IMG/VR virus record: IMGVR_UViG_3300022660_000042
Length of the DNA: 64,000 nucleotides
Strand: one strand, 5' to 3'
Source: a virus
Taxonomy: Duplodnaviria > Heunggongvirae > Uroviricota > Caudoviricetes
The translations under genes were made by a program, and so were the position numbers. The notes under the pieces are model-generated. The model was not told the origin of the DNA. It worked only from the letters and a program-made list of their open reading frames with translations, and did not search any database. Below, in pieces: positions 1 through 64,000 of the stretch; positions within the stretch are counted from its first letter, which is position 1; each line of letters opens with the position of its first letter.

Positions 1-5
1 ATCGC

Positions 6-287
6 ATGGATATTATTTTGGTGAATAAAAAATATGGTTACGAATCAAAGATCCCGTTTCCGTTAGTAGAACCGGTTAGACTTTGGGAAAACACTGCAAT
101 GATTTTAAACGGCGGTAAAAAGAACTATAGTATATGGGCATCGGATTTTGAAGATTTGAACCTTATTCTTCCAAATAATACAAAATTAGTTCTTAAAGAT
201 TTTAAAAATGTAAAGGAACTATATGATTATATAGTTCCTATCCTAAACAACGAAGAAAACAAATTTGTACTTGAAAACTATATTTAA
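6..287 (+). CDS. hypothetical small protein, CT-tag variant
   Basis: 93-aa ORF ending EENKFVLENYI. Confidence 0.7.
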   Translation: MDIILVNKKYGYESKIPFPLVEPVRLWENTAMILNGGKKNYSIWASDFEDLNLILPNNTKLVLKDFKNVKELYDYIVPILNNEENKFVLENYI

Positions 288-685
288 AGTTCGTCAAGCT
301 TATTCATGGTTTTTGCGAATTCAAGATTATCCTTTATAATATCGTGAAAACCAGAAACACTGTCATTAAATTCGTAATCATTTATTCCGTATTTCAATTT
401 AAGTTCTTTATAATCATTTTTCGTTTTATCGGTTAACACGAATATCATAAATTGACTGGTAAGATAAAAACGATTATTTAATAGTAAAATTTCACGTCCA
501 CTTACTTGTAATATCTCATTGACGTTTTCTTCATTGACAGCAAGTGCCTGAAAATAAACCGTAGGCTTATCTTTATATGAATACGTAATATATGGAACTT
601 CTGAAATTACGTTCGTAATGTCAACGGCCGTTTTACCATTGACTACTGCTGTACTAACACGATGTTTATGAAATTTTAAACCCAT
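284..685 (-). CDS. hypothetical protein, CT-tag
   Basis: start moved to ATG 685, 1 nt after the upstream stop; ends KTMNKLDEL. Confidence 0.7.
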   Translation of the reverse strand: MGLKFHKHRVSTAVVNGKTAVDITNVISEVPYITYSYKDKPTVYFQALAVNEENVNEILQVSGREILLLNNRFYLTSQFMIFVLTDKTKNDYKELKLKYGINDYEFNDSVSGFHDIIKDNLEFAKTMNKLDEL

Positions 686-686
686 T

Positions 687-962
687 TTAAAGCTTCTCGA
701 TAGCATTATTAGTTCTAAATTTTTCGACAGCGACGGTAAACTTATCATAATTTTCCTTATTATAAAGGTCCCCGTATTTTGTACCATTCAGAATAACACA
801 ATCATTCTTGTTCTTGGTTATCATATACCACGATTTGGTATTATTCATTTGGTCTACTTTAATTTGAATAACACCACCTTTTACGATTAAACTCGTAATA
901 TCGGTGAATTCCACACGTTTTTGTGAATAACGACCCGTACTTATAAATAGTTCATTTTTCAT
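687..962 (-). CDS. hypothetical small protein, CT-tag, leaderless
   Basis: TTGACA-N17-TATATT-N7-ATG; ends NNAIEKL. Confidence 0.8.
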   Translation of the reverse strand: MKNELFISTGRYSQKRVEFTDITSLIVKGGVIQIKVDQMNNTKSWYMITKNKNDCVILNGTKYGDLYNKENYDKFTVAVEKFRTNNAIEKL

Positions 963-981
963 ATTATATAATATAACAAAC

Positions 982-1290
982 TTAATCCAGTTTGTCAATA
1001 GCTTTTTCTACGTTATATTTTTCAATATACGGCGAAATCAGGTCTATAAATTCATGTATAGGTTTTGTTTTGTCAAAATGTATGCTAATATCATTATACA
1101 TGAAATAGGCTTCAGCTTCTATATCGTTTGGGTCTATCATAATAGATATTCTTTGATGAGTAAATTCATCTTCATAACAACAGCCCAAATAACCGTCTGC
1201 GTCATTAGCATATATCAATTCTCCGACACTCCACATAACCCGGTGGTTTCTATTAATCATACGTAATTTTATAGTAGGCGGTCTCTGCAT
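982..1290 (-). CDS. hypothetical small protein, CT-tag, leaderless
   Basis: TTTACA-N17-TATATT-N6-ATG; ends EKAIDKLD. Confidence 0.8.
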   Translation of the reverse strand: MQRPPTIKLRMINRNHRVMWSVGELIYANDADGYLGCCYEDEFTHQRISIMIDPNDIEAEAYFMYNDISIHFDKTKPIHEFIDLISPYIEKYNVEKAIDKLD

Positions 1291-1296
1291 ACTCAT

Positions 1297-1364
1297 AATA
1301 TAGTAATTCAGTTCTTATTTGTAAACCCGTTGACGGTTTTAAAATATTTTGCTATATTATTAGC
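1297..1364. promoter_or_regulatory. back-to-back sigma70-type early promoters
   Basis: TTGACG...TATATT on + and TTTACA...TATATT on -, each 6 nt before an ATG. Confidence 0.7.
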
Positions 1365-1691
1365 ATGACAAAACCTAAGATTTTAATCTATCATTTTTCG
1401 TATGACCCAGAAGAGTTCGATATTGATAGGTTTAATGATTTCGTTATCAGAGAGAATTTGTCAACGGGTACAGCTTTAGCTGTACCGTTGACTTCTCCAA
1501 AATTACGTAGTATTAGGAACAGAATTGCATTTATTCCGCAAAGTCATTTTAATCATAAAGATGTATATTTTATGATAGATGACGTAAAATATGAGTTTCC
1601 CGGTAAACCGCTTCATGAAATTTATAAAACAATGTCAGAAGCAATATATGAAAAAATAGTAGAATATAAGCTTTCGGTGTTAAATGGCTAA
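1365..1691 (+). CDS. hypothetical small protein, family A-like, leaderless
   Basis: FMIDDVKY hairpin motif; ends EYKLSVLNG. Confidence 0.8.
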   Translation: MTKPKILIYHFSYDPEEFDIDRFNDFVIRENLSTGTALAVPLTSPKLRSIRNRIAFIPQSHFNHKDVYFMIDDVKYEFPGKPLHEIYKTMSEAIYEKIVEYKLSVLNG

Positions 1692-2025
1692 TATAGTAGC
1701 GTTTAGATATACAGAAAAATACAAGCCACTTTTAGGTGGTAAAGAAATCCCAGTAAGTCAAATGAATTTCAATGACGAAATTCATGCATATTCCAATTTA
1801 TATAAAGGATATACAACAGTCGCTTTTTGCGGTATAAAGAAATGGGCCGAGGCTGAATATACTCTTTATTATTATGTCAAATGGTTTGCTACTGAAGAGA
1901 TAAGATTGAGCTGGGACGATAATTGCTATGTCATTTATGATGGTGTCAAATATACTACTGTAGAAAAACTGTATGCCGCGATAGAAAATAAGAAAAATCT
2001 AGCAATACTTGATACTTACCTATAA
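1684..2025 (+). CDS. hypothetical small protein, family A-like
   Basis: VIYDGVKY motif; ends NLAILDTYL. Confidence 0.8.
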   Translation: MANIVAFRYTEKYKPLLGGKEIPVSQMNFNDEIHAYSNLYKGYTTVAFCGIKKWAEAEYTLYYYVKWFATEEIRLSWDDNCYVIYDGVKYTTVEKLYAAIENKKNLAILDTYL

Positions 2026-2052
2026 AAAATGACGGACCGCCAGATCCGTCAT
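2024..2052 (-). terminator. intrinsic terminator
   Basis: ATGACGGA/TCCGTCAT stem with an A6 tract between convergent genes. Confidence 0.65.
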
Positions 2053-2103
2053 GAATTATCATATTGTTGAAACGTGTTCGACAAAGAACCAATATGATAA
2101 AAT

Positions 2104-2616
2104 TTAAATTGCGTCAGTACCAGAACGATTTTCGATAATCTTGAAGATTGCTTCAAGCTTCGGTTTTAAAGTTTCCTCTGCCTCGTCGAAATCTTCAGCC
2201 ATATACGGAATCATTTCCTTGATGGCTTCTGTAACTTTAGCACGGATAGAATCCTCTTTTTCTATAACTTCTGTTTCGCCCCAACCTGGGTCATAGGTTC
2301 CGAAATCACGTCCATCCCAGCTTGGTTCTTCGCCAGTATAGCGAACTTCGACTTCGATTGAATTACCGTCACCGCCTGTAGAATCATACTGCTCATCGAA
2401 ATCCTTAACAAAACCAGGAAGGATCTCTTCGATTTTGGCGACTTCTTCCTTTGTAACGCCCAAGCGACAAGTCAAATCAAAAGACTTCTTAAGCGGATTA
2501 CCATGATAATCCAGCAATTTATCAATATAGATAGGAACTTTTACTGTGTCATCATTATAATGTTCACAGACATATCCGTTATTTTCCAAAATAATCAAAG
2601 ATTCGCTTACTTTCAT
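2104..2616 (-). CDS. acidic late protein, possible internal head protein
   Basis: TATAAATA at 2634-2641 and GAGGT RBS; N-terminus MKVSESLIILE; D/E-rich. Confidence 0.7.
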   Translation of the reverse strand: MKVSESLIILENNGYVCEHYNDDTVKVPIYIDKLLDYHGNPLKKSFDLTCRLGVTKEEVAKIEEILPGFVKDFDEQYDSTGGDGNSIEVEVRYTGEEPSWDGRDFGTYDPGWGETEVIEKEDSIRAKVTEAIKEMIPYMAEDFDEAEETLKPKLEAIFKIIENRSGTDAI

Positions 2617-2680
2617 TATAACCTCATTTTTATTATTTATAGCATTGACGAAAAGTGAATCTCTTGCTATATTTAGTAAC

Positions 2681-2962
2681 ATGACACGAAATACGCAAAA
2701 TACAATTTCAACTATCTGGATTTTTCTTGCATCATTCGTATTTACCTTTATGGTAGGCTGGATTGTTTATGAAATGATTGAAAAATCTCCAGATATTGAT
2801 TATACGAAGAGTTATAGTGTCGAAGAAGTACAGAAGCTTGTTGATGAAAAAGTTACTAATGTAACCTGTGGAGTAATCAATAATGAAATTCTGTGTATCT
2901 ATACTAATCACAAAACTTCTCGTAATCCGGTATTTTGTACTGTTAAATGGAATGGTAAATAA
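2681..2962 (+). CDS. membrane protein (1 TM), leaderless
   Basis: hydrophobic IWIFLASFVFTFMVGWIVY; TTGACG-N17-TATATT promoter. Confidence 0.7.
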   Translation: MTRNTQNTISTIWIFLASFVFTFMVGWIVYEMIEKSPDIDYTKSYSVEEVQKLVDEKVTNVTCGVINNEILCIYTNHKTSRNPVFCTVKWNGK

Positions 2963-2971
2963 AGGAAAATC

Positions 2972-3259
2972 ATGGTACCTCTCAAATATACAATCGGAAT
3001 TCTGGCAATTTATGTAGCCTTGTTCATAATTCTTGGTTTTATAAGTCTGCCGACACTTTTATTGGTGTTAGGTATAATGTTCGTTATTTCGACAATTATC
3101 TATGTTGTCATACTCATTGAAGAAAGGATTTGGACATATTCGCTTATCTGGGACAATCTTATTGGATATGCCGCAATGGCCTACGGTATCGTATTCTTCC
3201 TTCTTCCGATTATCGTCCTTAATTGCATCGAAGACAGAATAGAACGTAACGAAAGATGA
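2972..3259 (+). CDS. small multi-pass membrane protein
   Basis: three hydrophobic stretches in 95 aa; AAGGA RBS. Confidence 0.7.
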   Translation: MVPLKYTIGILAIYVALFIILGFISLPTLLLVLGIMFVISTIIYVVILIEERIWTYSLIWDNLIGYAAMAYGIVFFLLPIIVLNCIEDRIERNER

Positions 3260-3260
3260 T

Positions 3261-3590
3261 ATGATTAATGTTATTTTTACAAATGACGGATATACACAAC
3301 AACATGATGTTGCTGAAATTGATAACGTCAATATAGACGAACATCCTAGTTTTGTAGAAGCATGTGAGCAAAAAGACATCGTTAATAATACCATGATAAC
3401 TCTTACATGGAGATCTTCAGATTATCATGGATTATATGTTTTAAAGCTTGGAACATTTCCGCTTTATAAGGCATATTTAGAAATTGACGGAAAGAAATAT
3501 ATGTATACCGACATAATGAAAAATATTGAAAAATTCAAAGCCAGGATTGAACAGGAAAAAGTTAAACTTGCATTGGAGACATTAGCATGA
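3261..3590 (+). CDS. family A paralogue, CT-tag
   Basis: YLEIDGKKYMYTDI...KLALETLA. Confidence 0.85.
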   Translation: MINVIFTNDGYTQQHDVAEIDNVNIDEHPSFVEACEQKDIVNNTMITLTWRSSDYHGLYVLKLGTFPLYKAYLEIDGKKYMYTDIMKNIEKFKARIEQEKVKLALETLA

Positions 3591-3874
3591 TTAAGTTTAC
3601 ACTTGATGGTAGAAACTATGAAATCGAATCCATGCAAGATTTTTCTCTTTGGGTTCATTACGAATCAAAACATAGAAAACGAGAAAACTATATTAAAGCA
3701 GAAGTACGTCCTGTAGGTTATGAAGCACATCATGTTTTTGAACTGAGAAACGAAGATAGTATACAGATTGACGATAAAAAGTTTGACCTTCCATATATTT
3801 GTGAACATTTTGATTTGATTAAATCTAAAATTTTACATAATCTTGAACTTAAATGCCTGGATAATTTAGCATGA
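3587..3874 (+). CDS. family A paralogue, CT-tag
   Basis: ATGA overlap; IQIDDKKF...KCLDNLA. Confidence 0.85.
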   Translation: MIKFTLDGRNYEIESMQDFSLWVHYESKHRKRENYIKAEVRPVGYEAHHVFELRNEDSIQIDDKKFDLPYICEHFDLIKSKILHNLELKCLDNLA

Positions 3875-4155
3875 TTAAACTTATTAGAGAATATCATTAT
3901 TCGCGTTCAGATGACCATTATGTAGTAAAGCAACTGTTTGGTTTTGAAAAATCTAGTAATGGCATAAGTCTTTTCTTTGAAGACCAAATGGGAAAAAACC
4001 AAATGATAAATACAGCCGATACAGAAAAAACAGAAACAAAACTGTATATAAACGACATTCTTTATACAAACAAAGATATTATGTGGAAATTTGATAAAAT
4101 TTCTGCACTGTTAACTCAAGATATAAATTTGACAGCTATTGAGTCTCTTCCATAG
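3871..4155 (+). CDS. family A paralogue, CT-tag
   Basis: ATGA overlap; LYINDILY...TAIESLP. Confidence 0.85.
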   Translation: MIKLIREYHYSRSDDHYVVKQLFGFEKSSNGISLFFEDQMGKNQMINTADTEKTETKLYINDILYTNKDIMWKFDKISALLTQDINLTAIESLP

Positions 4156-4163
4156 AGGAATAT

Positions 4164-4532
4164 ATGGATTTTGAAAAAATAAAGAAAAATGAATGTTTTT
4201 CGAAACAGATGATTCTGGATAATCCAAATCAGCCATATATTTTTAGATATGATAAATGGGATAATTATGACCTGATTATACCAATAGAAACCAATGATTC
4301 TACTACCCATATACTTGGTGCGGTTTTCCATTATGAAGATGAAAATACATATTTATACAACGGTTGTTCTTATATAAATCTTCTCGGTGTAAATCTTAAG
4401 AGTATGAAATTGTTTACTCCGCAAAAAGAAATCGAATATGATGCATCTGTTGATGATTATCATGATTTTAGAGATAAAGTTATTATGGTGTTAAATCAAT
4501 TCGAATCCATAGAGGCCGTGGATAGATTATGA
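4164..4532 (+). CDS. small protein, CT-tag
   Basis: AGAGGA RBS; ends IEAVDRL. Confidence 0.85.
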   Translation: MDFEKIKKNECFSKQMILDNPNQPYIFRYDKWDNYDLIIPIETNDSTTHILGAVFHYEDENTYLYNGCSYINLLGVNLKSMKLFTPQKEIEYDASVDDYHDFRDKVIMVLNQFESIEAVDRL

Positions 4533-4876
4533 AGTTCATTGTAAAAATCGGTAATAATATAGCCATAACATATGAGATGATAGCTCTCGAAGGCATATTT
4601 ATCGAAAGGCCGAGTACTAAATTTACAAATTCACAACAGGACATGATTGATTACAAAACAATCTATATCCATTTTCATTATTCAAAGAGAAACAACCGCG
4701 AAGTACATGCCAATATAACTATGCCTATTGGTGAATTTCTTGACGGTAATAAAATGATGTATATAGATGCTGGAAAAGAACAGATTTATTACAAAGATAT
4801 TGTTGCAAATCCGGCAAAAGCAGCAGTCAGGATAAATAACCTCATTTTACTTGATACTATCGAGGCTTTGCCATAA
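4529..4876 (+). CDS. family A paralogue, CT-tag
   Basis: ATGA overlap; YIDAGKEQIYYKDI...DTIEALP. Confidence 0.85.
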   Translation: MKFIVKIGNNIAITYEMIALEGIFIERPSTKFTNSQQDMIDYKTIYIHFHYSKRNNREVHANITMPIGEFLDGNKMMYIDAGKEQIYYKDIVANPAKAAVRINNLILLDTIEALP

Positions 4877-4886
4877 CAGTATTACT

Positions 4887-5174
4887 ATGTTAATAGAGCT
4901 TTATCCAAATAAAAAATATAGAGTGCCATCTAAAATTAAGCACGTCAATAAAATTGTTGCCGAAAAAACGGAACCTCTTTCATTTATTGATTTTATAGAT
5001 ACAGATGATAAACCGCATATCATGGTTATCGGTACAGAATCTATAATAGTAGTTGACTATGGACCGGTTGAATTACCTTTAATATTTAGTTATAAAGATA
5101 TATTAGAAAATCCGGAAGCTATTACAGCAAAACTACATAATTTAGAAAACGAAGCTGTACTTGACAGATTATAG
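4887..5174 (+). CDS. family A paralogue, CT-tag
   Basis: start moved to MLIELY; FSYKDI...EAVLDRL. Confidence 0.8.
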   Translation: MLIELYPNKKYRVPSKIKHVNKIVAEKTEPLSFIDFIDTDDKPHIMVIGTESIIVVDYGPVELPLIFSYKDILENPEAITAKLHNLENEAVLDRL

Positions 5175-5212
5175 CCATTGACAAAAATGAGATTTTTTGC
5201 TATATTAAAACC

Positions 5213-5530
5213 ATGATTAGACTTATCATGGAATCAAAACCTCATGAACAATGGGAACAGCATAGGCAGTTTAAAGTAAAATCTGCCGTTCTTATTAAGC
5301 AAAAAACTCATAGTCAATATGAGTCGGATTTGATTGTCCAATATACGTCGTTTAATAATAGTTCTTATAATAGTTATGGATTTGAAGCTCAATTTGAAAA
5401 AGAAACGCATAGATTATTGCTTGAAATCGGCGGCGAAGTTTACGGGCATGATGATTTGATTAAAAACGTCGATAAGTATAATGCATTGCTGGAAAACGAA
5501 GCTATAAAAGAAGCAATAGACAGATTATGA
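5213..5530 (+). CDS. family A paralogue, CT-tag, leaderless
   Basis: TTGACA-N17-TATATT-N6-ATG; LEIGGEVY...EAIDRL. Confidence 0.85.
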   Translation: MIRLIMESKPHEQWEQHRQFKVKSAVLIKQKTHSQYESDLIVQYTSFNNSSYNSYGFEAQFEKETHRLLLEIGGEVYGHDDLIKNVDKYNALLENEAIKEAIDRL

Positions 5531-5823
5531 TTCGAATAATATACAGACAATATAATGAAAAAACCAAGAAATGGGAAATGAATTTAGCATTTCCCGTTTA
5601 TCAAGCGGAATTGTCTGTTAATACTAATAAATTAATCGATATTAAATATAAAAATTATTACGGTCATGATTTCTTAACAACATTCAAGAATTCTAATGAT
5701 ACACAGATGACGCTTGAATTTGATGATGAAGAATATAGTATTCTTGATATGATTAATAATTTTGATAAAGTAAAGTCAAAAGTTTATAACGAATACCTAC
5801 ATGATATTTTGGAAGCATTATGA
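5527..5823 (+). CDS. family A paralogue, CT-tag
   Basis: ATGA overlap; LEFDDEEY...DILEAL. Confidence 0.85.
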   Translation: MIRIIYRQYNEKTKKWEMNLAFPVYQAELSVNTNKLIDIKYKNYYGHDFLTTFKNSNDTQMTLEFDDEEYSILDMINNFDKVKSKVYNEYLHDILEAL

Positions 5824-6158
5824 TTAAAGTTGTCAGAAAAATGACATATGATAATGAACCCACGACCACGACATTTTATGTTCTTGGTCCTTATGTTTTT
5901 CGTACAGTAGTAAGTTCTAGACAATATATTTGTTTAGGCTATACTGATATTAAAAGAGAAATTAAAGAGCCGTATGAACATAAACCAAATTATTTTATTT
6001 TAGGAATTGTTACCAATTCCTCAGGTAAAAATTATAATACATGGCTTGAAACAGACGCTGGCACGTTTACTGACCAATATATAGATAAACATCTGGATAA
6101 AGTCAACGCTATATTGACTCAGGAATCCAACAAAGAAATTCTTGATTGCCTACCATGA
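5820..6158 (+). CDS. family A paralogue, CT-tag
   Basis: ATGA overlap; ends EILDCLP. Confidence 0.85.
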   Translation: MIKVVRKMTYDNEPTTTTFYVLGPYVFRTVVSSRQYICLGYTDIKREIKEPYEHKPNYFILGIVTNSSGKNYNTWLETDAGTFTDQYIDKHLDKVNAILTQESNKEILDCLP

Positions 6159-6454
6159 TTAGTGTGACCCAATATAAGAAAGATAATACGTTCCATTCAA
6201 AAGTGGATTTGCCGACCTATACTAATAAAAATTGGAATCCTTATTTAAGTAATAATCCGTATCATCAATATAGGCTTTATATAGCATATGTTTCGCCAGT
6301 AGGTAGACTTGAATCCGTATATCTGGATCCTCGAAGTATATTAAGAATCGGCGACCAAACATATGATTTTAATTATATGCAAAAAAATATGGACCGTATC
6401 AATACGTTGATAGAACAGGAAATAACTCGAGAAGCTATAGAGAAACTGCCATGA
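6155..6454 (+). CDS. family A paralogue, CT-tag
   Basis: ATGA overlap at 6155; LRIGDQTY...EAIEKLP. Confidence 0.85.
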   Translation: MISVTQYKKDNTFHSKVDLPTYTNKNWNPYLSNNPYHQYRLYIAYVSPVGRLESVYLDPRSILRIGDQTYDFNYMQKNMDRINTLIEQEITREAIEKLP

Positions 6455-6771
6455 TTAAACTTGCTATTTATCATTTAGACGAAGGTATAGACGCTAAAAT
6501 AATAGAATGGGGAGAAATACAAGAAATCGGTTATGGCGATTTTTATTTTTGTTATAGAGTGAATAATGGAAATCATCCGCAATATATCTATTTAACAAAT
6601 ACTGAACATAGATATGTTTCAGTTTTTATTAACGAAAAAGAATATATTATTACAAATCCTCACAGCCCATCTGGACCCACAATTAGCCGACTTTTAAAAA
6701 TTAAAGATAAAATTAATGCTTTAATAGTACAAGAAAATATTAAAACTGCAATCGATTCTTTGCCGGGGTAA
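6451..6771 (+). CDS. family A paralogue, CT-tag
   Basis: VFINEKEY...TAIDSLPG. Confidence 0.85.
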   Translation: MIKLAIYHLDEGIDAKIIEWGEIQEIGYGDFYFCYRVNNGNHPQYIYLTNTEHRYVSVFINEKEYIITNPHSPSGPTISRLLKIKDKINALIVQENIKTAIDSLPG

Positions 6772-6773
6772 TA

Positions 6774-7121
6774 ATGGTTGAAATTATAACAAAACGACAT
6801 ACCAATTCAAAAGATTATATCAATCGTAAAGTTTCTGGGCTTTATTTAACTGCTAGAGATGAATATTCAGATGGCCAAATAGATAAAATGAACGGTATCG
6901 TAGTAACTGCAACATTTAAATATGTTGATAATGACCAAAAGAGTTATTCATGGATTCTTGGGCATTTTAAATATTGGACAGGTACAGCAATTCATAATTA
7001 TACTAATTATATTAAAGTAGGTAAACTAAGTTTTTGGTATAAAGATATAATTGAAAATGTTGATAGAATCAATGCACTCATTCAGCAAGAATATTTAAAA
7101 GACGCATTGGAGAAATTATAA
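6774..7121 (+). CDS. family A paralogue, CT-tag
   Basis: YIKVGKLSFWYKDI...DALEKL. Confidence 0.85.
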   Translation: MVEIITKRHTNSKDYINRKVSGLYLTARDEYSDGQIDKMNGIVVTATFKYVDNDQKSYSWILGHFKYWTGTAIHNYTNYIKVGKLSFWYKDIIENVDRINALIQQEYLKDALEKL

Positions 7122-7507
7122 TGAGCGAAAACTTGATATACATGGAATATATGGGAAGTCAACATGTATTTGTTCCAGATAATGAAATAGTTAAGTGTAT
7201 TGAAAAGAGTTCTGACATTACGGATATATATTTGCCTGGAAAATTTTATAATTTATCTAATAACAAAAAGTGGTTAGTTTATGACCCTCTTTTAATAGGT
7301 ACTGAGCTATATTTAAATATATGGCGTGATTGGACATACCATGACGGTTCATTTGAAATAAAATTTGTTCATAAATCGGCAGATGATGATGACCTGTATG
7401 CTAAAATTAGAGATGCTAACAAAAAAGAATTTCTTATCTGCATTAACAAACTGTATATTCATTATAAGAATAAAGAAACTTTGGATATTATAGAAAAACT
7501 ACCATGA
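7121..7507 (+). CDS. small protein, CT-tag
   Basis: TAATG overlap; ends DIIEKLP. Confidence 0.85.
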   Translation: MSENLIYMEYMGSQHVFVPDNEIVKCIEKSSDITDIYLPGKFYNLSNNKKWLVYDPLLIGTELYLNIWRDWTYHDGSFEIKFVHKSADDDDLYAKIRDANKKEFLICINKLYIHYKNKETLDIIEKLP

Positions 7508-7788
7508 TTGTACTTTACGACGGTTTTACAAGATTACGTGCTCGAAATGTAACTGTTACGGCATTACATGATAATGCGCCGGATCCAAGATATTTTTATA
7601 AAGTTGATTTTTATGACATAGGAAATCTTCATAAAGATTCTTTTACTATTTCCATTTATGACGCTGATGCATATATTCAAATTAATAATACCAAATATAC
7701 TTATTGTGACTTGGAACATGATTTATCCAATATACAAGTAGAATTGGAAAAAGAAAATATTTTACATGCGATTGAGAATTTACCATGA
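7504..7788 (+). CDS. family A paralogue, CT-tag
   Basis: YIQINNTKYTYCD...HAIENLP. Confidence 0.85.
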   Translation: MIVLYDGFTRLRARNVTVTALHDNAPDPRYFYKVDFYDIGNLHKDSFTISIYDADAYIQINNTKYTYCDLEHDLSNIQVELEKENILHAIENLP

Positions 7789-8066
7789 TTAAAGTTTATC
7801 ATAAAGGTAATAAAATATCAATTTCTGAAATTACTAAGTTTGAAAAGTATCTTGAGGTTGATACTGGTAAATATTATTTTGAAGTTAAATATTTTCCTGA
7901 ACGTTCGTATGTACAGTCGAGCTGTATTTTTTCAGAATCTAAACAGTTTAACTATATTGAAATTAACAGAGAACGATTTAACTATAAAAAGATGCTTGCA
8001 CATTTTGAAAAAGTAAAAGCACTTATAGAACAAGAAAAAATCGTAAAAGCTATTGATGCATTATAA
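7785..8066 (+). CDS. family A paralogue, CT-tag
   Basis: YIEINRERFNYKK...KAIDAL. Confidence 0.85.
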   Translation: MIKVYHKGNKISISEITKFEKYLEVDTGKYYFEVKYFPERSYVQSSCIFSESKQFNYIEINRERFNYKKMLAHFEKVKALIEQEKIVKAIDAL

Positions 8067-8124
8067 GGGTTGACAATTACTTTATCGTTTACTATATTAA
8101 CGGTATAAACAAAAAGGAACAATC

Positions 8125-8568
8125 ATGTTTAAAGTAATTTATACCAAGGCTGTTGATGGAAACGGACGTTATGCATATGTCGGTGGCGACAAGATGACAT
8201 ATGAATATGCGGACGTACCTGATGAAGAAACTTTCCAAAAGCTTAAGAACGAAATTGTCGAAGAACTTAAGAAGGAAGATTCCCCGCTTGTAAAGGCTTC
8301 GTTCTATAACGAAAAGGGAGTTCCTTTTGAAATCAGTTTCGACGATATTAACGAAGAAGATGAATATTGTCTCATCGATACTGTCAATAACATGACGCTT
8401 AAGAAGCTTGAAGAACGTACCGACGGTATGACCAAGGGACAATGGGAACTGTTTAACGGTTCTTATGACGATAACCTTAAGATTCCGGAAGATCTTGCCG
8501 AAGCGGATGAAAATTCTGACCCGCTTTATGATTATCTTAAGAGCGTTGGACCGACACTTTTGAAGTAA
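8125..8568 (+). CDS. acidic hypothetical protein (untagged)
   Basis: own TTGACA/TATATT promoter and AAGGA RBS; ~23% D+E; codon style differs from neighbours. Confidence 0.8.
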   Translation: MFKVIYTKAVDGNGRYAYVGGDKMTYEYADVPDEETFQKLKNEIVEELKKEDSPLVKASFYNEKGVPFEISFDDINEEDEYCLIDTVNNMTLKKLEERTDGMTKGQWELFNGSYDDNLKIPEDLAEADENSDPLYDYLKSVGPTLLK

Positions 8569-8580
8569 GGAGAAACTACC

Positions 8581-8880
8581 ATGATTCATGTATATGACAA
8601 CTGTAAACTATATACCAATGTTATAAATCCAAAGCTGGAATATGTTACAGACAGTATCTGGCCGCCTTATAATCCCTATTTCTGGATAACTTTCAAGGAA
8701 AGCCCTAATGCACAATTTAATAGGGTAGACTTCCGAGATTTCACTGAGGAAATGAATAACAATTATATCGAAATCAATAACCAGCGATTCAAATATAAAG
8801 ATATAAAAGAAAACCTGGAATATATCCAAGCCCTAATCGAAAACGATATTAACCAGGAAGCTATCGAGTCCCTCCCATGA
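8581..8880 (+). CDS. family A paralogue, CT-tag
   Basis: AAGGAG RBS; YIEINNQRFKYKDI...EAIESLP. Confidence 0.85.
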   Translation: MIHVYDNCKLYTNVINPKLEYVTDSIWPPYNPYFWITFKESPNAQFNRVDFRDFTEEMNNNYIEINNQRFKYKDIKENLEYIQALIENDINQEAIESLP

Positions 8881-9167
8881 TTGAAGTCTACGATACAAAT
8901 AATAAAAAATCAGAAGTAATAGAAGTCATAAGGCTGGATAAACTGACTGACAAATGCGTTAAACCTCCCTATGTCTATTTTTCTCTAATGTATAAAGACT
9001 CTTCTAACCAGAAGGGCTTTACTATATTCTCTATAGGCAGTTCTGAAAATTACCTGTCTATTAACGGAAGAAAATTCAAATATAAAGATATGATAGAAAA
9101 AGAGGGCCTCATAGACGCCCTCCTTACCCAAGAAGAAACCCTTGAAACACTAAATAAGCTACCCTAG
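8877..9167 (+). CDS. family A paralogue, CT-tag
   Basis: YLSINGRKFKYKDM...ETLNKLP. Confidence 0.85.
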   Translation: MIEVYDTNNKKSEVIEVIRLDKLTDKCVKPPYVYFSLMYKDSSNQKGFTIFSIGSSENYLSINGRKFKYKDMIEKEGLIDALLTQEETLETLNKLP

Positions 9168-9481
9168 AGCTTCTTTAGGGCCCTTTCTATATCATACTTG
9201 TTAAATATACTATAGGCATTTTCGGGGTGCCTTATGGCCTTCTTCATGATTGCCATGGGTATGTTCTTAAACTGGAACGCCAACATCTCATTAGTAGTCC
9301 CGATACAGACAGCCTGCTCTTCTTCTATATTCCGAAAATATACGGTAGGGGTAGAATCATAAATGTACAGACATACCGAAAATCCGTCCTTCCGGTAATC
9401 TACAGGATAGGGCTCGTATGTGCTCATAGGGACATATCCACATCTAACCACCAAATCGCGAACCTTCTTAAGCGGATCCAT
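9164..9481 (-). CDS. family B paralogue, CT-tag
   Basis: FKNIP...KYDIERALKKL. Confidence 0.8.
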   Translation of the reverse strand: MDPLKKVRDLVVRCGYVPMSTYEPYPVDYRKDGFSVCLYIYDSTPTVYFRNIEEEQAVCIGTTNEMLAFQFKNIPMAIMKKAIRHPENAYSIFNKYDIERALKKL

Positions 9482-9873
9482 TATCCCAATACCTCCAAAG
9501 CCTTTTCTGTCTCATATTTGTGAAAATCAAAAGTCAGCCTCTTGAATTCCTCAGGGTCGTCTATACATACATTGGTTTCGATATACCCCCTGTACATCTT
9601 CCCGTTCCAGATAATAAACTCGTAATCGGTAATATAGTAAAGCCCCTCCCATACGTCTTCGAAAATTTCGTGGACATATGTGAATCCTACGGCTCGCCTT
9701 TCCAAATCAATATCGGTAATATCTACAAATTCCCTAACGGCATTCTTGGAATGATAATGCGGGGTAATAAAATAGTTTTTACCGGGTTCGATTAAACTCA
9801 ATAAATATTCCAGTTTTTCCTTATGACTACTACTCTGAATATTCGACCAATGTTCGTATTCGCTATCCGTCAT
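9481..9873 (-). CDS. small protein, CT-tag
   Basis: start moved to MTDSEY (TAATG overlap); IIWNGKMY...KALEVLG. Confidence 0.8.
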   Translation of the reverse strand: MTDSEYEHWSNIQSSSHKEKLEYLLSLIEPGKNYFITPHYHSKNAVREFVDITDIDLERRAVGFTYVHEIFEDVWEGLYYITDYEFIIWNGKMYRGYIETNVCIDDPEEFKRLTFDFHKYETEKALEVLG

Positions 9874-10223
9874 TATCCCAATACCTCCAATGTCTTCTCG
9901 ACACAATAGTTGTTCAGTTCTTCCAGCATCTTCCGACCATCCTGGCAGGCCGAAATTATCAGAAGTCCGGGCGGAATAGCCTTGAACCTGTAATGCAGGG
10001 CCTTGTTCGTACATGCAATAGAATCGCTCGCCCCTACCATCGGCGAACTCCCGTACTGCAAGAATATATGGTCATTCCAGAACGTAATGAAATAATCGCG
10101 TTCATCCCCAGTCTTCCGGATATATCTAACATACGTACTTGTAGAAACCGACTCGCTGTCATACACCGAATACCCATGAGAAAGCAAATACTCTTCGTAC
10201 TTGCGTAATTCAAACTTCGTCAC
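9873..10223 (-). CDS. family B paralogue, CT-tag
   Basis: GTG start; RFKAIP...KTLEVLG. Confidence 0.8.
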   Translation of the reverse strand: MTKFELRKYEEYLLSHGYSVYDSESVSTSTYVRYIRKTGDERDYFITFWNDHIFLQYGSSPMVGASDSIACTNKALHYRFKAIPPGLLIISACQDGRKMLEELNNYCVEKTLEVLG

Positions 10224-10554
10224 CCCAGAACCTCCAGGTTTCTATTAAGGTCATATTCGTATAGCTTCTTGTGTATTTCTGAACTTTCTTCACACGCAAT
10301 CTTCAACAATATGTCCGCAGGAACATTATATCTGTAATATATCCCGCCGCTTCCGTCATTATAGGCCAGGCCACCCTTGTTATAATACAAGAATATGTTA
10401 TTCTCGAATATCAACAGAGTATACTTGTTATCCGATTCTTTCACATAAAGGACATCGGTATTACGGTCTACCTCCCTATATCCGTGTTTCTTCAAAAATC
10501 GTCATAATACCCGTACTGTATCAAAAAATCGTCATAGGCGCTGTACTCTTTCAT
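10220..10554 (-). CDS. family B paralogue, CT-tag, with N-terminal duplication and frameshift
   Basis: ATG 10554 gives MKEYSAYDDFLIQYGYYDDF*; the -1 frame (TTG 10495) continues KKHGY...NLEVLG. Confidence 0.65.
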
Positions 10555-10865
10555 CCCAGAACCTCCAAAGTCTTATTGACATCGTACTCGTACAGTTTCC
10601 TCCTAATATCCTCCGCAGGACCTACAGCTATATCCATCAATATATCAGCGGGAACGCCCATATATCTGTAAATAGTCCCTGTACCGTCGGACACGCGGGA
10701 AGTAGCTATTCCCTCGCATTCATTAACGGACTCGTCATATATCAGACATACAAACGTAGTAAGAATTATCAGACTGTACTTCCCCCGGATATAACTGCAC
10801 CTTAAATCCTGCTTATACCCGTTCTCCAACGCCATCCTGATATATTTCTGAGAATCGAACTTCAT
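10551..10865 (-). CDS. family B paralogue, CT-tag
   Basis: VPADIL...EYDVNKTLEVLG. Confidence 0.8.
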   Translation of the reverse strand: MKFDSQKYIRMALENGYKQDLRCSYIRGKYSLIILTTFVCLIYDESVNECEGIATSRVSDGTGTIYRYMGVPADILMDIAVGPAEDIRRKLYEYDVNKTLEVLG

Positions 10866-11077
10866 CCAGCAATCTCTTCTTTTAACTTCGCCGGACTAAG
10901 CGTCCAGTTAGACAACTTGACACCGTTATATTCCGCGATATGCTTCATTTTTCTTTCGCTGTAATCCCCGCAGACAAACATCCATCTGGCCTTATTGGCT
11001 AGAATCTGCGCCTGCCTGTCACTTATTTCTTCTTCGGTCTCAATCGTAAACGGGAGATAAACTACCTTTTCAGCCAT
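10862..11077 (-). CDS. hypothetical protein
   Basis: first gene of the operon; TTGACG/TATATT promoter and AGAGGA RBS. Confidence 0.75.
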   Translation of the reverse strand: MAEKVVYLPFTIETEEEISDRQAQILANKARWMFVCGDYSERKMKHIAEYNGVKLSNWTLSPAKLKEEIAG

Positions 11078-11451
11078 ATATTGTCCTCTGGTTCGTTATT
11101 TCAAATATAGCAAATCCATATAGGTTCGTCAACCTTAATTAACCCTTGCATATACTATAAACCGATATATATTAACATCATATTAACATAGAATCAATTA
11201 AGCCAAAAATATCCCAGAAATACCTATATAATCATAGGGGTAAAATCTATTAAGCAAAATCTCCCAAATCCCTTTATTTTCAAGCATTTCGGCCAATTCT
11301 GAATATTCTTTAAATATCCAGAATATACCCCAAAATCTATTAAGATTTTCACAAGAAATTTCTACACAATTTACTAACATTTTATTAACAGGCGAGCCCA
11401 TCGAGACGTAAGTGTTTTTTAACCAATCCGGACCCATATATAGGAATCTAT

Positions 11452-11674
11452 GCCCGCCAAAATCTATTAAGTAGAAACTTGGCCCGCCAAAATCTATTAA
11501 GTAGAAACTTGGCCCGCCAAATCTATTAAGCATATTTACTTACTAGAAATCTGGCCCGCCAAAATCTATTAAGTAGAAACTTGGCCCGCCAAATCTATTA
11601 AGCATATTTACTTACTAGAAATCTGGCCCGCCAAATCTATTAAGCATATTTACTTACTAGAAATCTGGCCCGCC
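11452..11674. repeat. compound tandem repeat (30-bp A and 42-bp B units, order AABABB), candidate origin iterons
   Basis: units start at 11452, 11482, 11512, 11554, 11584 and 11626, with a final GCCCGCC at 11668; shared core GCCCGCCAAA(A)TCTATTAAG. Confidence 0.95.
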
Positions 11675-11694
11675 GGAATACTTAGATCTTAATT

Positions 11695-11744
11695 GTAAAA
11701 AATTTTTTACGCAAAAATTTTTTTTTCGTGAAAAAATTTTCGCG
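11695..11744. other. A/T-tract segment including a perfect 16-bp palindrome GTAAAAAATTTTTTAC (possible unwinding or bent element)
   Basis: read directly next to the repeat array. Confidence 0.5.
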
Positions 11745-11761
11745 ATCCTGGTCCCCATTAT

Positions 11762-11796
11762 AAAAAAGAAAAACCCAGAATTAACTTCTGGATTTT
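11762..11796 (-). terminator. intrinsic terminator ending the replication operon
   Basis: GAAAACCCAGAA/TTCTGGATTTTC stem with A tract. Confidence 0.7.
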
Positions 11797-11817
11797 CTCT
11801 TCAAAAATCAATTAAGA

Positions 11818-12255
11818 TTAATCTTTGGGTTGTGCGGCGAGCCGGAAATAATCTTCCCATTTCTTGACTATATGTTGTTTCTGTTCCTTGTTCAGGATTT
11901 GAAGATAGAATTTGGCTTCGCGGTCCGTGAGGTCGTATTCCTTCTTTACCGACTCGATTTCGACCGGATCGTATTCCTGGGTTCCTTTGAAGTAGTCGTA
12001 TTTGAAGTAATGCTTCGTGTGCTTTACATAGCCGATGAGGATATTGTAATGCATATCGTCGGTCAGTTTCTGTGTGGCGAGCTGGTCCGCGACGGGAATC
12101 AGATAGTCGTAGGAACAGATGAACCTGTTAATCATGAACTGGCTGTAGCCATTCTGGAGATCTTCCGGGAGGTCTTTCCATTCCGGGTACTGTTTGGTAC
12201 AGAGTGCGGTCAGGATTTCCCAGAGAGGATTACGCTTTTTCTGTTTGGTTTCCAT
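11818..12255 (-). CDS. gp62: clamp loader small subunit (T4 gp62-like)
   Basis: YSQFMINRF and KEYDLTDREAKFYLQIL motifs; near gp44/gp45. Confidence 0.8.
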   Translation of the reverse strand: METKQKKRNPLWEILTALCTKQYPEWKDLPEDLQNGYSQFMINRFICSYDYLIPVADQLATQKLTDDMHYNILIGYVKHTKHYFKYDYFKGTQEYDPVEIESVKKEYDLTDREAKFYLQILNKEQKQHIVKKWEDYFRLAAQPKD

Positions 12256-13045
12256 TATCTACCTTCTTGGTCGGCATGGTCTTGATTCTGGACATATCGA
12301 ACTTTGAGAGTCTCGAAATCGGCCAGTTACCGTTAACCGCCGAAGTCCACTTGTTGAAGAAATTGAGTCTTAGCTGTTCCCAGTTCTTCGGGAGTTCACC
12401 TTGGGATTCATGTTTGACCGAAACCGCCACGGTAGCGACCCTATAGCCCGCGGCGAGCGCCTGGAGACAGATGTCGGCATCGTAGAAGTGAAAATCCGGA
12501 AGTAATTCGTCGAATCTGAAACCTTTTTCGAAGAACCACTTGGGGAAGAACATGCAGCATCCGTCGACGGTGGCCATGAACTTATGGTTACCCGGATAGT
12601 CGTTCATCGGGTATTCATAGTGTTCCATGACTGGATTTCCCTTATCGTCGAGGACCGGTTTCTTATTTTCGTCGAGTTTCGGTCGGATTCCGCCCTGGAT
12701 GATGGAACCTGCGCCGTAGTTGGCTCTGCCTCCGGCGGACGGGACTCCGTGCCACCATGCACAGCCCTGGTCCAAGGCGATCGTGCCGATGACTCCCATG
12801 ACCGCCGCGTTATATTCCTGGCAGACCTTATCTACTTTGAATTCGATAACGTCCAGAGGCGATCTCAGTTCCGTATCGTCGTGTCGGAAACAAACGTATT
12901 TTTCTTTGGAATTGAGAACGAACTGTTCTATGGCGCGGTTATACTTCTTGGCCATAGAATCGTGAGGAATGTTTTCGATATACTTGATTGTGTCGGTATC
13001 GACTTGGTTTTCGGTTCTTTTATTTACCGGGATTATCTGAAGCAT
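12230..13045 (-). CDS. GT2-like glycosyltransferase
   Basis: HDD, VDGCCM and FHFYDADICLQA motifs. Confidence 0.8.
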   Translation of the reverse strand: MLQIIPVNKRTENQVDTDTIKYIENIPHDSMAKKYNRAIEQFVLNSKEKYVCFRHDDTELRSPLDVIEFKVDKVCQEYNAAVMGVIGTIALDQGCAWWHGVPSAGGRANYGAGSIIQGGIRPKLDENKKPVLDDKGNPVMEHYEYPMNDYPGNHKFMATVDGCCMFFPKWFFEKGFRFDELLPDFHFYDADICLQALAAGYRVATVAVSVKHESQGELPKNWEQLRLNFFNKWTSAVNGNWPISRLSKFDMSRIKTMPTKKVDNGNQTEKA

Positions 13046-13712
13046 CTAGGGTTTCCTTTATATTTCTGATAACGAAGCTCGCGTCTTTGACCTTGGACAT
13101 GTAGCCTGTCATGAGTCTTTGCGCGAAGTCGCTGTAAATATTGGTATTTTCGTCCTTGAAAATAACGAGTTTGGCGAGCCTGAAGCTGCCTTCGAAGAGT
13201 TTGAATCTCTTATCTTCGTCCAGATTCGGGCAGATCCGTTCGACATCTATAGGCAATTCCGAGAAATTTATGGCCTTATAGGTTAATTTTTCGCGGGTTT
13301 GCTCGTCGATTTCTGGCGGGAAAATATAGTATGCGGGCTCGCATTTGGATTTCAAAGCCTGCATTCTGTTACGTTTTTCCAGTTCGGATAGCGGTTTTGG
13401 GCCGAATTTTTCCAGTGAAGCGTAGATTTCTTTCAGTTGCAGTTCGAATAACTGGCCTAATCTTACGTATTCCAGCTCGTTATCCCAGTAGCAGCAGGTC
13501 ATAGGGAAAGCCGCGCGCTGGGTCATCTTGTAGACGAGATCTCTATCCCGTTGCGTATTTACCTCGACGAAATAGAGATTTCCGTTATTGATATGTTCAA
13601 TGGACTGTTTATACTTATGGCATATTTCGCAGGCATCCTGTGTCAGTACGTAGATGCCGTGCTTATAGCCTATGGCGAAGTCTTGAAACGATATTTTCTG
13701 TGAATCGAACAT
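13020..13712 (-). CDS. protein with N-terminal thioredoxin-like CxxC, late promoter
   Basis: CEICHKY; TATAAATA at 13720-13727. Confidence 0.55.
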   Translation of the reverse strand: MFDSQKISFQDFAIGYKHGIYVLTQDACEICHKYKQSIEHINNGNLYFVEVNTQRDRDLVYKMTQRAAFPMTCCYWDNELEYVRLGQLFELQLKEIYASLEKFGPKPLSELEKRNRMQALKSKCEPAYYIFPPEIDEQTREKLTYKAINFSELPIDVERICPNLDEDKRFKLFEGSFRLAKLVIFKDENTNIYSDFAQRLMTGYMSKVKDASFVIRNIKETLDASDNPGK

Positions 13713-13722
13713 AGTAACCTAT

Positions 13723-14667
13723 TTATACGCACTGGAACATCTGGATCAGACAGGCCAGGATATGGATTTCCGGGTCATTTGAAATCGAGGCTCTGGCATC
13801 GTATTCGGATAACTGGAGATAGGCATCGCCGCGTTTCTTCATCTTCGGGATGACATCTGTCTTGATGAAACCGAATACGTCGGTATAGCTGAGGCAATGT
13901 TCGTTGATATAGTTCATGGAATCTGTTAATTTCTTTTCGAGAATCATCTTGGCGAGCACGTCACCGATGTTCACGTAATCCATTAAGCCCATGTCGATAC
14001 GGCCCTTCATCATGGAATAGCACTGGAGTCTGGCCAGGATAGTTCTGATTGACGGGAACTTTTTTTCTATTAAGCTCTTTACGGCTTCTTCCTCGAACGG
14101 GATTTGAAGATACTTAAGAATTCCGAAGATTCTCTTTTGAACTTGCGGAATGAGTTCTGCCCTATATTCCGGTTTTTGCATATCGAACTTTAAAGTCATG
14201 GTTCGACCGCCTTCGTCGTCACGGATGGCCGGGATGATCTTATTGGCGTAGTTACAGGTAAGAATGAAACGGCAGTTATCGGAGAGGTCGTCGAGAATTT
14301 CTCTTAAGGCTTTTTGTGCTTCGGGAGTAAGACCGTCAGCCTCGTCCAGGAGAACGAGTTTAGGAGTATCGTTGAAACTCATGGTCTTGGCGAACTCTTC
14401 GACTGTATTACGGATTGTATTAATGCCGTTTGAATTCGAAGCATTGAGTTTCATGAACTGTGCGCCGAGGTCATTGGCGAGCGCCTGTGCTACGGTAGTT
14501 TTACCAGTACCGCCTTTACGGGATTCGAGAAGGATATTGACGCCTGCGTTGTCCGCGACGATCTTATTGAAGAAATTCCGATAATCTTGTGGAAGGATAA
14601 CGTCTTTTAATGTTTTAGGTCTGAAACGATGTTCCCAGATGTATTGATTAGTAGTAGAATCACTCAT
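13723..14667 (-). CDS. gp44: clamp loader large subunit, RFC-type AAA+ (T4 gp44-like)
   Basis: WEHRFRP, GGTGKTT, LLDEAD, RFILTCN; start set at MSDSTT. Confidence 0.93.
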   Translation of the reverse strand: MSDSTTNQYIWEHRFRPKTLKDVILPQDYRNFFNKIVADNAGVNILLESRKGGTGKTTVAQALANDLGAQFMKLNASNSNGINTIRNTVEEFAKTMSFNDTPKLVLLDEADGLTPEAQKALREILDDLSDNCRFILTCNYANKIIPAIRDDEGGRTMTLKFDMQKPEYRAELIPQVQKRIFGILKYLQIPFEEEAVKSLIEKKFPSIRTILARLQCYSMMKGRIDMGLMDYVNIGDVLAKMILEKKLTDSMNYINEHCLSYTDVFGFIKTDVIPKMKKRGDAYLQLSEYDARASISNDPEIHILACLIQMFQCV

Positions 14668-14724
14668 TGTATTTGTACCTTTAGATAGTTTTACAGGATA
14701 AAGATAGAAAAAATCTATTAAGAT

Positions 14725-14760
14725 AAAAAAGAAAGAGGGAAAATCATTCAGATTTTCCCT
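14725..14760 (-). terminator. intrinsic terminator
   Basis: AGGGAAAATC/GATTTTCCCT stem followed by a T-rich tract on -. Confidence 0.6.
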
Positions 14761-14797
14761 AGAAAGATGCACTGTATCAAAGGAGGTAAGAAATTAT

Positions 14798-15091
14798 TTA
14801 GTGCTTCTTTGCTCTGCGTTCGGCTCTGTTCCTTGGGCGTAATTGTACGTCACCAACCTCTCTATCGGGCTTAGGGAACAGGCACGGGCACGGAACCGGT
14901 TCACCGGAATCAGCGTGCCTACCGAGGTAACCCCTGCCATGACACTTTTTGCAGTTAGGCTTGGGGTCATTTAATAGAATGCCCATTGCTTCTGCGGCTC
15001 TGCGGATAACCTTCATCGCATTAACGTTATGAAGATCTTCTTCCGGGGCTCGCTTATCAGGAGGTACAAGAGACTGATAATCAATAGACAT
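14798..15091 (-). CDS. small Zn-finger protein
   Basis: CKKCHGRG...CPC. Confidence 0.65.
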   Translation of the reverse strand: MSIDYQSLVPPDKRAPEEDLHNVNAMKVIRRAAEAMGILLNDPKPNCKKCHGRGYLGRHADSGEPVPCPCLFPKPDREVGDVQLRPRNRAERRAKKH

Positions 15092-15828
15092 TACTTTTTC
15101 CTCGACCAGTAGATGTTAAGTTTAATATCGTCTTCGCGGAGCTGCTCGAACTTCATGAGACCACGCTTGGCCACTGTGATGTTGTAAGCTGCAGACGGAA
15201 GAGTGTTAATACCACGAATAGGAACCATGAAATCAAACGGGATTTCAACATCGTTCTTAAGGTCATACTGTGCACTGTAGGTATCGCCGCTGAACATACT
15301 TGTCAGGTTGGCCGTGCAGGTCTTACCTTCGAAATGGAACTGGATGGTATCTGCCTTGATGAGGGAAACCATCGAGCTGAGATCGTTTACGTCTGATTCG
15401 GAGAAATAGAGTTCTGCATCGGCTGCCGGCATGTTAATCTGGTTGAACTGCGGCTTGGAGAGAACTTCAGGCATACCGAGCTTGTTGACGAAATGGCGGG
15501 CATCGATACTGGAAGCGATGTTCAAGATATAGGGCTCGCCGGATTCATTAACGTCGATACTGAGCTTTGGCGTATTTGAGACAGCAGGATCCTTGGACGG
15601 TTTATCGAAAATATCAAAATACTTCTTGAAAGTAGAGAAGTTGAAGAAACCAATCTTTTCACCCGGGAAATCGAAATACGAGAGCGGAGCCGTGAGGGTG
15701 AAGCAGACATTGAGCTTGTCATCGTTGGCACGCATCTTGAATACTTCACCATCCTTTTCCATAACCAGCTGTTGCTGAATATTTGAAAGCTGGGAAATCA
15801 AGTTAATAAGGTTTTTATTATAATTCAT
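15091..15828 (-). CDS. gp45: DNA polymerase sliding clamp (T4 gp45-like)
   Basis: 245 aa; LINLISQLSNI N-terminus; FGFFNF-type segment; upstream of gp44. Confidence 0.8.
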   Translation of the reverse strand: MNYNKNLINLISQLSNIQQQLVMEKDGEVFKMRANDDKLNVCFTLTAPLSYFDFPGEKIGFFNFSTFKKYFDIFDKPSKDPAVSNTPKLSIDVNESGEPYILNIASSIDARHFVNKLGMPEVLSKPQFNQINMPAADAELYFSESDVNDLSSMVSLIKADTIQFHFEGKTCTANLTSMFSGDTYSAQYDLKNDVEIPFDFMVPIRGINTLPSAAYNITVAKRGLMKFEQLREDDIKLNIYWSRKK

Positions 15829-15873
15829 GTAAACTTTTCCTTAACGTTTGCATAAAATATAGTAAAAATTCTA

Positions 15874-16659
15874 TTAAGCTTTTTTCCTGTTGTCAAAATA
15901 TTCCAGGAATTTCTTGGAGTAATCCTGACAGAGATAGATTTCCGATTTAGAAGTTTCCTTATTCGGAATCTGTACGAGCATCATCTCGCCAATCTTGATA
16001 GACGGACAATGTTTTTCCAGGATCGCCTTATACATTGACAGCTGCATACTATAATGTACACAGTTACAGTCATCTTCGGTTTCGAACGGAGCTTTCATCT
16101 TCTGGAATCTATTACTATGTTCGAACTTCTTGGATGTCTTCCAGTCAAGAATAGAATAACAGTTCTTCACGGTATTATAGCATAGGAAGTCGATAGTACC
16201 AACCAGACCCCAATCGCGGTCATACACGATGAATTCGTTTTTCAACGGAATATAACGTTCCTTGAGTGTACTGATCAGAGCCTTTGCTTTCTTCTTTCGC
16301 CAGGCGAAGTCTTCAGGCATGCCTTCATACTGTTCAAGGAGATGCTGGTCAGGATAGAATTCCTTGTTCTGCCATTCGTATTCGGCTACGCTATGAACAG
16401 CAGTACCTAGAGTACATGCGTAACTGCCAGCAGCATCCCATTCGGCACGGATGTCCTTTACGTCCTTACCGAAGTATTTTCCGCCGGCCTTCTTACTTGC
16501 ACGTTCGGCGATCATGTCCCAATCCTTATCCGGTTCGAAGTTCTTGATAAAGGTCGTAACCGAAGTGAACTTGGTACCGTATGAGTCAGTATACTTGTGG
16601 CCTACTTCTTCGAAATGAATATCATTAAATGCAGTCCATAATTCTTTAAAGAGTTCCAT
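15874..16659 (-). CDS. PD-(D/E)xK exonuclease (RecB/Cas4-like)
   Basis: GTAVH, GTIDF, ILDWKTS, YSMQLSMY. Confidence 0.85.
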   Translation of the reverse strand: MELFKELWTAFNDIHFEEVGHKYTDSYGTKFTSVTTFIKNFEPDKDWDMIAERASKKAGGKYFGKDVKDIRAEWDAAGSYACTLGTAVHSVAEYEWQNKEFYPDQHLLEQYEGMPEDFAWRKKKAKALISTLKERYIPLKNEFIVYDRDWGLVGTIDFLCYNTVKNCYSILDWKTSKKFEHSNRFQKMKAPFETEDDCNCVHYSMQLSMYKAILEKHCPSIKIGEMMLVQIPNKETSKSEIYLCQDYSKKFLEYFDNRKKA

Positions 16660-16666
16660 ATATTAC

Positions 16667-17527
16667 CTATTTTAAATTCATCCATTCTCTTTCGAGGCGA
16701 TCCAGCTGATGATTGTAAGACGAGTCCGCCCATGTCGGCATAATCTGTTTGAAATCGGAATAGGTGCCGCCGATATGTTTCCACCAGCAGGCGAGCGCGA
16801 ATATTTGGTTATGCCTTGTTCCTTCGGGAGCTGATTCAATTGTTTTCTCTACGTATTCTTTAGCCTTGGTAAGATCGCCTGTCTTATTACGCTTACGAGA
16901 CTTCATGTACGATGCTTCAAGATCTCTTAAGTAATTCTGTTGACGCCATTCGCATTCGTTGTAAGCCTGTTCAAAGAATTCGATTTCCTCGAAAGGATTA
17001 AACTTCTTTCCGTTGTTAATCTTATAATAATACGGCGAGCCTTTAGACTTGACCGCCGGGCACTTGAAGAACTGTGCTCTGACGAAAGATGCCGGGTCAA
17101 CATGGTCGAAGAAATCAATTAAGTAGAAATACGGGCTCCACTGTTTCTGTGATCCCTTGAAGAAAAATCTATTAATCTCGTATTCCTTGTCCAAGAACAG
17201 AAGGACACGGAACTTCTGATTCACACCGTCATAAGAATAACTGGTGTGCAGAATGTACCTGTAGTCCCTGAATCTGTTTTGGAATTGTTCGATTGTATAC
17301 TCTGTAGAGTCATAGTCCAACATGAGAATATCGGTAGAACCCATATTCTCTGTGCAACGTTTCTCTCCTTTCATCGAACAGAACTTCCACTGTGGTATCT
17401 TAGACTTGTCTTCGACTACCATAGGGTTCATGATCGCCTTGATTGTATTCTCGGCGACAGCCTTGTTCCATTCGATAGGCTTGCACTTGTTGTCGAACTG
17501 ATTTTTAATCGTTTGAATATACCGCAT
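16667..17527 (-). CDS. AEP primase/polymerase-like protein with PriCT-like C-terminus
   Basis: LMLDYD, LHTSYS, KFRVLL, APEGTRHNQIF. Confidence 0.7.
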   Translation of the reverse strand: MRYIQTIKNQFDNKCKPIEWNKAVAENTIKAIMNPMVVEDKSKIPQWKFCSMKGEKRCTENMGSTDILMLDYDSTEYTIEQFQNRFRDYRYILHTSYSYDGVNQKFRVLLFLDKEYEINRFFFKGSQKQWSPYFYLIDFFDHVDPASFVRAQFFKCPAVKSKGSPYYYKINNGKKFNPFEEIEFFEQAYNECEWRQQNYLRDLEASYMKSRKRNKTGDLTKAKEYVEKTIESAPEGTRHNQIFALACWWKHIGGTYSDFKQIMPTWADSSYNHQLDRLEREWMNLK

Positions 17528-18374
17528 CTACAGCCAACTGTAATCTATTAAGTACGATCATTATGTCGTCGTTATACTTGAGCGGAATTCCACCAGCATG
17601 TGCGTGACCGCCGCCGACATTCATAATCTTGAACACCTTTGTAAGGTCGATTTCATTGCAACGGATAGAGAGGGCGTTCTTGTTCTTGATTGCGAACCAC
17701 TTATAGCCTTCCTTCTTGAGTTCCTCGACACATTCGTTCATGAATCGGTCTGTCTCGAAGAACGCGCCGTTGTTAGAGAGGTCGGAGATTTCAAGGTTAG
17801 CATAAAGCTTTTTGAATTCGGCCTGAGCATCAATTAAGTATTTTTGTTCTTCCGGGTAGAGCTTCGTATTTCCATTAAGGAATCTGCGGGTAAACCACTT
17901 AGGACCCATTTCCCAGTAAATGTTATTGAAGAATCGCGATCTCTTGTCTGACAGGATGAACATATCCCAGTCGTTCGTGATGTTAATGAGGTCGTCAAGG
18001 TAGGAAATATCTTTAAAGGTCTTGACGAATCTGTAGGTGAGCATCGCGCCGCAAGCAGAAGTATTAATGATAACTGTCTTGTTGTCGTGGTATTTCTGTG
18101 CGGTCTCGTGGTGGTCCAGTACAAGAACGTTCGGGAAAGCTTCGCGAATCTGCGACATGGTTAGAGACGGATAGAAATCGGTGATGATAACCAAATCAAC
18201 CTTATCCTTGTACTTGGCGATCACGTTTGTAATAACACGTTCTTCTGACTGGTATGTAATATATTCGGTTTCAATGTCCTTATAGAAGTTACGAAGGACA
18301 ATGTTAGACGATACACCGTCGAGGTCAGAATGTGTTAAGTTTAAAATTTTTAATTCGGGATTATTATAATTCAT
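17505..18374 (-). CDS. DHH/DHHA1 phosphoesterase
   Basis: HSDLDG, ITD, LDHH, GGGHAHAGG. Confidence 0.9.
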   Translation of the reverse strand: MNYNNPELKILNLTHSDLDGVSSNIVLRNFYKDIETEYITYQSEERVITNVIAKYKDKVDLVIITDFYPSLTMSQIREAFPNVLVLDHHETAQKYHDNKTVIINTSACGAMLTYRFVKTFKDISYLDDLINITNDWDMFILSDKRSRFFNNIYWEMGPKWFTRRFLNGNTKLYPEEQKYLIDAQAEFKKLYANLEISDLSNNGAFFETDRFMNECVEELKKEGYKWFAIKNKNALSIRCNEIDLTKVFKIMNVGGGHAHAGGIPLKYNDDIMIVLNRLQLAVDAVYSND

Positions 18375-18432
18375 ACTTATTAAATATAGTAAATTTTATT
18401 AAGGTTGTATACCGTTATAAAAATATAATCTG

Positions 18433-18464
18433 AAAAAGGGATAACACCTTTCGATGTTATCCCT
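18433..18464 (-). terminator. intrinsic terminator after gp32
   Basis: AGGGATAACA/TGTTATCCCT stem with A tract. Confidence 0.7.
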
Positions 18465-18507
18465 CCCACATATAAACAGCGAACTAACTTAAGAGGTAAT
18501 CAGAACT

Positions 18508-19674
18508 TTACTGTCCGTTCACAAGACGAGTAAAGAAATCATCCTGGTCTTCAGCTTCTTCGAACGGACCGTTAGATCCGAGCGGAGCGGAAGTTGCCGG
18601 TGCAGGAGTAGACGGAGCAGCCGCCGGCTTTGCACTAAACATCATACTGTCATCAGATTCGACTGTAATGGCCGGTTCAGTCTTCTTGGTTTCAAGAACA
18701 GTACCGGTAAACATTTCGTCATCTTCAGTCTGAACCTTACTTGCAGGCTTTGCAGCCGGAGCGGAGCTGACTTCGATATTGTCGAGTTCAGAAGCGAGGT
18801 CGATACCGCACTTGCTATTGACACGTTCAATAACCTGCTGGAAGGTCCAAAGCTTTTCAACCTTACGCGGAAGGTTAGCCAAAGTATAAAGCTTGGATTC
18901 GATAACTGCAATTTCTTCAGCGGTCAAACCAATCTTCTTGTTGTACGGAGTACCATTGGCCATAACTGCAGGTTCAATACGGCAGATACGGATCGGCTTG
19001 GTGAAGTTGGAATTGGAATAATCCGGACCATTGGAACCCGGTTCAGCCTGCCAAACGAAGTTAGCACCCGGACGAGCCTGCTTGGAAATTACTTCAGGAT
19101 CATTCGGTCCATAGTAGGAATACGGATTAATCGGCGGAATCGGTTCGCCAGTTTCATCATCGACTGCATCGGTAGTATTGACGCACTTATCGATAAGATC
19201 CTTAATCTGCTTACCGTACTTGAAGCGGAATACCTGGCCCTGAGTTTCAGGAGCGTTTTCGTTTTCGATAATCAAAATGTTACAGATGTACTGAGGACGA
19301 GCGGTAGCGAGCTTGTGCTTGGAATAGCCCTTGTCTTCGTTCTTGTACTTTTCATACATCTTCTGGTTGTATTCACAAACCGGGCAACGAAGAGACTTAC
19401 CTTCTGCATCCTTGAACTGCTTGCGACACGGAACGGAATAAGACTTACCGTTGGTCTGCTTGAGCCAGTGATCGCGAGATTCTTCGACGAATGCTGTATC
19501 TTCGGCTTCTACAGGCGGGAGGAAGCGGAGGGTAATCTTGAACTTACCTTCCTTGTTGTACGTTGGCTTGAAAAGTCCCTCGATTTCGGTGAAGCTCTGC
19601 TTTTCACCTGTACCGAAATTATCGCTCTTCTGATATGACGCGATGAGACTATCAAGATTCTTTCTAATTGGCAT
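18508..19674 (-). CDS. gp32: single-stranded DNA-binding protein (T4 gp32-like)
   Basis: LRFLP, CPVCE, VFRFKYGKQIKD, acidic tail DDFF. Confidence 0.9.
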   Translation of the reverse strand: MPIRKNLDSLIASYQKSDNFGTGEKQSFTEIEGLFKPTYNKEGKFKITLRFLPPVEAEDTAFVEESRDHWLKQTNGKSYSVPCRKQFKDAEGKSLRCPVCEYNQKMYEKYKNEDKGYSKHKLATARPQYICNILIIENENAPETQGQVFRFKYGKQIKDLIDKCVNTTDAVDDETGEPIPPINPYSYYGPNDPEVISKQARPGANFVWQAEPGSNGPDYSNSNFTKPIRICRIEPAVMANGTPYNKKIGLTAEEIAVIESKLYTLANLPRKVEKLWTFQQVIERVNSKCGIDLASELDNIEVSSAPAAKPASKVQTEDDEMFTGTVLETKKTEPAITVESDDSMMFSAKPAAAPSTPAPATSAPLGSNGPFEEAEDQDDFFTRLVNGQ

Positions 19675-20290
19675 TGTTTACCTCATTCTTAAATTTTAAA
19701 ATCAATTTAGACACCGTTATAAATCTCTTATACTCAATGTCCTTGACCTTTTGAATATCGACTTCGAACTTCTTGGCCTCAAGACCTTTGATGAAGAACA
19801 CCGGGCTAATCTTATGTTCTTGACACAGATAGTAGGCGTTATTCTTGTATTCGTTATCTAATCCAAATAGTGTAAAATGTTTATCTGAAAATTCATTAAG
19901 ACCAGAATTCTTTTCTTTAACTAGATTGTTAATAAAGTTAGTCTGCTCTATAATTTCATTTCTGTTCGTAAATATAGCAAATTTTTGCAGGCATGATGCC
20001 CTGTTACAGTCCTTTAATTCTGGAAATTTCCCTTCTATTAAGGCTTTTATGAGAACTTCCATTGCCCATGTCTGAATGGTCATGACACCGCAACGGAATT
20101 CGTTGGCCAGGTTAATAGCATAGTTGGACATGTACTGGACATGGTTATTGTCTGCTATGAATTCAGAGATGAGGAGATCTTCCGTGTTGGTCTCGAGAAG
20201 ATCACGCACTGTGGAAGTATTAAATCTCTTCATGCCCCAAATTTTCTTAAGACGCTTATAAAGCGAATAAATTTGAAATTTATCGTACAT
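19664..20290 (-). CDS. hypothetical protein; possibly gp59-like helicase loader (by synteny only)
   Basis: immediately upstream of gp32; FQIYSLYKRLK N-terminus. Confidence 0.35.
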   Translation of the reverse strand: MYDKFQIYSLYKRLKKIWGMKRFNTSTVRDLLETNTEDLLISEFIADNNHVQYMSNYAINLANEFRCGVMTIQTWAMEVLIKALIEGKFPELKDCNRASCLQKFAIFTNRNEIIEQTNFINNLVKEKNSGLNEFSDKHFTLFGLDNEYKNNAYYLCQEHKISPVFFIKGLEAKKFEVDIQKVKDIEYKRFITVSKLILKFKNEVNNAN

Positions 20291-20688
20291 TAGCTAAAGA
20301 ACTCGCTTAAGTCGTTTCTTTTATTAAGTTTATATTTTTCTTTAAGACCATTCATGAGAGAATAGTAATTCATTTCGTCAAGACACTTGATGGCCGGAGT
20401 TGGTTCGAGCCAGTCATCTACGAGGAATCCAACACTATCAATAATCTTGATTTTGTTTTCCTTGTGGAGCTTATATAATATGTTGTTGAACTTATTATAT
20501 TCGGCTGATTCGTTCTTGAGAACTTTATTAAGGAATTTCGGCAAACGGGTTTCTTCGTCTATATCGTCGAAATCAATTCCCTGAGTCTTAAAGAATTTAT
20601 ATAGCTGTTCCTTCGTTTCGAATACTTCTGTACCGTCGTTACACTCAAGCGAACCATCACATGCTTTGTATTCTATATCTTCATCCAT
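20290..20688 (-). CDS. hypothetical protein; possibly gp33-like (by synteny only)
   Basis: GGAG RBS before ATG 20688; 132 aa between the helicase and the gp59-like gene. Confidence 0.3.
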   Translation of the reverse strand: MDEDIEYKACDGSLECNDGTEVFETKEQLYKFFKTQGIDFDDIDEETRLPKFLNKVLKNESAEYNKFNNILYKLHKENKIKIIDSVGFLVDDWLEPTPAIKCLDEMNYYSLMNGLKEKYKLNKRNDLSEFFS

Positions 20689-20698
20689 AAAAACTCCA

Positions 20699-22051
20699 TT
20701 AAGTAAAATCGTTAAAGTCAACTTCATTAGTTGCAGATGTATCAGGTATTTCCGCGGCAGGTTCCATGATGTCATGTGCCGTTGTCTGTTCACTGTAGCT
20801 GAGATCCTGAAGTCTTTGTTTTTCAATATCAACACCAATCGTTGTTACAGTAGGACCGTTAATACCATAACGAGTCTTAACCAATGCAACCTTGTACATA
20901 CCGCCAGCCTTTAATTCAGGCGGTTGCGTAATAGCGAAAATGGCGTCAGCCTTGGTAACCTGGTCGAACGAACTTGCAACGTCATCAAGCCCGATCTCTG
21001 CGGAACCGTAACCGCCACGGTTTACCTGTGCACCAGTAAGTAACGGGAAGTGGTACGTAGTCGCAATAGCACGCATCTGCATAGCAACAAGCATGAGACG
21101 CGTATTGTCATTCATGTCCTTACCAGGTTTGCCGTTAGGAACCATACAACCGATATAGTCCACGATAACGACTTCAGGTACGAACTTGTTCTTCTCCTTG
21201 AGTTCCTTGATGTATGCGTTAATCATCATAGGGTTGGTGGAGAATTCAGGGTAATGACGAATCATCAACTTACCGTTCATGCAGCGCTGCTTCATCATAT
21301 TGAATCGCTTCATGAACGCTTCCTTTGTCATTGTCTTAAGTTCTGTCTGCGTAAGATCCATTAAGTTCTGGGCGATACGCTGATAGATTTTAAGTTCGGA
21401 ATCTTCCATCGTAATATAAAGGACTCGCTTGTTCATTAGCAACAGGCTTGCTGCTACTGAACAGAATGAAAGAGTCTTACCAACGTTGGTAGGTGCGAGA
21501 AAGATAGTCATTGAGTCTTCATGTAGACCGCCACCGATCATATCATCCATGGTCTTGACACCCATTGGATAAATCTTTTCGTTGGCAACAATGCCTTCAT
21601 AAAGGAAATTCGGATTCTCAAGGAAGTCAATACCTAAATTGGTATCGAATGAAAAAGACTCTGCTGTGGCCATGTCATCAGCAAAGCTTGTATTCTTTAA
21701 ACCTGTCCTTGCGTATTCTTGAGCACCATCAGTGACAATCTTAACAAGGCGGCGTCTCACGAATTCTTCAATAACGTTAATGGTGAAATCGGTAGTTACC
21801 TGTTCGTCAGGGATCGCCATACAGGTTTCGAATTCCGCGACGCTTCGCGGATCTGTTAAGAGCATTTTCATCTCTATTGCATTGGGGCGTTCACCGTAAT
21901 CACCGCGATACTTCATGATAGCGCGGGCAATATACTTATGGTCAGGATCGAAAAACCATGTATCGTTTAAAACCGGAATGACTTTAGATGCTATGCTTGG
22001 ATTTGCATAAATTGCTTTAATAATTATCTGTTCAAATTCTCTATCTGTCAT
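20699..22051 (-). CDS. gp41: replicative DnaB-like helicase (T4 gp41-like)
   Basis: APTNVGKT, ITMEDSE, IVDYIG, GAQVNR, KTRYG. Confidence 0.93.
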   Translation of the reverse strand: MTDREFEQIIIKAIYANPSIASKVIPVLNDTWFFDPDHKYIARAIMKYRGDYGERPNAIEMKMLLTDPRSVAEFETCMAIPDEQVTTDFTINVIEEFVRRRLVKIVTDGAQEYARTGLKNTSFADDMATAESFSFDTNLGIDFLENPNFLYEGIVANEKIYPMGVKTMDDMIGGGLHEDSMTIFLAPTNVGKTLSFCSVAASLLLMNKRVLYITMEDSELKIYQRIAQNLMDLTQTELKTMTKEAFMKRFNMMKQRCMNGKLMIRHYPEFSTNPMMINAYIKELKEKNKFVPEVVIVDYIGCMVPNGKPGKDMNDNTRLMLVAMQMRAIATTYHFPLLTGAQVNRGGYGSAEIGLDDVASSFDQVTKADAIFAITQPPELKAGGMYKVALVKTRYGINGPTVTTIGVDIEKQRLQDLSYSEQTTAHDIMEPAAEIPDTSATNEVDFNDFT

Positions 22052-22126
22052 TGTAGAATTAAATATAGAAAAAGAGCATCGCGGTGATGCTCTTTATATA
22101 TAGAAAAATCTGAACTTTGGTAAATT

Positions 22127-23716
22127 TTAGAATGCACCGAAGGCAAGTTCCTTCCAGTTCGGAAGATTTGCATAACGGAATTTATAAACATTCTGGAAAA
22201 GTCGGAAGGAAATTCGCTGACCAGCAACGCGAGGATCCTTGAGGAAGGTATCGGAGCTGATGTAGTTGAAGACTTCCTGCTTGAGTTCAGGATTGGTAAT
22301 GTCACGGCCACGGGTATCAAATACTTCAACATGCGGGAGCATTGTCTGAATTCGAAGGATCACGTCCTTAGCGAGCAAGTTGATGTCCACGCTTGCGCAA
22401 CGGCCAATCACTGCACCACCCGGGTCACGGGCTGCAATTTCCTGCTTATCCAGGTTAGAGATGAAAATGCATGCACCCTTGAACTGGAAGTAATTCGGAG
22501 TTCCAACCTTTCCCTTATGCTGTGCAGACCAAGCGGCAAGGCGTTCTTCGATTTCTTCATGAGTTTCACAACCGAACGTATCAACCATGTCAGCACCCTT
22601 GGTGTTCCAGCTGATTTCACGAACCTTACCGGAATCAAGTGCGCCTTTAAGAATATTAATACCGTCTGCCGTATCGAATACAGAGTCACAGTCATCGAAC
22701 ACAACAATCTTGTCGTAATTGTCGTAGAGGAACTTGAACATAGCAGAGTTGCTTGTCTTACCCTTCATGATAACGTAATCCTTACCCTTAGTACCATAGG
22801 CAGAAAGAATTCGGTTAACGTTATAAGACTTACCGACACCGCCCTGACCGGTAATCAATAAAGCCGGAGTAATACCACGGGCAACCATGACCACATAAGA
22901 ATTAAGCTTTTCGAACACCGGGAACGGATCGGCAATAAGAGTCTGTGCTAGCTCGTCGTCATTCTTAACTGCAGAAGGATCCGGAGCAACTTCTTCCTTG
23001 GAACCAGGGATTTCGACAGTATCGATAGTACCAGATTCTTCGGTTTCTTCACATTCTTCCGGATAGGAATCCTGGAGTTCAGCGCGAGTTTCCTTGGTAG
23101 CGACAGCAGGAAGCTTGTCAGCTTTCTGTTTCTTAACCATGGAAGCGCAGGCTTTTTTGATGAACGCAAGATTCGGCTTGACACACTGATCAGCAATATA
23201 AGAGATTACGTCTTCGCTGTCCATGTCGAAGGAATATACGAGCTTACGGACAGCTTCGAGCAAATCATATTCTGCCGTACCATCCGGAAGGATAATAACC
23301 GTGCGACGGTCACTTGAGATGTGGCCGTTGACTTCTTCATCTACAGAATTATCCATCTTGTTGAGCATCGGTAATATCCCGCTGATAGTTTTACGTTCAC
23401 GTTTTACTCGGTTCGTAATAACCAGTTCTTTATCTGGTGTCTTATCGAAGCCGAATTTTTCCCACTTGCTGAATGAGAAAGGCTTTCCATCCTTGAAGTT
23501 CATTCGCAAGCCTGAAGTACCAGAGATAAACAGAGGGCCAATAAAAGTTCCGAACTTGTTACGGAATTTCTGGGTATCTACGTAGACATACGTTTTATCA
23601 TTAGTCTTGTCGTAGAGATCCATGAAACTCTTCGCGAAAGCAATCGGTTCAATCGGTGTGTCTTTCTCTTTCGTAGCTTCAGTTAATAATATAGCAAATA
23701 GTCCCATCTTTGTCAA
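22127..23716 (-). CDS. AAA+ ATPase with long N-terminal region
   Basis: ITGQGGVGKS Walker A, VVFDDCD Walker B. Confidence 0.8.
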   Translation of the reverse strand: MTKMGLFAILLTEATKEKDTPIEPIAFAKSFMDLYDKTNDKTYVYVDTQKFRNKFGTFIGPLFISGTSGLRMNFKDGKPFSFSKWEKFGFDKTPDKELVITNRVKRERKTISGILPMLNKMDNSVDEEVNGHISSDRRTVIILPDGTAEYDLLEAVRKLVYSFDMDSEDVISYIADQCVKPNLAFIKKACASMVKKQKADKLPAVATKETRAELQDSYPEECEETEESGTIDTVEIPGSKEEVAPDPSAVKNDDELAQTLIADPFPVFEKLNSYVVMVARGITPALLITGQGGVGKSYNVNRILSAYGTKGKDYVIMKGKTSNSAMFKFLYDNYDKIVVFDDCDSVFDTADGINILKGALDSGKVREISWNTKGADMVDTFGCETHEEIEERLAAWSAQHKGKVGTPNYFQFKGACIFISNLDKQEIAARDPGGAVIGRCASVDINLLAKDVILRIQTMLPHVEVFDTRGRDITNPELKQEVFNYISSDTFLKDPRVAGQRISFRLFQNVYKFRYANLPNWKELAFGAF

Positions 23717-23720
23717 CCTC

Positions 23721-24242
23721 TTAAAAGTGCATTTTATGTATTTCCATATATTTCGTTATATACAGTCTTGCCATGCGCTTGATAAAATTCTGCATCTGCA
23801 CACAGTTAATCCTGCTGTTACCGCAATAGTCCTTGGGGTTTTCTTTTATATATTCAAGGAAATCATCTGCGCCACGATCCTTAATCTGATTCAGGAATAC
23901 GAGCCTGCATGCCGTGGTATTCGGCGTGGAAAAGATCTTTACCCTGCTGTAACGTACTGGATTGAACAATGCATCGTATGTAATCTTGAACGCAGTATCT
24001 AAGTCATCGGCATAATCCTTTTTCCTTTTCTCTATATAAGAAGCCGGAGCAACACTGTCGCGCTGCTTCTTATCGTTGAATTCCTGAACAATGTCCGGGC
24101 GATGCCATTCGCACTTGCGGATAATCTCGTTATAGTACTCATAAGCCGGTAACGTGTTGTAATGTTCCGGGTCTATTTCGAGTTCGCTGTACATGCGATC
24201 GCCAAGTTTAGACTGTATAAAAGATACTAATTCGTCGTTCAT
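23721..24242 (-). CDS. hypothetical late protein
   Basis: TATAAATA at 24253-24260. Confidence 0.7.
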   Translation of the reverse strand: MNDELVSFIQSKLGDRMYSELEIDPEHYNTLPAYEYYNEIIRKCEWHRPDIVQEFNDKKQRDSVAPASYIEKRKKDYADDLDTAFKITYDALFNPVRYSRVKIFSTPNTTACRLVFLNQIKDRGADDFLEYIKENPKDYCGNSRINCVQMQNFIKRMARLYITKYMEIHKMHF

Positions 24243-24298
24243 AATGTTATTATATTTATAAAATAAAAACCCTCGGTGTTCCCGAGGGCCGTTAAAAT

Positions 24299-25126
24299 CT
24301 ACTCTAGCGGAAACTCGTCCCGCGGAATCTTCTTCTTCAATCGCCTCAACGCCTTGTTCTTTATCTGTCGCACTCTTTCCCTTGAATAACCCGTAAGATC
24401 GCCGACATCTCCCAATGTATAATCCTTACCGTTAGTGCCGAAGAATAAATTCAGAATATCATTTTCTTTTGTCGTTGTATTGGTCAGTACATACTGCTTG
24501 AGTAACTTGTTACGGTTGGTAACCAAATACTTCTGCTGTGCGTTGGACTTCTGGTCTGGTACAATATCATTCAGCGTATGATCTGTTTCCATGTTCATCC
24601 CGTGTTCACGCATCGTCACCGGTGTTTCCAATGAAATCGGTTCGAACGTATTCTGGATAAGTTTCATCGTATCGAGTTCCGCCTTGTTCTTTACCAAGTC
24701 TTCAAGCGGTAACCCTGTCTCACGCATATTACGCTGGAGTTCGAAGTAACGGTACTGCTGGTTGGACGGGATATGAATGAGTCGGCTCTTGCCGATAATG
24801 AATGCCAGCATGCTTTGACGAATCCACCATACCGCGTATGAAATGAACCTGATGTTACGCGAGGCATCGTATGTATTGATTGCATGGTACATGCCGGCCA
24901 TGCCTTCGTTAACAAGATCTGCAAGACTGTAGTTTTTGCCGGTATATTTCTTAGCACATGAGACAACGAATAATAAATGACTGTTAGCTATCTTCTTGAC
25001 AGCTGCTTGTCTGACGAGTTTATCCTTTGTTGACTTGATAATCGAAAAACATGCCGCCTCTTCTTTATCTGTCATATGGCGGGTGTTTCGAATATCTCTC
25101 ATGAACTGTTCAAATAGATATTCCAT
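24299..25126 (-). CDS. sigma70-family RNA polymerase sigma factor (regions 1.2-4)
   Basis: LADLVNEG, RFISYAVWWIRQ, TLGDVG...SRERVRQIKNKALRRL. Confidence 0.93.
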   Translation of the reverse strand: MEYLFEQFMRDIRNTRHMTDKEEAACFSIIKSTKDKLVRQAAVKKIANSHLLFVVSCAKKYTGKNYSLADLVNEGMAGMYHAINTYDASRNIRFISYAVWWIRQSMLAFIIGKSRLIHIPSNQQYRYFELQRNMRETGLPLEDLVKNKAELDTMKLIQNTFEPISLETPVTMREHGMNMETDHTLNDIVPDQKSNAQQKYLVTNRNKLLKQYVLTNTTTKENDILNLFFGTNGKDYTLGDVGDLTGYSRERVRQIKNKALRRLKKKIPRDEFPLE

Positions 25127-25128
25127 AA

Positions 25129-25263
25129 TTATTTCTCCGGCTTTCGCTTCTGTCTTTTTACGTGAAGCTTATTACGGACAGGAAGAACACAGCTGGTTGT
25201 ATGTGTCACAAACAGGTTAAATATTGTTTTGCTATGCTCTTCTGTCCATAAACTTTTAATCAT
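25129..25263 (-). CDS. 44-aa leaderless ORF preceding the sigma gene
   Basis: TTTACA-N17-TATATT-N7-ATG; stop 2 nt before the sigma ATG. Confidence 0.5.
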   Translation of the reverse strand: MIKSLWTEEHSKTIFNLFVTHTTSCVLPVRNKLHVKRQKRKPEK

Positions 25264-25314
25264 ATTTTTCAATATAGCATACGTTTTTTGTTTTGTAAAC
25301 CCCTTTGGCCATAT

Positions 25315-25408
25315 AAAAAACCCCATGTGACCGAAATCACATGGGGCCAAACCAACTACTCATCGTAGCAAAGGAGTCGTAACAATATGGCAAACAATCA
25401 CGACCTTT
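25315..25408 (-). ncRNA. candidate ~94-nt small RNA
   Basis: own TTTACG-N17-TATATT promoter, two hairpins, then a strong terminator; no sense ORF with RBS. Confidence 0.5.
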
Positions 25409-25458
25409 ATAATATAGCAAATAATTTTTCTTTCGTAAACCCCCCGGAGGCAAAAAAA

Positions 25459-26307
25459 TTATACTGCTACAGGGAACTTAATAGCCGGATGACTCTGGTA
25501 ATCTTTCAATTCGAAATCGGTATACTTCCAGTCCCAGATAGTCCAGTTAGGATCGTCCGTGTTAAGGATCTCTACTGACGGAGGTGTCATAGGCTCGCGA
25601 GTCAACTGTTCCCTCACACCATCAAGCTGGTTGACATAGATGTGGGAATCCGCGAAGAAACCGATAACCTTGCCAGGCTTCATCTTTACCTGCTTGCAGA
25701 TCAACGTGAGCAACATGGCATAAGATGCCAGGTCATATGGAACTCCGAGAGGAAAATCAGAACTACGCTGATTCCAGAGCAAATCAACGTAACCGTCATT
25801 AGACAGTAACTGGAAACAGTAGTGACAAGGAGGCAATGCCATTTCACCTAACTGCTGTGGGTTCCAGGCGGAGACCAACATACGTCTATCGGTAGGATTG
25901 GTCTGTAACGTGTGAATCACATTCTTCAACTGGTTGATGCCTGAATCGTTGAAGTTGTTCCACTGGTAACCGTAGATTTTACCCAGGTCGTTTTCAGCGG
26001 CCATCTTCTTTTTGGTTTCTTCATCATTACCGTAAGGAACCTTAGCCGGGTTGGCCCACTCGTCCCAGATATGGCAGTTACGTTCCTTGAGGAATTCCTT
26101 ATTGGCGATGCCCTTGATGAACATCTCCAGTTCGGCGCATATATTCTTCAGTCCCATTTTCTTCGTGGTTAACAAAGGGAACTTTCCTGTAGACATATCG
26201 AATTCAATCATTGAACCCGAGATTGACAAAGTGTCCACACCTGTACGGTTATGTTTAATCTTTCCTTCCTTAAGAATTCTATCAAGTATGTCAAGATACT
26301 GTTTCAT
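25459..26307 (-). CDS. thyA: thymidylate synthase
   Basis: NRTGV, PLLTTKK, MALPPCH, QRSSD, GVPYD, HIYVN. Confidence 0.97.
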   Translation of the reverse strand: MKQYLDILDRILKEGKIKHNRTGVDTLSISGSMIEFDMSTGKFPLLTTKKMGLKNICAELEMFIKGIANKEFLKERNCHIWDEWANPAKVPYGNDEETKKKMAAENDLGKIYGYQWNNFNDSGINQLKNVIHTLQTNPTDRRMLVSAWNPQQLGEMALPPCHYCFQLLSNDGYVDLLWNQRSSDFPLGVPYDLASYAMLLTLICKQVKMKPGKVIGFFADSHIYVNQLDGVREQLTREPMTPPSVEILNTDDPNWTIWDWKYTDFELKDYQSHPAIKFPVAV

Positions 26308-26308
26308 G

Positions 26309-26824
26309 TTATTTCTCCATATGCTTGATTAGTGCGTCAATGAATCTCTGCGCGATAACGTCATGTGATGCGTAGTGATCGCCATCATTGACCTTAATCA
26401 TAAGTTTGTTTAATTTCGATTCCTGGAACTTCTTGATGAAGTCCTCTTGTTCTTCCTGTCTACGGCTGAAGTCATGGGACTGACCGTCATCCTGCATGAT
26501 ATTGAAATCCGTAGTATAGAGAAGGATGAAGATCGTGTTATACAGTTCGTCCCTGTATGAATCTTCCATGATGCGTACGTAGTTAGGACTGTAATCCCTG
26601 TAACGTGGCGCATAGATGAGTTCGTCCCAATGCCCGCGGTTAAATACCACGTTGTTCTGGTAAGCCAGCGTCATGAAGTAATCCAGGTACTGAGACTTGG
26701 ACCAGATAAGAGGATCCTTATCCTTAGGAGGCTTGTCCAGATGAATCTGCTTATAGCCTTTCAATACGTTATCAATAAAGGTATTCTTTCCAATGCGGTC
26801 GATTCCAGTAACTACGAAATTCAT
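26309..26824 (-). CDS. dNMP/thymidylate kinase-like P-loop protein
   Basis: GIDRIGKNT; FNRGHWDE..Y. Confidence 0.7.
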   Translation of the reverse strand: MNFVVTGIDRIGKNTFIDNVLKGYKQIHLDKPPKDKDPLIWSKSQYLDYFMTLAYQNNVVFNRGHWDELIYAPRYRDYSPNYVRIMEDSYRDELYNTIFILLYTTDFNIMQDDGQSHDFSRRQEEQEDFIKKFQESKLNKLMIKVNDGDHYASHDVIAQRFIDALIKHMEK

Positions 26825-27864
26825 TAAGACTGCTCCTTGTAACTGTTATACAATTCAGTAAAGCTTGCATACAGTTCATCTTTGTTCAACGGTGTATCAT
26901 GTTGTTCAAGGTATGTCTTAAACAATGACATGATATTATTAAGTGTCTCGCCCGACAGTTCAACTTCCTCTGTGGTGTCGTCCGCGGGCAGGATATTGAT
27001 ATTGACTGGATATGCCGGTTTCAATTTCTCAAGCTTATCCACGAGCGAATAGATCTTCTTCGTCTGGTCAGAGAGTTCAAAAGGTATCTCCAGGTCAACA
27101 ACATTACCCGCGATGACAGACAGGTCTACGTCCGGGAAGGTATGCTTGGTGAACTTAATGGACTGCGTATTCTCGTGTAACACGTCTTCGTTGGTGTCCA
27201 GGTCAAGTATGTGGTAACCCTTGGTGTCTCCGCGGTCTATTCTAGTAAGCTGGTATGGCGAACCGAGATATGTAATGGACTTGTTCTTCTCGTACTTCCT
27301 GGTATAGCCGTTATGGTAATGACCCGAATAGACATGATCTATATGGTCGAGGAGTGTAGAAGCCATGAGACCCGAATCCGAAAGACGACCGCCCATGTTG
27401 AAACCGATAATATCAGCGTGGCAGAAGCAATACTCGTGATGCCCGGGTACTATCTCCTCGAACTTGGAGTAGTCAGTAATCCAGGGAAGCATAAGTATGT
27501 TATGTCCGTCCAGTGTAATTTCCGTGGGCTTTTCATACACGGTAACGTGAGGCATCAGGTCAAGAACCTTCAGGCTGTTTACCTCTGTGGTAGTAGTCAT
27601 GTACATGTCGTGGTTACCTACTATAACATGTATGTCAAAATCCTTCAGCGTATTCTTGAACAGATCGATGACCACGTTATCTGTCTGAACGTTAACTGCC
27701 TGGCGAGTGTCGAAGACGTCGCCAAGTATGAATAGCTTGGTAATACCTGCAGCCTTGAGCTCAGGAACCAGTTGGTCAGTAAAAAACTTTAATTGTGAAC
27801 GCTGGAAGATAGAATCTGATTTTTTAATTCCAGCATGCAAGTCTGCTATCAATGCTATTTTCAT
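26824..27864 (-). CDS. gp47: recombination nuclease subunit (Mre11/SbcD; T4 gp47-like)
   Basis: ADLH, LGDVFD, VGNHD, SGHYH, YLGSP. Confidence 0.93.
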   Translation of the reverse strand: MKIALIADLHAGIKKSDSIFQRSQLKFFTDQLVPELKAAGITKLFILGDVFDTRQAVNVQTDNVVIDLFKNTLKDFDIHVIVGNHDMYMTTTTEVNSLKVLDLMPHVTVYEKPTEITLDGHNILMLPWITDYSKFEEIVPGHHEYCFCHADIIGFNMGGRLSDSGLMASTLLDHIDHVYSGHYHNGYTRKYEKNKSITYLGSPYQLTRIDRGDTKGYHILDLDTNEDVLHENTQSIKFTKHTFPDVDLSVIAGNVVDLEIPFELSDQTKKIYSLVDKLEKLKPAYPVNINILPADDTTEEVELSGETLNNIMSLFKTYLEQHDTPLNKDELYASFTELYNSYKEQS

Positions 27865-28070
27865 ATACGATGTAAATGTAGTAAAATATTTGCGATGGTC
27901 TTATATAGTATATGTTAAACTTCTGAATATTTACAATCTACTAACGATCTACTAACAATGTGAATAATAATGGCTCCCAATTTATTACGGGAAATATATA
28001 TGCCGAAGAAAGTAGCATATATTCTAGTTCAATAAATTCGGTGCCATTTTCTTAAATTTTCTGAATTTTC

Positions 28071-29366
28071 TCATTTTAGCCTTATTTTTTTATATCTTAT
28101 ATTATTTTTATTGCAATATTTTCGGAAGTTTAGGCTTAGCCAATTTTCAGGAATTTGATAAACTTCGTATAATTTTAGGCAATGATTTAATATTTCTTCG
28201 TACTGTTCTGTAGCTTTTCGTTTCTTATAATTATGCGTTTTACCTTTATCTGAACGTTCATTACAAAAGTCTTTTCTATAATAACGAAGAATGTTTTTAG
28301 CTATGTTTGCATCGCCTTCGGCTATATAACCTATTTGTTCTGTTACTTCGGATTCAGTTAAGCTGGCCAGATAGTCACGATGCGTATCATAAAGGAACTT
28401 GGCCGTAGATTCACGTGGCTTGTAGCTATAGCTTTCTTTTATACCAAATGTCTTACACAGTTCAGCATAAAGAACATTTATATTCTTTAACTTCTGAATA
28501 TTCCATTCATTATAGCAGCGTTTATAAATGTTGTTACGTACTTCAGATAAAAATGTTTTACCGTTTTCAAACTGCATGGCTATGATACAGCATACCTTAT
28601 TGTATACGTCTATATAGTTATATGACCTGTTGTATAACGTATTAAGCATTATGGCATTAAACGTGGCAACGATTATTATATAGTTCAGGCTATTTTGACG
28701 TTTACCTTCTGAAATGGTAATAAGCGTACGATGCCATGCGTTGTCATGGTATTTAAAATGATAGTATTTCCATTCGAGACGAGGATCGTTATATATCTGT
28801 TTACCCAGTAGACGATTCTTTTCTTGCTGGTTAACCGGTAAGAAAGCTTCGCGTTTAATCTTTGTTGTTCTGATGGATGCTATGTCATTGTAGAATACGG
28901 ACTTATCCAGTCTATACTTGGGGTCATCTAGCATGATACCGAAGTTCAACTGGTATGGCGACTTCGTACATTTATCTACCGATATGTCACAGAATGATTC
29001 GAAATCGGTTAAGATAGTTTCCATTAAGTCTATACAAATAGGATTAAACAGCTCGAGGAACACCTTGCATTTCCCGGGCTTGCGCGAGCTGGAGTCAAAT
29101 ACGTGACAGGACTTTACGTCTAACGCGTTGGCAATGTCTGTAGTATGAGTATTAAGCCATTCGCGTTTACCTTCGGGTAGATCGTCTATATCGACAATGA
29201 TGAAATCCATTAAGTCGTTGTCGCCAATGTCCATGATATGGCCGGTCTGCCACAGGTAGATATAGTCATAAAACCCGCCCTGGTGTAGTTTCCAGTGCAG
29301 GCGTTTACATTCGGACACCCAGTCAGGCTTATGAGTAAAGCTTTCCTTGGTATACTTGATGTTCAT
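28071..29366 (-). CDS. second AEP/PriCT-like (Rep-like) protein, AT-rich
   Basis: FIIVDIDD, SSSRKPGKCKVF, SEGKRQNSL, RSDKGK; lies between genes 46 and 47. Confidence 0.5.
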   Translation of the reverse strand: MNIKYTKESFTHKPDWVSECKRLHWKLHQGGFYDYIYLWQTGHIMDIGDNDLMDFIIVDIDDLPEGKREWLNTHTTDIANALDVKSCHVFDSSSRKPGKCKVFLELFNPICIDLMETILTDFESFCDISVDKCTKSPYQLNFGIMLDDPKYRLDKSVFYNDIASIRTTKIKREAFLPVNQQEKNRLLGKQIYNDPRLEWKYYHFKYHDNAWHRTLITISEGKRQNSLNYIIIVATFNAIMLNTLYNRSYNYIDVYNKVCCIIAMQFENGKTFLSEVRNNIYKRCYNEWNIQKLKNINVLYAELCKTFGIKESYSYKPRESTAKFLYDTHRDYLASLTESEVTEQIGYIAEGDANIAKNILRYYRKDFCNERSDKGKTHNYKKRKATEQYEEILNHCLKLYEVYQIPENWLSLNFRKYCNKNNIRYKKIRLK

Positions 29367-29608
29367 TATCTATTAAGCTGTTCGATGAATTCCTTTACCG
29401 AGACCGGCTTGTCATCAATGCGGGGGTCGACCCAGAAGGAGACCGGATCGCCAAAGCTCGTACGGTACTTGAACTTCATGCCAGTACCTTTCTTAATGAA
29501 CTCGTCGGAACCGGATTCGTCAAATAGGTCTACTTCTTGATGTATAAAGTTCGATTGTTCAGTTAAGAGTCTGGCTTCCGCCATTGTTACCTGTTGCCAA
29601 TTATTCAT
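29366..29608 (-). CDS. hypothetical protein
   Basis: ATGA-coupled to gp46. Confidence 0.7.
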   Translation of the reverse strand: MNNWQQVTMAEARLLTEQSNFIHQEVDLFDESGSDEFIKKGTGMKFKYRTSFGDPVSFWVDPRIDDKPVSVKEFIEQLNR

Positions 29609-31362
29609 TTTACCTCCAGGGTGCTGAATCCACCCGGTTTCTTATCAATCTTGATTACGCTACTGATCGCTATCTTCGGCTCTGTGAGCTTGTGCGATAC
29701 AATATATATGCCAAGTTTGTTCTTCTTGTTCTCGTTTACAATATTGTATAAAGTCGAAAGGAACTGGTCTATACCCGACTGGTCCACTCCGTTGTCGATC
29801 AGCTCGTCGATGAAAATGATGTTGCAGCTCCAGTTAGAGATGATTCGTGACGTGTTGAAGAAGCTGAGTAGGATGGACATGTCGATTCGGCTACGCTCGC
29901 CGCCAGAGAACTGGTTGTAGATTCGCGGGTAACGACCCTTCATCATAACTACCTTCATCTGATCGTCAAACGTAATCTTCACGGGCAGTTCAAACTTATG
30001 AAGGAAATCGTTAACGTTTTTATTAAGGATTAAGATTAACTTCTTGAAGAAATACTGTTTGATTCCAGTATCGCCGAGGATGTTAACCAGTTCGTTATCG
30101 ATGTCAATCTTATGCTGGTACTCGTTAATCTCCTGCTCTACTGTCGCAAGCTGGGCAGAGAGAGTCTTAAGAGCATCGTGGTACTCGTCAAGGGTGATAC
30201 TGCATTCCTTGTTCTGTTCTTCAACAAGACTGTCGTTCAGGCTCGCGATCCTGTTCTGCAGGTCAGTGACAAGATTCGATTCCTCGCGAAGCTTGGTCTG
30301 AATGGTTGTAATGAATTCCGACTTGCGCTTATGTTCAATGTACTGCGTCTGGTACTCGTTGATACCTGCAGTGAGCTGAGGGATAAGCGTTTCGGAAATA
30401 TTCTTCAGTTCTTCATTCAACTGTATGATATGCTGCTTGGCATGTCCTTCGTTCAACGGCGATCCGCAAATAGGACATTCGTTTTTCGTAGACAATCCTT
30501 TAAGAGTCTTCTCTATACGGGTTTTATCCGCGGTAGCGCCGCCAAGTTTCGTACTTAGCTCGCCATAGACCGTACTGTCCGGAGCCGTGCCCAGTTCAGC
30601 CACGTGTTTCTCAAGCGCTTTTTGGCCTGTGGTCACGTTTTTCATGGCCTTAGTAAGTTTACCCTGTGCATCCTCGATCTGCTGCTTGATGCGATTTACC
30701 GCGGCTTCCTTAGTCTCATTGAAATTCGCGATGTACTTCTGCATATTCTCTATATAACGGTTGTTGTCTTCGATACGTCCGTTGATATAGCCCATCTCGT
30801 TGATTTTGATTTGCTGGTTAGCCGCGTTGACGGTCTTACGCTTCTTAACGTCCTTGCACATGAGTCCAAGGATGTCTATGTTAAAGATGTTTTCGATTAG
30901 GGCACGCTGATCGCCGATAGACATGGAGAGGAACGGCGTGTTGTTCGTGACGTTGGTTGCCACGATGTTCTTGAATAGCCTTATGTTGATGCCTAGGAGC
31001 TTATCTATCTCGTCCTGGTTAAGCTTCTTGGATGACAGCAAGTCTAACTGCTGCCCGTTCTTCGTAATCTCAAGGATGGTTGGCTTCAGGCCTCTCGCGA
31101 TGGTATAGGAATCCTTACCTATATTAAACGTTACCTCTGTGTAGAGATCTTTCTCGTTGATTTCATTTATTAAGTTATTAAGTTTGATGTCCCTGTATGG
31201 TTTACCGAAGAGACAGAAGGTAAGAGCGTCGAGGATGGTAGACTTACCCGATCCGTTAGCCGCTGTGACTATGTTAATCCCATTGTTGAAATCCAATTCT
31301 GTCATTTGGTTTCCATAGGATAATATATTCTTAAATCTGATTTTCTTGAATTCTATGTACAT
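29605..31362 (-). CDS. gp46: recombination ATPase subunit (Rad50/SbcC; T4 gp46-like)
   Basis: NGSGKST, CPICG hook, FSGGE signature, IFIDE. Confidence 0.95.
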   Translation of the reverse strand: MYIEFKKIRFKNILSYGNQMTELDFNNGINIVTAANGSGKSTILDALTFCLFGKPYRDIKLNNLINEINEKDLYTEVTFNIGKDSYTIARGLKPTILEITKNGQQLDLLSSKKLNQDEIDKLLGINIRLFKNIVATNVTNNTPFLSMSIGDQRALIENIFNIDILGLMCKDVKKRKTVNAANQQIKINEMGYINGRIEDNNRYIENMQKYIANFNETKEAAVNRIKQQIEDAQGKLTKAMKNVTTGQKALEKHVAELGTAPDSTVYGELSTKLGGATADKTRIEKTLKGLSTKNECPICGSPLNEGHAKQHIIQLNEELKNISETLIPQLTAGINEYQTQYIEHKRKSEFITTIQTKLREESNLVTDLQNRIASLNDSLVEEQNKECSITLDEYHDALKTLSAQLATVEQEINEYQHKIDIDNELVNILGDTGIKQYFFKKLILILNKNVNDFLHKFELPVKITFDDQMKVVMMKGRYPRIYNQFSGGERSRIDMSILLSFFNTSRIISNWSCNIIFIDELIDNGVDQSGIDQFLSTLYNIVNENKKNKLGIYIVSHKLTEPKIAISSVIKIDKKPGGFSTLEVK

Positions 31363-31430
31363 ATGCGTTAAATATAGTAATTCCAGAAAATAAGAATTAA
31401 GTATTAAGATGGTTTAATCTGTAAAAATAG

Positions 31431-31461
31431 AAAAGCCCGGAACTATTAAGTTCCGGACTTT
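31431..31461. terminator. intrinsic terminator
   Basis: AAAAGCCCGGAAC/GTTCCGGACTTT stem. Confidence 0.6.
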
Positions 31462-31490
31462 CGAGGTATGACAGAATTGAAATTAAATCT

Positions 31491-31787
31491 TTAAAGCTTG
31501 GCCAATGCAAAATCTGTGCTAATAATATTCACAAGAATGTCATATTTCTCAGGCGAGTCCACGTGATACATCTTGCCTTTCCATTTGACATAATAATCGT
31601 CATAACGGTACAGCCTTACGCATCCTTCACCGTCGGGCATATGTGATACGTAATATTTCTTACCTGAGTCTCGGAGGATCGAATCCTTGGTTGGTATCAT
31701 GAAGTTGCCGGTCAGCTCAGTATTCCTTGAAAAATCTACTTGGACATAGTTCATCTCTGAACGTACAAAACCTTTACCGATTTTCAT
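31491..31787 (-). CDS. family A-like small protein, CT-tag
   Basis: VKWKGKMY...DFALAKL. Confidence 0.8.
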   Translation of the reverse strand: MKIGKGFVRSEMNYVQVDFSRNTELTGNFMIPTKDSILRDSGKKYYVSHMPDGEGCVRLYRYDDYYVKWKGKMYHVDSPEKYDILVNIISTDFALAKL

Positions 31788-31793
31788 ATTGTT

Positions 31794-32540
31794 TTATCCT
31801 TCCATAGCCAGGCATTTCTTACCGTCCTCACTATCACGTTTGAGCAACGGTGCGAAGTCGCTCTTGGGACGAAGACGGTGTGCCTCTTCCCATGTTAAGT
31901 ATGTATTCGCGACTTCGTTGTAAACCTTCATGACGTCATCCTTGAGCCACTTGTCCTTGAACTGGTTCGCGGGAAGTACGCCAAGACGATACCATTCAGC
32001 CGGGTAGTACGACGATGTGTCCTTGAACTTTGTCTTAAGGTGTTTTCCCTGTTTGGCTGCCCAGTATTGAATTCGAATTTCCTTTTTCTTTTTTATGAGA
32101 CAGCCGTAAGGTTCGAACAGGTCTTGGATTTCACTGAAGTACATCTGTTCTTGGTCGAAGCGATCCAGTTCCTTTTCCATATCGCGGTTGTTGAATGTGG
32201 CGATGAGTTTCGCGGTCGCAGCATTCCAGAGTTCCTTGATTAACGGATTACCTAGGTCATCACCAATGAATTGCCAGAAGTGTTTGGATTCTACGGTCTT
32301 GTATCTTGCATAGGCACTGTAGCAGTCACGACACCCGTAGTTCAGGGAAGACTGCATCCAGTTGACGATAACTCGACACATCTGCGTAGCCGTGTTGTAA
32401 CGCTGTACCATCCAGTTTTGTTTCTTACGAACCCAGGTATGGGTAACCTGATATTCATAACGTTCAAACGTAGACACCAGGAATGCCCTCAAGTTATCAT
32501 TGAGACCGTCCCAAAAGTTCTTGAATTGTTTTTCTGTCAT
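31794..32540 (-). CDS. hypothetical protein
   Basis: 248 aa; own hairpin-type promoter and AGAGGT RBS. Confidence 0.8.
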   Translation of the reverse strand: MTEKQFKNFWDGLNDNLRAFLVSTFERYEYQVTHTWVRKKQNWMVQRYNTATQMCRVIVNWMQSSLNYGCRDCYSAYARYKTVESKHFWQFIGDDLGNPLIKELWNAATAKLIATFNNRDMEKELDRFDQEQMYFSEIQDLFEPYGCLIKKKKEIRIQYWAAKQGKHLKTKFKDTSSYYPAEWYRLGVLPANQFKDKWLKDDVMKVYNEVANTYLTWEEAHRLRPKSDFAPLLKRDSEDGKKCLAMEG

Positions 32541-32603
32541 GTCATTACCTCTTATGTCTATAATATAGAAAAATACTTTGTGGTTGTAAGTCTTTTTACT
32601 ATA

Positions 32604-32780
32604 CTATTTTATGCTCAGCAGACCAGTGATTTCGTCGTTAAGGATCTGAAACCTGTCCTGACAACGCATCAGTTGCTGGCGAGCCTTTTGAGTAGGATTC
32701 TGTCTGAATTCGGTTTCGACTTCGGCCATACTGTTGAGGATGTTTTCCACGTTGCGGTAAAGCTTGGTGCTGTTCTTCAT
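32604..32780 (-). CDS. 58-aa helical hypothetical protein (not in ORF track)
   Basis: AGAGGT RBS; MKNSTKLYRNVE...GLLSIK. Confidence 0.65.
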   Translation of the reverse strand: MKNSTKLYRNVENILNSMAEVETEFRQNPTQKARQQLMRCQDRFQILNDEITGLLSIK

Positions 32781-32788
32781 TATACCTC

Positions 32789-33103
32789 TTAAGATAAAAG
32801 TTCTTCCATCTGTGTGTTGAGCATCTTGAGTCGGAACTTCAAGATGTCATCTTCTGTCTCGAGTTCTTTTTCAACGCCGTCGTTAATCCTGTAACGGAGA
32901 TTCGGATAACCAGTGGTTATTATTTTTGACGACTGCATCATAGAGCCCAAATCTGAATAATTGAAAACGAAACCAAACTGTTCGCCTTTAGGATTCGCGA
33001 GGGTACAGAGCCCGTGATTCGTCGGTTCAGAGATTTCAGCCGTTGCCGATACGATGAATACACGGGTAAATTTAAGCATTATGTCTCTTTCGTAGATTTT
33101 CAT
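32789..33103 (-). CDS. family A-like small protein
   Basis: YRINDG...QMEELLS. Confidence 0.75.
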   Translation of the reverse strand: MKIYERDIMLKFTRVFIVSATAEISEPTNHGLCTLANPKGEQFGFVFNYSDLGSMMQSSKIITTGYPNLRYRINDGVEKELETEDDILKFRLKMLNTQMEELLS

Positions 33104-33381
33104 TTTAGTTTAGTCTCTATTAAACTCCAGTTTAATACATTATAGAAATCTATAACGTCTTTTGGTGTTTTAACTACATATTCTTTTTCTTCGAAGATCC
33201 ATTTCGTCGGATTGTCATGAAGAGGATGCGGTGCAATAGCGTAATCTATAAAATCCGTATGTATTGTAAAAGTTGCACCACATTGACCTTCTTCAATCGG
33301 CGATACCGAGATTAGATTAACAAGCGTGTCGAAGAAGTATTTCTTATTGGACGGACTATATGCGAAACGCATCAATTTCAT
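33100..33381 (-). CDS. family A-like small protein
   Basis: WIFEEKEY...SLIETKLK. Confidence 0.75.
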   Translation of the reverse strand: MKLMRFAYSPSNKKYFFDTLVNLISVSPIEEGQCGATFTIHTDFIDYAIAPHPLHDNPTKWIFEEKEYVVKTPKDVIDFYNVLNWSLIETKLK

Positions 33382-33623
33382 TCCAGACCTGCCAAATCTA
33401 TTTCGGCCTTCAAGGTTGCATAAAGCTCTGTAAAGTCCGTCTTAGAGTTAAATGTTTTCCCGTTGATTTCAAACTTCTCGTTGACCCAGCCATAGACGAA
33501 GCTGGTGTTCACGAGACCCTTGTGATAATAGCGAAACACCGGGAGTTCACCCATGTTAAAGATTTCGCCGACACCGAGAACTTCTTCGGGTTCGCTGTCA
33601 CCTCGTTTCATTAAGATAGCCAT
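33378..33623 (-). CDS. family A-like small protein, CT-tag
   Basis: FEINGKTF...EIDLAGLE. Confidence 0.75.
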   Translation of the reverse strand: MAILMKRGDSEPEEVLGVGEIFNMGELPVFRYYHKGLVNTSFVYGWVNEKFEINGKTFNSKTDFTELYATLKAEIDLAGLE

Positions 33624-33625
33624 GT

Positions 33626-33943
33626 TTACCTCGAAACGTTATAACCCATGGCCGTGAGCTTCGCGATCATCTCGAGAGCGTCATCAGATTCCTGACGGAT
33701 GAACCCGCCCTTGCGAAGATCCTCGTTGATGTCGTCCAGAGTCTGCATGGAGACACAGAGGAGTTCATCGTAATTACCCGACGTTGCGAGAAGCTTATAG
33801 TTTTCGATGTTACCGTCAGTTAAGGCCTGCGGACGTTCAAACAGCCTTCCGGATTCACGGATCGCGTTGATTACGTAACCCATGACAGCAAAGGCGTTTC
33901 CGTCACAACCAACCAAAGTATATTCGTCGATTTGTTTTGCCAT
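33626..33943 (-). CDS. conserved small phage protein (LVGxDGNAF family)
   Basis: LVGCDGNAFAVMG motif; GAGGT RBS. Confidence 0.75.
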   Translation of the reverse strand: MAKQIDEYTLVGCDGNAFAVMGYVINAIRESGRLFERPQALTDGNIENYKLLATSGNYDELLCVSMQTLDDINEDLRKGGFIRQESDDALEMIAKLTAMGYNVSR

Positions 33944-34018
33944 ATTCATACCTCATATTATAATATAGAAAAAACGACCTAGGTTGTAAGTCGTTTTATT
34001 AAACAATTTTATTTCGTA

Positions 34019-34432
34019 TTAACCGGGGAGCTTATCGATGTGTCTTAACGTTTCGTCTTGCCGCATCTTGAGATATGACTTGAGATGCTGGTGGTACAGA
34101 TCGTCCATGACTTGGCACAGTTCCTCAAAGGACTTTGCTTTCTTATACCTGTTAGTACCCTGGGTTGACAGGTAAAGATGTTCTTTCTTGTACTTGAACA
34201 TAAAGTTACCTGCTTCATCGATTAGCACCAACCCTGTACAATGCAACCGTAGGGATTCAGGTATGGTCGTATCGTGAATTACCCCAAGGTTAATATCAAG
34301 GCCGATCTTACCCATCATTGCACACAATGAACAGTCATACAATGTTATCCCGTCTTTGATATTACCATATTTGGCTTCGAACGTCTTTGCATACGGGCTA
34401 AGTTTTGCTTTGATTTCTTTTGTAAGTTCCAT
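34019..34432 (-). CDS. family C protein, CT-tag, leaderless
   Basis: TATATT-N6-ATG; ends RHIDKLPG. Confidence 0.8.
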   Translation of the reverse strand: MELTKEIKAKLSPYAKTFEAKYGNIKDGITLYDCSLCAMMGKIGLDINLGVIHDTTIPESLRLHCTGLVLIDEAGNFMFKYKKEHLYLSTQGTNRYKKAKSFEELCQVMDDLYHQHLKSYLKMRQDETLRHIDKLPG

Positions 34433-34578
34433 ATAATGAATATAGTAAAAAGAATAAAACCCGTACATAACTATTTGACTTAAAAATTCCACGGGCTCGC
34501 CATATAGTATGTAAGGCCGAAAATTTTTTATGAATAATAATTATTTAAACCGGTTGGATAGTTTACTATATTATGAAC

Positions 34579-34869
34579 ATGGATATAATAAGAATTAACG
34601 GCAAAAGAATGACATTTCACCCAGAAGCACCACTGGAGGTAAAGCCAGACGGTAGTTTTCTGTTGCGAATCAAGAAATGTAAGGAAAAGAAAACGGCATG
34701 GGGATGGAGGTCATACTACGTTACTGAAACCTATCCTGTACCGGCGAAACGTAAGACTAATATTGAATTCGACGGCGTTTCCTATACATGTAAGAATATG
34801 CCGATGAGCGAGGTCGTGAAACTCCGTGCACACATTGAGACAATGTTAACCCTGGATAACTTGAAATGA
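34579..34869 (+). CDS. family A-like protein, CT-tag, leaderless
   Basis: IEFDGVSY...LTLDNLK. Confidence 0.8.
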   Translation: MDIIRINGKRMTFHPEAPLEVKPDGSFLLRIKKCKEKKTAWGWRSYYVTETYPVPAKRKTNIEFDGVSYTCKNMPMSEVVKLRAHIETMLTLDNLK

Positions 34870-35129
34870 ATGTCATCGGCTACAGATACCATGAAAACGA
34901 CATGCATTATTTTATGCTGGATTTCCGCCGCGAATTTAAGGCGCGGGAATCTATGTTGGTAGTTCCGGTTATTAATAACGAGAATAAGAAGGAATATTTG
35001 TATCTTGAAAGAGATACTTTTGAAACCGTCCTATATGATGGCCGCGAATATGAAATGCTGAAACAAGAAGATTACGCTATTCTGAAAGAAATAATGTCTA
35101 CACTTTTTGCAATAGAGAGTCTTGAATAA
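34866..35129 (+). CDS. family A-like protein, CT-tag
   Basis: VLYDGREY...FAIESLE. Confidence 0.8.
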   Translation: MNVIGYRYHENDMHYFMLDFRREFKARESMLVVPVINNENKKEYLYLERDTFETVLYDGREYEMLKQEDYAILKEIMSTLFAIESLE

Positions 35130-35164
35130 TTCTATATTAAGCATATAATAAGGAATTACCCTCG

Positions 35165-35578
35165 ATGTACGAAAAACAAATCAATGAACTGGAAATTATG
35201 ATGGGTCGTTATCGTTACCTTGAAGACCTCGGTAAAAAGTATAAGACCAAGTTCGCCAATATATCCGGCAATTACAAATTTGAGATGGATCCCTGCTTAT
35301 ACAATATTAACACGCCTGAATTGGATATTAGAATTAAACGTACTAAACCTAATGGCAGTATTGTATTCTTAATTGCCGCACTTATCCAATATGTCCACGA
35401 TACAAAACAATTTAAATATGAAATCCATCTATATAATGGGAAAGACAAAAACTTTACCTATCCTTCAGAAATTAGCCAGATGCGGGATTTTGAAATACTG
35501 TTTAATTACGAACTGAAGAAGTTTGCTAAGGACACCCAGAAAAAAATTATTGATTCAATCAATAAACTTCCCGGCTAG
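35165..35578 (+). CDS. family C protein, CT-tag
   Basis: ends FEILFNYE...DSINKLPG. Confidence 0.8.
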   Translation: MYEKQINELEIMMGRYRYLEDLGKKYKTKFANISGNYKFEMDPCLYNINTPELDIRIKRTKPNGSIVFLIAALIQYVHDTKQFKYEIHLYNGKDKNFTYPSEISQMRDFEILFNYELKKFAKDTQKKIIDSINKLPG

Positions 35579-35596
35579 ATTTACTATATTATAGTC

Positions 35597-36019
35597 ATGA
35601 ATCAAAAAGAACAAGAAGCATATCATCACTTACACGATATTTTCAAGCAGTGTCAAGCCAAGTACGGTTATCTCGTTAACTGTGACTACTTCAACTTTGG
35701 TGGTGGCGTGTATGATGATGACTATTCGACTAATCTTGCAAATGAAATGGTTATCAACAGACAGCATGCAACGACAGGTAATATTATATTCTATGTAAGC
35801 TGTAAAATTGTATACCGCGGTTCTTCTGCCGGTATATTTGCTGATACGTATTCTTACAACCTTACTATTGGTCGTCATGAAGACCGCAAGGTGAAAGAAT
35901 TTCAGAGCGAAGAAAAATTGCTCGCCGAGTTTGACTGAGTTTTTAACCTGGAATACCGTAGGGTTATGAACGTCAAGAAAAGAAAATTGGCTCAAATAAT
36001 CGACAATCTTCCTGGTTAA
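35597..36019 (+). pseudogene. family C gene with in-frame TGA (35936-35938) before the CT-tag
   Basis: reading through TGA gives VFNLEYRRVMNVKKRKLAQIIDNLPG*. Confidence 0.7.
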
Positions 36020-36036
36020 TTTCCTATATTAAGACT

Positions 36037-36363
36037 ATGCAACGGTCAAAAGTAATTAAACTTATTTATTCGGATAAACACTTAGACGACGATTCTGAAA
36101 CGGAGTATCTTGTAATCGTTCATAAGGGTGTCGGCAGAACGAGGTTTTCCACGTCGTTAGGCGTACGAGATGCTTTCAACTTTACATATCGAAAAGATAA
36201 TGTAGACTTGACTGAACACTTTCGCATTGTTCTTTCTGGTAACCATGAAGCGTTTTATCTAAAAGAAACAAATAAATGGTATGACGTCGATAGACCTAAG
36301 GAATTCGAACAATTAAGACATGACCTTGAAACTGCTTGCACTCTTGCATTACTGGAGGGTTAA
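36037..36363 (+). CDS. small protein, CT-tag variant, leaderless
   Basis: TATATT-N6-ATG; ends TLALLEG. Confidence 0.8.
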   Translation: MQRSKVIKLIYSDKHLDDDSETEYLVIVHKGVGRTRFSTSLGVRDAFNFTYRKDNVDLTEHFRIVLSGNHEAFYLKETNKWYDVDRPKEFEQLRHDLETACTLALLEG

Positions 36364-36365
36364 CT

Positions 36366-36632
36366 GTGTATTTGTATATAGGCTGTGACAAATATTGGGT
36401 AATGGAAATTATACCGCCGAAGATTTACGATGCGTATTATCTTCGTTGTAAGCTGCATCCGTTTACAACGGTACCTTTTTCGCGTGAGGTAGACCGTGAA
36501 ACATCCGTACAGCTCTGTGACGAAAATGGATTTAGGACCGGTAAAGTCTATAAAGGCGATGCCGCGATCTCTCTGATGGAACACCTCATTGGTGTGCTGG
36601 CCGTTGAAAAATTAAATGGAGAAGACAAATGA
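36366..36632 (+). CDS. small protein, CT-tag
   Basis: GTG start after GGAGG; ends LAVEKLNGEDK. Confidence 0.7.
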   Translation: MYLYIGCDKYWVMEIIPPKIYDAYYLRCKLHPFTTVPFSREVDRETSVQLCDENGFRTGKVYKGDAAISLMEHLIGVLAVEKLNGEDK

Positions 36633-36886
36633 AAGTAGATGTTGCACATTCCCGAATAAATTTGGGACTATCGACCTTTAACGTCGATTTTAAACGCGAG
36701 GCATATGTTGGCTCTGAAGGTCAACTGGTTATACCGTTGGAACGCGGCTTGAATGTACGTGTATATCCGAACGAAGAATCATGGGTTAAGGTAGACAGGA
36801 AGGTCTATCATGTGAATTCGAAAGATAAGTGTGCGGCAATAGCGAACGATATTTTAAATAGAATTGCCTTGGCAAGACTCAAGTAA
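36629..36886 (+). CDS. family A-like protein, CT-tag
   Basis: VKVDRKVY...IALARLK. Confidence 0.8.
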   Translation: MKVDVAHSRINLGLSTFNVDFKREAYVGSEGQLVIPLERGLNVRVYPNEESWVKVDRKVYHVNSKDKCAAIANDILNRIALARLK

Positions 36887-36903
36887 TTTACTATATTATA
36901 GTC

Positions 36904-37356
36904 ATGACTGATATTGAAAAACATCTTAACATGTTTATTGAAAAACACCAAAGCCTTGTTGCGGCCTATAAGCACGTATTACCTATGGCTGGACAATGGG
37001 AATCTAAGTTTGGGTGTTACAGACGCGATAGTCGTTATGATGGATTTGAGGTGAATGCCCGTGATTACTCGAATAACGACTTTGATCCTGGGATATTCAT
37101 ACACATTTGGCGGTATAACGAAAAACGAAACTATGCATTCAAGATGGATGCTTCTGTAAGATATACCCGAGAAAAGAAATTTGAATATACGATTGAATTC
37201 AACAGAAAGCGAGTCAATATGCCCTCAGTCCTTCATTATAAGAATAATGACGAACTGATTGCTGCATTTGAAGAATTCCTTAAGGAAGACTGCGATAAGT
37301 TGCTGAAAGCCGAGAAACAAAAAATAAACAATATTCTCAACAGTCTTCCGGGTTAA
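36904..37356 (+). CDS. family C protein, CT-tag, leaderless
   Basis: ends NNILNSLPG. Confidence 0.8.
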   Translation: MTDIEKHLNMFIEKHQSLVAAYKHVLPMAGQWESKFGCYRRDSRYDGFEVNARDYSNNDFDPGIFIHIWRYNEKRNYAFKMDASVRYTREKKFEYTIEFNRKRVNMPSVLHYKNNDELIAAFEEFLKEDCDKLLKAEKQKINNILNSLPG

Positions 37357-37391
37357 TTTACTATATTAAGATAAAACAACGAGGTAATTTA

Positions 37392-38372
37392 ATGAAAACT
37401 TCTGTGAATGTGTATAATCCGGATATTAAGCTTTGGTACCATGAAGATGCGTTCGAAGAAGGCTCGATTGAAGAGTCTTTCACGAACAACAAGATCATCG
37501 CAGATATTGGTAACGTTGTAAGAAAGATGTGTCCGTCGATTAAGATGAAAATACACACAGATACGTATTGCTGCAGTACCAGACCTAACTATAATGTTGT
37601 CTACAAGCTTTGCCGTGACATGGATGATGCTAATGATGTAGGATTCGGCATTAAGGTAGAATATATGTTGTGTTGTGACAATACTGAACAATATAGACTT
37701 TACCTTATGGAATACAAGGCCGGCAGTAGTAATGAACTCTATCTTCCGACCCGCCTGGAAAAGATGGCGGACAAACGGAACCGTTGTTATATCGACGAAC
37801 ATAACAAGAGATTCGTGTGCAACCGTAATGACAGCGAATATATCTGCAGCATTGTCGATGCCATGGTTACGAAGTACCGCAGGGAAGCGAATGAAATCAA
37901 AGTCGCTAACTATGAAAAACAGAAAGCCCTTGAAGAAATGGCACATAACCTGGTTGACTGTGAACTTCTCGAGGTATGGCCGGACATTAAGAAACTGGTC
38001 TATGATAAGTTATACAGGGATCTTCCAGAGCCTAATGTTTCCGGAGCTGGTAAGGAAACCGTATTGATTGACTGTGCATTTGGTCGTTGTCTGAAAATCC
38101 AGTTCTATTCAGAATATATGTGTCTCAGGTATCTCCGTGGTGTTAATACTGATGATACGAAATCGGATTATTCTATACTCGGTCTTATCATGGCGGCTAT
38201 GAATGACCGTAAGATTGATTATGACAAGCACATCCTGTATAAAGACAAGGACTTGATGTTTGAACTGATTACCCGAATTTGCGAAGCATATCGAATATGT
38301 GTAAATGTACGATATAGCCCCTGGAGCAACATAAGTCAAGGGTTATTGCTTCCCGGAAAAATTGTTGAGTAA
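37392..38372 (+). CDS. hypothetical protein
   Basis: 326 aa; own -10 box and GAGGT RBS. Confidence 0.8.
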   Translation: MKTSVNVYNPDIKLWYHEDAFEEGSIEESFTNNKIIADIGNVVRKMCPSIKMKIHTDTYCCSTRPNYNVVYKLCRDMDDANDVGFGIKVEYMLCCDNTEQYRLYLMEYKAGSSNELYLPTRLEKMADKRNRCYIDEHNKRFVCNRNDSEYICSIVDAMVTKYRREANEIKVANYEKQKALEEMAHNLVDCELLEVWPDIKKLVYDKLYRDLPEPNVSGAGKETVLIDCAFGRCLKIQFYSEYMCLRYLRGVNTDDTKSDYSILGLIMAAMNDRKIDYDKHILYKDKDLMFELITRICEAYRICVNVRYSPWSNISQGLLLPGKIVE

Positions 38373-38453
38373 CGTTGAACAAAAAATAAAAAAGAGATTT
38401 GCTTACAAGGCAAGTCTCTTTTTCTATATTAAGAATATAAACGAGAGGAAATT

Positions 38454-39371
38454 ATGGTAAACGTCAAATTAAATAACACGTGGTTTGAAGCCGGCGATAA
38501 CGGACAGTTTTGCAGACTTGCATATTCTAATGCTATTAACGAGGCGATAAGAAGCATCAAAAACGAATATGGGGAATTCTCGCATTTCAATTTTGGTCGT
38601 TCCACTAACAGTGAAAATGCTAGCATTTATTTCCACACGCCGTTGTTTCCTTATCTCGGCTTAGACGAACCTCGTGGGGATTGCCACCCGTCTATCCGCG
38701 TCTATGCTGTTATTGAGCTGGGTCGTGGCAAGAAACATATTGACGAGAAGCATTTACGTATTGACGTGGACATCTTGTGTCATGGTAAAGTTGGAGCTCC
38801 GCTTGAATACAAGACGTTGCAAAAGCGACTTGAAGAAAAAGTGGGACGCAGCATGGACATAGTGCGTTTTCAAAGCGATCTCACTGAAGAACAGCTCTTA
38901 GATGCAACATATTTTCCTAAGATGGTCAGCCGGTATCTTGAGGAAGCTCGAACAATGGTAAGGGAAACTTGGAGAGAGATTCAGGACGGTCAAACCGCTC
39001 GTGAAATCGATCTGTCTGATGTCGGCCCGCATATCGAAGAAATCTTTAAGGCTCATGGTGTACCTGCGGGCGTAGAAACCAGTACAGATATTCAACGCAC
39101 AGTTATTTGTATTAGTGGACTGGATGAAGATGAAGCAGGTACTCTCACGTTGGAGAATACAGGCGATCAGTGGTACATTACGTCCGGTACTTATTGCTAC
39201 GGGTTTGTCAACGAACTGTTTGATTTGCCGAAATACCATCATAAGTCTTATATTAAGCCTGAAAAGTTTGATGAACTGTTCGGGATGATCGCAGAAGAGT
39301 TCAAGCATGAACATGAATTGCGTAAACGTTTTGCTAAGGTCCGCGGAGATTTCATAAGCGATGTCGATTAA
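38454..39371 (+). CDS. hypothetical protein
   Basis: 305 aa; hairpin promoter. Confidence 0.8.
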   Translation: MVNVKLNNTWFEAGDNGQFCRLAYSNAINEAIRSIKNEYGEFSHFNFGRSTNSENASIYFHTPLFPYLGLDEPRGDCHPSIRVYAVIELGRGKKHIDEKHLRIDVDILCHGKVGAPLEYKTLQKRLEEKVGRSMDIVRFQSDLTEEQLLDATYFPKMVSRYLEEARTMVRETWREIQDGQTAREIDLSDVGPHIEEIFKAHGVPAGVETSTDIQRTVICISGLDEDEAGTLTLENTGDQWYITSGTYCYGFVNELFDLPKYHHKSYIKPEKFDELFGMIAEEFKHEHELRKRFAKVRGDFISDVD

Positions 39372-39437
39372 GGTCTTTTAAGTTTACTAAGCTTGTTTTG
39401 TTTTCTATATTAAGAACATAAACAAGAGGTATTAAAT

Positions 39438-40322
39438 ATGGCACAATGGAAAGAAATTTACTCACATGTCAAGCGGTATGACCGCGGTCCTGAAACTTCG
39501 TACATGTGTAAAGTTCCGTCGAACTCTTTGTTTTACGATCGTACACATGTTGTCTCACAGGTCGCAGACATGATGTTGACATTCCCTCGTAAACGTGACG
39601 GGTTTTCATATTATACTACCGATTACAAGAACACTGCGGTATCAGAAAACCTTGGCTATACGTTTGATGGAGCTTTTAATGAAGTCATTGCGCTCAAAGA
39701 TGCCGGCAAGATCGATATTAAGTTCGAAGTTCTCAAGAGAGAAAAATTGGTTAACATGTCGCTTGTTACAAGGACATATTGTACTAAGCTCAATGAATAT
39801 CTGATGGTGCATCTTGGTAACAAGACGAACAAGACGGTCTATGTGTCTGAATTCATCGAGAACGATTGCGAAATCATGCGGAATTATGTAAAGAATATCT
39901 GCACAGAGATAGACACACTGGTTGTCCAGTATTACAACAAGTATTTGAATTCTAACATGGAATTCGATATTGAATATATGGACAATATCGCCAGCACAAA
40001 AGAACATTTGAGCCAATGCGGTCTCAAATTTATTATTGAAGAACATGAGACAAAAGGAAGAAAGATTATCGTTGGTGTCAATGAAGACGACTGTGCGTAT
40101 ATTTACACAGATCCCTGTAAGCTTGATGATACTTATGGGCGTCTTAATGACTTGTTGAAATTCATGGGTATTGAAAAACAGACGAAGGCCTTCAAGAGCT
40201 ATGAAGATATGTTTGGGTTCATCAACACCTTTGCGGATCTCTATAAGATATATAAGAACAGTCTTGACACGAAGTTTAGCGGTATCTTTGATTGTTTTGT
40301 AAAGCCTGCTGAAGCCGCTTGA
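39438..40322 (+). CDS. hypothetical protein
   Basis: 294 aa; promoter and AGAGGT RBS; terminator at ~40344-40376. Confidence 0.8.
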   Translation: MAQWKEIYSHVKRYDRGPETSYMCKVPSNSLFYDRTHVVSQVADMMLTFPRKRDGFSYYTTDYKNTAVSENLGYTFDGAFNEVIALKDAGKIDIKFEVLKREKLVNMSLVTRTYCTKLNEYLMVHLGNKTNKTVYVSEFIENDCEIMRNYVKNICTEIDTLVVQYYNKYLNSNMEFDIEYMDNIASTKEHLSQCGLKFIIEEHETKGRKIIVGVNEDDCAYIYTDPCKLDDTYGRLNDLLKFMGIEKQTKAFKSYEDMFGFINTFADLYKIYKNSLDTKFSGIFDCFVKPAEAA

Positions 40323-40443
40323 TTTTCCATAATACCTCGTTGTAAGACGGACACTGTATGGTGCTCCGTCTTTTTTATTTTCTTCTAATCTATTTTACAA
40401 ATTCAATTTAAAATCCTATATTATAATCAAACAAGGAAATAAT

Positions 40444-41079
40444 ATGGCACGCAAACAAAGAAAAGAAACTATCCTGGCCTTTAGCGACATTGTAAAGTCT
40501 TTTAACGCTAAAGTTAAGCACTTTGACACTATCGCCGAACACATGAGCAAGTTGCCCATGTTAGACAAGACTATTTGCAAAACGTATAACATGGATGATC
40601 CTGCAAAGGACTTGGTGGTCAAGTGTACTTACAGAATCCCGTTCAAGATGGTGGAATCTCAGTTCATGGACTGGGAAAACTATAGCCATAAGCTTCTTTG
40701 TGTTATTCCCGCGGCAATCATGAAAGAGAGTAAGTGTGAATTAACTGTTAAGTTCGATATTAACAAAAACGGGAAAATTCGCTTTAAGATTGATAACCTG
40801 CATTATAATGTATGGCGGAACACAAGAAATGGCAAAGACTGGATTACTCCGGCTGAATCGAAGAGTGTTAAGGAAACGTCTGTTAGCGACATTATTAAAA
40901 ACGCTCTGGAAGACAACAAGAGAAGTAAGGTGTCCGCGAGACGTATCACTGACGATTTCGAATGGTTCAAGGATGCAGTCGAAGCATGTCTTAAGGCAAT
41001 GTCCTCTGATCAGCTGAGAGATGCATACCAGGCCCGAAACATCCTGACGACTGGCCGTGCGATTGCTACTCTGAAATAA
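40444..41079 (+). CDS. hypothetical protein (paralogue of the next gene), CT-tag
   Basis: ends DQLRDAYQARNILTTGRAIATLK. Confidence 0.8.
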   Translation: MARKQRKETILAFSDIVKSFNAKVKHFDTIAEHMSKLPMLDKTICKTYNMDDPAKDLVVKCTYRIPFKMVESQFMDWENYSHKLLCVIPAAIMKESKCELTVKFDINKNGKIRFKIDNLHYNVWRNTRNGKDWITPAESKSVKETSVSDIIKNALEDNKRSKVSARRITDDFEWFKDAVEACLKAMSSDQLRDAYQARNILTTGRAIATLK

Positions 41080-41147
41080 AAATAATTAAGAATTAAGTAG
41101 ACAATTAAGCCATTATTTCCTATATTATAATCAAACGAGAGGATATT

Positions 41148-41822
41148 ATGATTAACGCCAGTATGACAATCGACCAAGCATTTGACGAGAATGCAAAGCT
41201 GTTCCAGTATTACGAGCAGGCCCGAAAGATTATTAAGGAATTCCCGTTCCAGGAATACCTGCATGTCGGCTTCGGCGCCGGCGCTCTTAAGTCCAATGAA
41301 CTTACGTTCAACCTTGAATACAGTTTCGTTCCGACTTACTGCGAATCTCCGTTTAGAGGGTACTACCAGGACAAGGACACAAAACAGTGGTACTATACGG
41401 ATGTTCCGTATGAATGGATTAACGATGTCGTAAAGTCTCAGCCTACCCTGATTGACTTCCAGATGAAATACCGCATTGACAAGGACGAATGGACTATTAA
41501 GCCGAAATATGTCTCCATGCCTTCCTATATCAACCGTAAGGTTTTCCGCAAGATGGAACGAGGTCGTCTGATGGAATACAATGTTCGAATGGTCATCCAG
41601 AAAGACGGTGAAGACGATTGTATTTACAATGCCGTTCAGAAACTGATCGGGTATAGTGCTAAGTGTAAGGCAGCCAACGCCGTGGCTCGTAAGACCAATG
41701 ACATCAGTTTCTTTAAGAATCTGTATACTCGGTTAATCCCGGCTATTAAGAAGGACAGCCTGTTTGAAGTCTTGCAGCTCGTTCAAGATGCTAAGAACAA
41801 CCGAGCAATAAAAATTCTTTAA
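41148..41822 (+). CDS. hypothetical protein, CT-tag variant
   Basis: ends DSLFEVLQLVQDAKNNRAIKIL. Confidence 0.8.
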   Translation: MINASMTIDQAFDENAKLFQYYEQARKIIKEFPFQEYLHVGFGAGALKSNELTFNLEYSFVPTYCESPFRGYYQDKDTKQWYYTDVPYEWINDVVKSQPTLIDFQMKYRIDKDEWTIKPKYVSMPSYINRKVFRKMERGRLMEYNVRMVIQKDGEDDCIYNAVQKLIGYSAKCKAANAVARKTNDISFFKNLYTRLIPAIKKDSLFEVLQLVQDAKNNRAIKIL

Positions 41823-41878
41823 ATTCTGTTTAGTATTAAGTCGAAATTTGCTATATTATAATCAAAACGAGGTATTAA

Positions 41879-42400
41879 ATGGTAAAGCTTAAAGAATTGT
41901 ATCTGAAGTTTCAAAGCGAAGAATGGATGCGTGAAGGTATCAACGATGAATTCCGTGATGCCCTCGGTGAAGTTCTGAGCGATAAGAACCTGGAACACGT
42001 GATGTACTGGATGGAGATCCTGCAGGAATGTGGCCAGGGCGAACACCAAGACGAAATGGACGATTGGGTTCCATTTGACGAAGAGGTCCTCTGTAAGGGC
42101 CTGGAGTCCGCGGCAAAGCTCGTGCTGGACAAGCACAAGGCTGATGCTCTCAATGCGTTGAGCGTCCTTGACGGTGACGAGATCACCGAAGACTTACGCT
42201 CTGAACGTATGAAGGACCTTGAAGCCTTGAATGCACTCGACGGTGTTGATTTCCTCGAAGACCTGGAAAACCAGGGAACCGAAGAGACACCGAACCAGTC
42301 TGCAGGTCCGGGCATGTCGGGTAACATCAAGAAGTTGGGCAATCTTGGTGGTACTCAGGTCTATGGTGTTGGCCCTGGCGGAGCAACGATCAGCCTTTAA
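41879..42400 (+). CDS. acidic hypothetical protein
   Basis: about 38 D/E versus 15 K/R in 173 aa. Confidence 0.8.
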   Translation: MVKLKELYLKFQSEEWMREGINDEFRDALGEVLSDKNLEHVMYWMEILQECGQGEHQDEMDDWVPFDEEVLCKGLESAAKLVLDKHKADALNALSVLDGDEITEDLRSERMKDLEALNALDGVDFLEDLENQGTEETPNQSAGPGMSGNIKKLGNLGGTQVYGVGPGGATISL

Positions 42401-42503
42401 GCAATACCGAAAATAAATTTAATTCAAAATCTATTTACGGTTTGGTTTTAAATTACTATATTATAATCAAACGTTAAACAATTAAACCCAAGAGGATATA
42501 ATT

Positions 42504-43484
42504 ATGGCAAACAAGAATCTTGAAACTCTCAGCGACTCCGAATTCGATGCAATCTTCGGTTGCCTCGATGGTGACGACAATACCGTGGAACAGGAAGCTC
42601 CGATGGCTGTCGAAACTCCCGTGGTCGAAGCTAAGGTCGAACAGCCGGTTGTGACCGACAATGTTGAAGAAATTCAGCCGGTCACCAAGTCCGTGATTGC
42701 TGGCACGCGTCACATCAGCAAGCCCCGTGTGGTTGTCAACAAGTATGCGGGTATGGCTCCGTTGACCGCACAGGAATCCGACGAATTCAACGGCTGGCTC
42801 GCATCTCACGGCCTCTGCAAGACCATCGGCGGTTACGCATCTACTAAGCGTATGCGTGTCTACCGCAACCTCGGAACCAAGAAGAACAAGCAGATCCACA
42901 GCCGTGACTGCATCTATGTGGTCTCCGCTGATGCTTGGCGTAAGAACAAGGAAGGCGTGAAGAAGGTCATCCTGAAGCTCAGCCAGAAGCAGATGGACGC
43001 TCAGAACGTCGTCAAGGTCGCTGAATATCGTCAGCAGATGAACCAGATTGAAGAAGATCTGTTGATGAACCACAACATCGTGATGAACTGGTACAACGGA
43101 AAGTCTGCGACTTTCAAGAAAATCCAGCACAAGATTGTGGCTCAGGACGTTCTTGAAGCTCTCAACGACGCCGTGAAGCACAATGACAATTACGATGTTC
43201 GCAACATGCACCTCCAGCGTTTCCGCATGGGTGCTCAGATTGAAGAACTCGGTATCGCACCGCAGTACGACTGGCGTAACTTCGACGTCATCGTGAAGGG
43301 TGGCAAGGTTGTGTGTGCCTACAGCTACCGCGATTTGATCCCGTTGTATTCTGAAACCTTCAAGACCGGTTTCTTCGACAAGTTCGGCTACAACACCGGA
43401 ATTGTCAACAGCGAAACCGTTGAAAAGGTCAAGGCTCTCGGTGCTGAGCACCAGTGCTACGAAGCAGAAACTAAGGCTGTCTAA
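42504..43484 (+). CDS. hypothetical protein
   Basis: 326 aa; strong codon bias; promoter, RBS and terminator. Confidence 0.85.
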   Translation: MANKNLETLSDSEFDAIFGCLDGDDNTVEQEAPMAVETPVVEAKVEQPVVTDNVEEIQPVTKSVIAGTRHISKPRVVVNKYAGMAPLTAQESDEFNGWLASHGLCKTIGGYASTKRMRVYRNLGTKKNKQIHSRDCIYVVSADAWRKNKEGVKKVILKLSQKQMDAQNVVKVAEYRQQMNQIEEDLLMNHNIVMNWYNGKSATFKKIQHKIVAQDVLEALNDAVKHNDNYDVRNMHLQRFRMGAQIEELGIAPQYDWRNFDVIVKGGKVVCAYSYRDLIPLYSETFKTGFFDKFGYNTGIVNSETVEKVKALGAEHQCYEAETKAV

Positions 43485-43635
43485 GCCTTTTGGTTCTTCA
43501 AGACAGATGGAATCCTGTGACGACAGGGTTCCTCTGTTATTTTTTTCTCTTCTTTATTTGTTTACACTTTGGCTCCAATTTCCTATATTATAAATGTTGA
43601 TAGTTCAATCAACGATTTCACAAGAGGTAATAATT

Positions 43636-44970
43636 ATGGCAAATACGTACGGTTTAACCTGCGAAGAGAAGTTTGAACGCATGCAGCAAACCCTGTATGT
43701 GATTTATCCGAGCATCGCGAGCTTCTATGCGATGTGCAACAAGCGTGTACTTCCGAAGGAATCCGGTGTGACGCTCCGCATGAACACTAAGGAAGGTTCG
43801 ACGCCGTTCATCGAGTATACTGAAAGCTTCCTCAAGACTCTCAGTATCGAAAGTTTCACGGTTCTTACGAGCATCGAACTCTTCCGCTTGCTTCTGCACC
43901 ACATCACTACACGTCTTCAGCCGAATCCGGGGTTGACTGTGCAGGCTTCGAACTTCATCTGTTGCGACTCGAAAATCCGCAACTGTCTGTTGCCCAAGGA
44001 CTTGAAAGAGGTCTTCCCGGATGTCTCTGAACTTCTGGCGATGGAACCGAACTTCAACGTTGTCGAAGACCTGTATCTTGAAAAGGTCTATGCGATTCTG
44101 GAACGTCAGAAGGGTGACGGAAAGGGACAAGGCCAAGGTGGTGGTGCTCCGCAGCCTCAGAGTCAACCGGGTGGCGGTGAAGGTGAAGGCGATGGTCAAC
44201 CGCAGGATGGCGACGGTGATGGCGAAGGTAAGTCCGAGAAGGAACAGGAACAGGATTCTCTGAAGCGTCACTTCAGCGAACAGCAGAGCAAGAAGAACTC
44301 TGAAGGCTGGGGTGAAAACGAACTCGTTGACGCACAGGTTTCTGATGAGGTCAACAAGAGACAAATCACCAGCTGGTCTGACGTTGGTGAAGGAATGCAG
44401 AAGAGAATTCTTAAGGCTAACGAACTTCAGTTTGACCCGTGGACTGTTATTAAGCGCTTCACGACTTCGGTCTTCTCCGATGCCATTGCATTCACGAGAA
44501 TGCGTCCGAATCGCCGCCTTCCTGACATGACGGGTCTTCTGCCGGGTAAGCGTCACAGCATGAAGGCTAAGGTACTCTTTGCGATTGACTGCAGCGGTTC
44601 CATGGCTGAAAGCGAAATCGAACGTGGCTGTGCGGTCGTTAACTCTGCGCTCAAGCATGCTGAAGTGGATTACTGCTTCTGGGATTGCGGTTGCTCTGAC
44701 TTCACGAAGAAGCGCACCAAGGCTTCGGACTTCAAGGGTCTCGGTGGTGGTGGTACGAACCCGGATTGCGTCATCAAGAAGTTGGAAAAGGAAAAGGTGA
44801 GATACGATGGTCTCGTGTTCATCACTGACTGCTACTTCGATTGGCAGCAACCCGCAGGGAAGTACAAGATTTTCATCCTGCACACCAAGGGTGCTGGTGA
44901 ACCGCCGAGCTGGTGTCGCTGGCACTTGGGCATGGACGACATCGAAAAGATCCAGAAGTCCCGCTCTTAA
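43636..44970 (+). CDS. VWA-domain protein (DUF2201-type, MoxR partner)
   Basis: RPNRR, AIDCSGSM MIDAS, GGGGT, FITDC; G/Q/E-rich linker. Confidence 0.85.
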   Translation: MANTYGLTCEEKFERMQQTLYVIYPSIASFYAMCNKRVLPKESGVTLRMNTKEGSTPFIEYTESFLKTLSIESFTVLTSIELFRLLLHHITTRLQPNPGLTVQASNFICCDSKIRNCLLPKDLKEVFPDVSELLAMEPNFNVVEDLYLEKVYAILERQKGDGKGQGQGGGAPQPQSQPGGGEGEGDGQPQDGDGDGEGKSEKEQEQDSLKRHFSEQQSKKNSEGWGENELVDAQVSDEVNKRQITSWSDVGEGMQKRILKANELQFDPWTVIKRFTTSVFSDAIAFTRMRPNRRLPDMTGLLPGKRHSMKAKVLFAIDCSGSMAESEIERGCAVVNSALKHAEVDYCFWDCGCSDFTKKRTKASDFKGLGGGGTNPDCVIKKLEKEKVRYDGLVFITDCYFDWQQPAGKYKIFILHTKGAGEPPSWCRWHLGMDDIEKIQKSRS

Positions 44971-44988
44971 TCTTTGCCTCAGTGAAAC

Positions 44989-45020
44989 CAAGGGGTCAGC
45001 CGAAAGGTTGACCTCTTTTT
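44989..45020 (+). terminator. intrinsic terminator
   Basis: AAGGGGTCAGCC-GAAA-GGTTGACCTCTT followed by a T tract. Confidence 0.75.
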
Positions 45021-45107
45021 TATTGTAATATCGAAAATAAAATTTTAGATTGTTTAGTTTACAAAATTGAAATTAAATTCTATATTAAGATAAAAAGAGG
45101 TTATTGA

Positions 45108-45677
45108 ATGATAAAAAGATATAAGATAAGGACTTCTGCGACTTGGTGGGAGAAGGAAGGTGACCCGAACGTGTATGTCTACGGCAACGTCGACGCGGCC
45201 GGTGAACCTACGAATGACGGTTTCTTTAAAGACTCGACCAACAACGCGATCTTCCCTCGTGCACGCAAGAAGCTTCTCCGCACGGCCATAGTGGAGGAAA
45301 CCCAGGCTTACAAGTTCTTTGAACAGTTCAACTACAGTTCCCAAAGGGATTCGGACGGTATGAGCGTCAAGCCTACAGGCGAGTTTCGCCGTTATGTCGA
45401 TGTGGTTGGACGAAAGAAAACGACGGGCACGAAGTCCACGTATGTGAAGGGGGAATACAAGAGCCATACCTATAACACTACTGTGAACATCTACAAGCTG
45501 AACTGGGCTGGCCAGCAAAAGCGCGACGAACTGCGGAAGGAACAGAAACCGGATTTGACGAGTGTCAACCAGCGTTTAGCTGAAGAGATCAAGCGTGCAG
45601 AAAAGGAATCCGCCCGGTTCTTCGGAGCCTATCACAACTGGAACGTCGAAAACCTGCTCAGCAAGCTCGACATTTAA
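45108..45677 (+). CDS. hypothetical protein
   Basis: 189 aa between the VWA and MoxR genes; own promoter. Confidence 0.8.
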   Translation: MIKRYKIRTSATWWEKEGDPNVYVYGNVDAAGEPTNDGFFKDSTNNAIFPRARKKLLRTAIVEETQAYKFFEQFNYSSQRDSDGMSVKPTGEFRRYVDVVGRKKTTGTKSTYVKGEYKSHTYNTTVNIYKLNWAGQQKRDELRKEQKPDLTSVNQRLAEEIKRAEKESARFFGAYHNWNVENLLSKLDI

Positions 45678-45907
45678 TTTGATAAAAAATAAGTTTAACC
45701 CTTAACCCAAAATTACTATCTTATAAAGCATGTTGAATATCGAATGTTTAATGATTGAAATTCCTGCGGGTTTTACGAAGCTCGCTGGAACAACGAAAGA
45801 AAAAATCTTAAATCTTTTCGTTTACAACTCAATCTTAAAATTCTATATTTAACACGTAAGCAATAACGCTTACAACGTTCAACAAATCAACAAAAGGAAA
45901 TCTGAAT

Positions 45908-47062
45908 ATGAATATTGCTCAGCTCACCAAAGCCATCAAGTATCTGCCCACCCGTAAGTCCATTCTTCTCAAGGGTACCCACGGTATCGGCAAGACTGAA
46001 TGGGTCTCTCACATGGCCGATGTCCTCGGTCTCAAGCTGGTCATCTGGCATGCAAGCCATGCTGCAGATGCTGGCGACATCACTGGTCTTCCTTTCCGCA
46101 TCACTGAAACGGATGCTGAAACTGGCAAGAGCTACGAAGTGACTCGCTTTGCTAAGCCGCAGTGGATGATCCAGAACAAGCCGGTGCTTCTGTTGCTCGA
46201 CGAAATCAACCGTGGCCTCAGCATCGCTTTGAATGCTATCATGCAGCTCACGAACAACGGCACTTACGATGACATCAGCCTCCCTGAAGGTTCTCGCATC
46301 TTCGCATGTATCAACCCTGAAGAAGACGGTAAGTACGATGTGGGTACTATGGACGCAGCTCAGCTTGACCGCTTTGCTATCTACGAATTCAAGCCGACTG
46401 TGGAAGAATGGCTTGAATGGGCTGTCAAGAAGGGTTTGGACTACCGTGTGACCGGGTACATCCAGAGCCATCCGACGAACCTCGACCCGTATACGAACCA
46501 GGAACTTGTCAAGTCTGTCCAGGGTCACGACTGTGCAGTTCTTCCTTCTCGTCGTTGCTGGGAACAGGTCAGCGACACCATCAAGAATGGTGAAGCTGAT
46601 AAGGCTTGGGAAGGCGGTGAAGGTCACAAGCTTCTCACTGAAATTGTTGCTGGTCTCGTGGGCAGCGGAGCTGCTCTTGACTTCATCAGCTACTTCAAGG
46701 CTCAGGATAATGCACTCTCGCCGAAGATGTTGATGGAAGCTGAAAAGATTGATGCTTCCCTGAAGCAGAAGATTGAAAAGCTCTGCAAGACCGACTTCCC
46801 GAACGCAGTCAAGCTCGTCGGTGGTTGCACGCTCTGGATGAAGGAACACGAAAAGGAAATCCCGGGCGAAGTCGGAGCTCGTATGGCTCACAACTTCTAC
46901 GACGTCCTTGAAGCTCTCAACAAGGACACTCGAATCGCTGCGGTCAAGGACTGTGTGATTGAAGCTGTGAAGAAGCAGGAAGCTTGGGCCATCGGCATCA
47001 GCAAGCACGAATCTCGACTCAAGGCACTCTACAAGAATGCTATGATTAGCCGAGACCTGTAA
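45908..47062 (+). CDS. MoxR-family AAA+ ATPase
   Basis: GTHGIGKT, LLLDEINR, MDAAQLDRF, PSRRCW. Confidence 0.9.
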   Translation: MNIAQLTKAIKYLPTRKSILLKGTHGIGKTEWVSHMADVLGLKLVIWHASHAADAGDITGLPFRITETDAETGKSYEVTRFAKPQWMIQNKPVLLLLDEINRGLSIALNAIMQLTNNGTYDDISLPEGSRIFACINPEEDGKYDVGTMDAAQLDRFAIYEFKPTVEEWLEWAVKKGLDYRVTGYIQSHPTNLDPYTNQELVKSVQGHDCAVLPSRRCWEQVSDTIKNGEADKAWEGGEGHKLLTEIVAGLVGSGAALDFISYFKAQDNALSPKMLMEAEKIDASLKQKIEKLCKTDFPNAVKLVGGCTLWMKEHEKEIPGEVGARMAHNFYDVLEALNKDTRIAAVKDCVIEAVKKQEAWAIGISKHESRLKALYKNAMISRDL

Positions 47063-47096
47063 GACTTGTGAGCCTTCGGGCTCTTTGTTGAACGAA

Positions 47097-47130
47097 AGGT
47101 GGTAGTCTGAAATATGACTACCACTTTTTT
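47097..47130 (+). terminator. intrinsic terminator
   Basis: GTGGTAGTC/GACTACCAC stem followed by T6. Confidence 0.75.
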
Positions 47131-47384
47131 GTACTCTTGAAAGAGTTATGCGATCCCGGTCTAAACTCAATTTAAAGACTTGTTTATTTGACCAATATAT
47201 TTTATTGTCTTTTTTAAAATAGGTCTTTAAAATGCGTTTATGGCTTAAATTTTTATATTATAAAAATATATCCACATAATATAAAAGACTTTCCCATTGC
47301 GATTCCGTAATAAAAAATCTTTGACTTTTTCATTTACGATTATTCCAAACTTTTCTATATTATAGACAAACAGTAGAGGTAATT

Positions 47385-48086
47385 ATGAGTACAAGTATTG
47401 TTTCAGGCTTTAACGAAGTTGTTCTCAAGGACAACTCGCAGTTCGCGGAAGGTCGCAAAGACTACTTCAAGTACATTATGGGAAAGCTTGAAGAAGTCGA
47501 TAACGAACCTGAACGTTTTGGCTTTGCTGGGGCTGCGTTCATTCTCGGGCGTAAGCTCGAAAACATAGGCGGTTATTTCACGGGTCGTGACAGTATCGCT
47601 CGAATCGTCCTTCCCGAGGATTCCGCAACTTACGATGAAACCACGAAGGAACTGGAATTCAAGGATGACCGTGAGTTTGCCATCTTCGTCCACGAATCGT
47701 CCCACTTCATTCATCTTGTCTGTGACAAGGGGGAATTCATGAGTCCAGAATTCGAGAAGCTCAAACCTATGAGCAGAGCAGCCGAATATGGCCAGGTGAA
47801 GACGAACACGAAGTATATCGAATACGAAGCGGGCTGGAGAAGCCTGTACAGTAACCGTTGCTTTGAAATGTTCCCGGACGATTCGCTCATCTTTGAAATG
47901 AATCTCCAGAACATGCTGCACTACATGGAGTTCGACGCTTCCGATGCCTTCAAGAAAGACTTGAAGGAAGCCAAGACACCTGAAGACCTCAAGAAGGCCT
48001 GTGACGCACACAAGGACGAATATGACAATGCTGTCAAGGACATCAAGAAGTGGTCGCAGATTTCCTCGTTCGTAGTCAAGGGCTAG
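47385..48086 (+). CDS. putative zinc metallopeptidase-like protein
   Basis: HESSH (HExxH) with downstream EYEAG. Confidence 0.55.
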   Translation: MSTSIVSGFNEVVLKDNSQFAEGRKDYFKYIMGKLEEVDNEPERFGFAGAAFILGRKLENIGGYFTGRDSIARIVLPEDSATYDETTKELEFKDDREFAIFVHESSHFIHLVCDKGEFMSPEFEKLKPMSRAAEYGQVKTNTKYIEYEAGWRSLYSNRCFEMFPDDSLIFEMNLQNMLHYMEFDASDAFKKDLKEAKTPEDLKKACDAHKDEYDNAVKDIKKWSQISSFVVKG

Positions 48087-48166
48087 TTCGAAAGAAAAAT
48101 ATATTAAAATCTGGATTACAAAAACTCCAGATTTTTCTATATTAAAGATATAAACGAGAGGTTATT

Positions 48167-48838
48167 ATGGCAACGTTTTATGTCGGTAAAGATAAGGTAA
48201 GCTGGAATGCAGTTATGCTTCGCATCGGTTCATATTTTCCGTATGTAAATGGAACTGGTGTTCGTGGCATTCCTGGTGATCCGAAACACTTTGTGCATTA
48301 CCATTCTGGCGATGACGAATATAAAATAAATGAGAAACCAGATTCGGCTTACAATTATTTCGGTGAAACCCAAATTAACCTCAAGTATGTCCCGAAGAAG
48401 CTCAAGAACGCCGAATACAATAGTTTCGTTGACTGGTTCAAGGCTGTCTATAGTTTCATCCGCGAATCCAAAGACACTGCGTCAATGAAGTCTAAGATGA
48501 AGACTCAGCAGAACCGTACAAGTAACCAACTCGAATTCTTCGGAGTCGACTCTCAACTTCAGGATGTCATGAACAAGACAGGATTCGTTCCTGCACCGTT
48601 GGACTACTGGATGAGAAAGAGCGAGACTGCGAAGAAAAACGATTGGACTACAATGAACGAAGTCAATCGGCATTATAAGAAACTCCGTGTCCAGTATGAA
48701 AAACAATTCGACAAAGACCGTAAGATTGAACTGCAGGCAGAAGTTCAGCGTAAGCAGACGGTCAAGCTGACAGTACAGGGCTTGGACGCTACTAAGATGC
48801 AGGAACTGATTTCGTTGGTCATGGAACAGTTGAAGTAA
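48167..48838 (+). CDS. hypothetical protein
   Basis: 223 aa; hairpin promoter. Confidence 0.8.
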   Translation: MATFYVGKDKVSWNAVMLRIGSYFPYVNGTGVRGIPGDPKHFVHYHSGDDEYKINEKPDSAYNYFGETQINLKYVPKKLKNAEYNSFVDWFKAVYSFIRESKDTASMKSKMKTQQNRTSNQLEFFGVDSQLQDVMNKTGFVPAPLDYWMRKSETAKKNDWTTMNEVNRHYKKLRVQYEKQFDKDRKIELQAEVQRKQTVKLTVQGLDATKMQELISLVMEQLK

Positions 48839-48911
48839 AAATAATCTTCTTTTTTCCTTTACAACTAAGTCTAAAATTCCTATATTATAGGTATAACAAA
48901 GAGGTAATTAA

Positions 48912-49271
48912 ATGAAAGACTCCGATTACAAGATTGCCAATGAAATGACTGATGAAAATTTGATTCAGCACATCCGCGATGCAGTTCCTGACTCTAAGGA
49001 CAACATGCGAGCCAGTGACATCCTGAAAAAGGAACCGTACAACGGATCTCAGCGAACCATGCTGGCCAACAAGCAGCTTCGTGCGATTACTGACACGTCG
49101 AAGTTCTATCGTCGAGCCAAGGCTTTCCTGATGAAGGAAATCAACATCAGCTTCAGCGGTACCATCTTCAGTCACTGTAACACCATCGAAGCACAGAACT
49201 TCATCAAGTACACTCGGGAAATCGTGAAACGAAACCGTGAAACAATGGAGGCTCTTGACAGGCTGGATTAA
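48912..49271 (+). CDS. hypothetical protein, CT-tag
   Basis: ends RETMEALDRLD. Confidence 0.8.
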   Translation: MKDSDYKIANEMTDENLIQHIRDAVPDSKDNMRASDILKKEPYNGSQRTMLANKQLRAITDTSKFYRRAKAFLMKEINISFSGTIFSHCNTIEAQNFIKYTREIVKRNRETMEALDRLD

Positions 49272-49304
49272 GTTTCGGCTAGTCCATAGCCCTCATGAGG
49301 TTAA

Positions 49305-49724
49305 ATGCGGGAGATCACTATGGATTACAAGAAATTAAAACGAGACGTAACGAAAGGCCTCACCAGGATGTTCGACCATCTTGGTGATACCTACACGCTC
49401 GCTGAATTCCAACAGGAAGTCTTCAGACGGACTGGATTCGTAGTGAAACCGGATTCGGACGAAACACAGTTGACTTTCCATAACGGGATAAGCGTGCATT
49501 CAAAGAACTATACGCATGAACCCACTGGTCTCACGTTCGGGGTCAGCGGTGTGTGGGGCAAGAGGATCCGTAGTACCGTAGAATTTGACGGGCATTACAC
49601 TGAACGCCTCATGCAGCAGTGCGTGAACACAGGAAACCAAATCAAAAGGACTTTATTTTATGGGAAACAAGGAAAAACAAGTTACAATGGCGATGCTTCA
49701 AAAGGTACAGGAACGAATCCGTAA
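49305..49724 (+). CDS. hypothetical protein
   Basis: GAGGT RBS. Confidence 0.65.
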   Translation: MREITMDYKKLKRDVTKGLTRMFDHLGDTYTLAEFQQEVFRRTGFVVKPDSDETQLTFHNGISVHSKNYTHEPTGLTFGVSGVWGKRIRSTVEFDGHYTERLMQQCVNTGNQIKRTLFYGKQGKTSYNGDASKGTGTNP

Positions 49725-49821
49725 CGGAACGCCCAGGTTCGGCGATCACGGTCTCGTGAAGATGTATCAGGCCAAGCTGGGAATCACAAAGGCAACACCG
49801 CAGAAAATTAAAATTATTTAA
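49660..49821 (+). CDS. 53-aa basic hypothetical protein (not in ORF track)
   Basis: AAGGA upstream; MGNKEKQVTMAML...; overlaps the previous ORF. Confidence 0.5.
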   Translation: MGNKEKQVTMAMLQKVQERIRNGTPRFGDHGLVKMYQAKLGITKATPQKIKII

Positions 49822-49893
49822 TTACTTACAACAAAGACGGAATTTTCTATATTAAGAATATCAAGCAACAAACATCAACAAAGAGGTAAGAAT

Positions 49894-50088
49894 ATGAAAG
49901 TTGCAGTTCTGAGTCGCACTGAATCCTGTGGTCGTCGCATTCTCGAAGGATGCTTCGTGGACGATCCGGTCACCGGCGAAACCGCTATGGACAAGGCCAA
50001 GAAGGCCAAGTCCAGTCTCCTGAAACGTTATTGTGCACCGAGCCGCCTCTGTGCCGATACCGAAATCGACATGATGGAGGCCCAGTAA
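49894..50088 (+). CDS. hypothetical protein
   Basis: promoter and AGAGGT RBS. Confidence 0.75.
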   Translation: MKVAVLSRTESCGRRILEGCFVDDPVTGETAMDKAKKAKSSLLKRYCAPSRLCADTEIDMMEAQ

Positions 50089-50408
50089 TGGGTAAGCGGA
50101 AGAAAGAGAGAATTCCGTCGAAAAAGATGGTTATCTCTGTCGCTATCGCCGAATATGACGAATGCGGCAGCGATGGCCTCTGCATCGACAACGTTGTAAG
50201 GTTTAAGAAGTCTTTGACCGCGGCAAAGTTTATCGCGGCGGATCTCAACAAGACCGTCGGAGACATGGCTGAGTATCTGGGCTTCGAACGTGTGAACTTC
50301 CGTGACGTTAACCGTAGCATCATGAGCCTCGACCGCGGGGAGAACAAGGAATGGCAGACTCCTGAAGGTACTCCGACATGGTTGAAGTGGAAGGTATTCC
50401 GTCACTAA
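50088..50408 (+). CDS. hypothetical protein
   Basis: TAATG overlap, GGAGG RBS; starts MGKRKK. Confidence 0.7.
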   Translation: MGKRKKERIPSKKMVISVAIAEYDECGSDGLCIDNVVRFKKSLTAAKFIAADLNKTVGDMAEYLGFERVNFRDVNRSIMSLDRGENKEWQTPEGTPTWLKWKVFRH

Positions 50409-50498
50409 AATTTCACACAAAGAACGTTTACGGAATTAGAATATTTTATTATATTTTAATTCCGAACAAACATTAACAATCAAACCAAAGGAAAAAAT

Positions 50499-50786
50499 AT
50501 GAAGAGCAATTTTGTTGAATCCGAAGCCAAGTCTGAATCCAAGCGTGGTCGTCTGAAGAAGGACTCGCTCGAATTCGTCCTCAAGCACGCAGTCCAGCCG
50601 GGTCGCGGACGTAAGCTTCTCAAGGCGAACTGTGCCGAACTTGCAATCCAGGCCGGTCACGGTGTCGCTGGCTATCATGCAATCTGGTATCGCGAAGGCG
50701 ACGGCGTGAAGTTCGGCTGTAAGTCTGATCTGTATTTCCATCAGACCTGTCAGAAGCTCGGCTACACCGTCATCAAGGTTAAGTAG
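50499..50786 (+). CDS. hypothetical protein
   Basis: AAGGA RBS. Confidence 0.75.
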   Translation: MKSNFVESEAKSESKRGRLKKDSLEFVLKHAVQPGRGRKLLKANCAELAIQAGHGVAGYHAIWYREGDGVKFGCKSDLYFHQTCQKLGYTVIKVK

Positions 50787-50871
50787 CAAGCCCGCGAAAA
50801 AATATTCTAAAGTCCAGACTTACAAAAGTCTGGATTTTTTCTATATTATAAACATAACGACGAGGTAATAA

Positions 50872-51159
50872 ATGATTATTGAATACGCTTGGAAACCGGA
50901 GTATGACGGAGGCTGGCTTGATACCAACGAACTCCAGCAATGTGTACCCATAAAAGATGACGAATTGCACATGCATTTCAAAGGTGGCGACGATACCTAT
51001 ATCAGGGCCGGCGGATATATTATTGTCAACGGTGTAAGAATTAGCGGGAATAAGGCAATTTCACGTAAGCTCCATGAAATCGTGTCAATCGAACGTCTTG
51101 GTGAATCAAACGCGGCCATTGTACTCTCGAATAAAAAATCCACCAAGAAAAAAGTTTAA
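50872..51159 (+). CDS. family A-like protein with extended tail
   Basis: YIIVNGVRI...IVSIERLG plus extension. Confidence 0.75.
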   Translation: MIIEYAWKPEYDGGWLDTNELQQCVPIKDDELHMHFKGGDDTYIRAGGYIIVNGVRISGNKAISRKLHEIVSIERLGESNAAIVLSNKKSTKKKV

Positions 51160-51207
51160 AACCTATCCAGATTTTTCTATATTATGAATATCAACGAGAG
51201 GTAACGA

Positions 51208-51789
51208 ATGCTTATTTTAAATAATCCTAATCTGGTAAGGATGAGCCGACAACATGGATTCTGGTATGGCAAGATTCATATCAAGGTACAACGTTTTGAC
51301 GTCTATGCCATCTTGACTACCAAAGAACATGGAAGCTGGAAAACTCCGCTTACACAGCCTGTGTTCGTTGAATACCGCAGACAGTTGAAAATCTGGTTAC
51401 AAGAAGAACGTGTCAAAGCCGATGCGAGAAGCGAAGCACGAAAGAAGACACTTGCGGCGAACAAGGCTAACAGTCCTTGGACCGCATTCGAATGGCGTAA
51501 GAAGTTCCTGTTGGAAATGGGCTGGTATACGGATCGTGTCCGCGGTGGAAGTGCGTTCCAGTTCCATGAAGTCTTGCGACTTGCACCTGATGCTATCGAC
51601 GAAAAGGCCAAGTGTTTCTACACCGGTTGTATTGACTTCGTGAGGAAACCTCTTGGAAGGTATGAAGCGAAGAGAATCTACTCGCCTGAATCGTATGCGG
51701 CGGCAATAGCCAAGGTAAAGGAAGACATGCTCGCAGAAAGCAAAATAGAATATAACAAGACAATGAAGGCTATCGAGGCACTTGCGTAA
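51208..51789 (+). CDS. hypothetical protein, CT-tag
   Basis: 193 aa; ends KTMKAIEALA. Confidence 0.8.
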   Translation: MLILNNPNLVRMSRQHGFWYGKIHIKVQRFDVYAILTTKEHGSWKTPLTQPVFVEYRRQLKIWLQEERVKADARSEARKKTLAANKANSPWTAFEWRKKFLLEMGWYTDRVRGGSAFQFHEVLRLAPDAIDEKAKCFYTGCIDFVRKPLGRYEAKRIYSPESYAAAIAKVKEDMLAESKIEYNKTMKAIEALA

Positions 51790-51862
51790 ATAATAATCTT
51801 TAATCTCTTGTTTACGACTTCTGAATATTTAACTATATTATAGACATAAACAAGAGGTTATT

Positions 51863-52339
51863 ATGATTGAAATTGAAGAAAAGTTTTTGAAGCCCGCGAT
51901 TGAAATTGCACAGGAAATCATTGGTGATGCCGGTAAAATTTTCAAGGTGAAAGATGGTGACCTCAAGGATCTTGAATTCTGTCTGGCCATGATGACCGAT
52001 AATGACAAGCATGCCTGGCAAGTAAGAATGGCGACGATTAACCTGGAAGTTGCACGAAAGGAACGTGAAGTTGAAGACGCAATGAACTGGGACCGTGTAG
52101 AAAAAGCTCGTCTTGCTGCCGAAACGCCGTATATCTATGGTGACGAACATCGTTGGTGGTGCTTGGTCACTGACCTCGTGGCATGTTTCTTTGATGGACG
52201 TTTTGCAAAACATAACGACGAAGAAGTGGACTTCTATTGCGATATGATTCCGTTATTGCGTGAAGACTGTACAACTGAACAAACAGCAATGGCAGGTCGG
52301 GTTGCTAAGATACGAGTATGCAGAAATAGCGGACTTTAA
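51863..52339 (+). CDS. hypothetical protein
   Basis: cassette-type promoter and RBS. Confidence 0.8.
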   Translation: MIEIEEKFLKPAIEIAQEIIGDAGKIFKVKDGDLKDLEFCLAMMTDNDKHAWQVRMATINLEVARKEREVEDAMNWDRVEKARLAAETPYIYGDEHRWWCLVTDLVACFFDGRFAKHNDEEVDFYCDMIPLLREDCTTEQTAMAGRVAKIRVCRNSGL

Positions 52340-52387
52340 TAAAAAGTGGTTTACAATGAAGAAGTAAATAACTATATTTGAACAGCT

Positions 52388-52471
52388 GGCCTTGTGGTGA
52401 AATTGGTATACACATTTGACTTAAGATCAAACGCCGGTAACGGCATGAGAGTTCGAGTCTCTCCGGGGCTA
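52388..52471 (+). tRNA. tRNA-Leu(TAA)
   Basis: GGCCTTG/CGGGGCT acceptor, TTTGA-CTTAAGA-TCAAA anticodon arm, long variable arm, GAGAG-TTCGAGT-CTCTC T arm; own promoter; no encoded CCA. Confidence 0.93.
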
Positions 52472-52519
52472 TTCTGGTAAACATTGCGGATTTGGTAAAC
52501 ATTCCTTTATAAATAAAAT

Positions 52520-53002
52520 ATGAAGGAAAATGATTTATCAGATCAAGAGTTTATCGAAATTGTTAAACAAACCAAATCTATGTTGTATGCGTCTAAACTT
52601 TGTGGCATGGCATATACTACATTTATTAGGCGGGCTAAAAAACTAGGCGTTTATGAACCAAATCAAAGCGGAAAAGGTTTACCTAAAAAACAACCGTTAA
52701 CACCGTTAAATGAAATTTTTAATGGAATGCATCCAGAATATCAGACCTATAAATTAAAAATAAGGTTGATACGAGAAGGATATATAGAAGACAAATGCTC
52801 TATATGCGGATGGGATAAAAAGCCTGCGGGAAGAGAATTTACACCATGCGAGCTTGACCATATAAATGGAAATCCAACCGACCATAGATTAGAAAATTTG
52901 CGTTTAATATGCCCGAATTGCCATAGTTTAACACAAACATATAGATTTAGGCGCGGTAAAACTAATAATAAGAATGGAAAAGAATTTTTAGAAAACAGTT
53001 AG
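52520..53002 (+). CDS. HNH homing endonuclease
   Basis: CSIC, ELDHINGNPTDHRLENLRLICPNCH; TATAAATA at 52508-52515. Confidence 0.92.
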   Translation: MKENDLSDQEFIEIVKQTKSMLYASKLCGMAYTTFIRRAKKLGVYEPNQSGKGLPKKQPLTPLNEIFNGMHPEYQTYKLKIRLIREGYIEDKCSICGWDKKPAGREFTPCELDHINGNPTDHRLENLRLICPNCHSLTQTYRFRRGKTNNKNGKEFLENS

Positions 53003-53026
53003 CCTCCTTCTTTGGGTTGAAGGGAA

Positions 53027-53060
53027 CCGGTAGATCTGTAAGGGTCTGCCGGTTTTTTAT
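53027..53060 (+). terminator. intrinsic terminator
   Basis: ACCGGTAGATC/GGTCTGCCGGT stem followed by a T tract. Confidence 0.7.
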
Positions 53061-53110
53061 TTCTAATTATTTCTATTTACAAGATATTCAGAATTTACTA
53101 TATTATAGTC

Positions 53111-53398
53111 ATGGAAATCAATAAGACTATTAAAATTAAACACGGCCGCGGCCAATCGATGCTAGAGTTAAAAATCCGCAACATTCTGGATGTCGTAAAA
53201 TCGACGGGATATATCGAGCTTAGATTCTGGAGTCCGGAAGATAGCCATAAAAAGTTTTTATACATTTTCGACGACGAACCGATTACGTGGTACGACAAGG
53301 ACGGTAACGAATCCACTGACTACGAGAAGTTGGTAGATACGTTGTCGGTTTACGCCGAACAGACGAAACTAAAAGATGCCCTGGCAAGTCTGAATTAA
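53111..53398 (+). CDS. small protein, CT-tag, leaderless
   Basis: ends KDALASLN. Confidence 0.8.
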   Translation: MEINKTIKIKHGRGQSMLELKIRNILDVVKSTGYIELRFWSPEDSHKKFLYIFDDEPITWYDKDGNESTDYEKLVDTLSVYAEQTKLKDALASLN

Positions 53399-53468
53399 AA
53401 CTCAATTAGATTTTGATTTACAAGACTTTTAGAATTTTCTATATTATAGTCATGCAAGAGAGGTTAAA

Positions 53469-53774
53469 ATGGTAATTCACGGTACTAATAGTGATGACAT
53501 GCCGATACTGTTTGATACGACGAAGATCGATGCAACATACTGTTGCCAGAATGATCACGGTTTATGGAAAGTTGTATTGACCCTTAGTAACGGCCTGGAA
53601 TTCTGGTTGCCGCGATATAACACTATCAAAATCAACGGCGTCAACATTATGCATGAGGGCGATATGGCTAAGTATAAGAAGATGGCCGAGGTCATCAATA
53701 CAATCATTGATCTCGAACGTCAGGACCCTCCGATAGACATGGAAAAGTACGCTGAGATTGGCAAGTCGAAGTAA
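53469..53774 (+). CDS. family A-like protein (DPPxD subfamily)
   Basis: IKINGVNI...LERQDPPIDMEK. Confidence 0.8.
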   Translation: MVIHGTNSDDMPILFDTTKIDATYCCQNDHGLWKVVLTLSNGLEFWLPRYNTIKINGVNIMHEGDMAKYKKMAEVINTIIDLERQDPPIDMEKYAEIGKSK

Positions 53775-53828
53775 AGAAAAACTAAATAAGTCGTTTCCAA
53801 ACTTCTAATAATTTCCTATATTATAGTC

Positions 53829-54227
53829 ATGAGCATTAACAAGACATCAAAACTGCTTCGCATTCTTAAAACACATACTGGTCTGATTCAAACAAAGCCA
53901 GTCGGAAAGGAATTGAGGTTTGACTACAACTTTCAAGGGTTTCATCTGCCTGTTGTAGAACCGTATCTCATGAGTGAAGGTTATCTTCAAAAGAAGTATT
54001 TTTGGATTTATAACTTTTTTGACTATTCACACCTGCATGACTATTGCATGGAAGACATATTGTCTGGTAGAAATAATGTAAACAATAATACTGTATTCGT
54101 AGTCCAGTATGACAGGATGACAGTGCCCAAGCTGCCTAAGTTTATTGACCAACAAATTGAATACATCCAAAAGGCTATCATGCGGTTTGAACAGCAAAAG
54201 ATTGAAAAGGCATTGGATGCTCTGTAA
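53829..54227 (+). CDS. small protein, CT-tag, leaderless
   Basis: ends IEKALDAL. Confidence 0.8.
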   Translation: MSINKTSKLLRILKTHTGLIQTKPVGKELRFDYNFQGFHLPVVEPYLMSEGYLQKKYFWIYNFFDYSHLHDYCMEDILSGRNNVNNNTVFVVQYDRMTVPKLPKFIDQQIEYIQKAIMRFEQQKIEKALDAL

Positions 54228-54300
54228 TAAAATTCTTTAAACAAATCGTTTCCAATCTTCTAACAATTTTCTATATTATGAATATCAACGAGAGGCTATA

Positions 54301-54642
54301 ATGTTTATCACCGGCTATAAAACAATGAATAACATAAAAGTCCCGATGTGTTTCGAGACAAAGGACATTTGCGCTATTATACCGTTTTTGAATGACGGAC
54401 ATTATTGGGAAGGTCGAATAAGGAAGGAAGACCGCGTAATAACTATCTTTCTTAATACGATAGGCGGGCAACAGATCGGTATTTCTGATGGCGAAACTAT
54501 CATGATTAACGGTGTTCCGGTAACGAATGACTGCACGGAAAATGCACTTAAGATTATCGAGCACTTTATGATGTGCATGAATCTGGAGACTACTGATCCT
54601 CCCGTGGACTTGGACAAGCTGAAAGAAAAAGTTAAGAAATAA
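54301..54642 (+). CDS. family A-like protein (DPPxD subfamily)
   Basis: IMINGVPV...LETTDPPVDLDK. Confidence 0.8.
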   Translation: MFITGYKTMNNIKVPMCFETKDICAIIPFLNDGHYWEGRIRKEDRVITIFLNTIGGQQIGISDGETIMINGVPVTNDCTENALKIIEHFMMCMNLETTDPPVDLDKLKEKVKK

Positions 54643-54680
54643 AGGTTTACAACATTCGGATATTTAACTATATTTAGAAC

Positions 54681-54977
54681 ATGAAACGAATCAAGATTGA
54701 ACGCCTCACGGAAAAAGACTTATTTATCCCGTATGAGAAGATAGTTGGAGTAACCGGCGGGCCAAGTACGATTCTGATAGATTACAAGACCGTCGACGAT
54801 ATGGGCTGGCATGTATGGCTCGCAAACGAGACCACGATGAGCTGGACAAGAATCGACGACGACGGAAGCCAGGTAAAGAATACGCTGGTAACTAACGAGG
54901 ATTTCAAGGCGTTTGTCGAATTCCTCACCGCAGTTGCCAAACAGAACGAGAGTGTCAAGGCGATAGAAAGTTTATAG
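54681..54977 (+). CDS. small protein, CT-tag, leaderless
   Basis: ends SVKAIESL. Confidence 0.8.
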   Translation: MKRIKIERLTEKDLFIPYEKIVGVTGGPSTILIDYKTVDDMGWHVWLANETTMSWTRIDDDGSQVKNTLVTNEDFKAFVEFLTAVAKQNESVKAIESL

Positions 54978-55069
54978 TTATGGAACACCGCAATAAAAAT
55001 TTTACTAGATTCCGGGTTTACAAGTTCCAAGAATTTAACTATAACAATAAACAAAAAGGAAACAAAATC

Positions 55070-55600
55070 ATGAGTACTAAAAGTGCAGAAGAAACCATCC
55101 GCGGACTGATTCAGGCCGCTAAGGAAAACGCTCCCGAACACCAGACGGTCGACGGAATCGAATCCTGGAAGATTACCATGGACGGTGAAGTCTACAAGGT
55201 GTCTGTCGCGGACCGCAAGGCGAAGACCGGTCGAGCGTTCAACTGTCATGGCCTGGTGAAGATTCTCCCGGACGGAACGGAAGAAACGGTTAACCTCGGC
55301 GCCTGGAAGAAGAAGTTGTTCTACACTCTGGCCTACAACCTCCAGCAGGGCAAGGTGTTCAAGAAGAACGAACAGAATCCGACCAAGGTGAAGGCAATCG
55401 TCAAGGACATGAAGGAAAACCCGGCCAACTACACCAAGAGCGAAGACCTTATCCAGGGCACGTTCAACGGCAAGCCGATTACCGTTTCCCGCACGAAGAA
55501 GACCTACAAGTCTGGCAAGAGCATGTATCGCATCACGATGAGCGAATGCGGCATCGTCACCCTGAAGGGTTCCCAGCTCCAGCCGCTCTTCAAGGCATAA
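55070..55600 (+). CDS. basic hypothetical protein
   Basis: AAAGGA RBS before MSTKSAEE. Confidence 0.8.
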   Translation: MSTKSAEETIRGLIQAAKENAPEHQTVDGIESWKITMDGEVYKVSVADRKAKTGRAFNCHGLVKILPDGTEETVNLGAWKKKLFYTLAYNLQQGKVFKKNEQNPTKVKAIVKDMKENPANYTKSEDLIQGTFNGKPITVSRTKKTYKSGKSMYRITMSECGIVTLKGSQLQPLFKA

Positions 55601-55681
55601 CCGAAAGAAAAAACCCAAATGTTTCTGTTTACGCCTTGTCCATGGTTTTCTATATTGTAATTAACAACGAGAGGAAAGATT

Positions 55682-55843
55682 ATGGACAAGGCTAAAGAAA
55701 CAAAGAGAATGCGTGATGAAAGAATCAAAGAATCCGAAAACGGTCGCAAGCTCCGAACCAAAACTGTCCGAGACCGAACAAAGTATACCCGAAAAGGAAA
55801 ACTTCGTTTTGACAGTAAAACAGGAGAGATACAACGGCCTTAG
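55682..55843 (+). CDS. 53-aa basic protein, ArfA-like motif (not in ORF track)
   Basis: promoter and GAGAGGA RBS; RKLRTKTVRDRTKYTRKGK. Confidence 0.45.
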   Translation: MDKAKETKRMRDERIKESENGRKLRTKTVRDRTKYTRKGKLRFDSKTGEIQRP

Positions 55844-56063
55844 CCGCAACATCTACGCTGTTGACCTCGTGAAGATCGAAGAAGACGAATATGACCCGGA
55901 GGAATACGAACTGACCTATAACGGGCCGGGCGGAACACATACGTTGTCTATTCGTAAAAAGGACACGTACCTTGTCAACGGAAAGGAAATCCCTTTCGAA
56001 AAGGTACAGGCCTATCTCGAGAACCTGAGGACCGCTGCTGTAATCGATGCTCTCCCGGAATAA
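55713..56063 (+). CDS. family A-like protein, CT-tag (start uncertain)
   Basis: YLVNGKEI...AAVIDALPE; 5' part overlaps the ArfA-like ORF. Confidence 0.7.
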   Translation: MMKESKNPKTVASSEPKLSETEQSIPEKENFVLTVKQERYNGLSRNIYAVDLVKIEEDEYDPEEYELTYNGPGGTHTLSIRKKDTYLVNGKEIPFEKVQAYLENLRTAAVIDALPE

Positions 56064-56141
56064 TTATTTTCTTCCTTGTCGTTTACAAAAAGAGAAAATT
56101 ATTCTATATTAAAAATATCAACCAACAACAAGAGGTAATAA

Positions 56142-56786
56142 ATGTCTGAAAAGAACGAATCCGTAGAACAGAAGGCCGAAGCCCAGCAGGAAGCACCCAA
56201 GGTCATCTACATCTACAAGAAACACAAGAACAAGAAGAAAAAGAAGACGAATCCCAAGCCCTGTCACAACGGCGGTTATCGCATGGCCGATTTGGAAAAG
56301 GTCATGACTCCGCTCGAACTCGCCCAGTATAACAAGAAGAAGGAAGATCTTAACAAGGCCCTTACGGAACTCAACAAGCTCAAGACGCAGGCCAACAACC
56401 TCAGTGAATATACGGACCGGGTGTTTAATCGCCTCAGTCTCGGTAACATCGACGGTTACATCAAGCTTCTCTCCAAGCAGGTCAGACCGCTTCTTGAAAA
56501 TATCAAGCGCTGGAAGAGCTGTGTCAATGATATTCGTGCCGATATTAAGGGAATCCTTGCACCGGCCATCAAGCGTCTTGACAATATCAATTCCAAGGAA
56601 CCGTACAAGCCGCAGGAAGTTCTTCGCCGCTTTACAGCCGATGTCAAGGCCGGCGAAAGCACTCCGAAGAAGGGAAGCTACACCCTCAGCCGACACGATG
56701 CTCTCGTGCTTGTGAAGGAAATTTCCGATGTCATCACTGGAAATCCCAAGGCACAACGCATTGAAATCTTTATCGCATCGAATTAG
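56142..56786 (+). CDS. coiled-coil hypothetical protein
   Basis: Lys-rich N-terminus and heptad segment. Confidence 0.8.
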   Translation: MSEKNESVEQKAEAQQEAPKVIYIYKKHKNKKKKKTNPKPCHNGGYRMADLEKVMTPLELAQYNKKKEDLNKALTELNKLKTQANNLSEYTDRVFNRLSLGNIDGYIKLLSKQVRPLLENIKRWKSCVNDIRADIKGILAPAIKRLDNINSKEPYKPQEVLRRFTADVKAGESTPKKGSYTLSRHDALVLVKEISDVITGNPKAQRIEIFIASN

Positions 56787-56893
56787 AGTTTATCCTCTAG
56801 TTGATTGGGACGGACGATCTACAGGATCGCCCGTCTTTTTATTTGGCAATATTTTATGTTTACGACTTCTATGTATTTTATTATATTTGGAAT

Positions 56894-57277
56894 ATGAGGT
56901 TATTACTAAACATTGAACAGATTGCAAAAGAACTTGGACTTGAATGCTGGAACGAATCCGGTTTTGTCAATGTCCGAATCGGTATGGCTGACTGGGATGG
57001 GACAGGTATCGAAACCGACATGGTTATAAAATACTATCATGGACCATATACCGACGAATGGGGTCATACCGCGATGAAACGTGAAGAATTCCAGTTGATA
57101 ACTAGACAACTATTCCCCGGGTCTATATCTTTAAACTACATAGACAACGATGACAAGCTTTTTTCGTTCTTGGCTGGGTTTATATTGGTCAAGAATGATA
57201 TTGGCTCATGGAGAAAAAACTACATAACTGCCCAATATAACCGGGAAATGGAAGCGATGCTGGCGGTCCTGAGCTAA
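56894..57277 (+). CDS. small protein, CT-tag, leaderless
   Basis: TATATT-N6-ATG 56894; ends EAMLAVLS. Confidence 0.75.
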   Translation: MRLLLNIEQIAKELGLECWNESGFVNVRIGMADWDGTGIETDMVIKYYHGPYTDEWGHTAMKREEFQLITRQLFPGSISLNYIDNDDKLFSFLAGFILVKNDIGSWRKNYITAQYNREMEAMLAVLS

Positions 57278-57331
57278 AAATTCTCTTCCGTTCCTGTTTA
57301 CATCTTCCGAATATTTACCTATATTATAAGC

Positions 57332-57676
57332 ATGGAAGCAAAAGTAAGTTCTTTAACAAATGCACAGGTCAAACAGTTACGTGCAGAAGGTATATTGGAT
57401 TCGGAAGGTGCATATAACCTGCCTACTTCATCGTTTTTTGAAGCACTTACTGTAAACAATATGCTTTGGGAGTATAAGGAAAGCGAGTTTGACAGTTGTT
57501 ATCTAAAAAACGGTAGACTAGAGTGTAAGTTTGAGCCTGGCTCAGTACCTGTCGTTAAAAGTAGCCGTAAAGAGTTGTATAATTATGCGGTAACTGTGCA
57601 TAAGAGGCTTTGGTCCATTTATAATAAGCTTCGCAACAAGGAACTGTTGGACATGATTGATAAGAACCTGGGATAA
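57332..57676 (+). CDS. small protein, CT-tag variant, leaderless
   Basis: ends LLDMIDKNLG. Confidence 0.8.
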   Translation: MEAKVSSLTNAQVKQLRAEGILDSEGAYNLPTSSFFEALTVNNMLWEYKESEFDSCYLKNGRLECKFEPGSVPVVKSSRKELYNYAVTVHKRLWSIYNKLRNKELLDMIDKNLG

Positions 57677-57756
57677 TCCGTAATAAAATTTCCTTTGGTT
57701 TGAGTTTACAACTTCCGACTATTTAACTATATTTAGAACATAAACAAGAGGTTATA

Positions 57757-58251
57757 ATGTTTATCGAATTCTTCAAAAGATTTTTGCCCGGTGTTAAATC
57801 GTTCCATGACATGGTGCAGGACAGGAAAAATTATATCGATGCGCTCCGTAGAACTACACCGTCGATTTTAAGAAAGAGTCTAAACCATGTAACAGACCGT
57901 AAGTTTATGAAAGATCTCTTGAGACGTCTGTATTGTTATAAGGACCATTCTGTTCGTTATCGGATTGTCTTTACAGATAACCTCACTTATGGTGGTAGTC
58001 TCAAAACCATTTTTAATATAAACAAGAATTTTGGCCTTGCATTTGACGAATCTGAAATCAGGTTCTATTTCAACAACGATTTACAACTTGCCGATTACGA
58101 CTATGAAACAACGATAAAGGAAACGCTTGACCAAATCTTAAGTCCTTATGACCTTATGGTTATACAGGATGACTACCATAGAAATATAATAACTCCTGTC
58201 AGCGATGCCGATAAGGAACTTGCGACCTATTGTCGTAATGCCTGGGACTAA
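57757..58251 (+). CDS. hypothetical protein
   Basis: cassette-type promoter and RBS. Confidence 0.8.
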   Translation: MFIEFFKRFLPGVKSFHDMVQDRKNYIDALRRTTPSILRKSLNHVTDRKFMKDLLRRLYCYKDHSVRYRIVFTDNLTYGGSLKTIFNINKNFGLAFDESEIRFYFNNDLQLADYDYETTIKETLDQILSPYDLMVIQDDYHRNIITPVSDADKELATYCRNAWD

Positions 58252-58329
58252 TCGAAAAGAATTTTAGAAAAGATTTGGCTTACAACTTCTAAATCTTTTT
58301 CTATATTAAGAATATCAAAAGAGGAATAA

Positions 58330-59220
58330 ATGATTAAATACAAAACCATCCACGTCGACACCACTTCCCTTGACAACATCTTCAAGAATGTTCTCGACCT
58401 TCACAAGAAGGTAAGCGACATCAAGTGCCCGACGCTCCAGTGTCCGCAACCTGATACTCCGGAAGTCAAAAAGTACCAAGAAGACCGAGCAAAGGCGACA
58501 GTCAAAGTCAGACTGGAACAGGTCAAATACATGAAGGAATTCTTCAAGCTGTTCAAGGACCGTTACATCAAGCTGTGCTGGCAGGGACAGAAGGCAAGGT
58601 ATTACCATATCGGTGACGTGAACATTAAGGCTGTGCCGAAGAAAAAGATTGACCAATGTACTTGGTGGGAACAGACGTTCGCGATTGACGAAAACAAAAC
58701 CTACTTGGCGACATCTTCCAATACTGTGTCTTTGTCCACAAGCTTTGTCGATGCGTATGTTCGTGGTTCCAGAGTCCCGGGTGGTTTCCCGTTCAGTGAA
58801 TACAACACCATGTACATTACGGAAATTACCAAGAAGGAATTCGCCGCCATCGACAAGACTGCACTTCCCGAAGGCATTAACCATAACGTATCGTGTGCCA
58901 TCAGCCCGTGGGTAATGAAAAATGGCGGTAACATTACCGACCGTGCCGAATTGAAACGTCTTGAACTTGAAATTACGCTCGCCAACAAGCAGCTTGCTTT
59001 GGTCAAGGAACGTAAGAACAACTTCTGCATCCGTCAAAACCAGGTCGAAACGATTAAGAAGGCACCAAAGGAAGTAAAGACTGCGTTCAAGTATGCGTTC
59101 AAGGACCAGATTGAAAAGTCTGACCACAAGATTGAACTTCTTGAAAAACAGATCGCGAAGTACAAGGACGAACTTAAAAATAAAACCTATCTTGATAAGG
59201 TTGACAAGAAAAAGAAATAA
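58330..59220 (+). CDS. hypothetical protein with C-terminal coiled coil
   Basis: 296 aa; hairpin promoter. Confidence 0.8.
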   Translation: MIKYKTIHVDTTSLDNIFKNVLDLHKKVSDIKCPTLQCPQPDTPEVKKYQEDRAKATVKVRLEQVKYMKEFFKLFKDRYIKLCWQGQKARYYHIGDVNIKAVPKKKIDQCTWWEQTFAIDENKTYLATSSNTVSLSTSFVDAYVRGSRVPGGFPFSEYNTMYITEITKKEFAAIDKTALPEGINHNVSCAISPWVMKNGGNITDRAELKRLELEITLANKQLALVKERKNNFCIRQNQVETIKKAPKEVKTAFKYAFKDQIEKSDHKIELLEKQIAKYKDELKNKTYLDKVDKKKK

Positions 59221-59238
59221 AGCTATATTGATAGCGTT

Positions 59239-59312
59239 GGATGGATAGCTCAATCGGTTAGAGCTCCGGACTCATAACCCGTAGGTTCTCGGTTCAAGTC
59301 CGAGTCCATCCA
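59239..59312 (+). tRNA. tRNA with CAT anticodon (Met or Ile2)
   Basis: GGATGGA/TCCATCC acceptor, GCTC/GAGC D stem, CTCATAA loop, CTCGG-TTCAAGT-CCGAG T arm; TTGACA-N17-TATATT promoter. Confidence 0.9.
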
Positions 59313-59319
59313 TGAAAGC

Positions 59320-59392
59320 CTTCAGGTAACACTGAAGGTTTTTTCTTTATATAATCGGTTTACAACTTCTAAGTATTTAACTATATTTAGAA
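59320..59392 (+). repeat. 73-bp direct repeat, copy 1 (terminator plus promoter cassette)
   Basis: identical to 60143-60215. Confidence 0.95.
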
Positions 59393-59412
59393 CATAAACA
59401 AGAGGTTATTAA

Positions 59413-60108
59413 ATGATAGATATAATTATTGGTTCTGCTATTAGTGCTGCAATCGCTGCTCCTGATATGGGTTCTGTATATTATACAATTAAAAATCTTG
59501 AAAGCCGTATAACAGAATCTATAAGAACTATACAAGGTCAATTGGATATTATTAAAGCATTACAAATACTTACAATTTATGGTGCAGTAAAAGATGCTAC
59601 CGGTAATATTGTATATACTGCTGAAGATAACAGTAAAATTGAATATAATATTGAACATAATGATATTCGTTGTTATTTATCAACGGGTGAATTGTTTTCA
59701 ATAAACGGAGTAAAACAAATAGTTTTTAAAGAATTTTCTGCAAATGATGGAAGCATATTTACAATAGGTTTTTGTGATGATTTTGTTGTTATAATCGCAA
59801 AAGATAAAAAAGTAATTGACATTCCAACATATTTGCCAAGAGATGAACATTTAATTGAGAAACATTGGTATAATAAGAAAAAGCGTTATAATTATTTGAT
59901 AAATATACGACAAAAGCGATTATTAAATAATAATACCGTTAAAAATTTTTTAAATAAATATCCGGAAATTATACCATATTACAATAAATGGATATTTAAC
60001 ATATATGATAAAACGTTGTTTCGAGCATTTATTGCATCACGGCTGCATGGTAATATTTCAACGTCTGCATATAATCATGTTATGTATCTGTATAATCGAA
60101 ATCGATGA
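59413..60108 (+). CDS. very AT-rich hypothetical protein flanked by direct repeats
   Basis: 231 aa; AGAGGT RBS. Confidence 0.8.
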   Translation: MIDIIIGSAISAAIAAPDMGSVYYTIKNLESRITESIRTIQGQLDIIKALQILTIYGAVKDATGNIVYTAEDNSKIEYNIEHNDIRCYLSTGELFSINGVKQIVFKEFSANDGSIFTIGFCDDFVVIIAKDKKVIDIPTYLPRDEHLIEKHWYNKKKRYNYLINIRQKRLLNNNTVKNFLNKYPEIIPYYNKWIFNIYDKTLFRAFIASRLHGNISTSAYNHVMYLYNRNR

Positions 60109-60142
60109 GATGATTTAAATAATATTTGATATTTTTCGCAAT

Positions 60143-60215
60143 CTTCAGGTAACACTGAAGGTTTTTTCTTTATATAATCGGTTTACAACTTCTAAGTATT
60201 TAACTATATTTAGAA
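60143..60215 (+). repeat. 73-bp direct repeat, copy 2
   Basis: identical to 59320-59392. Confidence 0.95.
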
Positions 60216-60216
60216 T

Positions 60217-60537
60217 ATGATAACGTTAAAGCTAAGATATGATAAGACAGTTTCGTTGAATTCTCGAGTTTGTGACATAGAGAATATATCGATGGCGTTC
60301 AGTAGGGTACTGGACGAAGGGTATATCAATGTGACAAAGAAATGTGTCCCACCGATACAGATATATACGCCGCGAAACGTGGACCAACGGATTACATTTT
60401 ACGATTCCGGACGGAAGATGAAGGAATTTGTTTTGCCGGCGAATTCGGGCGTAAAAACGTTAATTAACATGTGCGAACAGGTTAAAATGTTCAACGAGTA
60501 CGCGAAGACAATCACTGCGATAGACAATCTGAAATAA
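60217..60537 (+). CDS. small protein, CT-tag, leaderless
   Basis: ends TITAIDNLK. Confidence 0.8.
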   Translation: MITLKLRYDKTVSLNSRVCDIENISMAFSRVLDEGYINVTKKCVPPIQIYTPRNVDQRITFYDSGRKMKEFVLPANSGVKTLINMCEQVKMFNEYAKTITAIDNLK

Positions 60538-60611
60538 AATATTAAACAGGTTTTATTTACAACATTTGAATATTTAACTATATTTAGAACATAAACAAGA
60601 GGTTATTAAGT

Positions 60612-61061
60612 ATGAGACCAATAGAATTTGCAATGGTTATGAAGAATTTTCCGTATAATAATCAAACGATGATTATCCGTAAGCAGCCAAAACTTCACGG
60701 TATTGGTATCTGCACGGCCATTCAGGACTATGCCAAGGCTAACAACGTTGAATGTGTGGTAATCAATTTGGCCACATGCGATGACTTCTTCCTCCATGAA
60801 CTTGACGCATTAATAACGTTCCGCCAGGGAAAGAACTTCGTCTGTGTGTTTGATTTCACCACTGGATGTGGTAAGCCGGACAGTTCGCTCAAGGAACATC
60901 TCATGCAACTGTTGATTCATCGCGAACATAATGGCTTTAAGATTCCATATAACGTGAAGGTTGTTATCTATGACAACATCCTTGAAGAAAAAGAATACGA
61001 ACGGATTAACTTTGACGTTGCTATGATGGACAAATGTTTCGTCTGTAAGATTGAAGAATAA
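60612..61061 (+). CDS. degenerate (inactive) MoxR-like AAA domain
   Basis: aligns by eye to 45908 (HGIG, MQL, Y..D.A..D) with Walker A K->I and Walker B DE->DF. Confidence 0.65.
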   Translation: MRPIEFAMVMKNFPYNNQTMIIRKQPKLHGIGICTAIQDYAKANNVECVVINLATCDDFFLHELDALITFRQGKNFVCVFDFTTGCGKPDSSLKEHLMQLLIHREHNGFKIPYNVKVVIYDNILEEKEYERINFDVAMMDKCFVCKIEE

Positions 61062-61112
61062 AACCTTTATGGTTTTATTTACAGCTTCTGGATATTTAAC
61101 TATATTTAGAAC

Positions 61113-61655
61113 ATGAAAAAGAAATACGAATTTACGGAAATTACCGTTAACGATGCCGGATTCATCATGCATCAAATCCGAGCGCTCAAAGACTTCGATG
61201 ACGTGAAAGCTGGTGACCTTGGCGGCTTTATCCTTAACGAAAGCAATCTGTCTCACAAGGGTAATTGCTGGGTCTATCCTGGTTCTTTCATCGGAAACAA
61301 GGCCAGAGTGACCGGCAATGCAAAGGTAAAAGGCAATAGTGTTGTTCGTAATACGGCCAGGGTTTATGAAAATGCGGTCATTGACAACGGTGCGGATATT
61401 TACACCGCGGCTAGGATTCATGGCAATGCCTATGTTGGCGGTCAGTTAGAAGTTAACCGTTCAGAAATCTGTGGTGATGCTCATGTAGAAGGTCATGGTA
61501 TCGGTTGCCATATCTCAGGGCAGACAGTTATCCGTGACAATGCACATGTATACCTTGAAGAAATGTCCATCTATGGAAAGATTATCAAGGACAATGAAAA
61601 AGTTGTTAAGATTAAATCACATAAAGAAACGATGGAAGCCCTTGCCAAGCTGTAA
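61113..61655 (+). CDS. left-handed beta-helix (hexapeptide repeat) phage protein, CT-tag, leaderless
   Basis: IRALKDF..VKAGDLGG...SNLSH.GNCWV then A.V..NA.V repeats; ends KETMEALAKL. Confidence 0.85.
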   Translation: MKKKYEFTEITVNDAGFIMHQIRALKDFDDVKAGDLGGFILNESNLSHKGNCWVYPGSFIGNKARVTGNAKVKGNSVVRNTARVYENAVIDNGADIYTAARIHGNAYVGGQLEVNRSEICGDAHVEGHGIGCHISGQTVIRDNAHVYLEEMSIYGKIIKDNEKVVKIKSHKETMEALAKL

Positions 61656-61729
61656 CAAAAATCTATTCAATAAAGGTGTACAAGTTCTAAGTATTTAACT
61701 ATATTTAGAACATAACCAAGAGGTATTAA

Positions 61730-62713
61730 ATGAGCGAAAATAAAGAAAACAAAACCGAAAACAGCATGCCGAATGTCAAGAATATCAAGAAGTATTTGCC
61801 GAAGTTGCTTAAATCGGTAATCGGATTCGATAAAATCAAAGATGTGGTTAAAGATTCGAGCGGCAAGACTGTTCAGGTCAACACATCGAGCAGCACGTTT
61901 AATTATCCGAATTCATTCTATACAGGATATAACGACAAGGGTGAAGCTGTCGCCGTCTTGAAACAAGGTACGGACTGCGACAAGAAGCCTTTTACTTATG
62001 TTCAATGGGATGACCCTGCCGGCAAACATCATTTCAGTATCGGGGCGGTCGGGTATGATTTGACAATACGTCCTAACATTCCCGAACCAGTCTTGAGCGA
62101 TTTCAAAGAAGACTTTGCTGTCGAAGTTCATAACAATGACCGTAAGCAGACCCCGGATGTCAAGGTTCGTGATTTCAAGGGACGACTCGTCTTTAGCCAG
62201 ACCGAAAAGGGTGACTATACCACTTATACGTATTTGCGGAATACTAAAGCGGTCACGGACTATTCGAAAACCGAATATAATACTAAGTTGAATAAAGAAA
62301 GCAGTGGCATCAAGGAATATTATGCGACGCAGACTGTGGTTCATTACGAATACAAGGCGACCGATCCTTACTATTGCAGTAACATCATCCCGAAGTATGC
62401 TTGCGAAACGGAAAACGGTGTTCTCGTCAAGGAATTTTTCATTGAAGAAGATGCAGTCGGCGGGTTTGTGCATGTTATCGACTACAAGAATAATGAAGAA
62501 TGGTGGACTGAACGTGACTATCACTACAAATATCCGGAACAGGGTTGTGCACATCCGTCACATTTGTATATGGAAGGCGCACAGAAGTTCAAGAGCCGCG
62601 AAGAATACGATCTCTATCGAGGTAAAAAAATTGACGATATGAAAGTAAAGGAAAAGGCACGAGAAATGATGATGGCCCATCCCATGAGAATGTGCGGCCC
62701 TTGGTTCGGTTAA
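61730..62713 (+). CDS. hypothetical protein
   Basis: 327 aa; cassette-type promoter and RBS. Confidence 0.8.
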   Translation: MSENKENKTENSMPNVKNIKKYLPKLLKSVIGFDKIKDVVKDSSGKTVQVNTSSSTFNYPNSFYTGYNDKGEAVAVLKQGTDCDKKPFTYVQWDDPAGKHHFSIGAVGYDLTIRPNIPEPVLSDFKEDFAVEVHNNDRKQTPDVKVRDFKGRLVFSQTEKGDYTTYTYLRNTKAVTDYSKTEYNTKLNKESSGIKEYYATQTVVHYEYKATDPYYCSNIIPKYACETENGVLVKEFFIEEDAVGGFVHVIDYKNNEEWWTERDYHYKYPEQGCAHPSHLYMEGAQKFKSREEYDLYRGKKIDDMKVKEKAREMMMAHPMRMCGPWFG

Positions 62714-62803
62714 GCATATCTGAAGAAAAATAATTAAGACTAGAAGCTTACAACTTCTGGTCTTTTTTCTATATTAAGAATATAAACAAGAGGTAACAAA
62801 CAA

Positions 62804-63478
62804 ATGATTAACAATGAAACTATCGCTAAGGTCAATGAACAGTTCAACGATGCACTCCGTATGACAAAGGAAATGAATCACGTTTGTAAAAATGCGGACA
62901 ACGTGATGTGTACAATGAACACTATTCGCCGTAAATTCGAAGAATATTGTAACATCTATGATGAACTTACTTCGAAGCATGCAAAGAACTGCACAAGACT
63001 CATCGAAACGCAGGCTAGCCTTGCAAAGTTCATTGAAGGACCGGCTGAAGACCGTATTAAGGCCCTTGCAGAAGAATACAATTCGACTTCCGGCCCGAAG
63101 TATTCGCTTCTGTATGCATCGAACTATGTGGACCTTAAAAACGAACAGACTGAACTCGAAAAAGAAATCGTCAAGTACGAAACTGCGGCGAATGCCAAAG
63201 TAATGCTCATTGATAGCTGTCACTACGCTATCAAGAACTTGTATGTGAAGTTCCAGAACTCTATGGCCGAAGCCATCCGACAGAAAGAAGCAGTACAGAA
63301 GGAACAGGCAAAGAAGCGTATCACGGTGTTTATCGACAACAGCTGGCCGATGAGTCCTCGTCAAATCCAGCAGGCAATCGATACTCTCACCGCATTCGTA
63401 AAGGTTCAGGGTGAAGGTGATGGCCCTATCGAAAAGGGAATCGAAGGACTCAAAGCTTTGAAGAAAGGCGTCGAATAA
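62804..63478 (+). CDS. coiled-coil protein with a VWA-like C-terminal remnant
   Basis: heptads followed by ITVFIDNSWPMS. Confidence 0.7.
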   Translation: MINNETIAKVNEQFNDALRMTKEMNHVCKNADNVMCTMNTIRRKFEEYCNIYDELTSKHAKNCTRLIETQASLAKFIEGPAEDRIKALAEEYNSTSGPKYSLLYASNYVDLKNEQTELEKEIVKYETAANAKVMLIDSCHYAIKNLYVKFQNSMAEAIRQKEAVQKEQAKKRITVFIDNSWPMSPRQIQQAIDTLTAFVKVQGEGDGPIEKGIEGLKALKKGVE

Positions 63479-63617
63479 GACATCATGGACAATACCAAAT
63501 GTGTCCAGGACGGTATGTACTTCAAACTGAAGGTTGTCGAATAAAAAATTCTAATCTTTCTTTGCTTACGATATAGGATTAAATTCCTATATTATAAGCA
63601 TACAAGAGAGGTTAACA

Positions 63618-63944
63618 ATGAAAACAATTCTATTCCACGCACTTGACCAGTTTGAAATGCAGGGCATCGCCAAGATGATTAAAGATCTCAACGGCGAACT
63701 GTTCAAGATTTGCTGGTACGAAGAAGAAAGAGTAATCCGTCTTGACGAATTCGACCATGCTTTCGTGGTAAGGACCGAAGATAACGAGGTGATTATGGCT
63801 ATCCCGCGAGGACCTGACAATCTCGTTAACCGTCCGATTACTGACTTGTTCAAGCCTGACGTTACGCTTGGATGGCTGTATGCGGTCTGTTCTCTGCCGT
63901 GCATTTTTCTTAAGGGTTTTGACAAAACAAAGGAAAGAGGTTAA
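63618..63944 (+). CDS. hypothetical protein
   Basis: promoter and AGAGAGG RBS. Confidence 0.75.
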   Translation: MKTILFHALDQFEMQGIAKMIKDLNGELFKICWYEEERVIRLDEFDHAFVVRTEDNEVIMAIPRGPDNLVNRPITDLFKPDVTLGWLYAVCSLPCIFLKGFDKTKERG

Positions 63945-64000
63945 ATGAAGGCGAAACTGAATTAAAATTCTTTACTAATTTCATTTACCAAACCAACAAA

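Follow-up and report, generated by a model that had tools for sequence, protein, structure and literature searches.

Many small proteins encoded in the window, i.e. the whole 64,000-nucleotide stretch of phage DNA analysed here, end in the same short helical sequence, which comparisons between orthologues indicate to be kept by selection on the protein. At least three unrelated families also bear this ending, a distribution that suggests a portable docking handle. We give a probability of about 45% to this explanation as a whole, namely a protein-level, lineage-specific helix end with a docking role.

The strict form of the motif, [AT][ILV][DE].L.{0,3}$, ends 23 of the 112 likely genes, against 0.07-0.11 expected, which bears out the enrichment proposed in a preliminary description of this DNA. 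In the same gene set, a middle form, [ILV][DE].L.{0,3}$, was observed 33 times (1.2 expected) and a broad form 50 times (3.5-4 expected); the strict and middle forms have no occurrence in 122 non-genic shadow ORFs. With a 10-residue matrix (PSSM) built solely from 76 external representatives of family A, the main carrier family, 42 proteins of the window score at p<0.01, where about one is expected. Among the 80 proteins outside family A, 14 carry the tail at p<0.01 (0.8 expected) and seven at p<0.001 (0.08 expected). The conserved stretch comprises 10-15 residues, and about 30 within family A, rather than five. Its consensus is E-x-(T/L)-x-x-A-[IL]-[DE]-x-L, with conserved polar residues at -10 (Q/N), -9 (E) and -2 (E), and after the last Leu the protein either ends at once or continues with a helix stop (P, PG, G) or with residues such as A, K, D or E. 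These 0-3 variable residues argue against class III PDZ domains and other carboxylate-anchored readers, which had been suggested as possible receptors.

The carriers are 81-224 residues long and lie on both strands, as first described, and all 13 tails quoted at that time are present as written. The positions attached to them are the low coordinates of the genes and thus mark the C-terminus for minus-strand genes only. The core block at 11.8-31.4 kb is free of the tail, as had been claimed, except for one 80-aa ORF (29366-29608) ending in FIEQLNR. The phage itself is an uncultured T4-like virus of about 420 kb from the rumen, and the carriers are small early genes. Between 34.5 and 64 kb, almost every gene is preceded by an early-type promoter (GTTTACAA-N-CTATATTAT), and the sequences in front of the carriers appear to be promoters of the sigma70/T4-early type, so that a virion-loading signal, another of the initial proposals, is a poor fit.

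About two thirds of the carriers (~30 of 42) belong, by profile comparison, to the hyper-divergent family A or align to its hairpin-helix module, so that the initial picture of some 50 otherwise dissimilar proteins was overstated. Family-A proteins consist of a beta domain of about 95 residues, a hairpin and a 25-residue C-terminal helix. Seventeen of their genes (94-128 aa), mostly ATGA/TAATG-coupled, form a tandem array on the plus strand (3261..9167), within which lies an unrelated, tail-free gene (8125-8568); relatives L007 and L005 hold about 20-30 such genes at the equivalent place. Searches among 1.84 billion proteins yielded 89 clusters at 50% identity, all of 61-124 aa, and nearly all matches reach within a few residues of their own C-terminus. 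As judged from these searches, no member of the family is known outside the present group of rumen-type jumbo T4-like phages.

Other family-A-like genes are dispersed. The family-A profile recruited those at 6-287 (+), 687-998 (-), 982-1296 (-), 1365-1691 (+) and 1684-2025 (+), whose hairpin-helix region is in register with the C-terminus of the profile (hhalign), and a further gene at 284-787 (-) has the weak tail MNKLDEL. The 177-aa protein at 9481..10014 (-; EKALEVLG, p 8e-4) aligns through its last ~45 residues (130-176) to profile positions 60-99, the hairpin-helix module. Similar proteins are encoded at 31491..31787 (-; 98 aa, DFALAKL), at 33378..33623 (-; 81 aa, with the hairpin INGKTF, a helix and the degenerate tail EIDLAGLE), by two small genes at 34573-34869 (+; LTLDNLK) and 34866-35129 (+; FAIESLE), and at 36037-36363 (+; TLALLEG) and 36629-36886 (+; IALARLK). 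The profile also detects the carriers at 54681-54977 (+; KAIESL) and 55713-56063 (+; AVIDALPE), between which lies a tail-free gene (54980-55600); the latter product matches with a probability of 94%, and its orthologue in relative L012 ends in GIDELPG. A one-residue-longer variant of the tail, MIDKNLG, ends the gene at 57332-57676 (+) and also occurs in external family-A members.

The AlphaFold2 (AF2) model of one family-A protein (8581-8880; pLDDT 92.5) has seven strands and helices at residues 72-77 and 79-96. Its last block reaches a pLDDT of 94 with the tail inside a confidently modelled continuous helix, of which it forms the last two turns; the tail may simply pack on its own domain. 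The hydrophobic stripe of the helix lies on one face at positions -23..-12 and on another, some 160 degrees away, at -7..0, and this switch of face would make the terminal A/I/L patch a separate surface. The succession of seven strands and one long, best-conserved C-terminal helix is reminiscent of PH/PTB-like beta-sandwiches, and almost all top VIA-align rows are PH, PTB or FACT-type domains, with Z scores of 3-4.3 that are below the meaningful level of the tool. Foldseek retrieved nothing for this model in pdb or afdb, its weak COMM-type rows having E>0.5.

The idea that several families share the tail was supported: besides family A, it ends the proteins of family L, a beta-solenoid and a number of singletons, whose last 10-15 residues are the same but which have no other similarity to family A detectable in our comparisons. 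The profiles of families L (134-157 aa) and A align over the last 15 columns alone (probability 64%, E 6.5e-5), in register at the C-terminus. Family L comprises genes at 34019..34492 (-; 157 aa, RHIDKLPG), 35165..35578 (+; 137 aa, DSINKLPG) and 36904..37356 (+; 150 aa, NILNSLPG), and one at 35597..36020 (+) that is interrupted by an in-frame TGA (35936-35938), the frame running on to QIIDNLPG-stop at 36020. The matching codon in relative L014 is CGA (Arg), in an intact 140-aa protein ending in IIDRLPG. Among the remaining carriers, the 119-aa protein at 48912..49271 (+; NRETMEALDRLD) is encoded by a monocistronic gene with its own early-type promoter, and the 193-aa protein at 51208..51789 (+; NKTMKAIEALA, p 2.7e-4), also monocistronic, had no relatives in our searches. 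Others are located at 60217..60537 (+; 106 aa, TAIDNLK, p 5e-4) and, in the interval 53111..54227 (+), at 53111-53398 (KDALASLN) and 53829-54227 (132 aa, EKALDAL), on either side of a tail-free gene (53469-53774). Weaker tails end two larger proteins of 211 and 224 aa at 40444..41822 (+; GRAIATLK, p 0.0016, and NRAIKIL, p 0.016), which have no relatives in Pfam or PHROGs nor, for the 224-aa protein, in the phage collection, and the product of 56801-57277 (+; AMLAVLS), whose L012 orthologue ends in RALDCLD. A long C-terminal helix behind a beta-rich region is also the general layout of family L and of several singletons, which may therefore be remote, unrecognised kin of family A and not independent folds.

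The LEVLG group (9164..10865, -) is doubtful as part of the tail set. It includes family C proper (9873-10223, 10220-10495, 10551-10865) and an unaligned neighbour (9164-9481). All its proteins end in L-[EK]-x-L-(G), with PSSM p values of only 0.008-0.02, and the profile of the three aligned family C members has no similarity to families A and L, tail included. In family C, GAG-GT provides the next gene with a GAGG Shine-Dalgarno sequence.

The beta-solenoid protein (61113..61655, +; 180 aa, hexapeptide/LbH-type repeats, phrog_5070, tail KETMEALAKL) is the sole carrier demonstrably of a different fold from family A. Among the 120 homologues listed, just the 11 closest (53-96% identity) carry the tail, as ETMEAIAKL, DTLKAIEQL, DTLKSIEELK or DAVKAINGL, and those of Bartonella and others end differently; thus, among these homologues, a widespread family appears to have the tail in this phage clade only. 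The AF2 model, moderately confident overall (70.7), places a low-confidence linker (residues 161-170, pLDDT 54) before a helix at 170-179. C-terminal helices that serve the assembly of the protein itself are frequent in trimeric left-handed beta-helix proteins.

If the tail is a docking handle, each carrier would combine a fast-evolving body, probably binding varied host or defence targets, with an unchanging amphipathic helix end. A partner common to all, some protein of the phage or the host that is available early in infection, would read that end as a helix and not through a free carboxylate. No such partner was found in this computational analysis. The logic, though nothing in sequence or structure, recalls the large and rapidly evolving ankyrin/PRANC (F-box-like) paralogue families of poxviruses, in which a variable target-binding body is followed by a short, constant C-terminal helical module docking to one cellular hub, Skp1; those belong to the eukaryotic ubiquitin system. 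Short terminal peptides on unrelated proteins with a single reader are also known from the T4 capsid-targeting sequence, encapsulin cargo loading and the encapsulation peptides of microcompartments, which are amphipathic helices behind a linker, a layout that the model predicts for the beta-solenoid carrier. In contrast, most tails extend the fold's own helix with no linker before it, and a shell, encapsulin or protease partner is not known for their carriers. The T4 capsid-targeting signal is N-terminal, cleaved at [LI]-x-E and present on late proteins, unlike these C-terminal tails of genes with early promoters. Another parallel is offered by the T4 sliding clamp gp45, a hub for short acidic-hydrophobic C-terminal peptides of different phage proteins (gp43, gp33, gp55). 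The T4 clamp-binding motif, roughly S-L-D-F-L-F, carries aromatic residues, unlike our tails, which follow a helical (i, i+3) pattern. A putative clamp, an unannotated 245-aa protein (15091-15828), and a clamp loader (13723-14772, 11818-12255) are encoded in the window; the polymerase and late sigma genes of the phage lie outside it.

Alternatively, and with a probability that we regard as appreciable if rather low, the tail reflects nothing but common descent. Nearly all carriers would stem from a single ancient superfamily of small proteins, in which the helix that caps the C-terminus is the structural element conserved best, as it is in PH-like folds. Nothing would read the tail, and a few odd carriers such as the beta-solenoid, having acquired it through recombination at gene 3' ends in a hyperplastic early region, would have kept it for their own stability. 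The share of carriers that align to the hairpin-helix module, the integral position of the helix in the family-A model, the weak PH/PTB-like rows with a C-terminal helix cap, the similar architecture of family L and the singletons, and a copy number from 17 to about 30 across relatives are all in line with this account. Small ORFan families have likewise undergone lineage-specific expansion among T4-type and jumbo phages, in hyperplastic early regions whose tandem genes, translationally coupled or with single promoters, diverge fast, have no database relatives and differ in copy number among close relatives. However, the hyperplastic regions of T4 are not known to have one short C-terminal sequence common to several families and to a protein of foreign origin, as the beta-solenoid is here. 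Moreover, families A and L have no profile similarity beyond 15 residues, and the beta-solenoid has retained its 10-residue tail behind a flexible linker, in orthologues down to 53% identity and through a shift to 55% GC. Core packing requires neither the conserved polar residues nor the change of hydrophobic face.

It seems unlikely that the helix ends bind each other and thereby assemble the carriers into homo- or hetero-oligomers, in the way that COMM-domain proteins use a beta-sheet and a C-terminal helix. The separate hydrophobic patch and the COMM domains among the weak Foldseek and Atlas rows (E>0.5, TM 0.33-0.51) point that way, but these rows are far below significance, the computation gave no support and 10 residues are short for a stable bundle. 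It is distinctly improbable that the tail controls how long early proteins last, as a degron or a stabilising element acting through a protease or unfoldase of host or phage. AAA+ proteases do use non-polar C-terminal helices as degrons, the carriers are all early accessory genes and the window encodes AAA+ proteins, including one of the MoxR type (45908-47062). Nevertheless, ssrA/ClpX and PDZ/Tsp-type readers need a fixed distance to the carboxylate, the family-A tail sits in a folded helix and the carriers have no linked protease gene.

Between orthologues, amino-acid differences amount to 0.09-0.12 in the last 20 residues versus 0.18-0.22 in the body, about half the rate, and synonymous differences are equal in both (0.14-0.16), in agreement with the protein-level conservation first proposed. 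A syntenic relative of 55% GC retains the tails ALDCLD, AIDAL, IDELPG, LETLG, ILDVLD and AINGL; in almost every case the next gene start is not near, and most of the tails precede a long intergenic region. That the motif is a mere by-product of ribosome-binding sites, overlapping starts or -35 boxes in gene 3' ends is thus hardly credible and, as sole explanation, largely refuted, since a third of the tails have Asp (GAT/GAC) instead of Glu, every synonymous codon is in use at A, I/L and L, in line with the codon variation noticed before, and 23 of the 42 carriers, monocistronic ones among them as anticipated, are uncoupled from any downstream gene.

The overlap with nucleic-acid signals, raised earlier as a caveat, is nonetheless real in part. 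The Glu at -2 is encoded by GAG in 49 of 64 cases (77%), versus a GAG share of 16% in the rest of these genes (p 3e-26); the ratio is 41:7 with an ATG 4-12 nt further on and 8:8 in the other cases. As the Shine-Dalgarno sequence of the phage is GAGG at 5-8 nt, this GAG doubles as the ribosome-binding site of the next gene, and RNA-level selection also acts on the acidic residue, which keeps a fixed distance from the stop. CCATGA and GCATGA junctions yield L-P and L-A ends. Where genes are tightly packed, the I-D codons of a few of them also provide the -35 box of the next gene, as in 35597..36020, where the ATCGACA of the I-D-N codons occupies the expected -35 position of the following promoter.

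Proteins encoded in the window share a C-terminal helix end of the form [AT][ILV][DE]xL followed by 0-3 residues, hereafter the tail, far more often than expected. Among the 112 likely genes, 23 encode proteins ending in this strict pattern, as opposed to about 0.1 expected from both the same pattern's internal frequency and shuffled proteins. This enrichment over shuffled tails is a check that the preliminary description had named beforehand, and all 13 tails quoted there were found. A middle and a broad pattern yielded 33 protein ends (1.2 expected) and 50 protein ends (3.5-4 expected), respectively, and neither the strict nor the middle pattern occurred among 122 shadow ORFs. With a 10-position matrix built exclusively from 76 external representatives of family A, a family of small beta-domain proteins, and having the consensus ENTKDAIEAL, 42 window proteins were matched at p<0.01. 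The shared ending is real and kept by selection on the protein, and it is common to roughly one third of the small early genes in this region. We found no description of such a motif in the literature on jumbo or rumen phages.

The carriers, i.e. the proteins ending in the tail, had been described as some 50 otherwise dissimilar proteins. The shared ending stands, but the dissimilarity was overstated: the majority of carriers belong to a single expanded family and owe the tail to it. Family A consists of the 17 genes of a tandem array (3261-9167) and of small genes scattered elsewhere, about 13-15 in number, whose products match the array profile or align with it from a hairpin onward: the profile picks up dispersed members, and in others hhalign aligns the 35-45 residues at the C-terminus, in register, with its end. 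The profile comprises a beta domain, the hairpin [ND]-G-x-x-[YF]-x-Y and, lastly, a helix of 25 residues that terminates in A-I-E-x-L-P, with the helix consensus ...N-x-[DE]-K-I-x-A-L-I-E-Q-E-x-x-x-x-A-I-E-A-L-P. Upstream of their C-terminal 30 residues, family members bear little recognisable similarity to one another (leave-one-out E mostly >0.1); after trimming of the tail, leave-one-out profiles barely recognised even array members, and BLAST and pairwise hhalign among the carriers gave almost no links. The AF2 model of the 8581-8880 product (99 residues) is a confident single domain (pLDDT 92.5) of seven strands followed by helices 72-77 and 79-96, the family A tail thereby being the final two turns of a helix that belongs to the fold itself. 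Searching 1.84 billion representative proteins with the profile, we found only 89 family A clusters, all of 61-124 aa, and in nearly all of them the match reaches within a few residues of the C-terminus. The array site has 17 copies here and about 20-30 in close relatives. As for the fold, its topology fits that of PH-like domains, with seven strands closed by a C-terminal helix, but VIA-align Z is at most 4.3 and Foldseek E >0.3. No significant match was found in pdb, afdb_clusters, pdb_via_wide or atlas, the best structural rows being PH/PTB-like sandwiches (Z at most 4.3) and COMM domains (E >0.5). The array also harbours a single unrelated gene (8125-8568, + strand; 147 aa), which is well conserved and has a promoter to itself, as it does in the related phages L007 and L008; its product received no family assignment (weak DUF5750, E 0.0095).

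Common descent alone, with the tail as a structural helix, is possible though on the unlikely side, and it has to contend with tails found outside the family. Among the 80 window proteins without a family A alignment, 14 C-termini match the tail matrix at p<0.01 and seven at p<0.001, where 0.8 and 0.08 are expected. Only the tail, or nothing at all, aligns with family A in families L and C, the beta-solenoid carrier and the products of the genes starting at 51208, 48912, 53829, 60217, 40444 and 41148. Family L comprises four window genes of 134-157 aa (34019, 35165, 35597 and 36904) that end in I-[DN]-x-L-P-G, as do all five of its genes in the related phage L014, and only the last 15 columns of the L and A profiles align, end to end (probability 64%, E 6.5e-5). 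One family L gene, 35597-36020 (+), is broken by an in-frame TGA at 35936-35938, where L014 has CGA (Arg); the 27 codons past it stay open and end in IIDNLPG. The TGA reflects either a nonsense mutation or variant of very recent origin or read-through of the stop.

The product of 61113-61655 belongs to a beta-solenoid family with an N-terminal domain and hexapeptide-type solenoid repeats (phrog_5070, E 7.6e-42 over residues 1-164), and its tail lies outside the family match. It has 199 homologues, many with precomputed PF18836 assignments. Among the 120 listed, only the 11 closest (53-96% identity) have the tail, as ETMEAIAKL, DTLKAIEQL, DTLKSIEELK or DAVKAINGL, and homologues from Bartonella and elsewhere have quite different C-termini. 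In this family, the tail is thus found only in this phage clade. In the AF2 model (pLDDT 70.7), a solenoid of short strands is followed by a low-scoring stretch (residues 161-170, pLDDT 54) and a terminal helix (170-179), so that the predicted tail resembles a helix appended to the protein by a tether. At least two groups, family L and a beta-solenoid, have only the ending in common with family A. Five singletons with no detectable relative end in NKTMKAIEALA (51208), RETMEALDRLD (48912), EKALDAL (53829), TAIDNLK (60217) and GRAIATLK (40444). Pfam and PHROGs searches with 20 carriers gave no match except for the beta-solenoid, and ESM Atlas offered no usable look-alikes of the 51208 and 36904 products. 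As for family C (9873-10865), which ends in L-E-V-L-G, its membership of the tail set is doubtful because its profile has no similarity to those of families A and L, tail included. Its matrix p-values are 0.014-0.019 (0.008 for the neighbour 9164-9481), and its GAG-GT is the GAGG ribosome-binding site of the next gene. The view that the tail occurs on several unrelated-looking families, including a beta-helix protein, therefore holds for family L, the beta-solenoid and the singletons, and is doubtful for the LEVLG group.

Counting back from the last motif Leu (0), the information peaks of family A are A(-4), I/L(-3), E/D(-2), L(0) and P(+1), with further ones at Q/N(-10), E(-9), A(-14), L(-13), I(-12), I(-16), N(-20) and I(-23). 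Projected onto a helical wheel, positions -23 to -12 have their hydrophobic stripe at 200-260 degrees, and a terminal patch (-7, -4, -3 and 0) lies at 320-60 degrees. Given these different angles, the hydrophobic surface of the last two turns lies on another face of the helix than the residues presumed to pack on the sheet. Judging from sequence, this terminal face is compatible with a binding patch, or with packing against another element of the domain. We tentatively favour, with a probability of about 0.45, the idea that the ending is a portable docking handle, which a single partner would read as an amphipathic helix, with the variable bodies of the carriers supplying specificity. Alternatively, the carriers might associate with themselves, which we regard as decidedly unlikely. 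The homodimer prediction for one family A member reached 0.39, the mark being 0.42, and speaks neither for nor against this.

A turnover signal is even less probable. After the last Leu come P, PG, G, A, K, D, E, PE, SG or no residue at all (in family A, P in 67 and nothing in 20 of 109 sequences), and these 0-3 variable residues argue against readers that measure from the free carboxylate, such as PDZ domains, Tsp or ClpX/ssrA. The fixed distance to the carboxylate typical of class III PDZ and other carboxylate ligands and of ssrA-type degrons is absent, and PDZ or carboxylate ligands are rejected as sole explanation on this ground. As for cargo peptides of microcompartments and encapsulins, which would call for a shell protein gene as well, their layout of a linker and a terminal helix is seen only in the beta-solenoid carrier; the family A tail is the continuation of a structured helix.

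Conservation operates at the nucleic-acid and the protein level, mainly the latter, in agreement with the preliminary description. All synonymous codons are in use for the A, I/L and L of the tail. Between window genes and their orthologues in the relatives L005 and L007, amino-acid differences amount to 0.09-0.12 in the last 20 residues versus 0.18-0.22 further upstream, with synonymous differences of 0.14-0.16 throughout. In L012, a relative of 55% GC (about 40% here) that is syntenic with 54980-61655, the tails ALDCLD, AIDAL, IDELPG, LETLG, ILDVLD, TIKSLP and AINGL are kept, nearly all at gene ends without a close downstream gene start, and 23 of the 42 carriers in the window have no downstream gene within 12 nt. 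The ribosome-binding site of the phage is GAGG, 5-8 nt before the start. Among the 64 distinct tails with Glu at -2, this residue is encoded by GAG in 49, compared with 16% GAG where these genes have Glu at other positions (p 3e-26). This bias depends on a nearby downstream start, the GAG ratio being 41:7 with an ATG 4-12 nt downstream and 8:8 otherwise. Shine-Dalgarno overlap explains one codon, not the motif, and provides an example of a conserved Glu codon doubling as a ribosome-binding site. CCATGA and GCATGA junctions often give the L-P and L-A ends, Pro after Leu being kept also without gene overlap and in most family A sequences. Between 35 and 37 kb, where genes are tightly packed, the I-D/L-N codons coincide with the -35 position of the next promoter. 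The caveat that tail codons may double as Shine-Dalgarno or -35 elements was thus borne out in part, by the GAG bias and the I-D codons of packed genes. A nucleic-acid artefact is scarcely credible: as sole explanation, Shine-Dalgarno or -35 coupling is rejected on the grounds of codon variety, equal synonymous differences, persistence at 55% GC and the uncoupled carriers.

The carriers are early accessory genes. They lie behind sigma70/T4-early-type promoters, GTTTACAA-N17-TATATT, which indicates that they are read early by a sigma70-type polymerase. On the + strand at 34.5-64 kb, almost all genes are individually preceded by a promoter of this type, (G)TTTACAA-N-CTATATT(A/T). These promoters are very regular, with about 17 nt between (G)TTTACAA and (C)TATATT(A/T), and others are found at 1303, 1352, 5200, 8092, 11110, 15862, 18389, 22068, 31377, 32568 and 33968. 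In one class, the -10 box lies about 13 nt before the ATG without a ribosome-binding site, apparently yielding leaderless mRNAs; in the other, it lies about 30 nt before the ATG, with GAGG. The core replication genes (helicase, Rad50, DHH) have promoters of the short-spacing class. The early class of the carriers argues against a head-loading signal of the T4 kind, and hence against the virion-loading option considered earlier. The T4 capsid-targeting sequence is a late N-terminal leader cleaved at [LI]-x-E, whereas the tail is C-terminal, on genes with early-type promoters, and offers no [LI]-x-E register, since P3 relative to Glu is A rather than L or I. On these three features, a T4-like capsid-targeting signal is rejected as sole explanation.

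A bolder version of the docking-handle reading, unlikely in our estimation, is a viral adaptor system. Dozens of early proteins with hypervariable bodies for different host or defence targets would plug one constant helix end into a single hub. This hub might be an AAA+ machine or protease, of phage or host origin, or else an assembly built by the phage. The grafting of the handle onto a captured beta-solenoid protein would attest to its portability, and the carriers would be the phage counterpart of the poxvirus ankyrin/F-box families. In huge phages, small early genes without a known function number in the hundreds. A shared handle would offer one experimental entry point to all carriers, with the peptide as bait or by tail deletion, and might reveal a hub of phage control over the host. 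Should the tail prove to be no more than the conserved helix of a single expanded family, that family is still undescribed and confined to this clade, and its fold is predicted with confidence.

The phage is an uncultured, T4-like jumbo phage, and its genes in the window encode gp32, a DnaB-type helicase, Rad50/Mre11 (gp46/47 type) and a clamp loader. Other products include thymidylate synthase, a sigma-70 family factor, and a MoxR-type AAA+ protein adjoining a protein with a DUF2201_N (putative metallopeptidase) domain. The gp32 is only ~28% identical to those of cultured T4-type phages. The phage collection contains no DNA-level similarity to the window, and near-identity and protein searches of it gave no match for the array, the core region, an array member, or 51208, 41148 and 36904. 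The IMG/VR scan yielded no match for the 47385 product. Proteins of the small-gene array are also found on metagenomic contigs of 303-424 kb, and the metagenome scan returned near-identical relatives only. The phage sigma-70 family factor (regions 2 and 4; 24299-25126, -) is encoded within the replication module, next to thymidylate synthase. The C-termini of gp32 (18508-19674, -; acidic, EEAEDQDDFF...) and of the helicase (20699-22051, -; ...EVDFNDFT) are hydrophobic-acidic, different from the tail, and may be the replisome docking peptides of this phage. In T4, hydrophobic-acidic C-terminal peptides that bind the gp45 clamp are common to the polymerase and late-transcription factors, whose counterparts in this phage are encoded outside the window. 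GC content is 29-34% in the small-gene array (1-8000) and 41-47% in the core genes (12000-32000), and several real array genes were missed by a codon-usage model trained on long genes. In the GC-richest part of the window (42474-47170, 47-49%), three long frames on the opposite strand lie almost fully over genes: 42474-43451 (-, 325 aa) over 42504-43484 (+), 43654-44991 (-, 445 aa) over 43594-44970 (+), and 45887-47170 (-, 427 aa) over 45908-47062 (+). They are probably a codon-bias effect, though unusually long.
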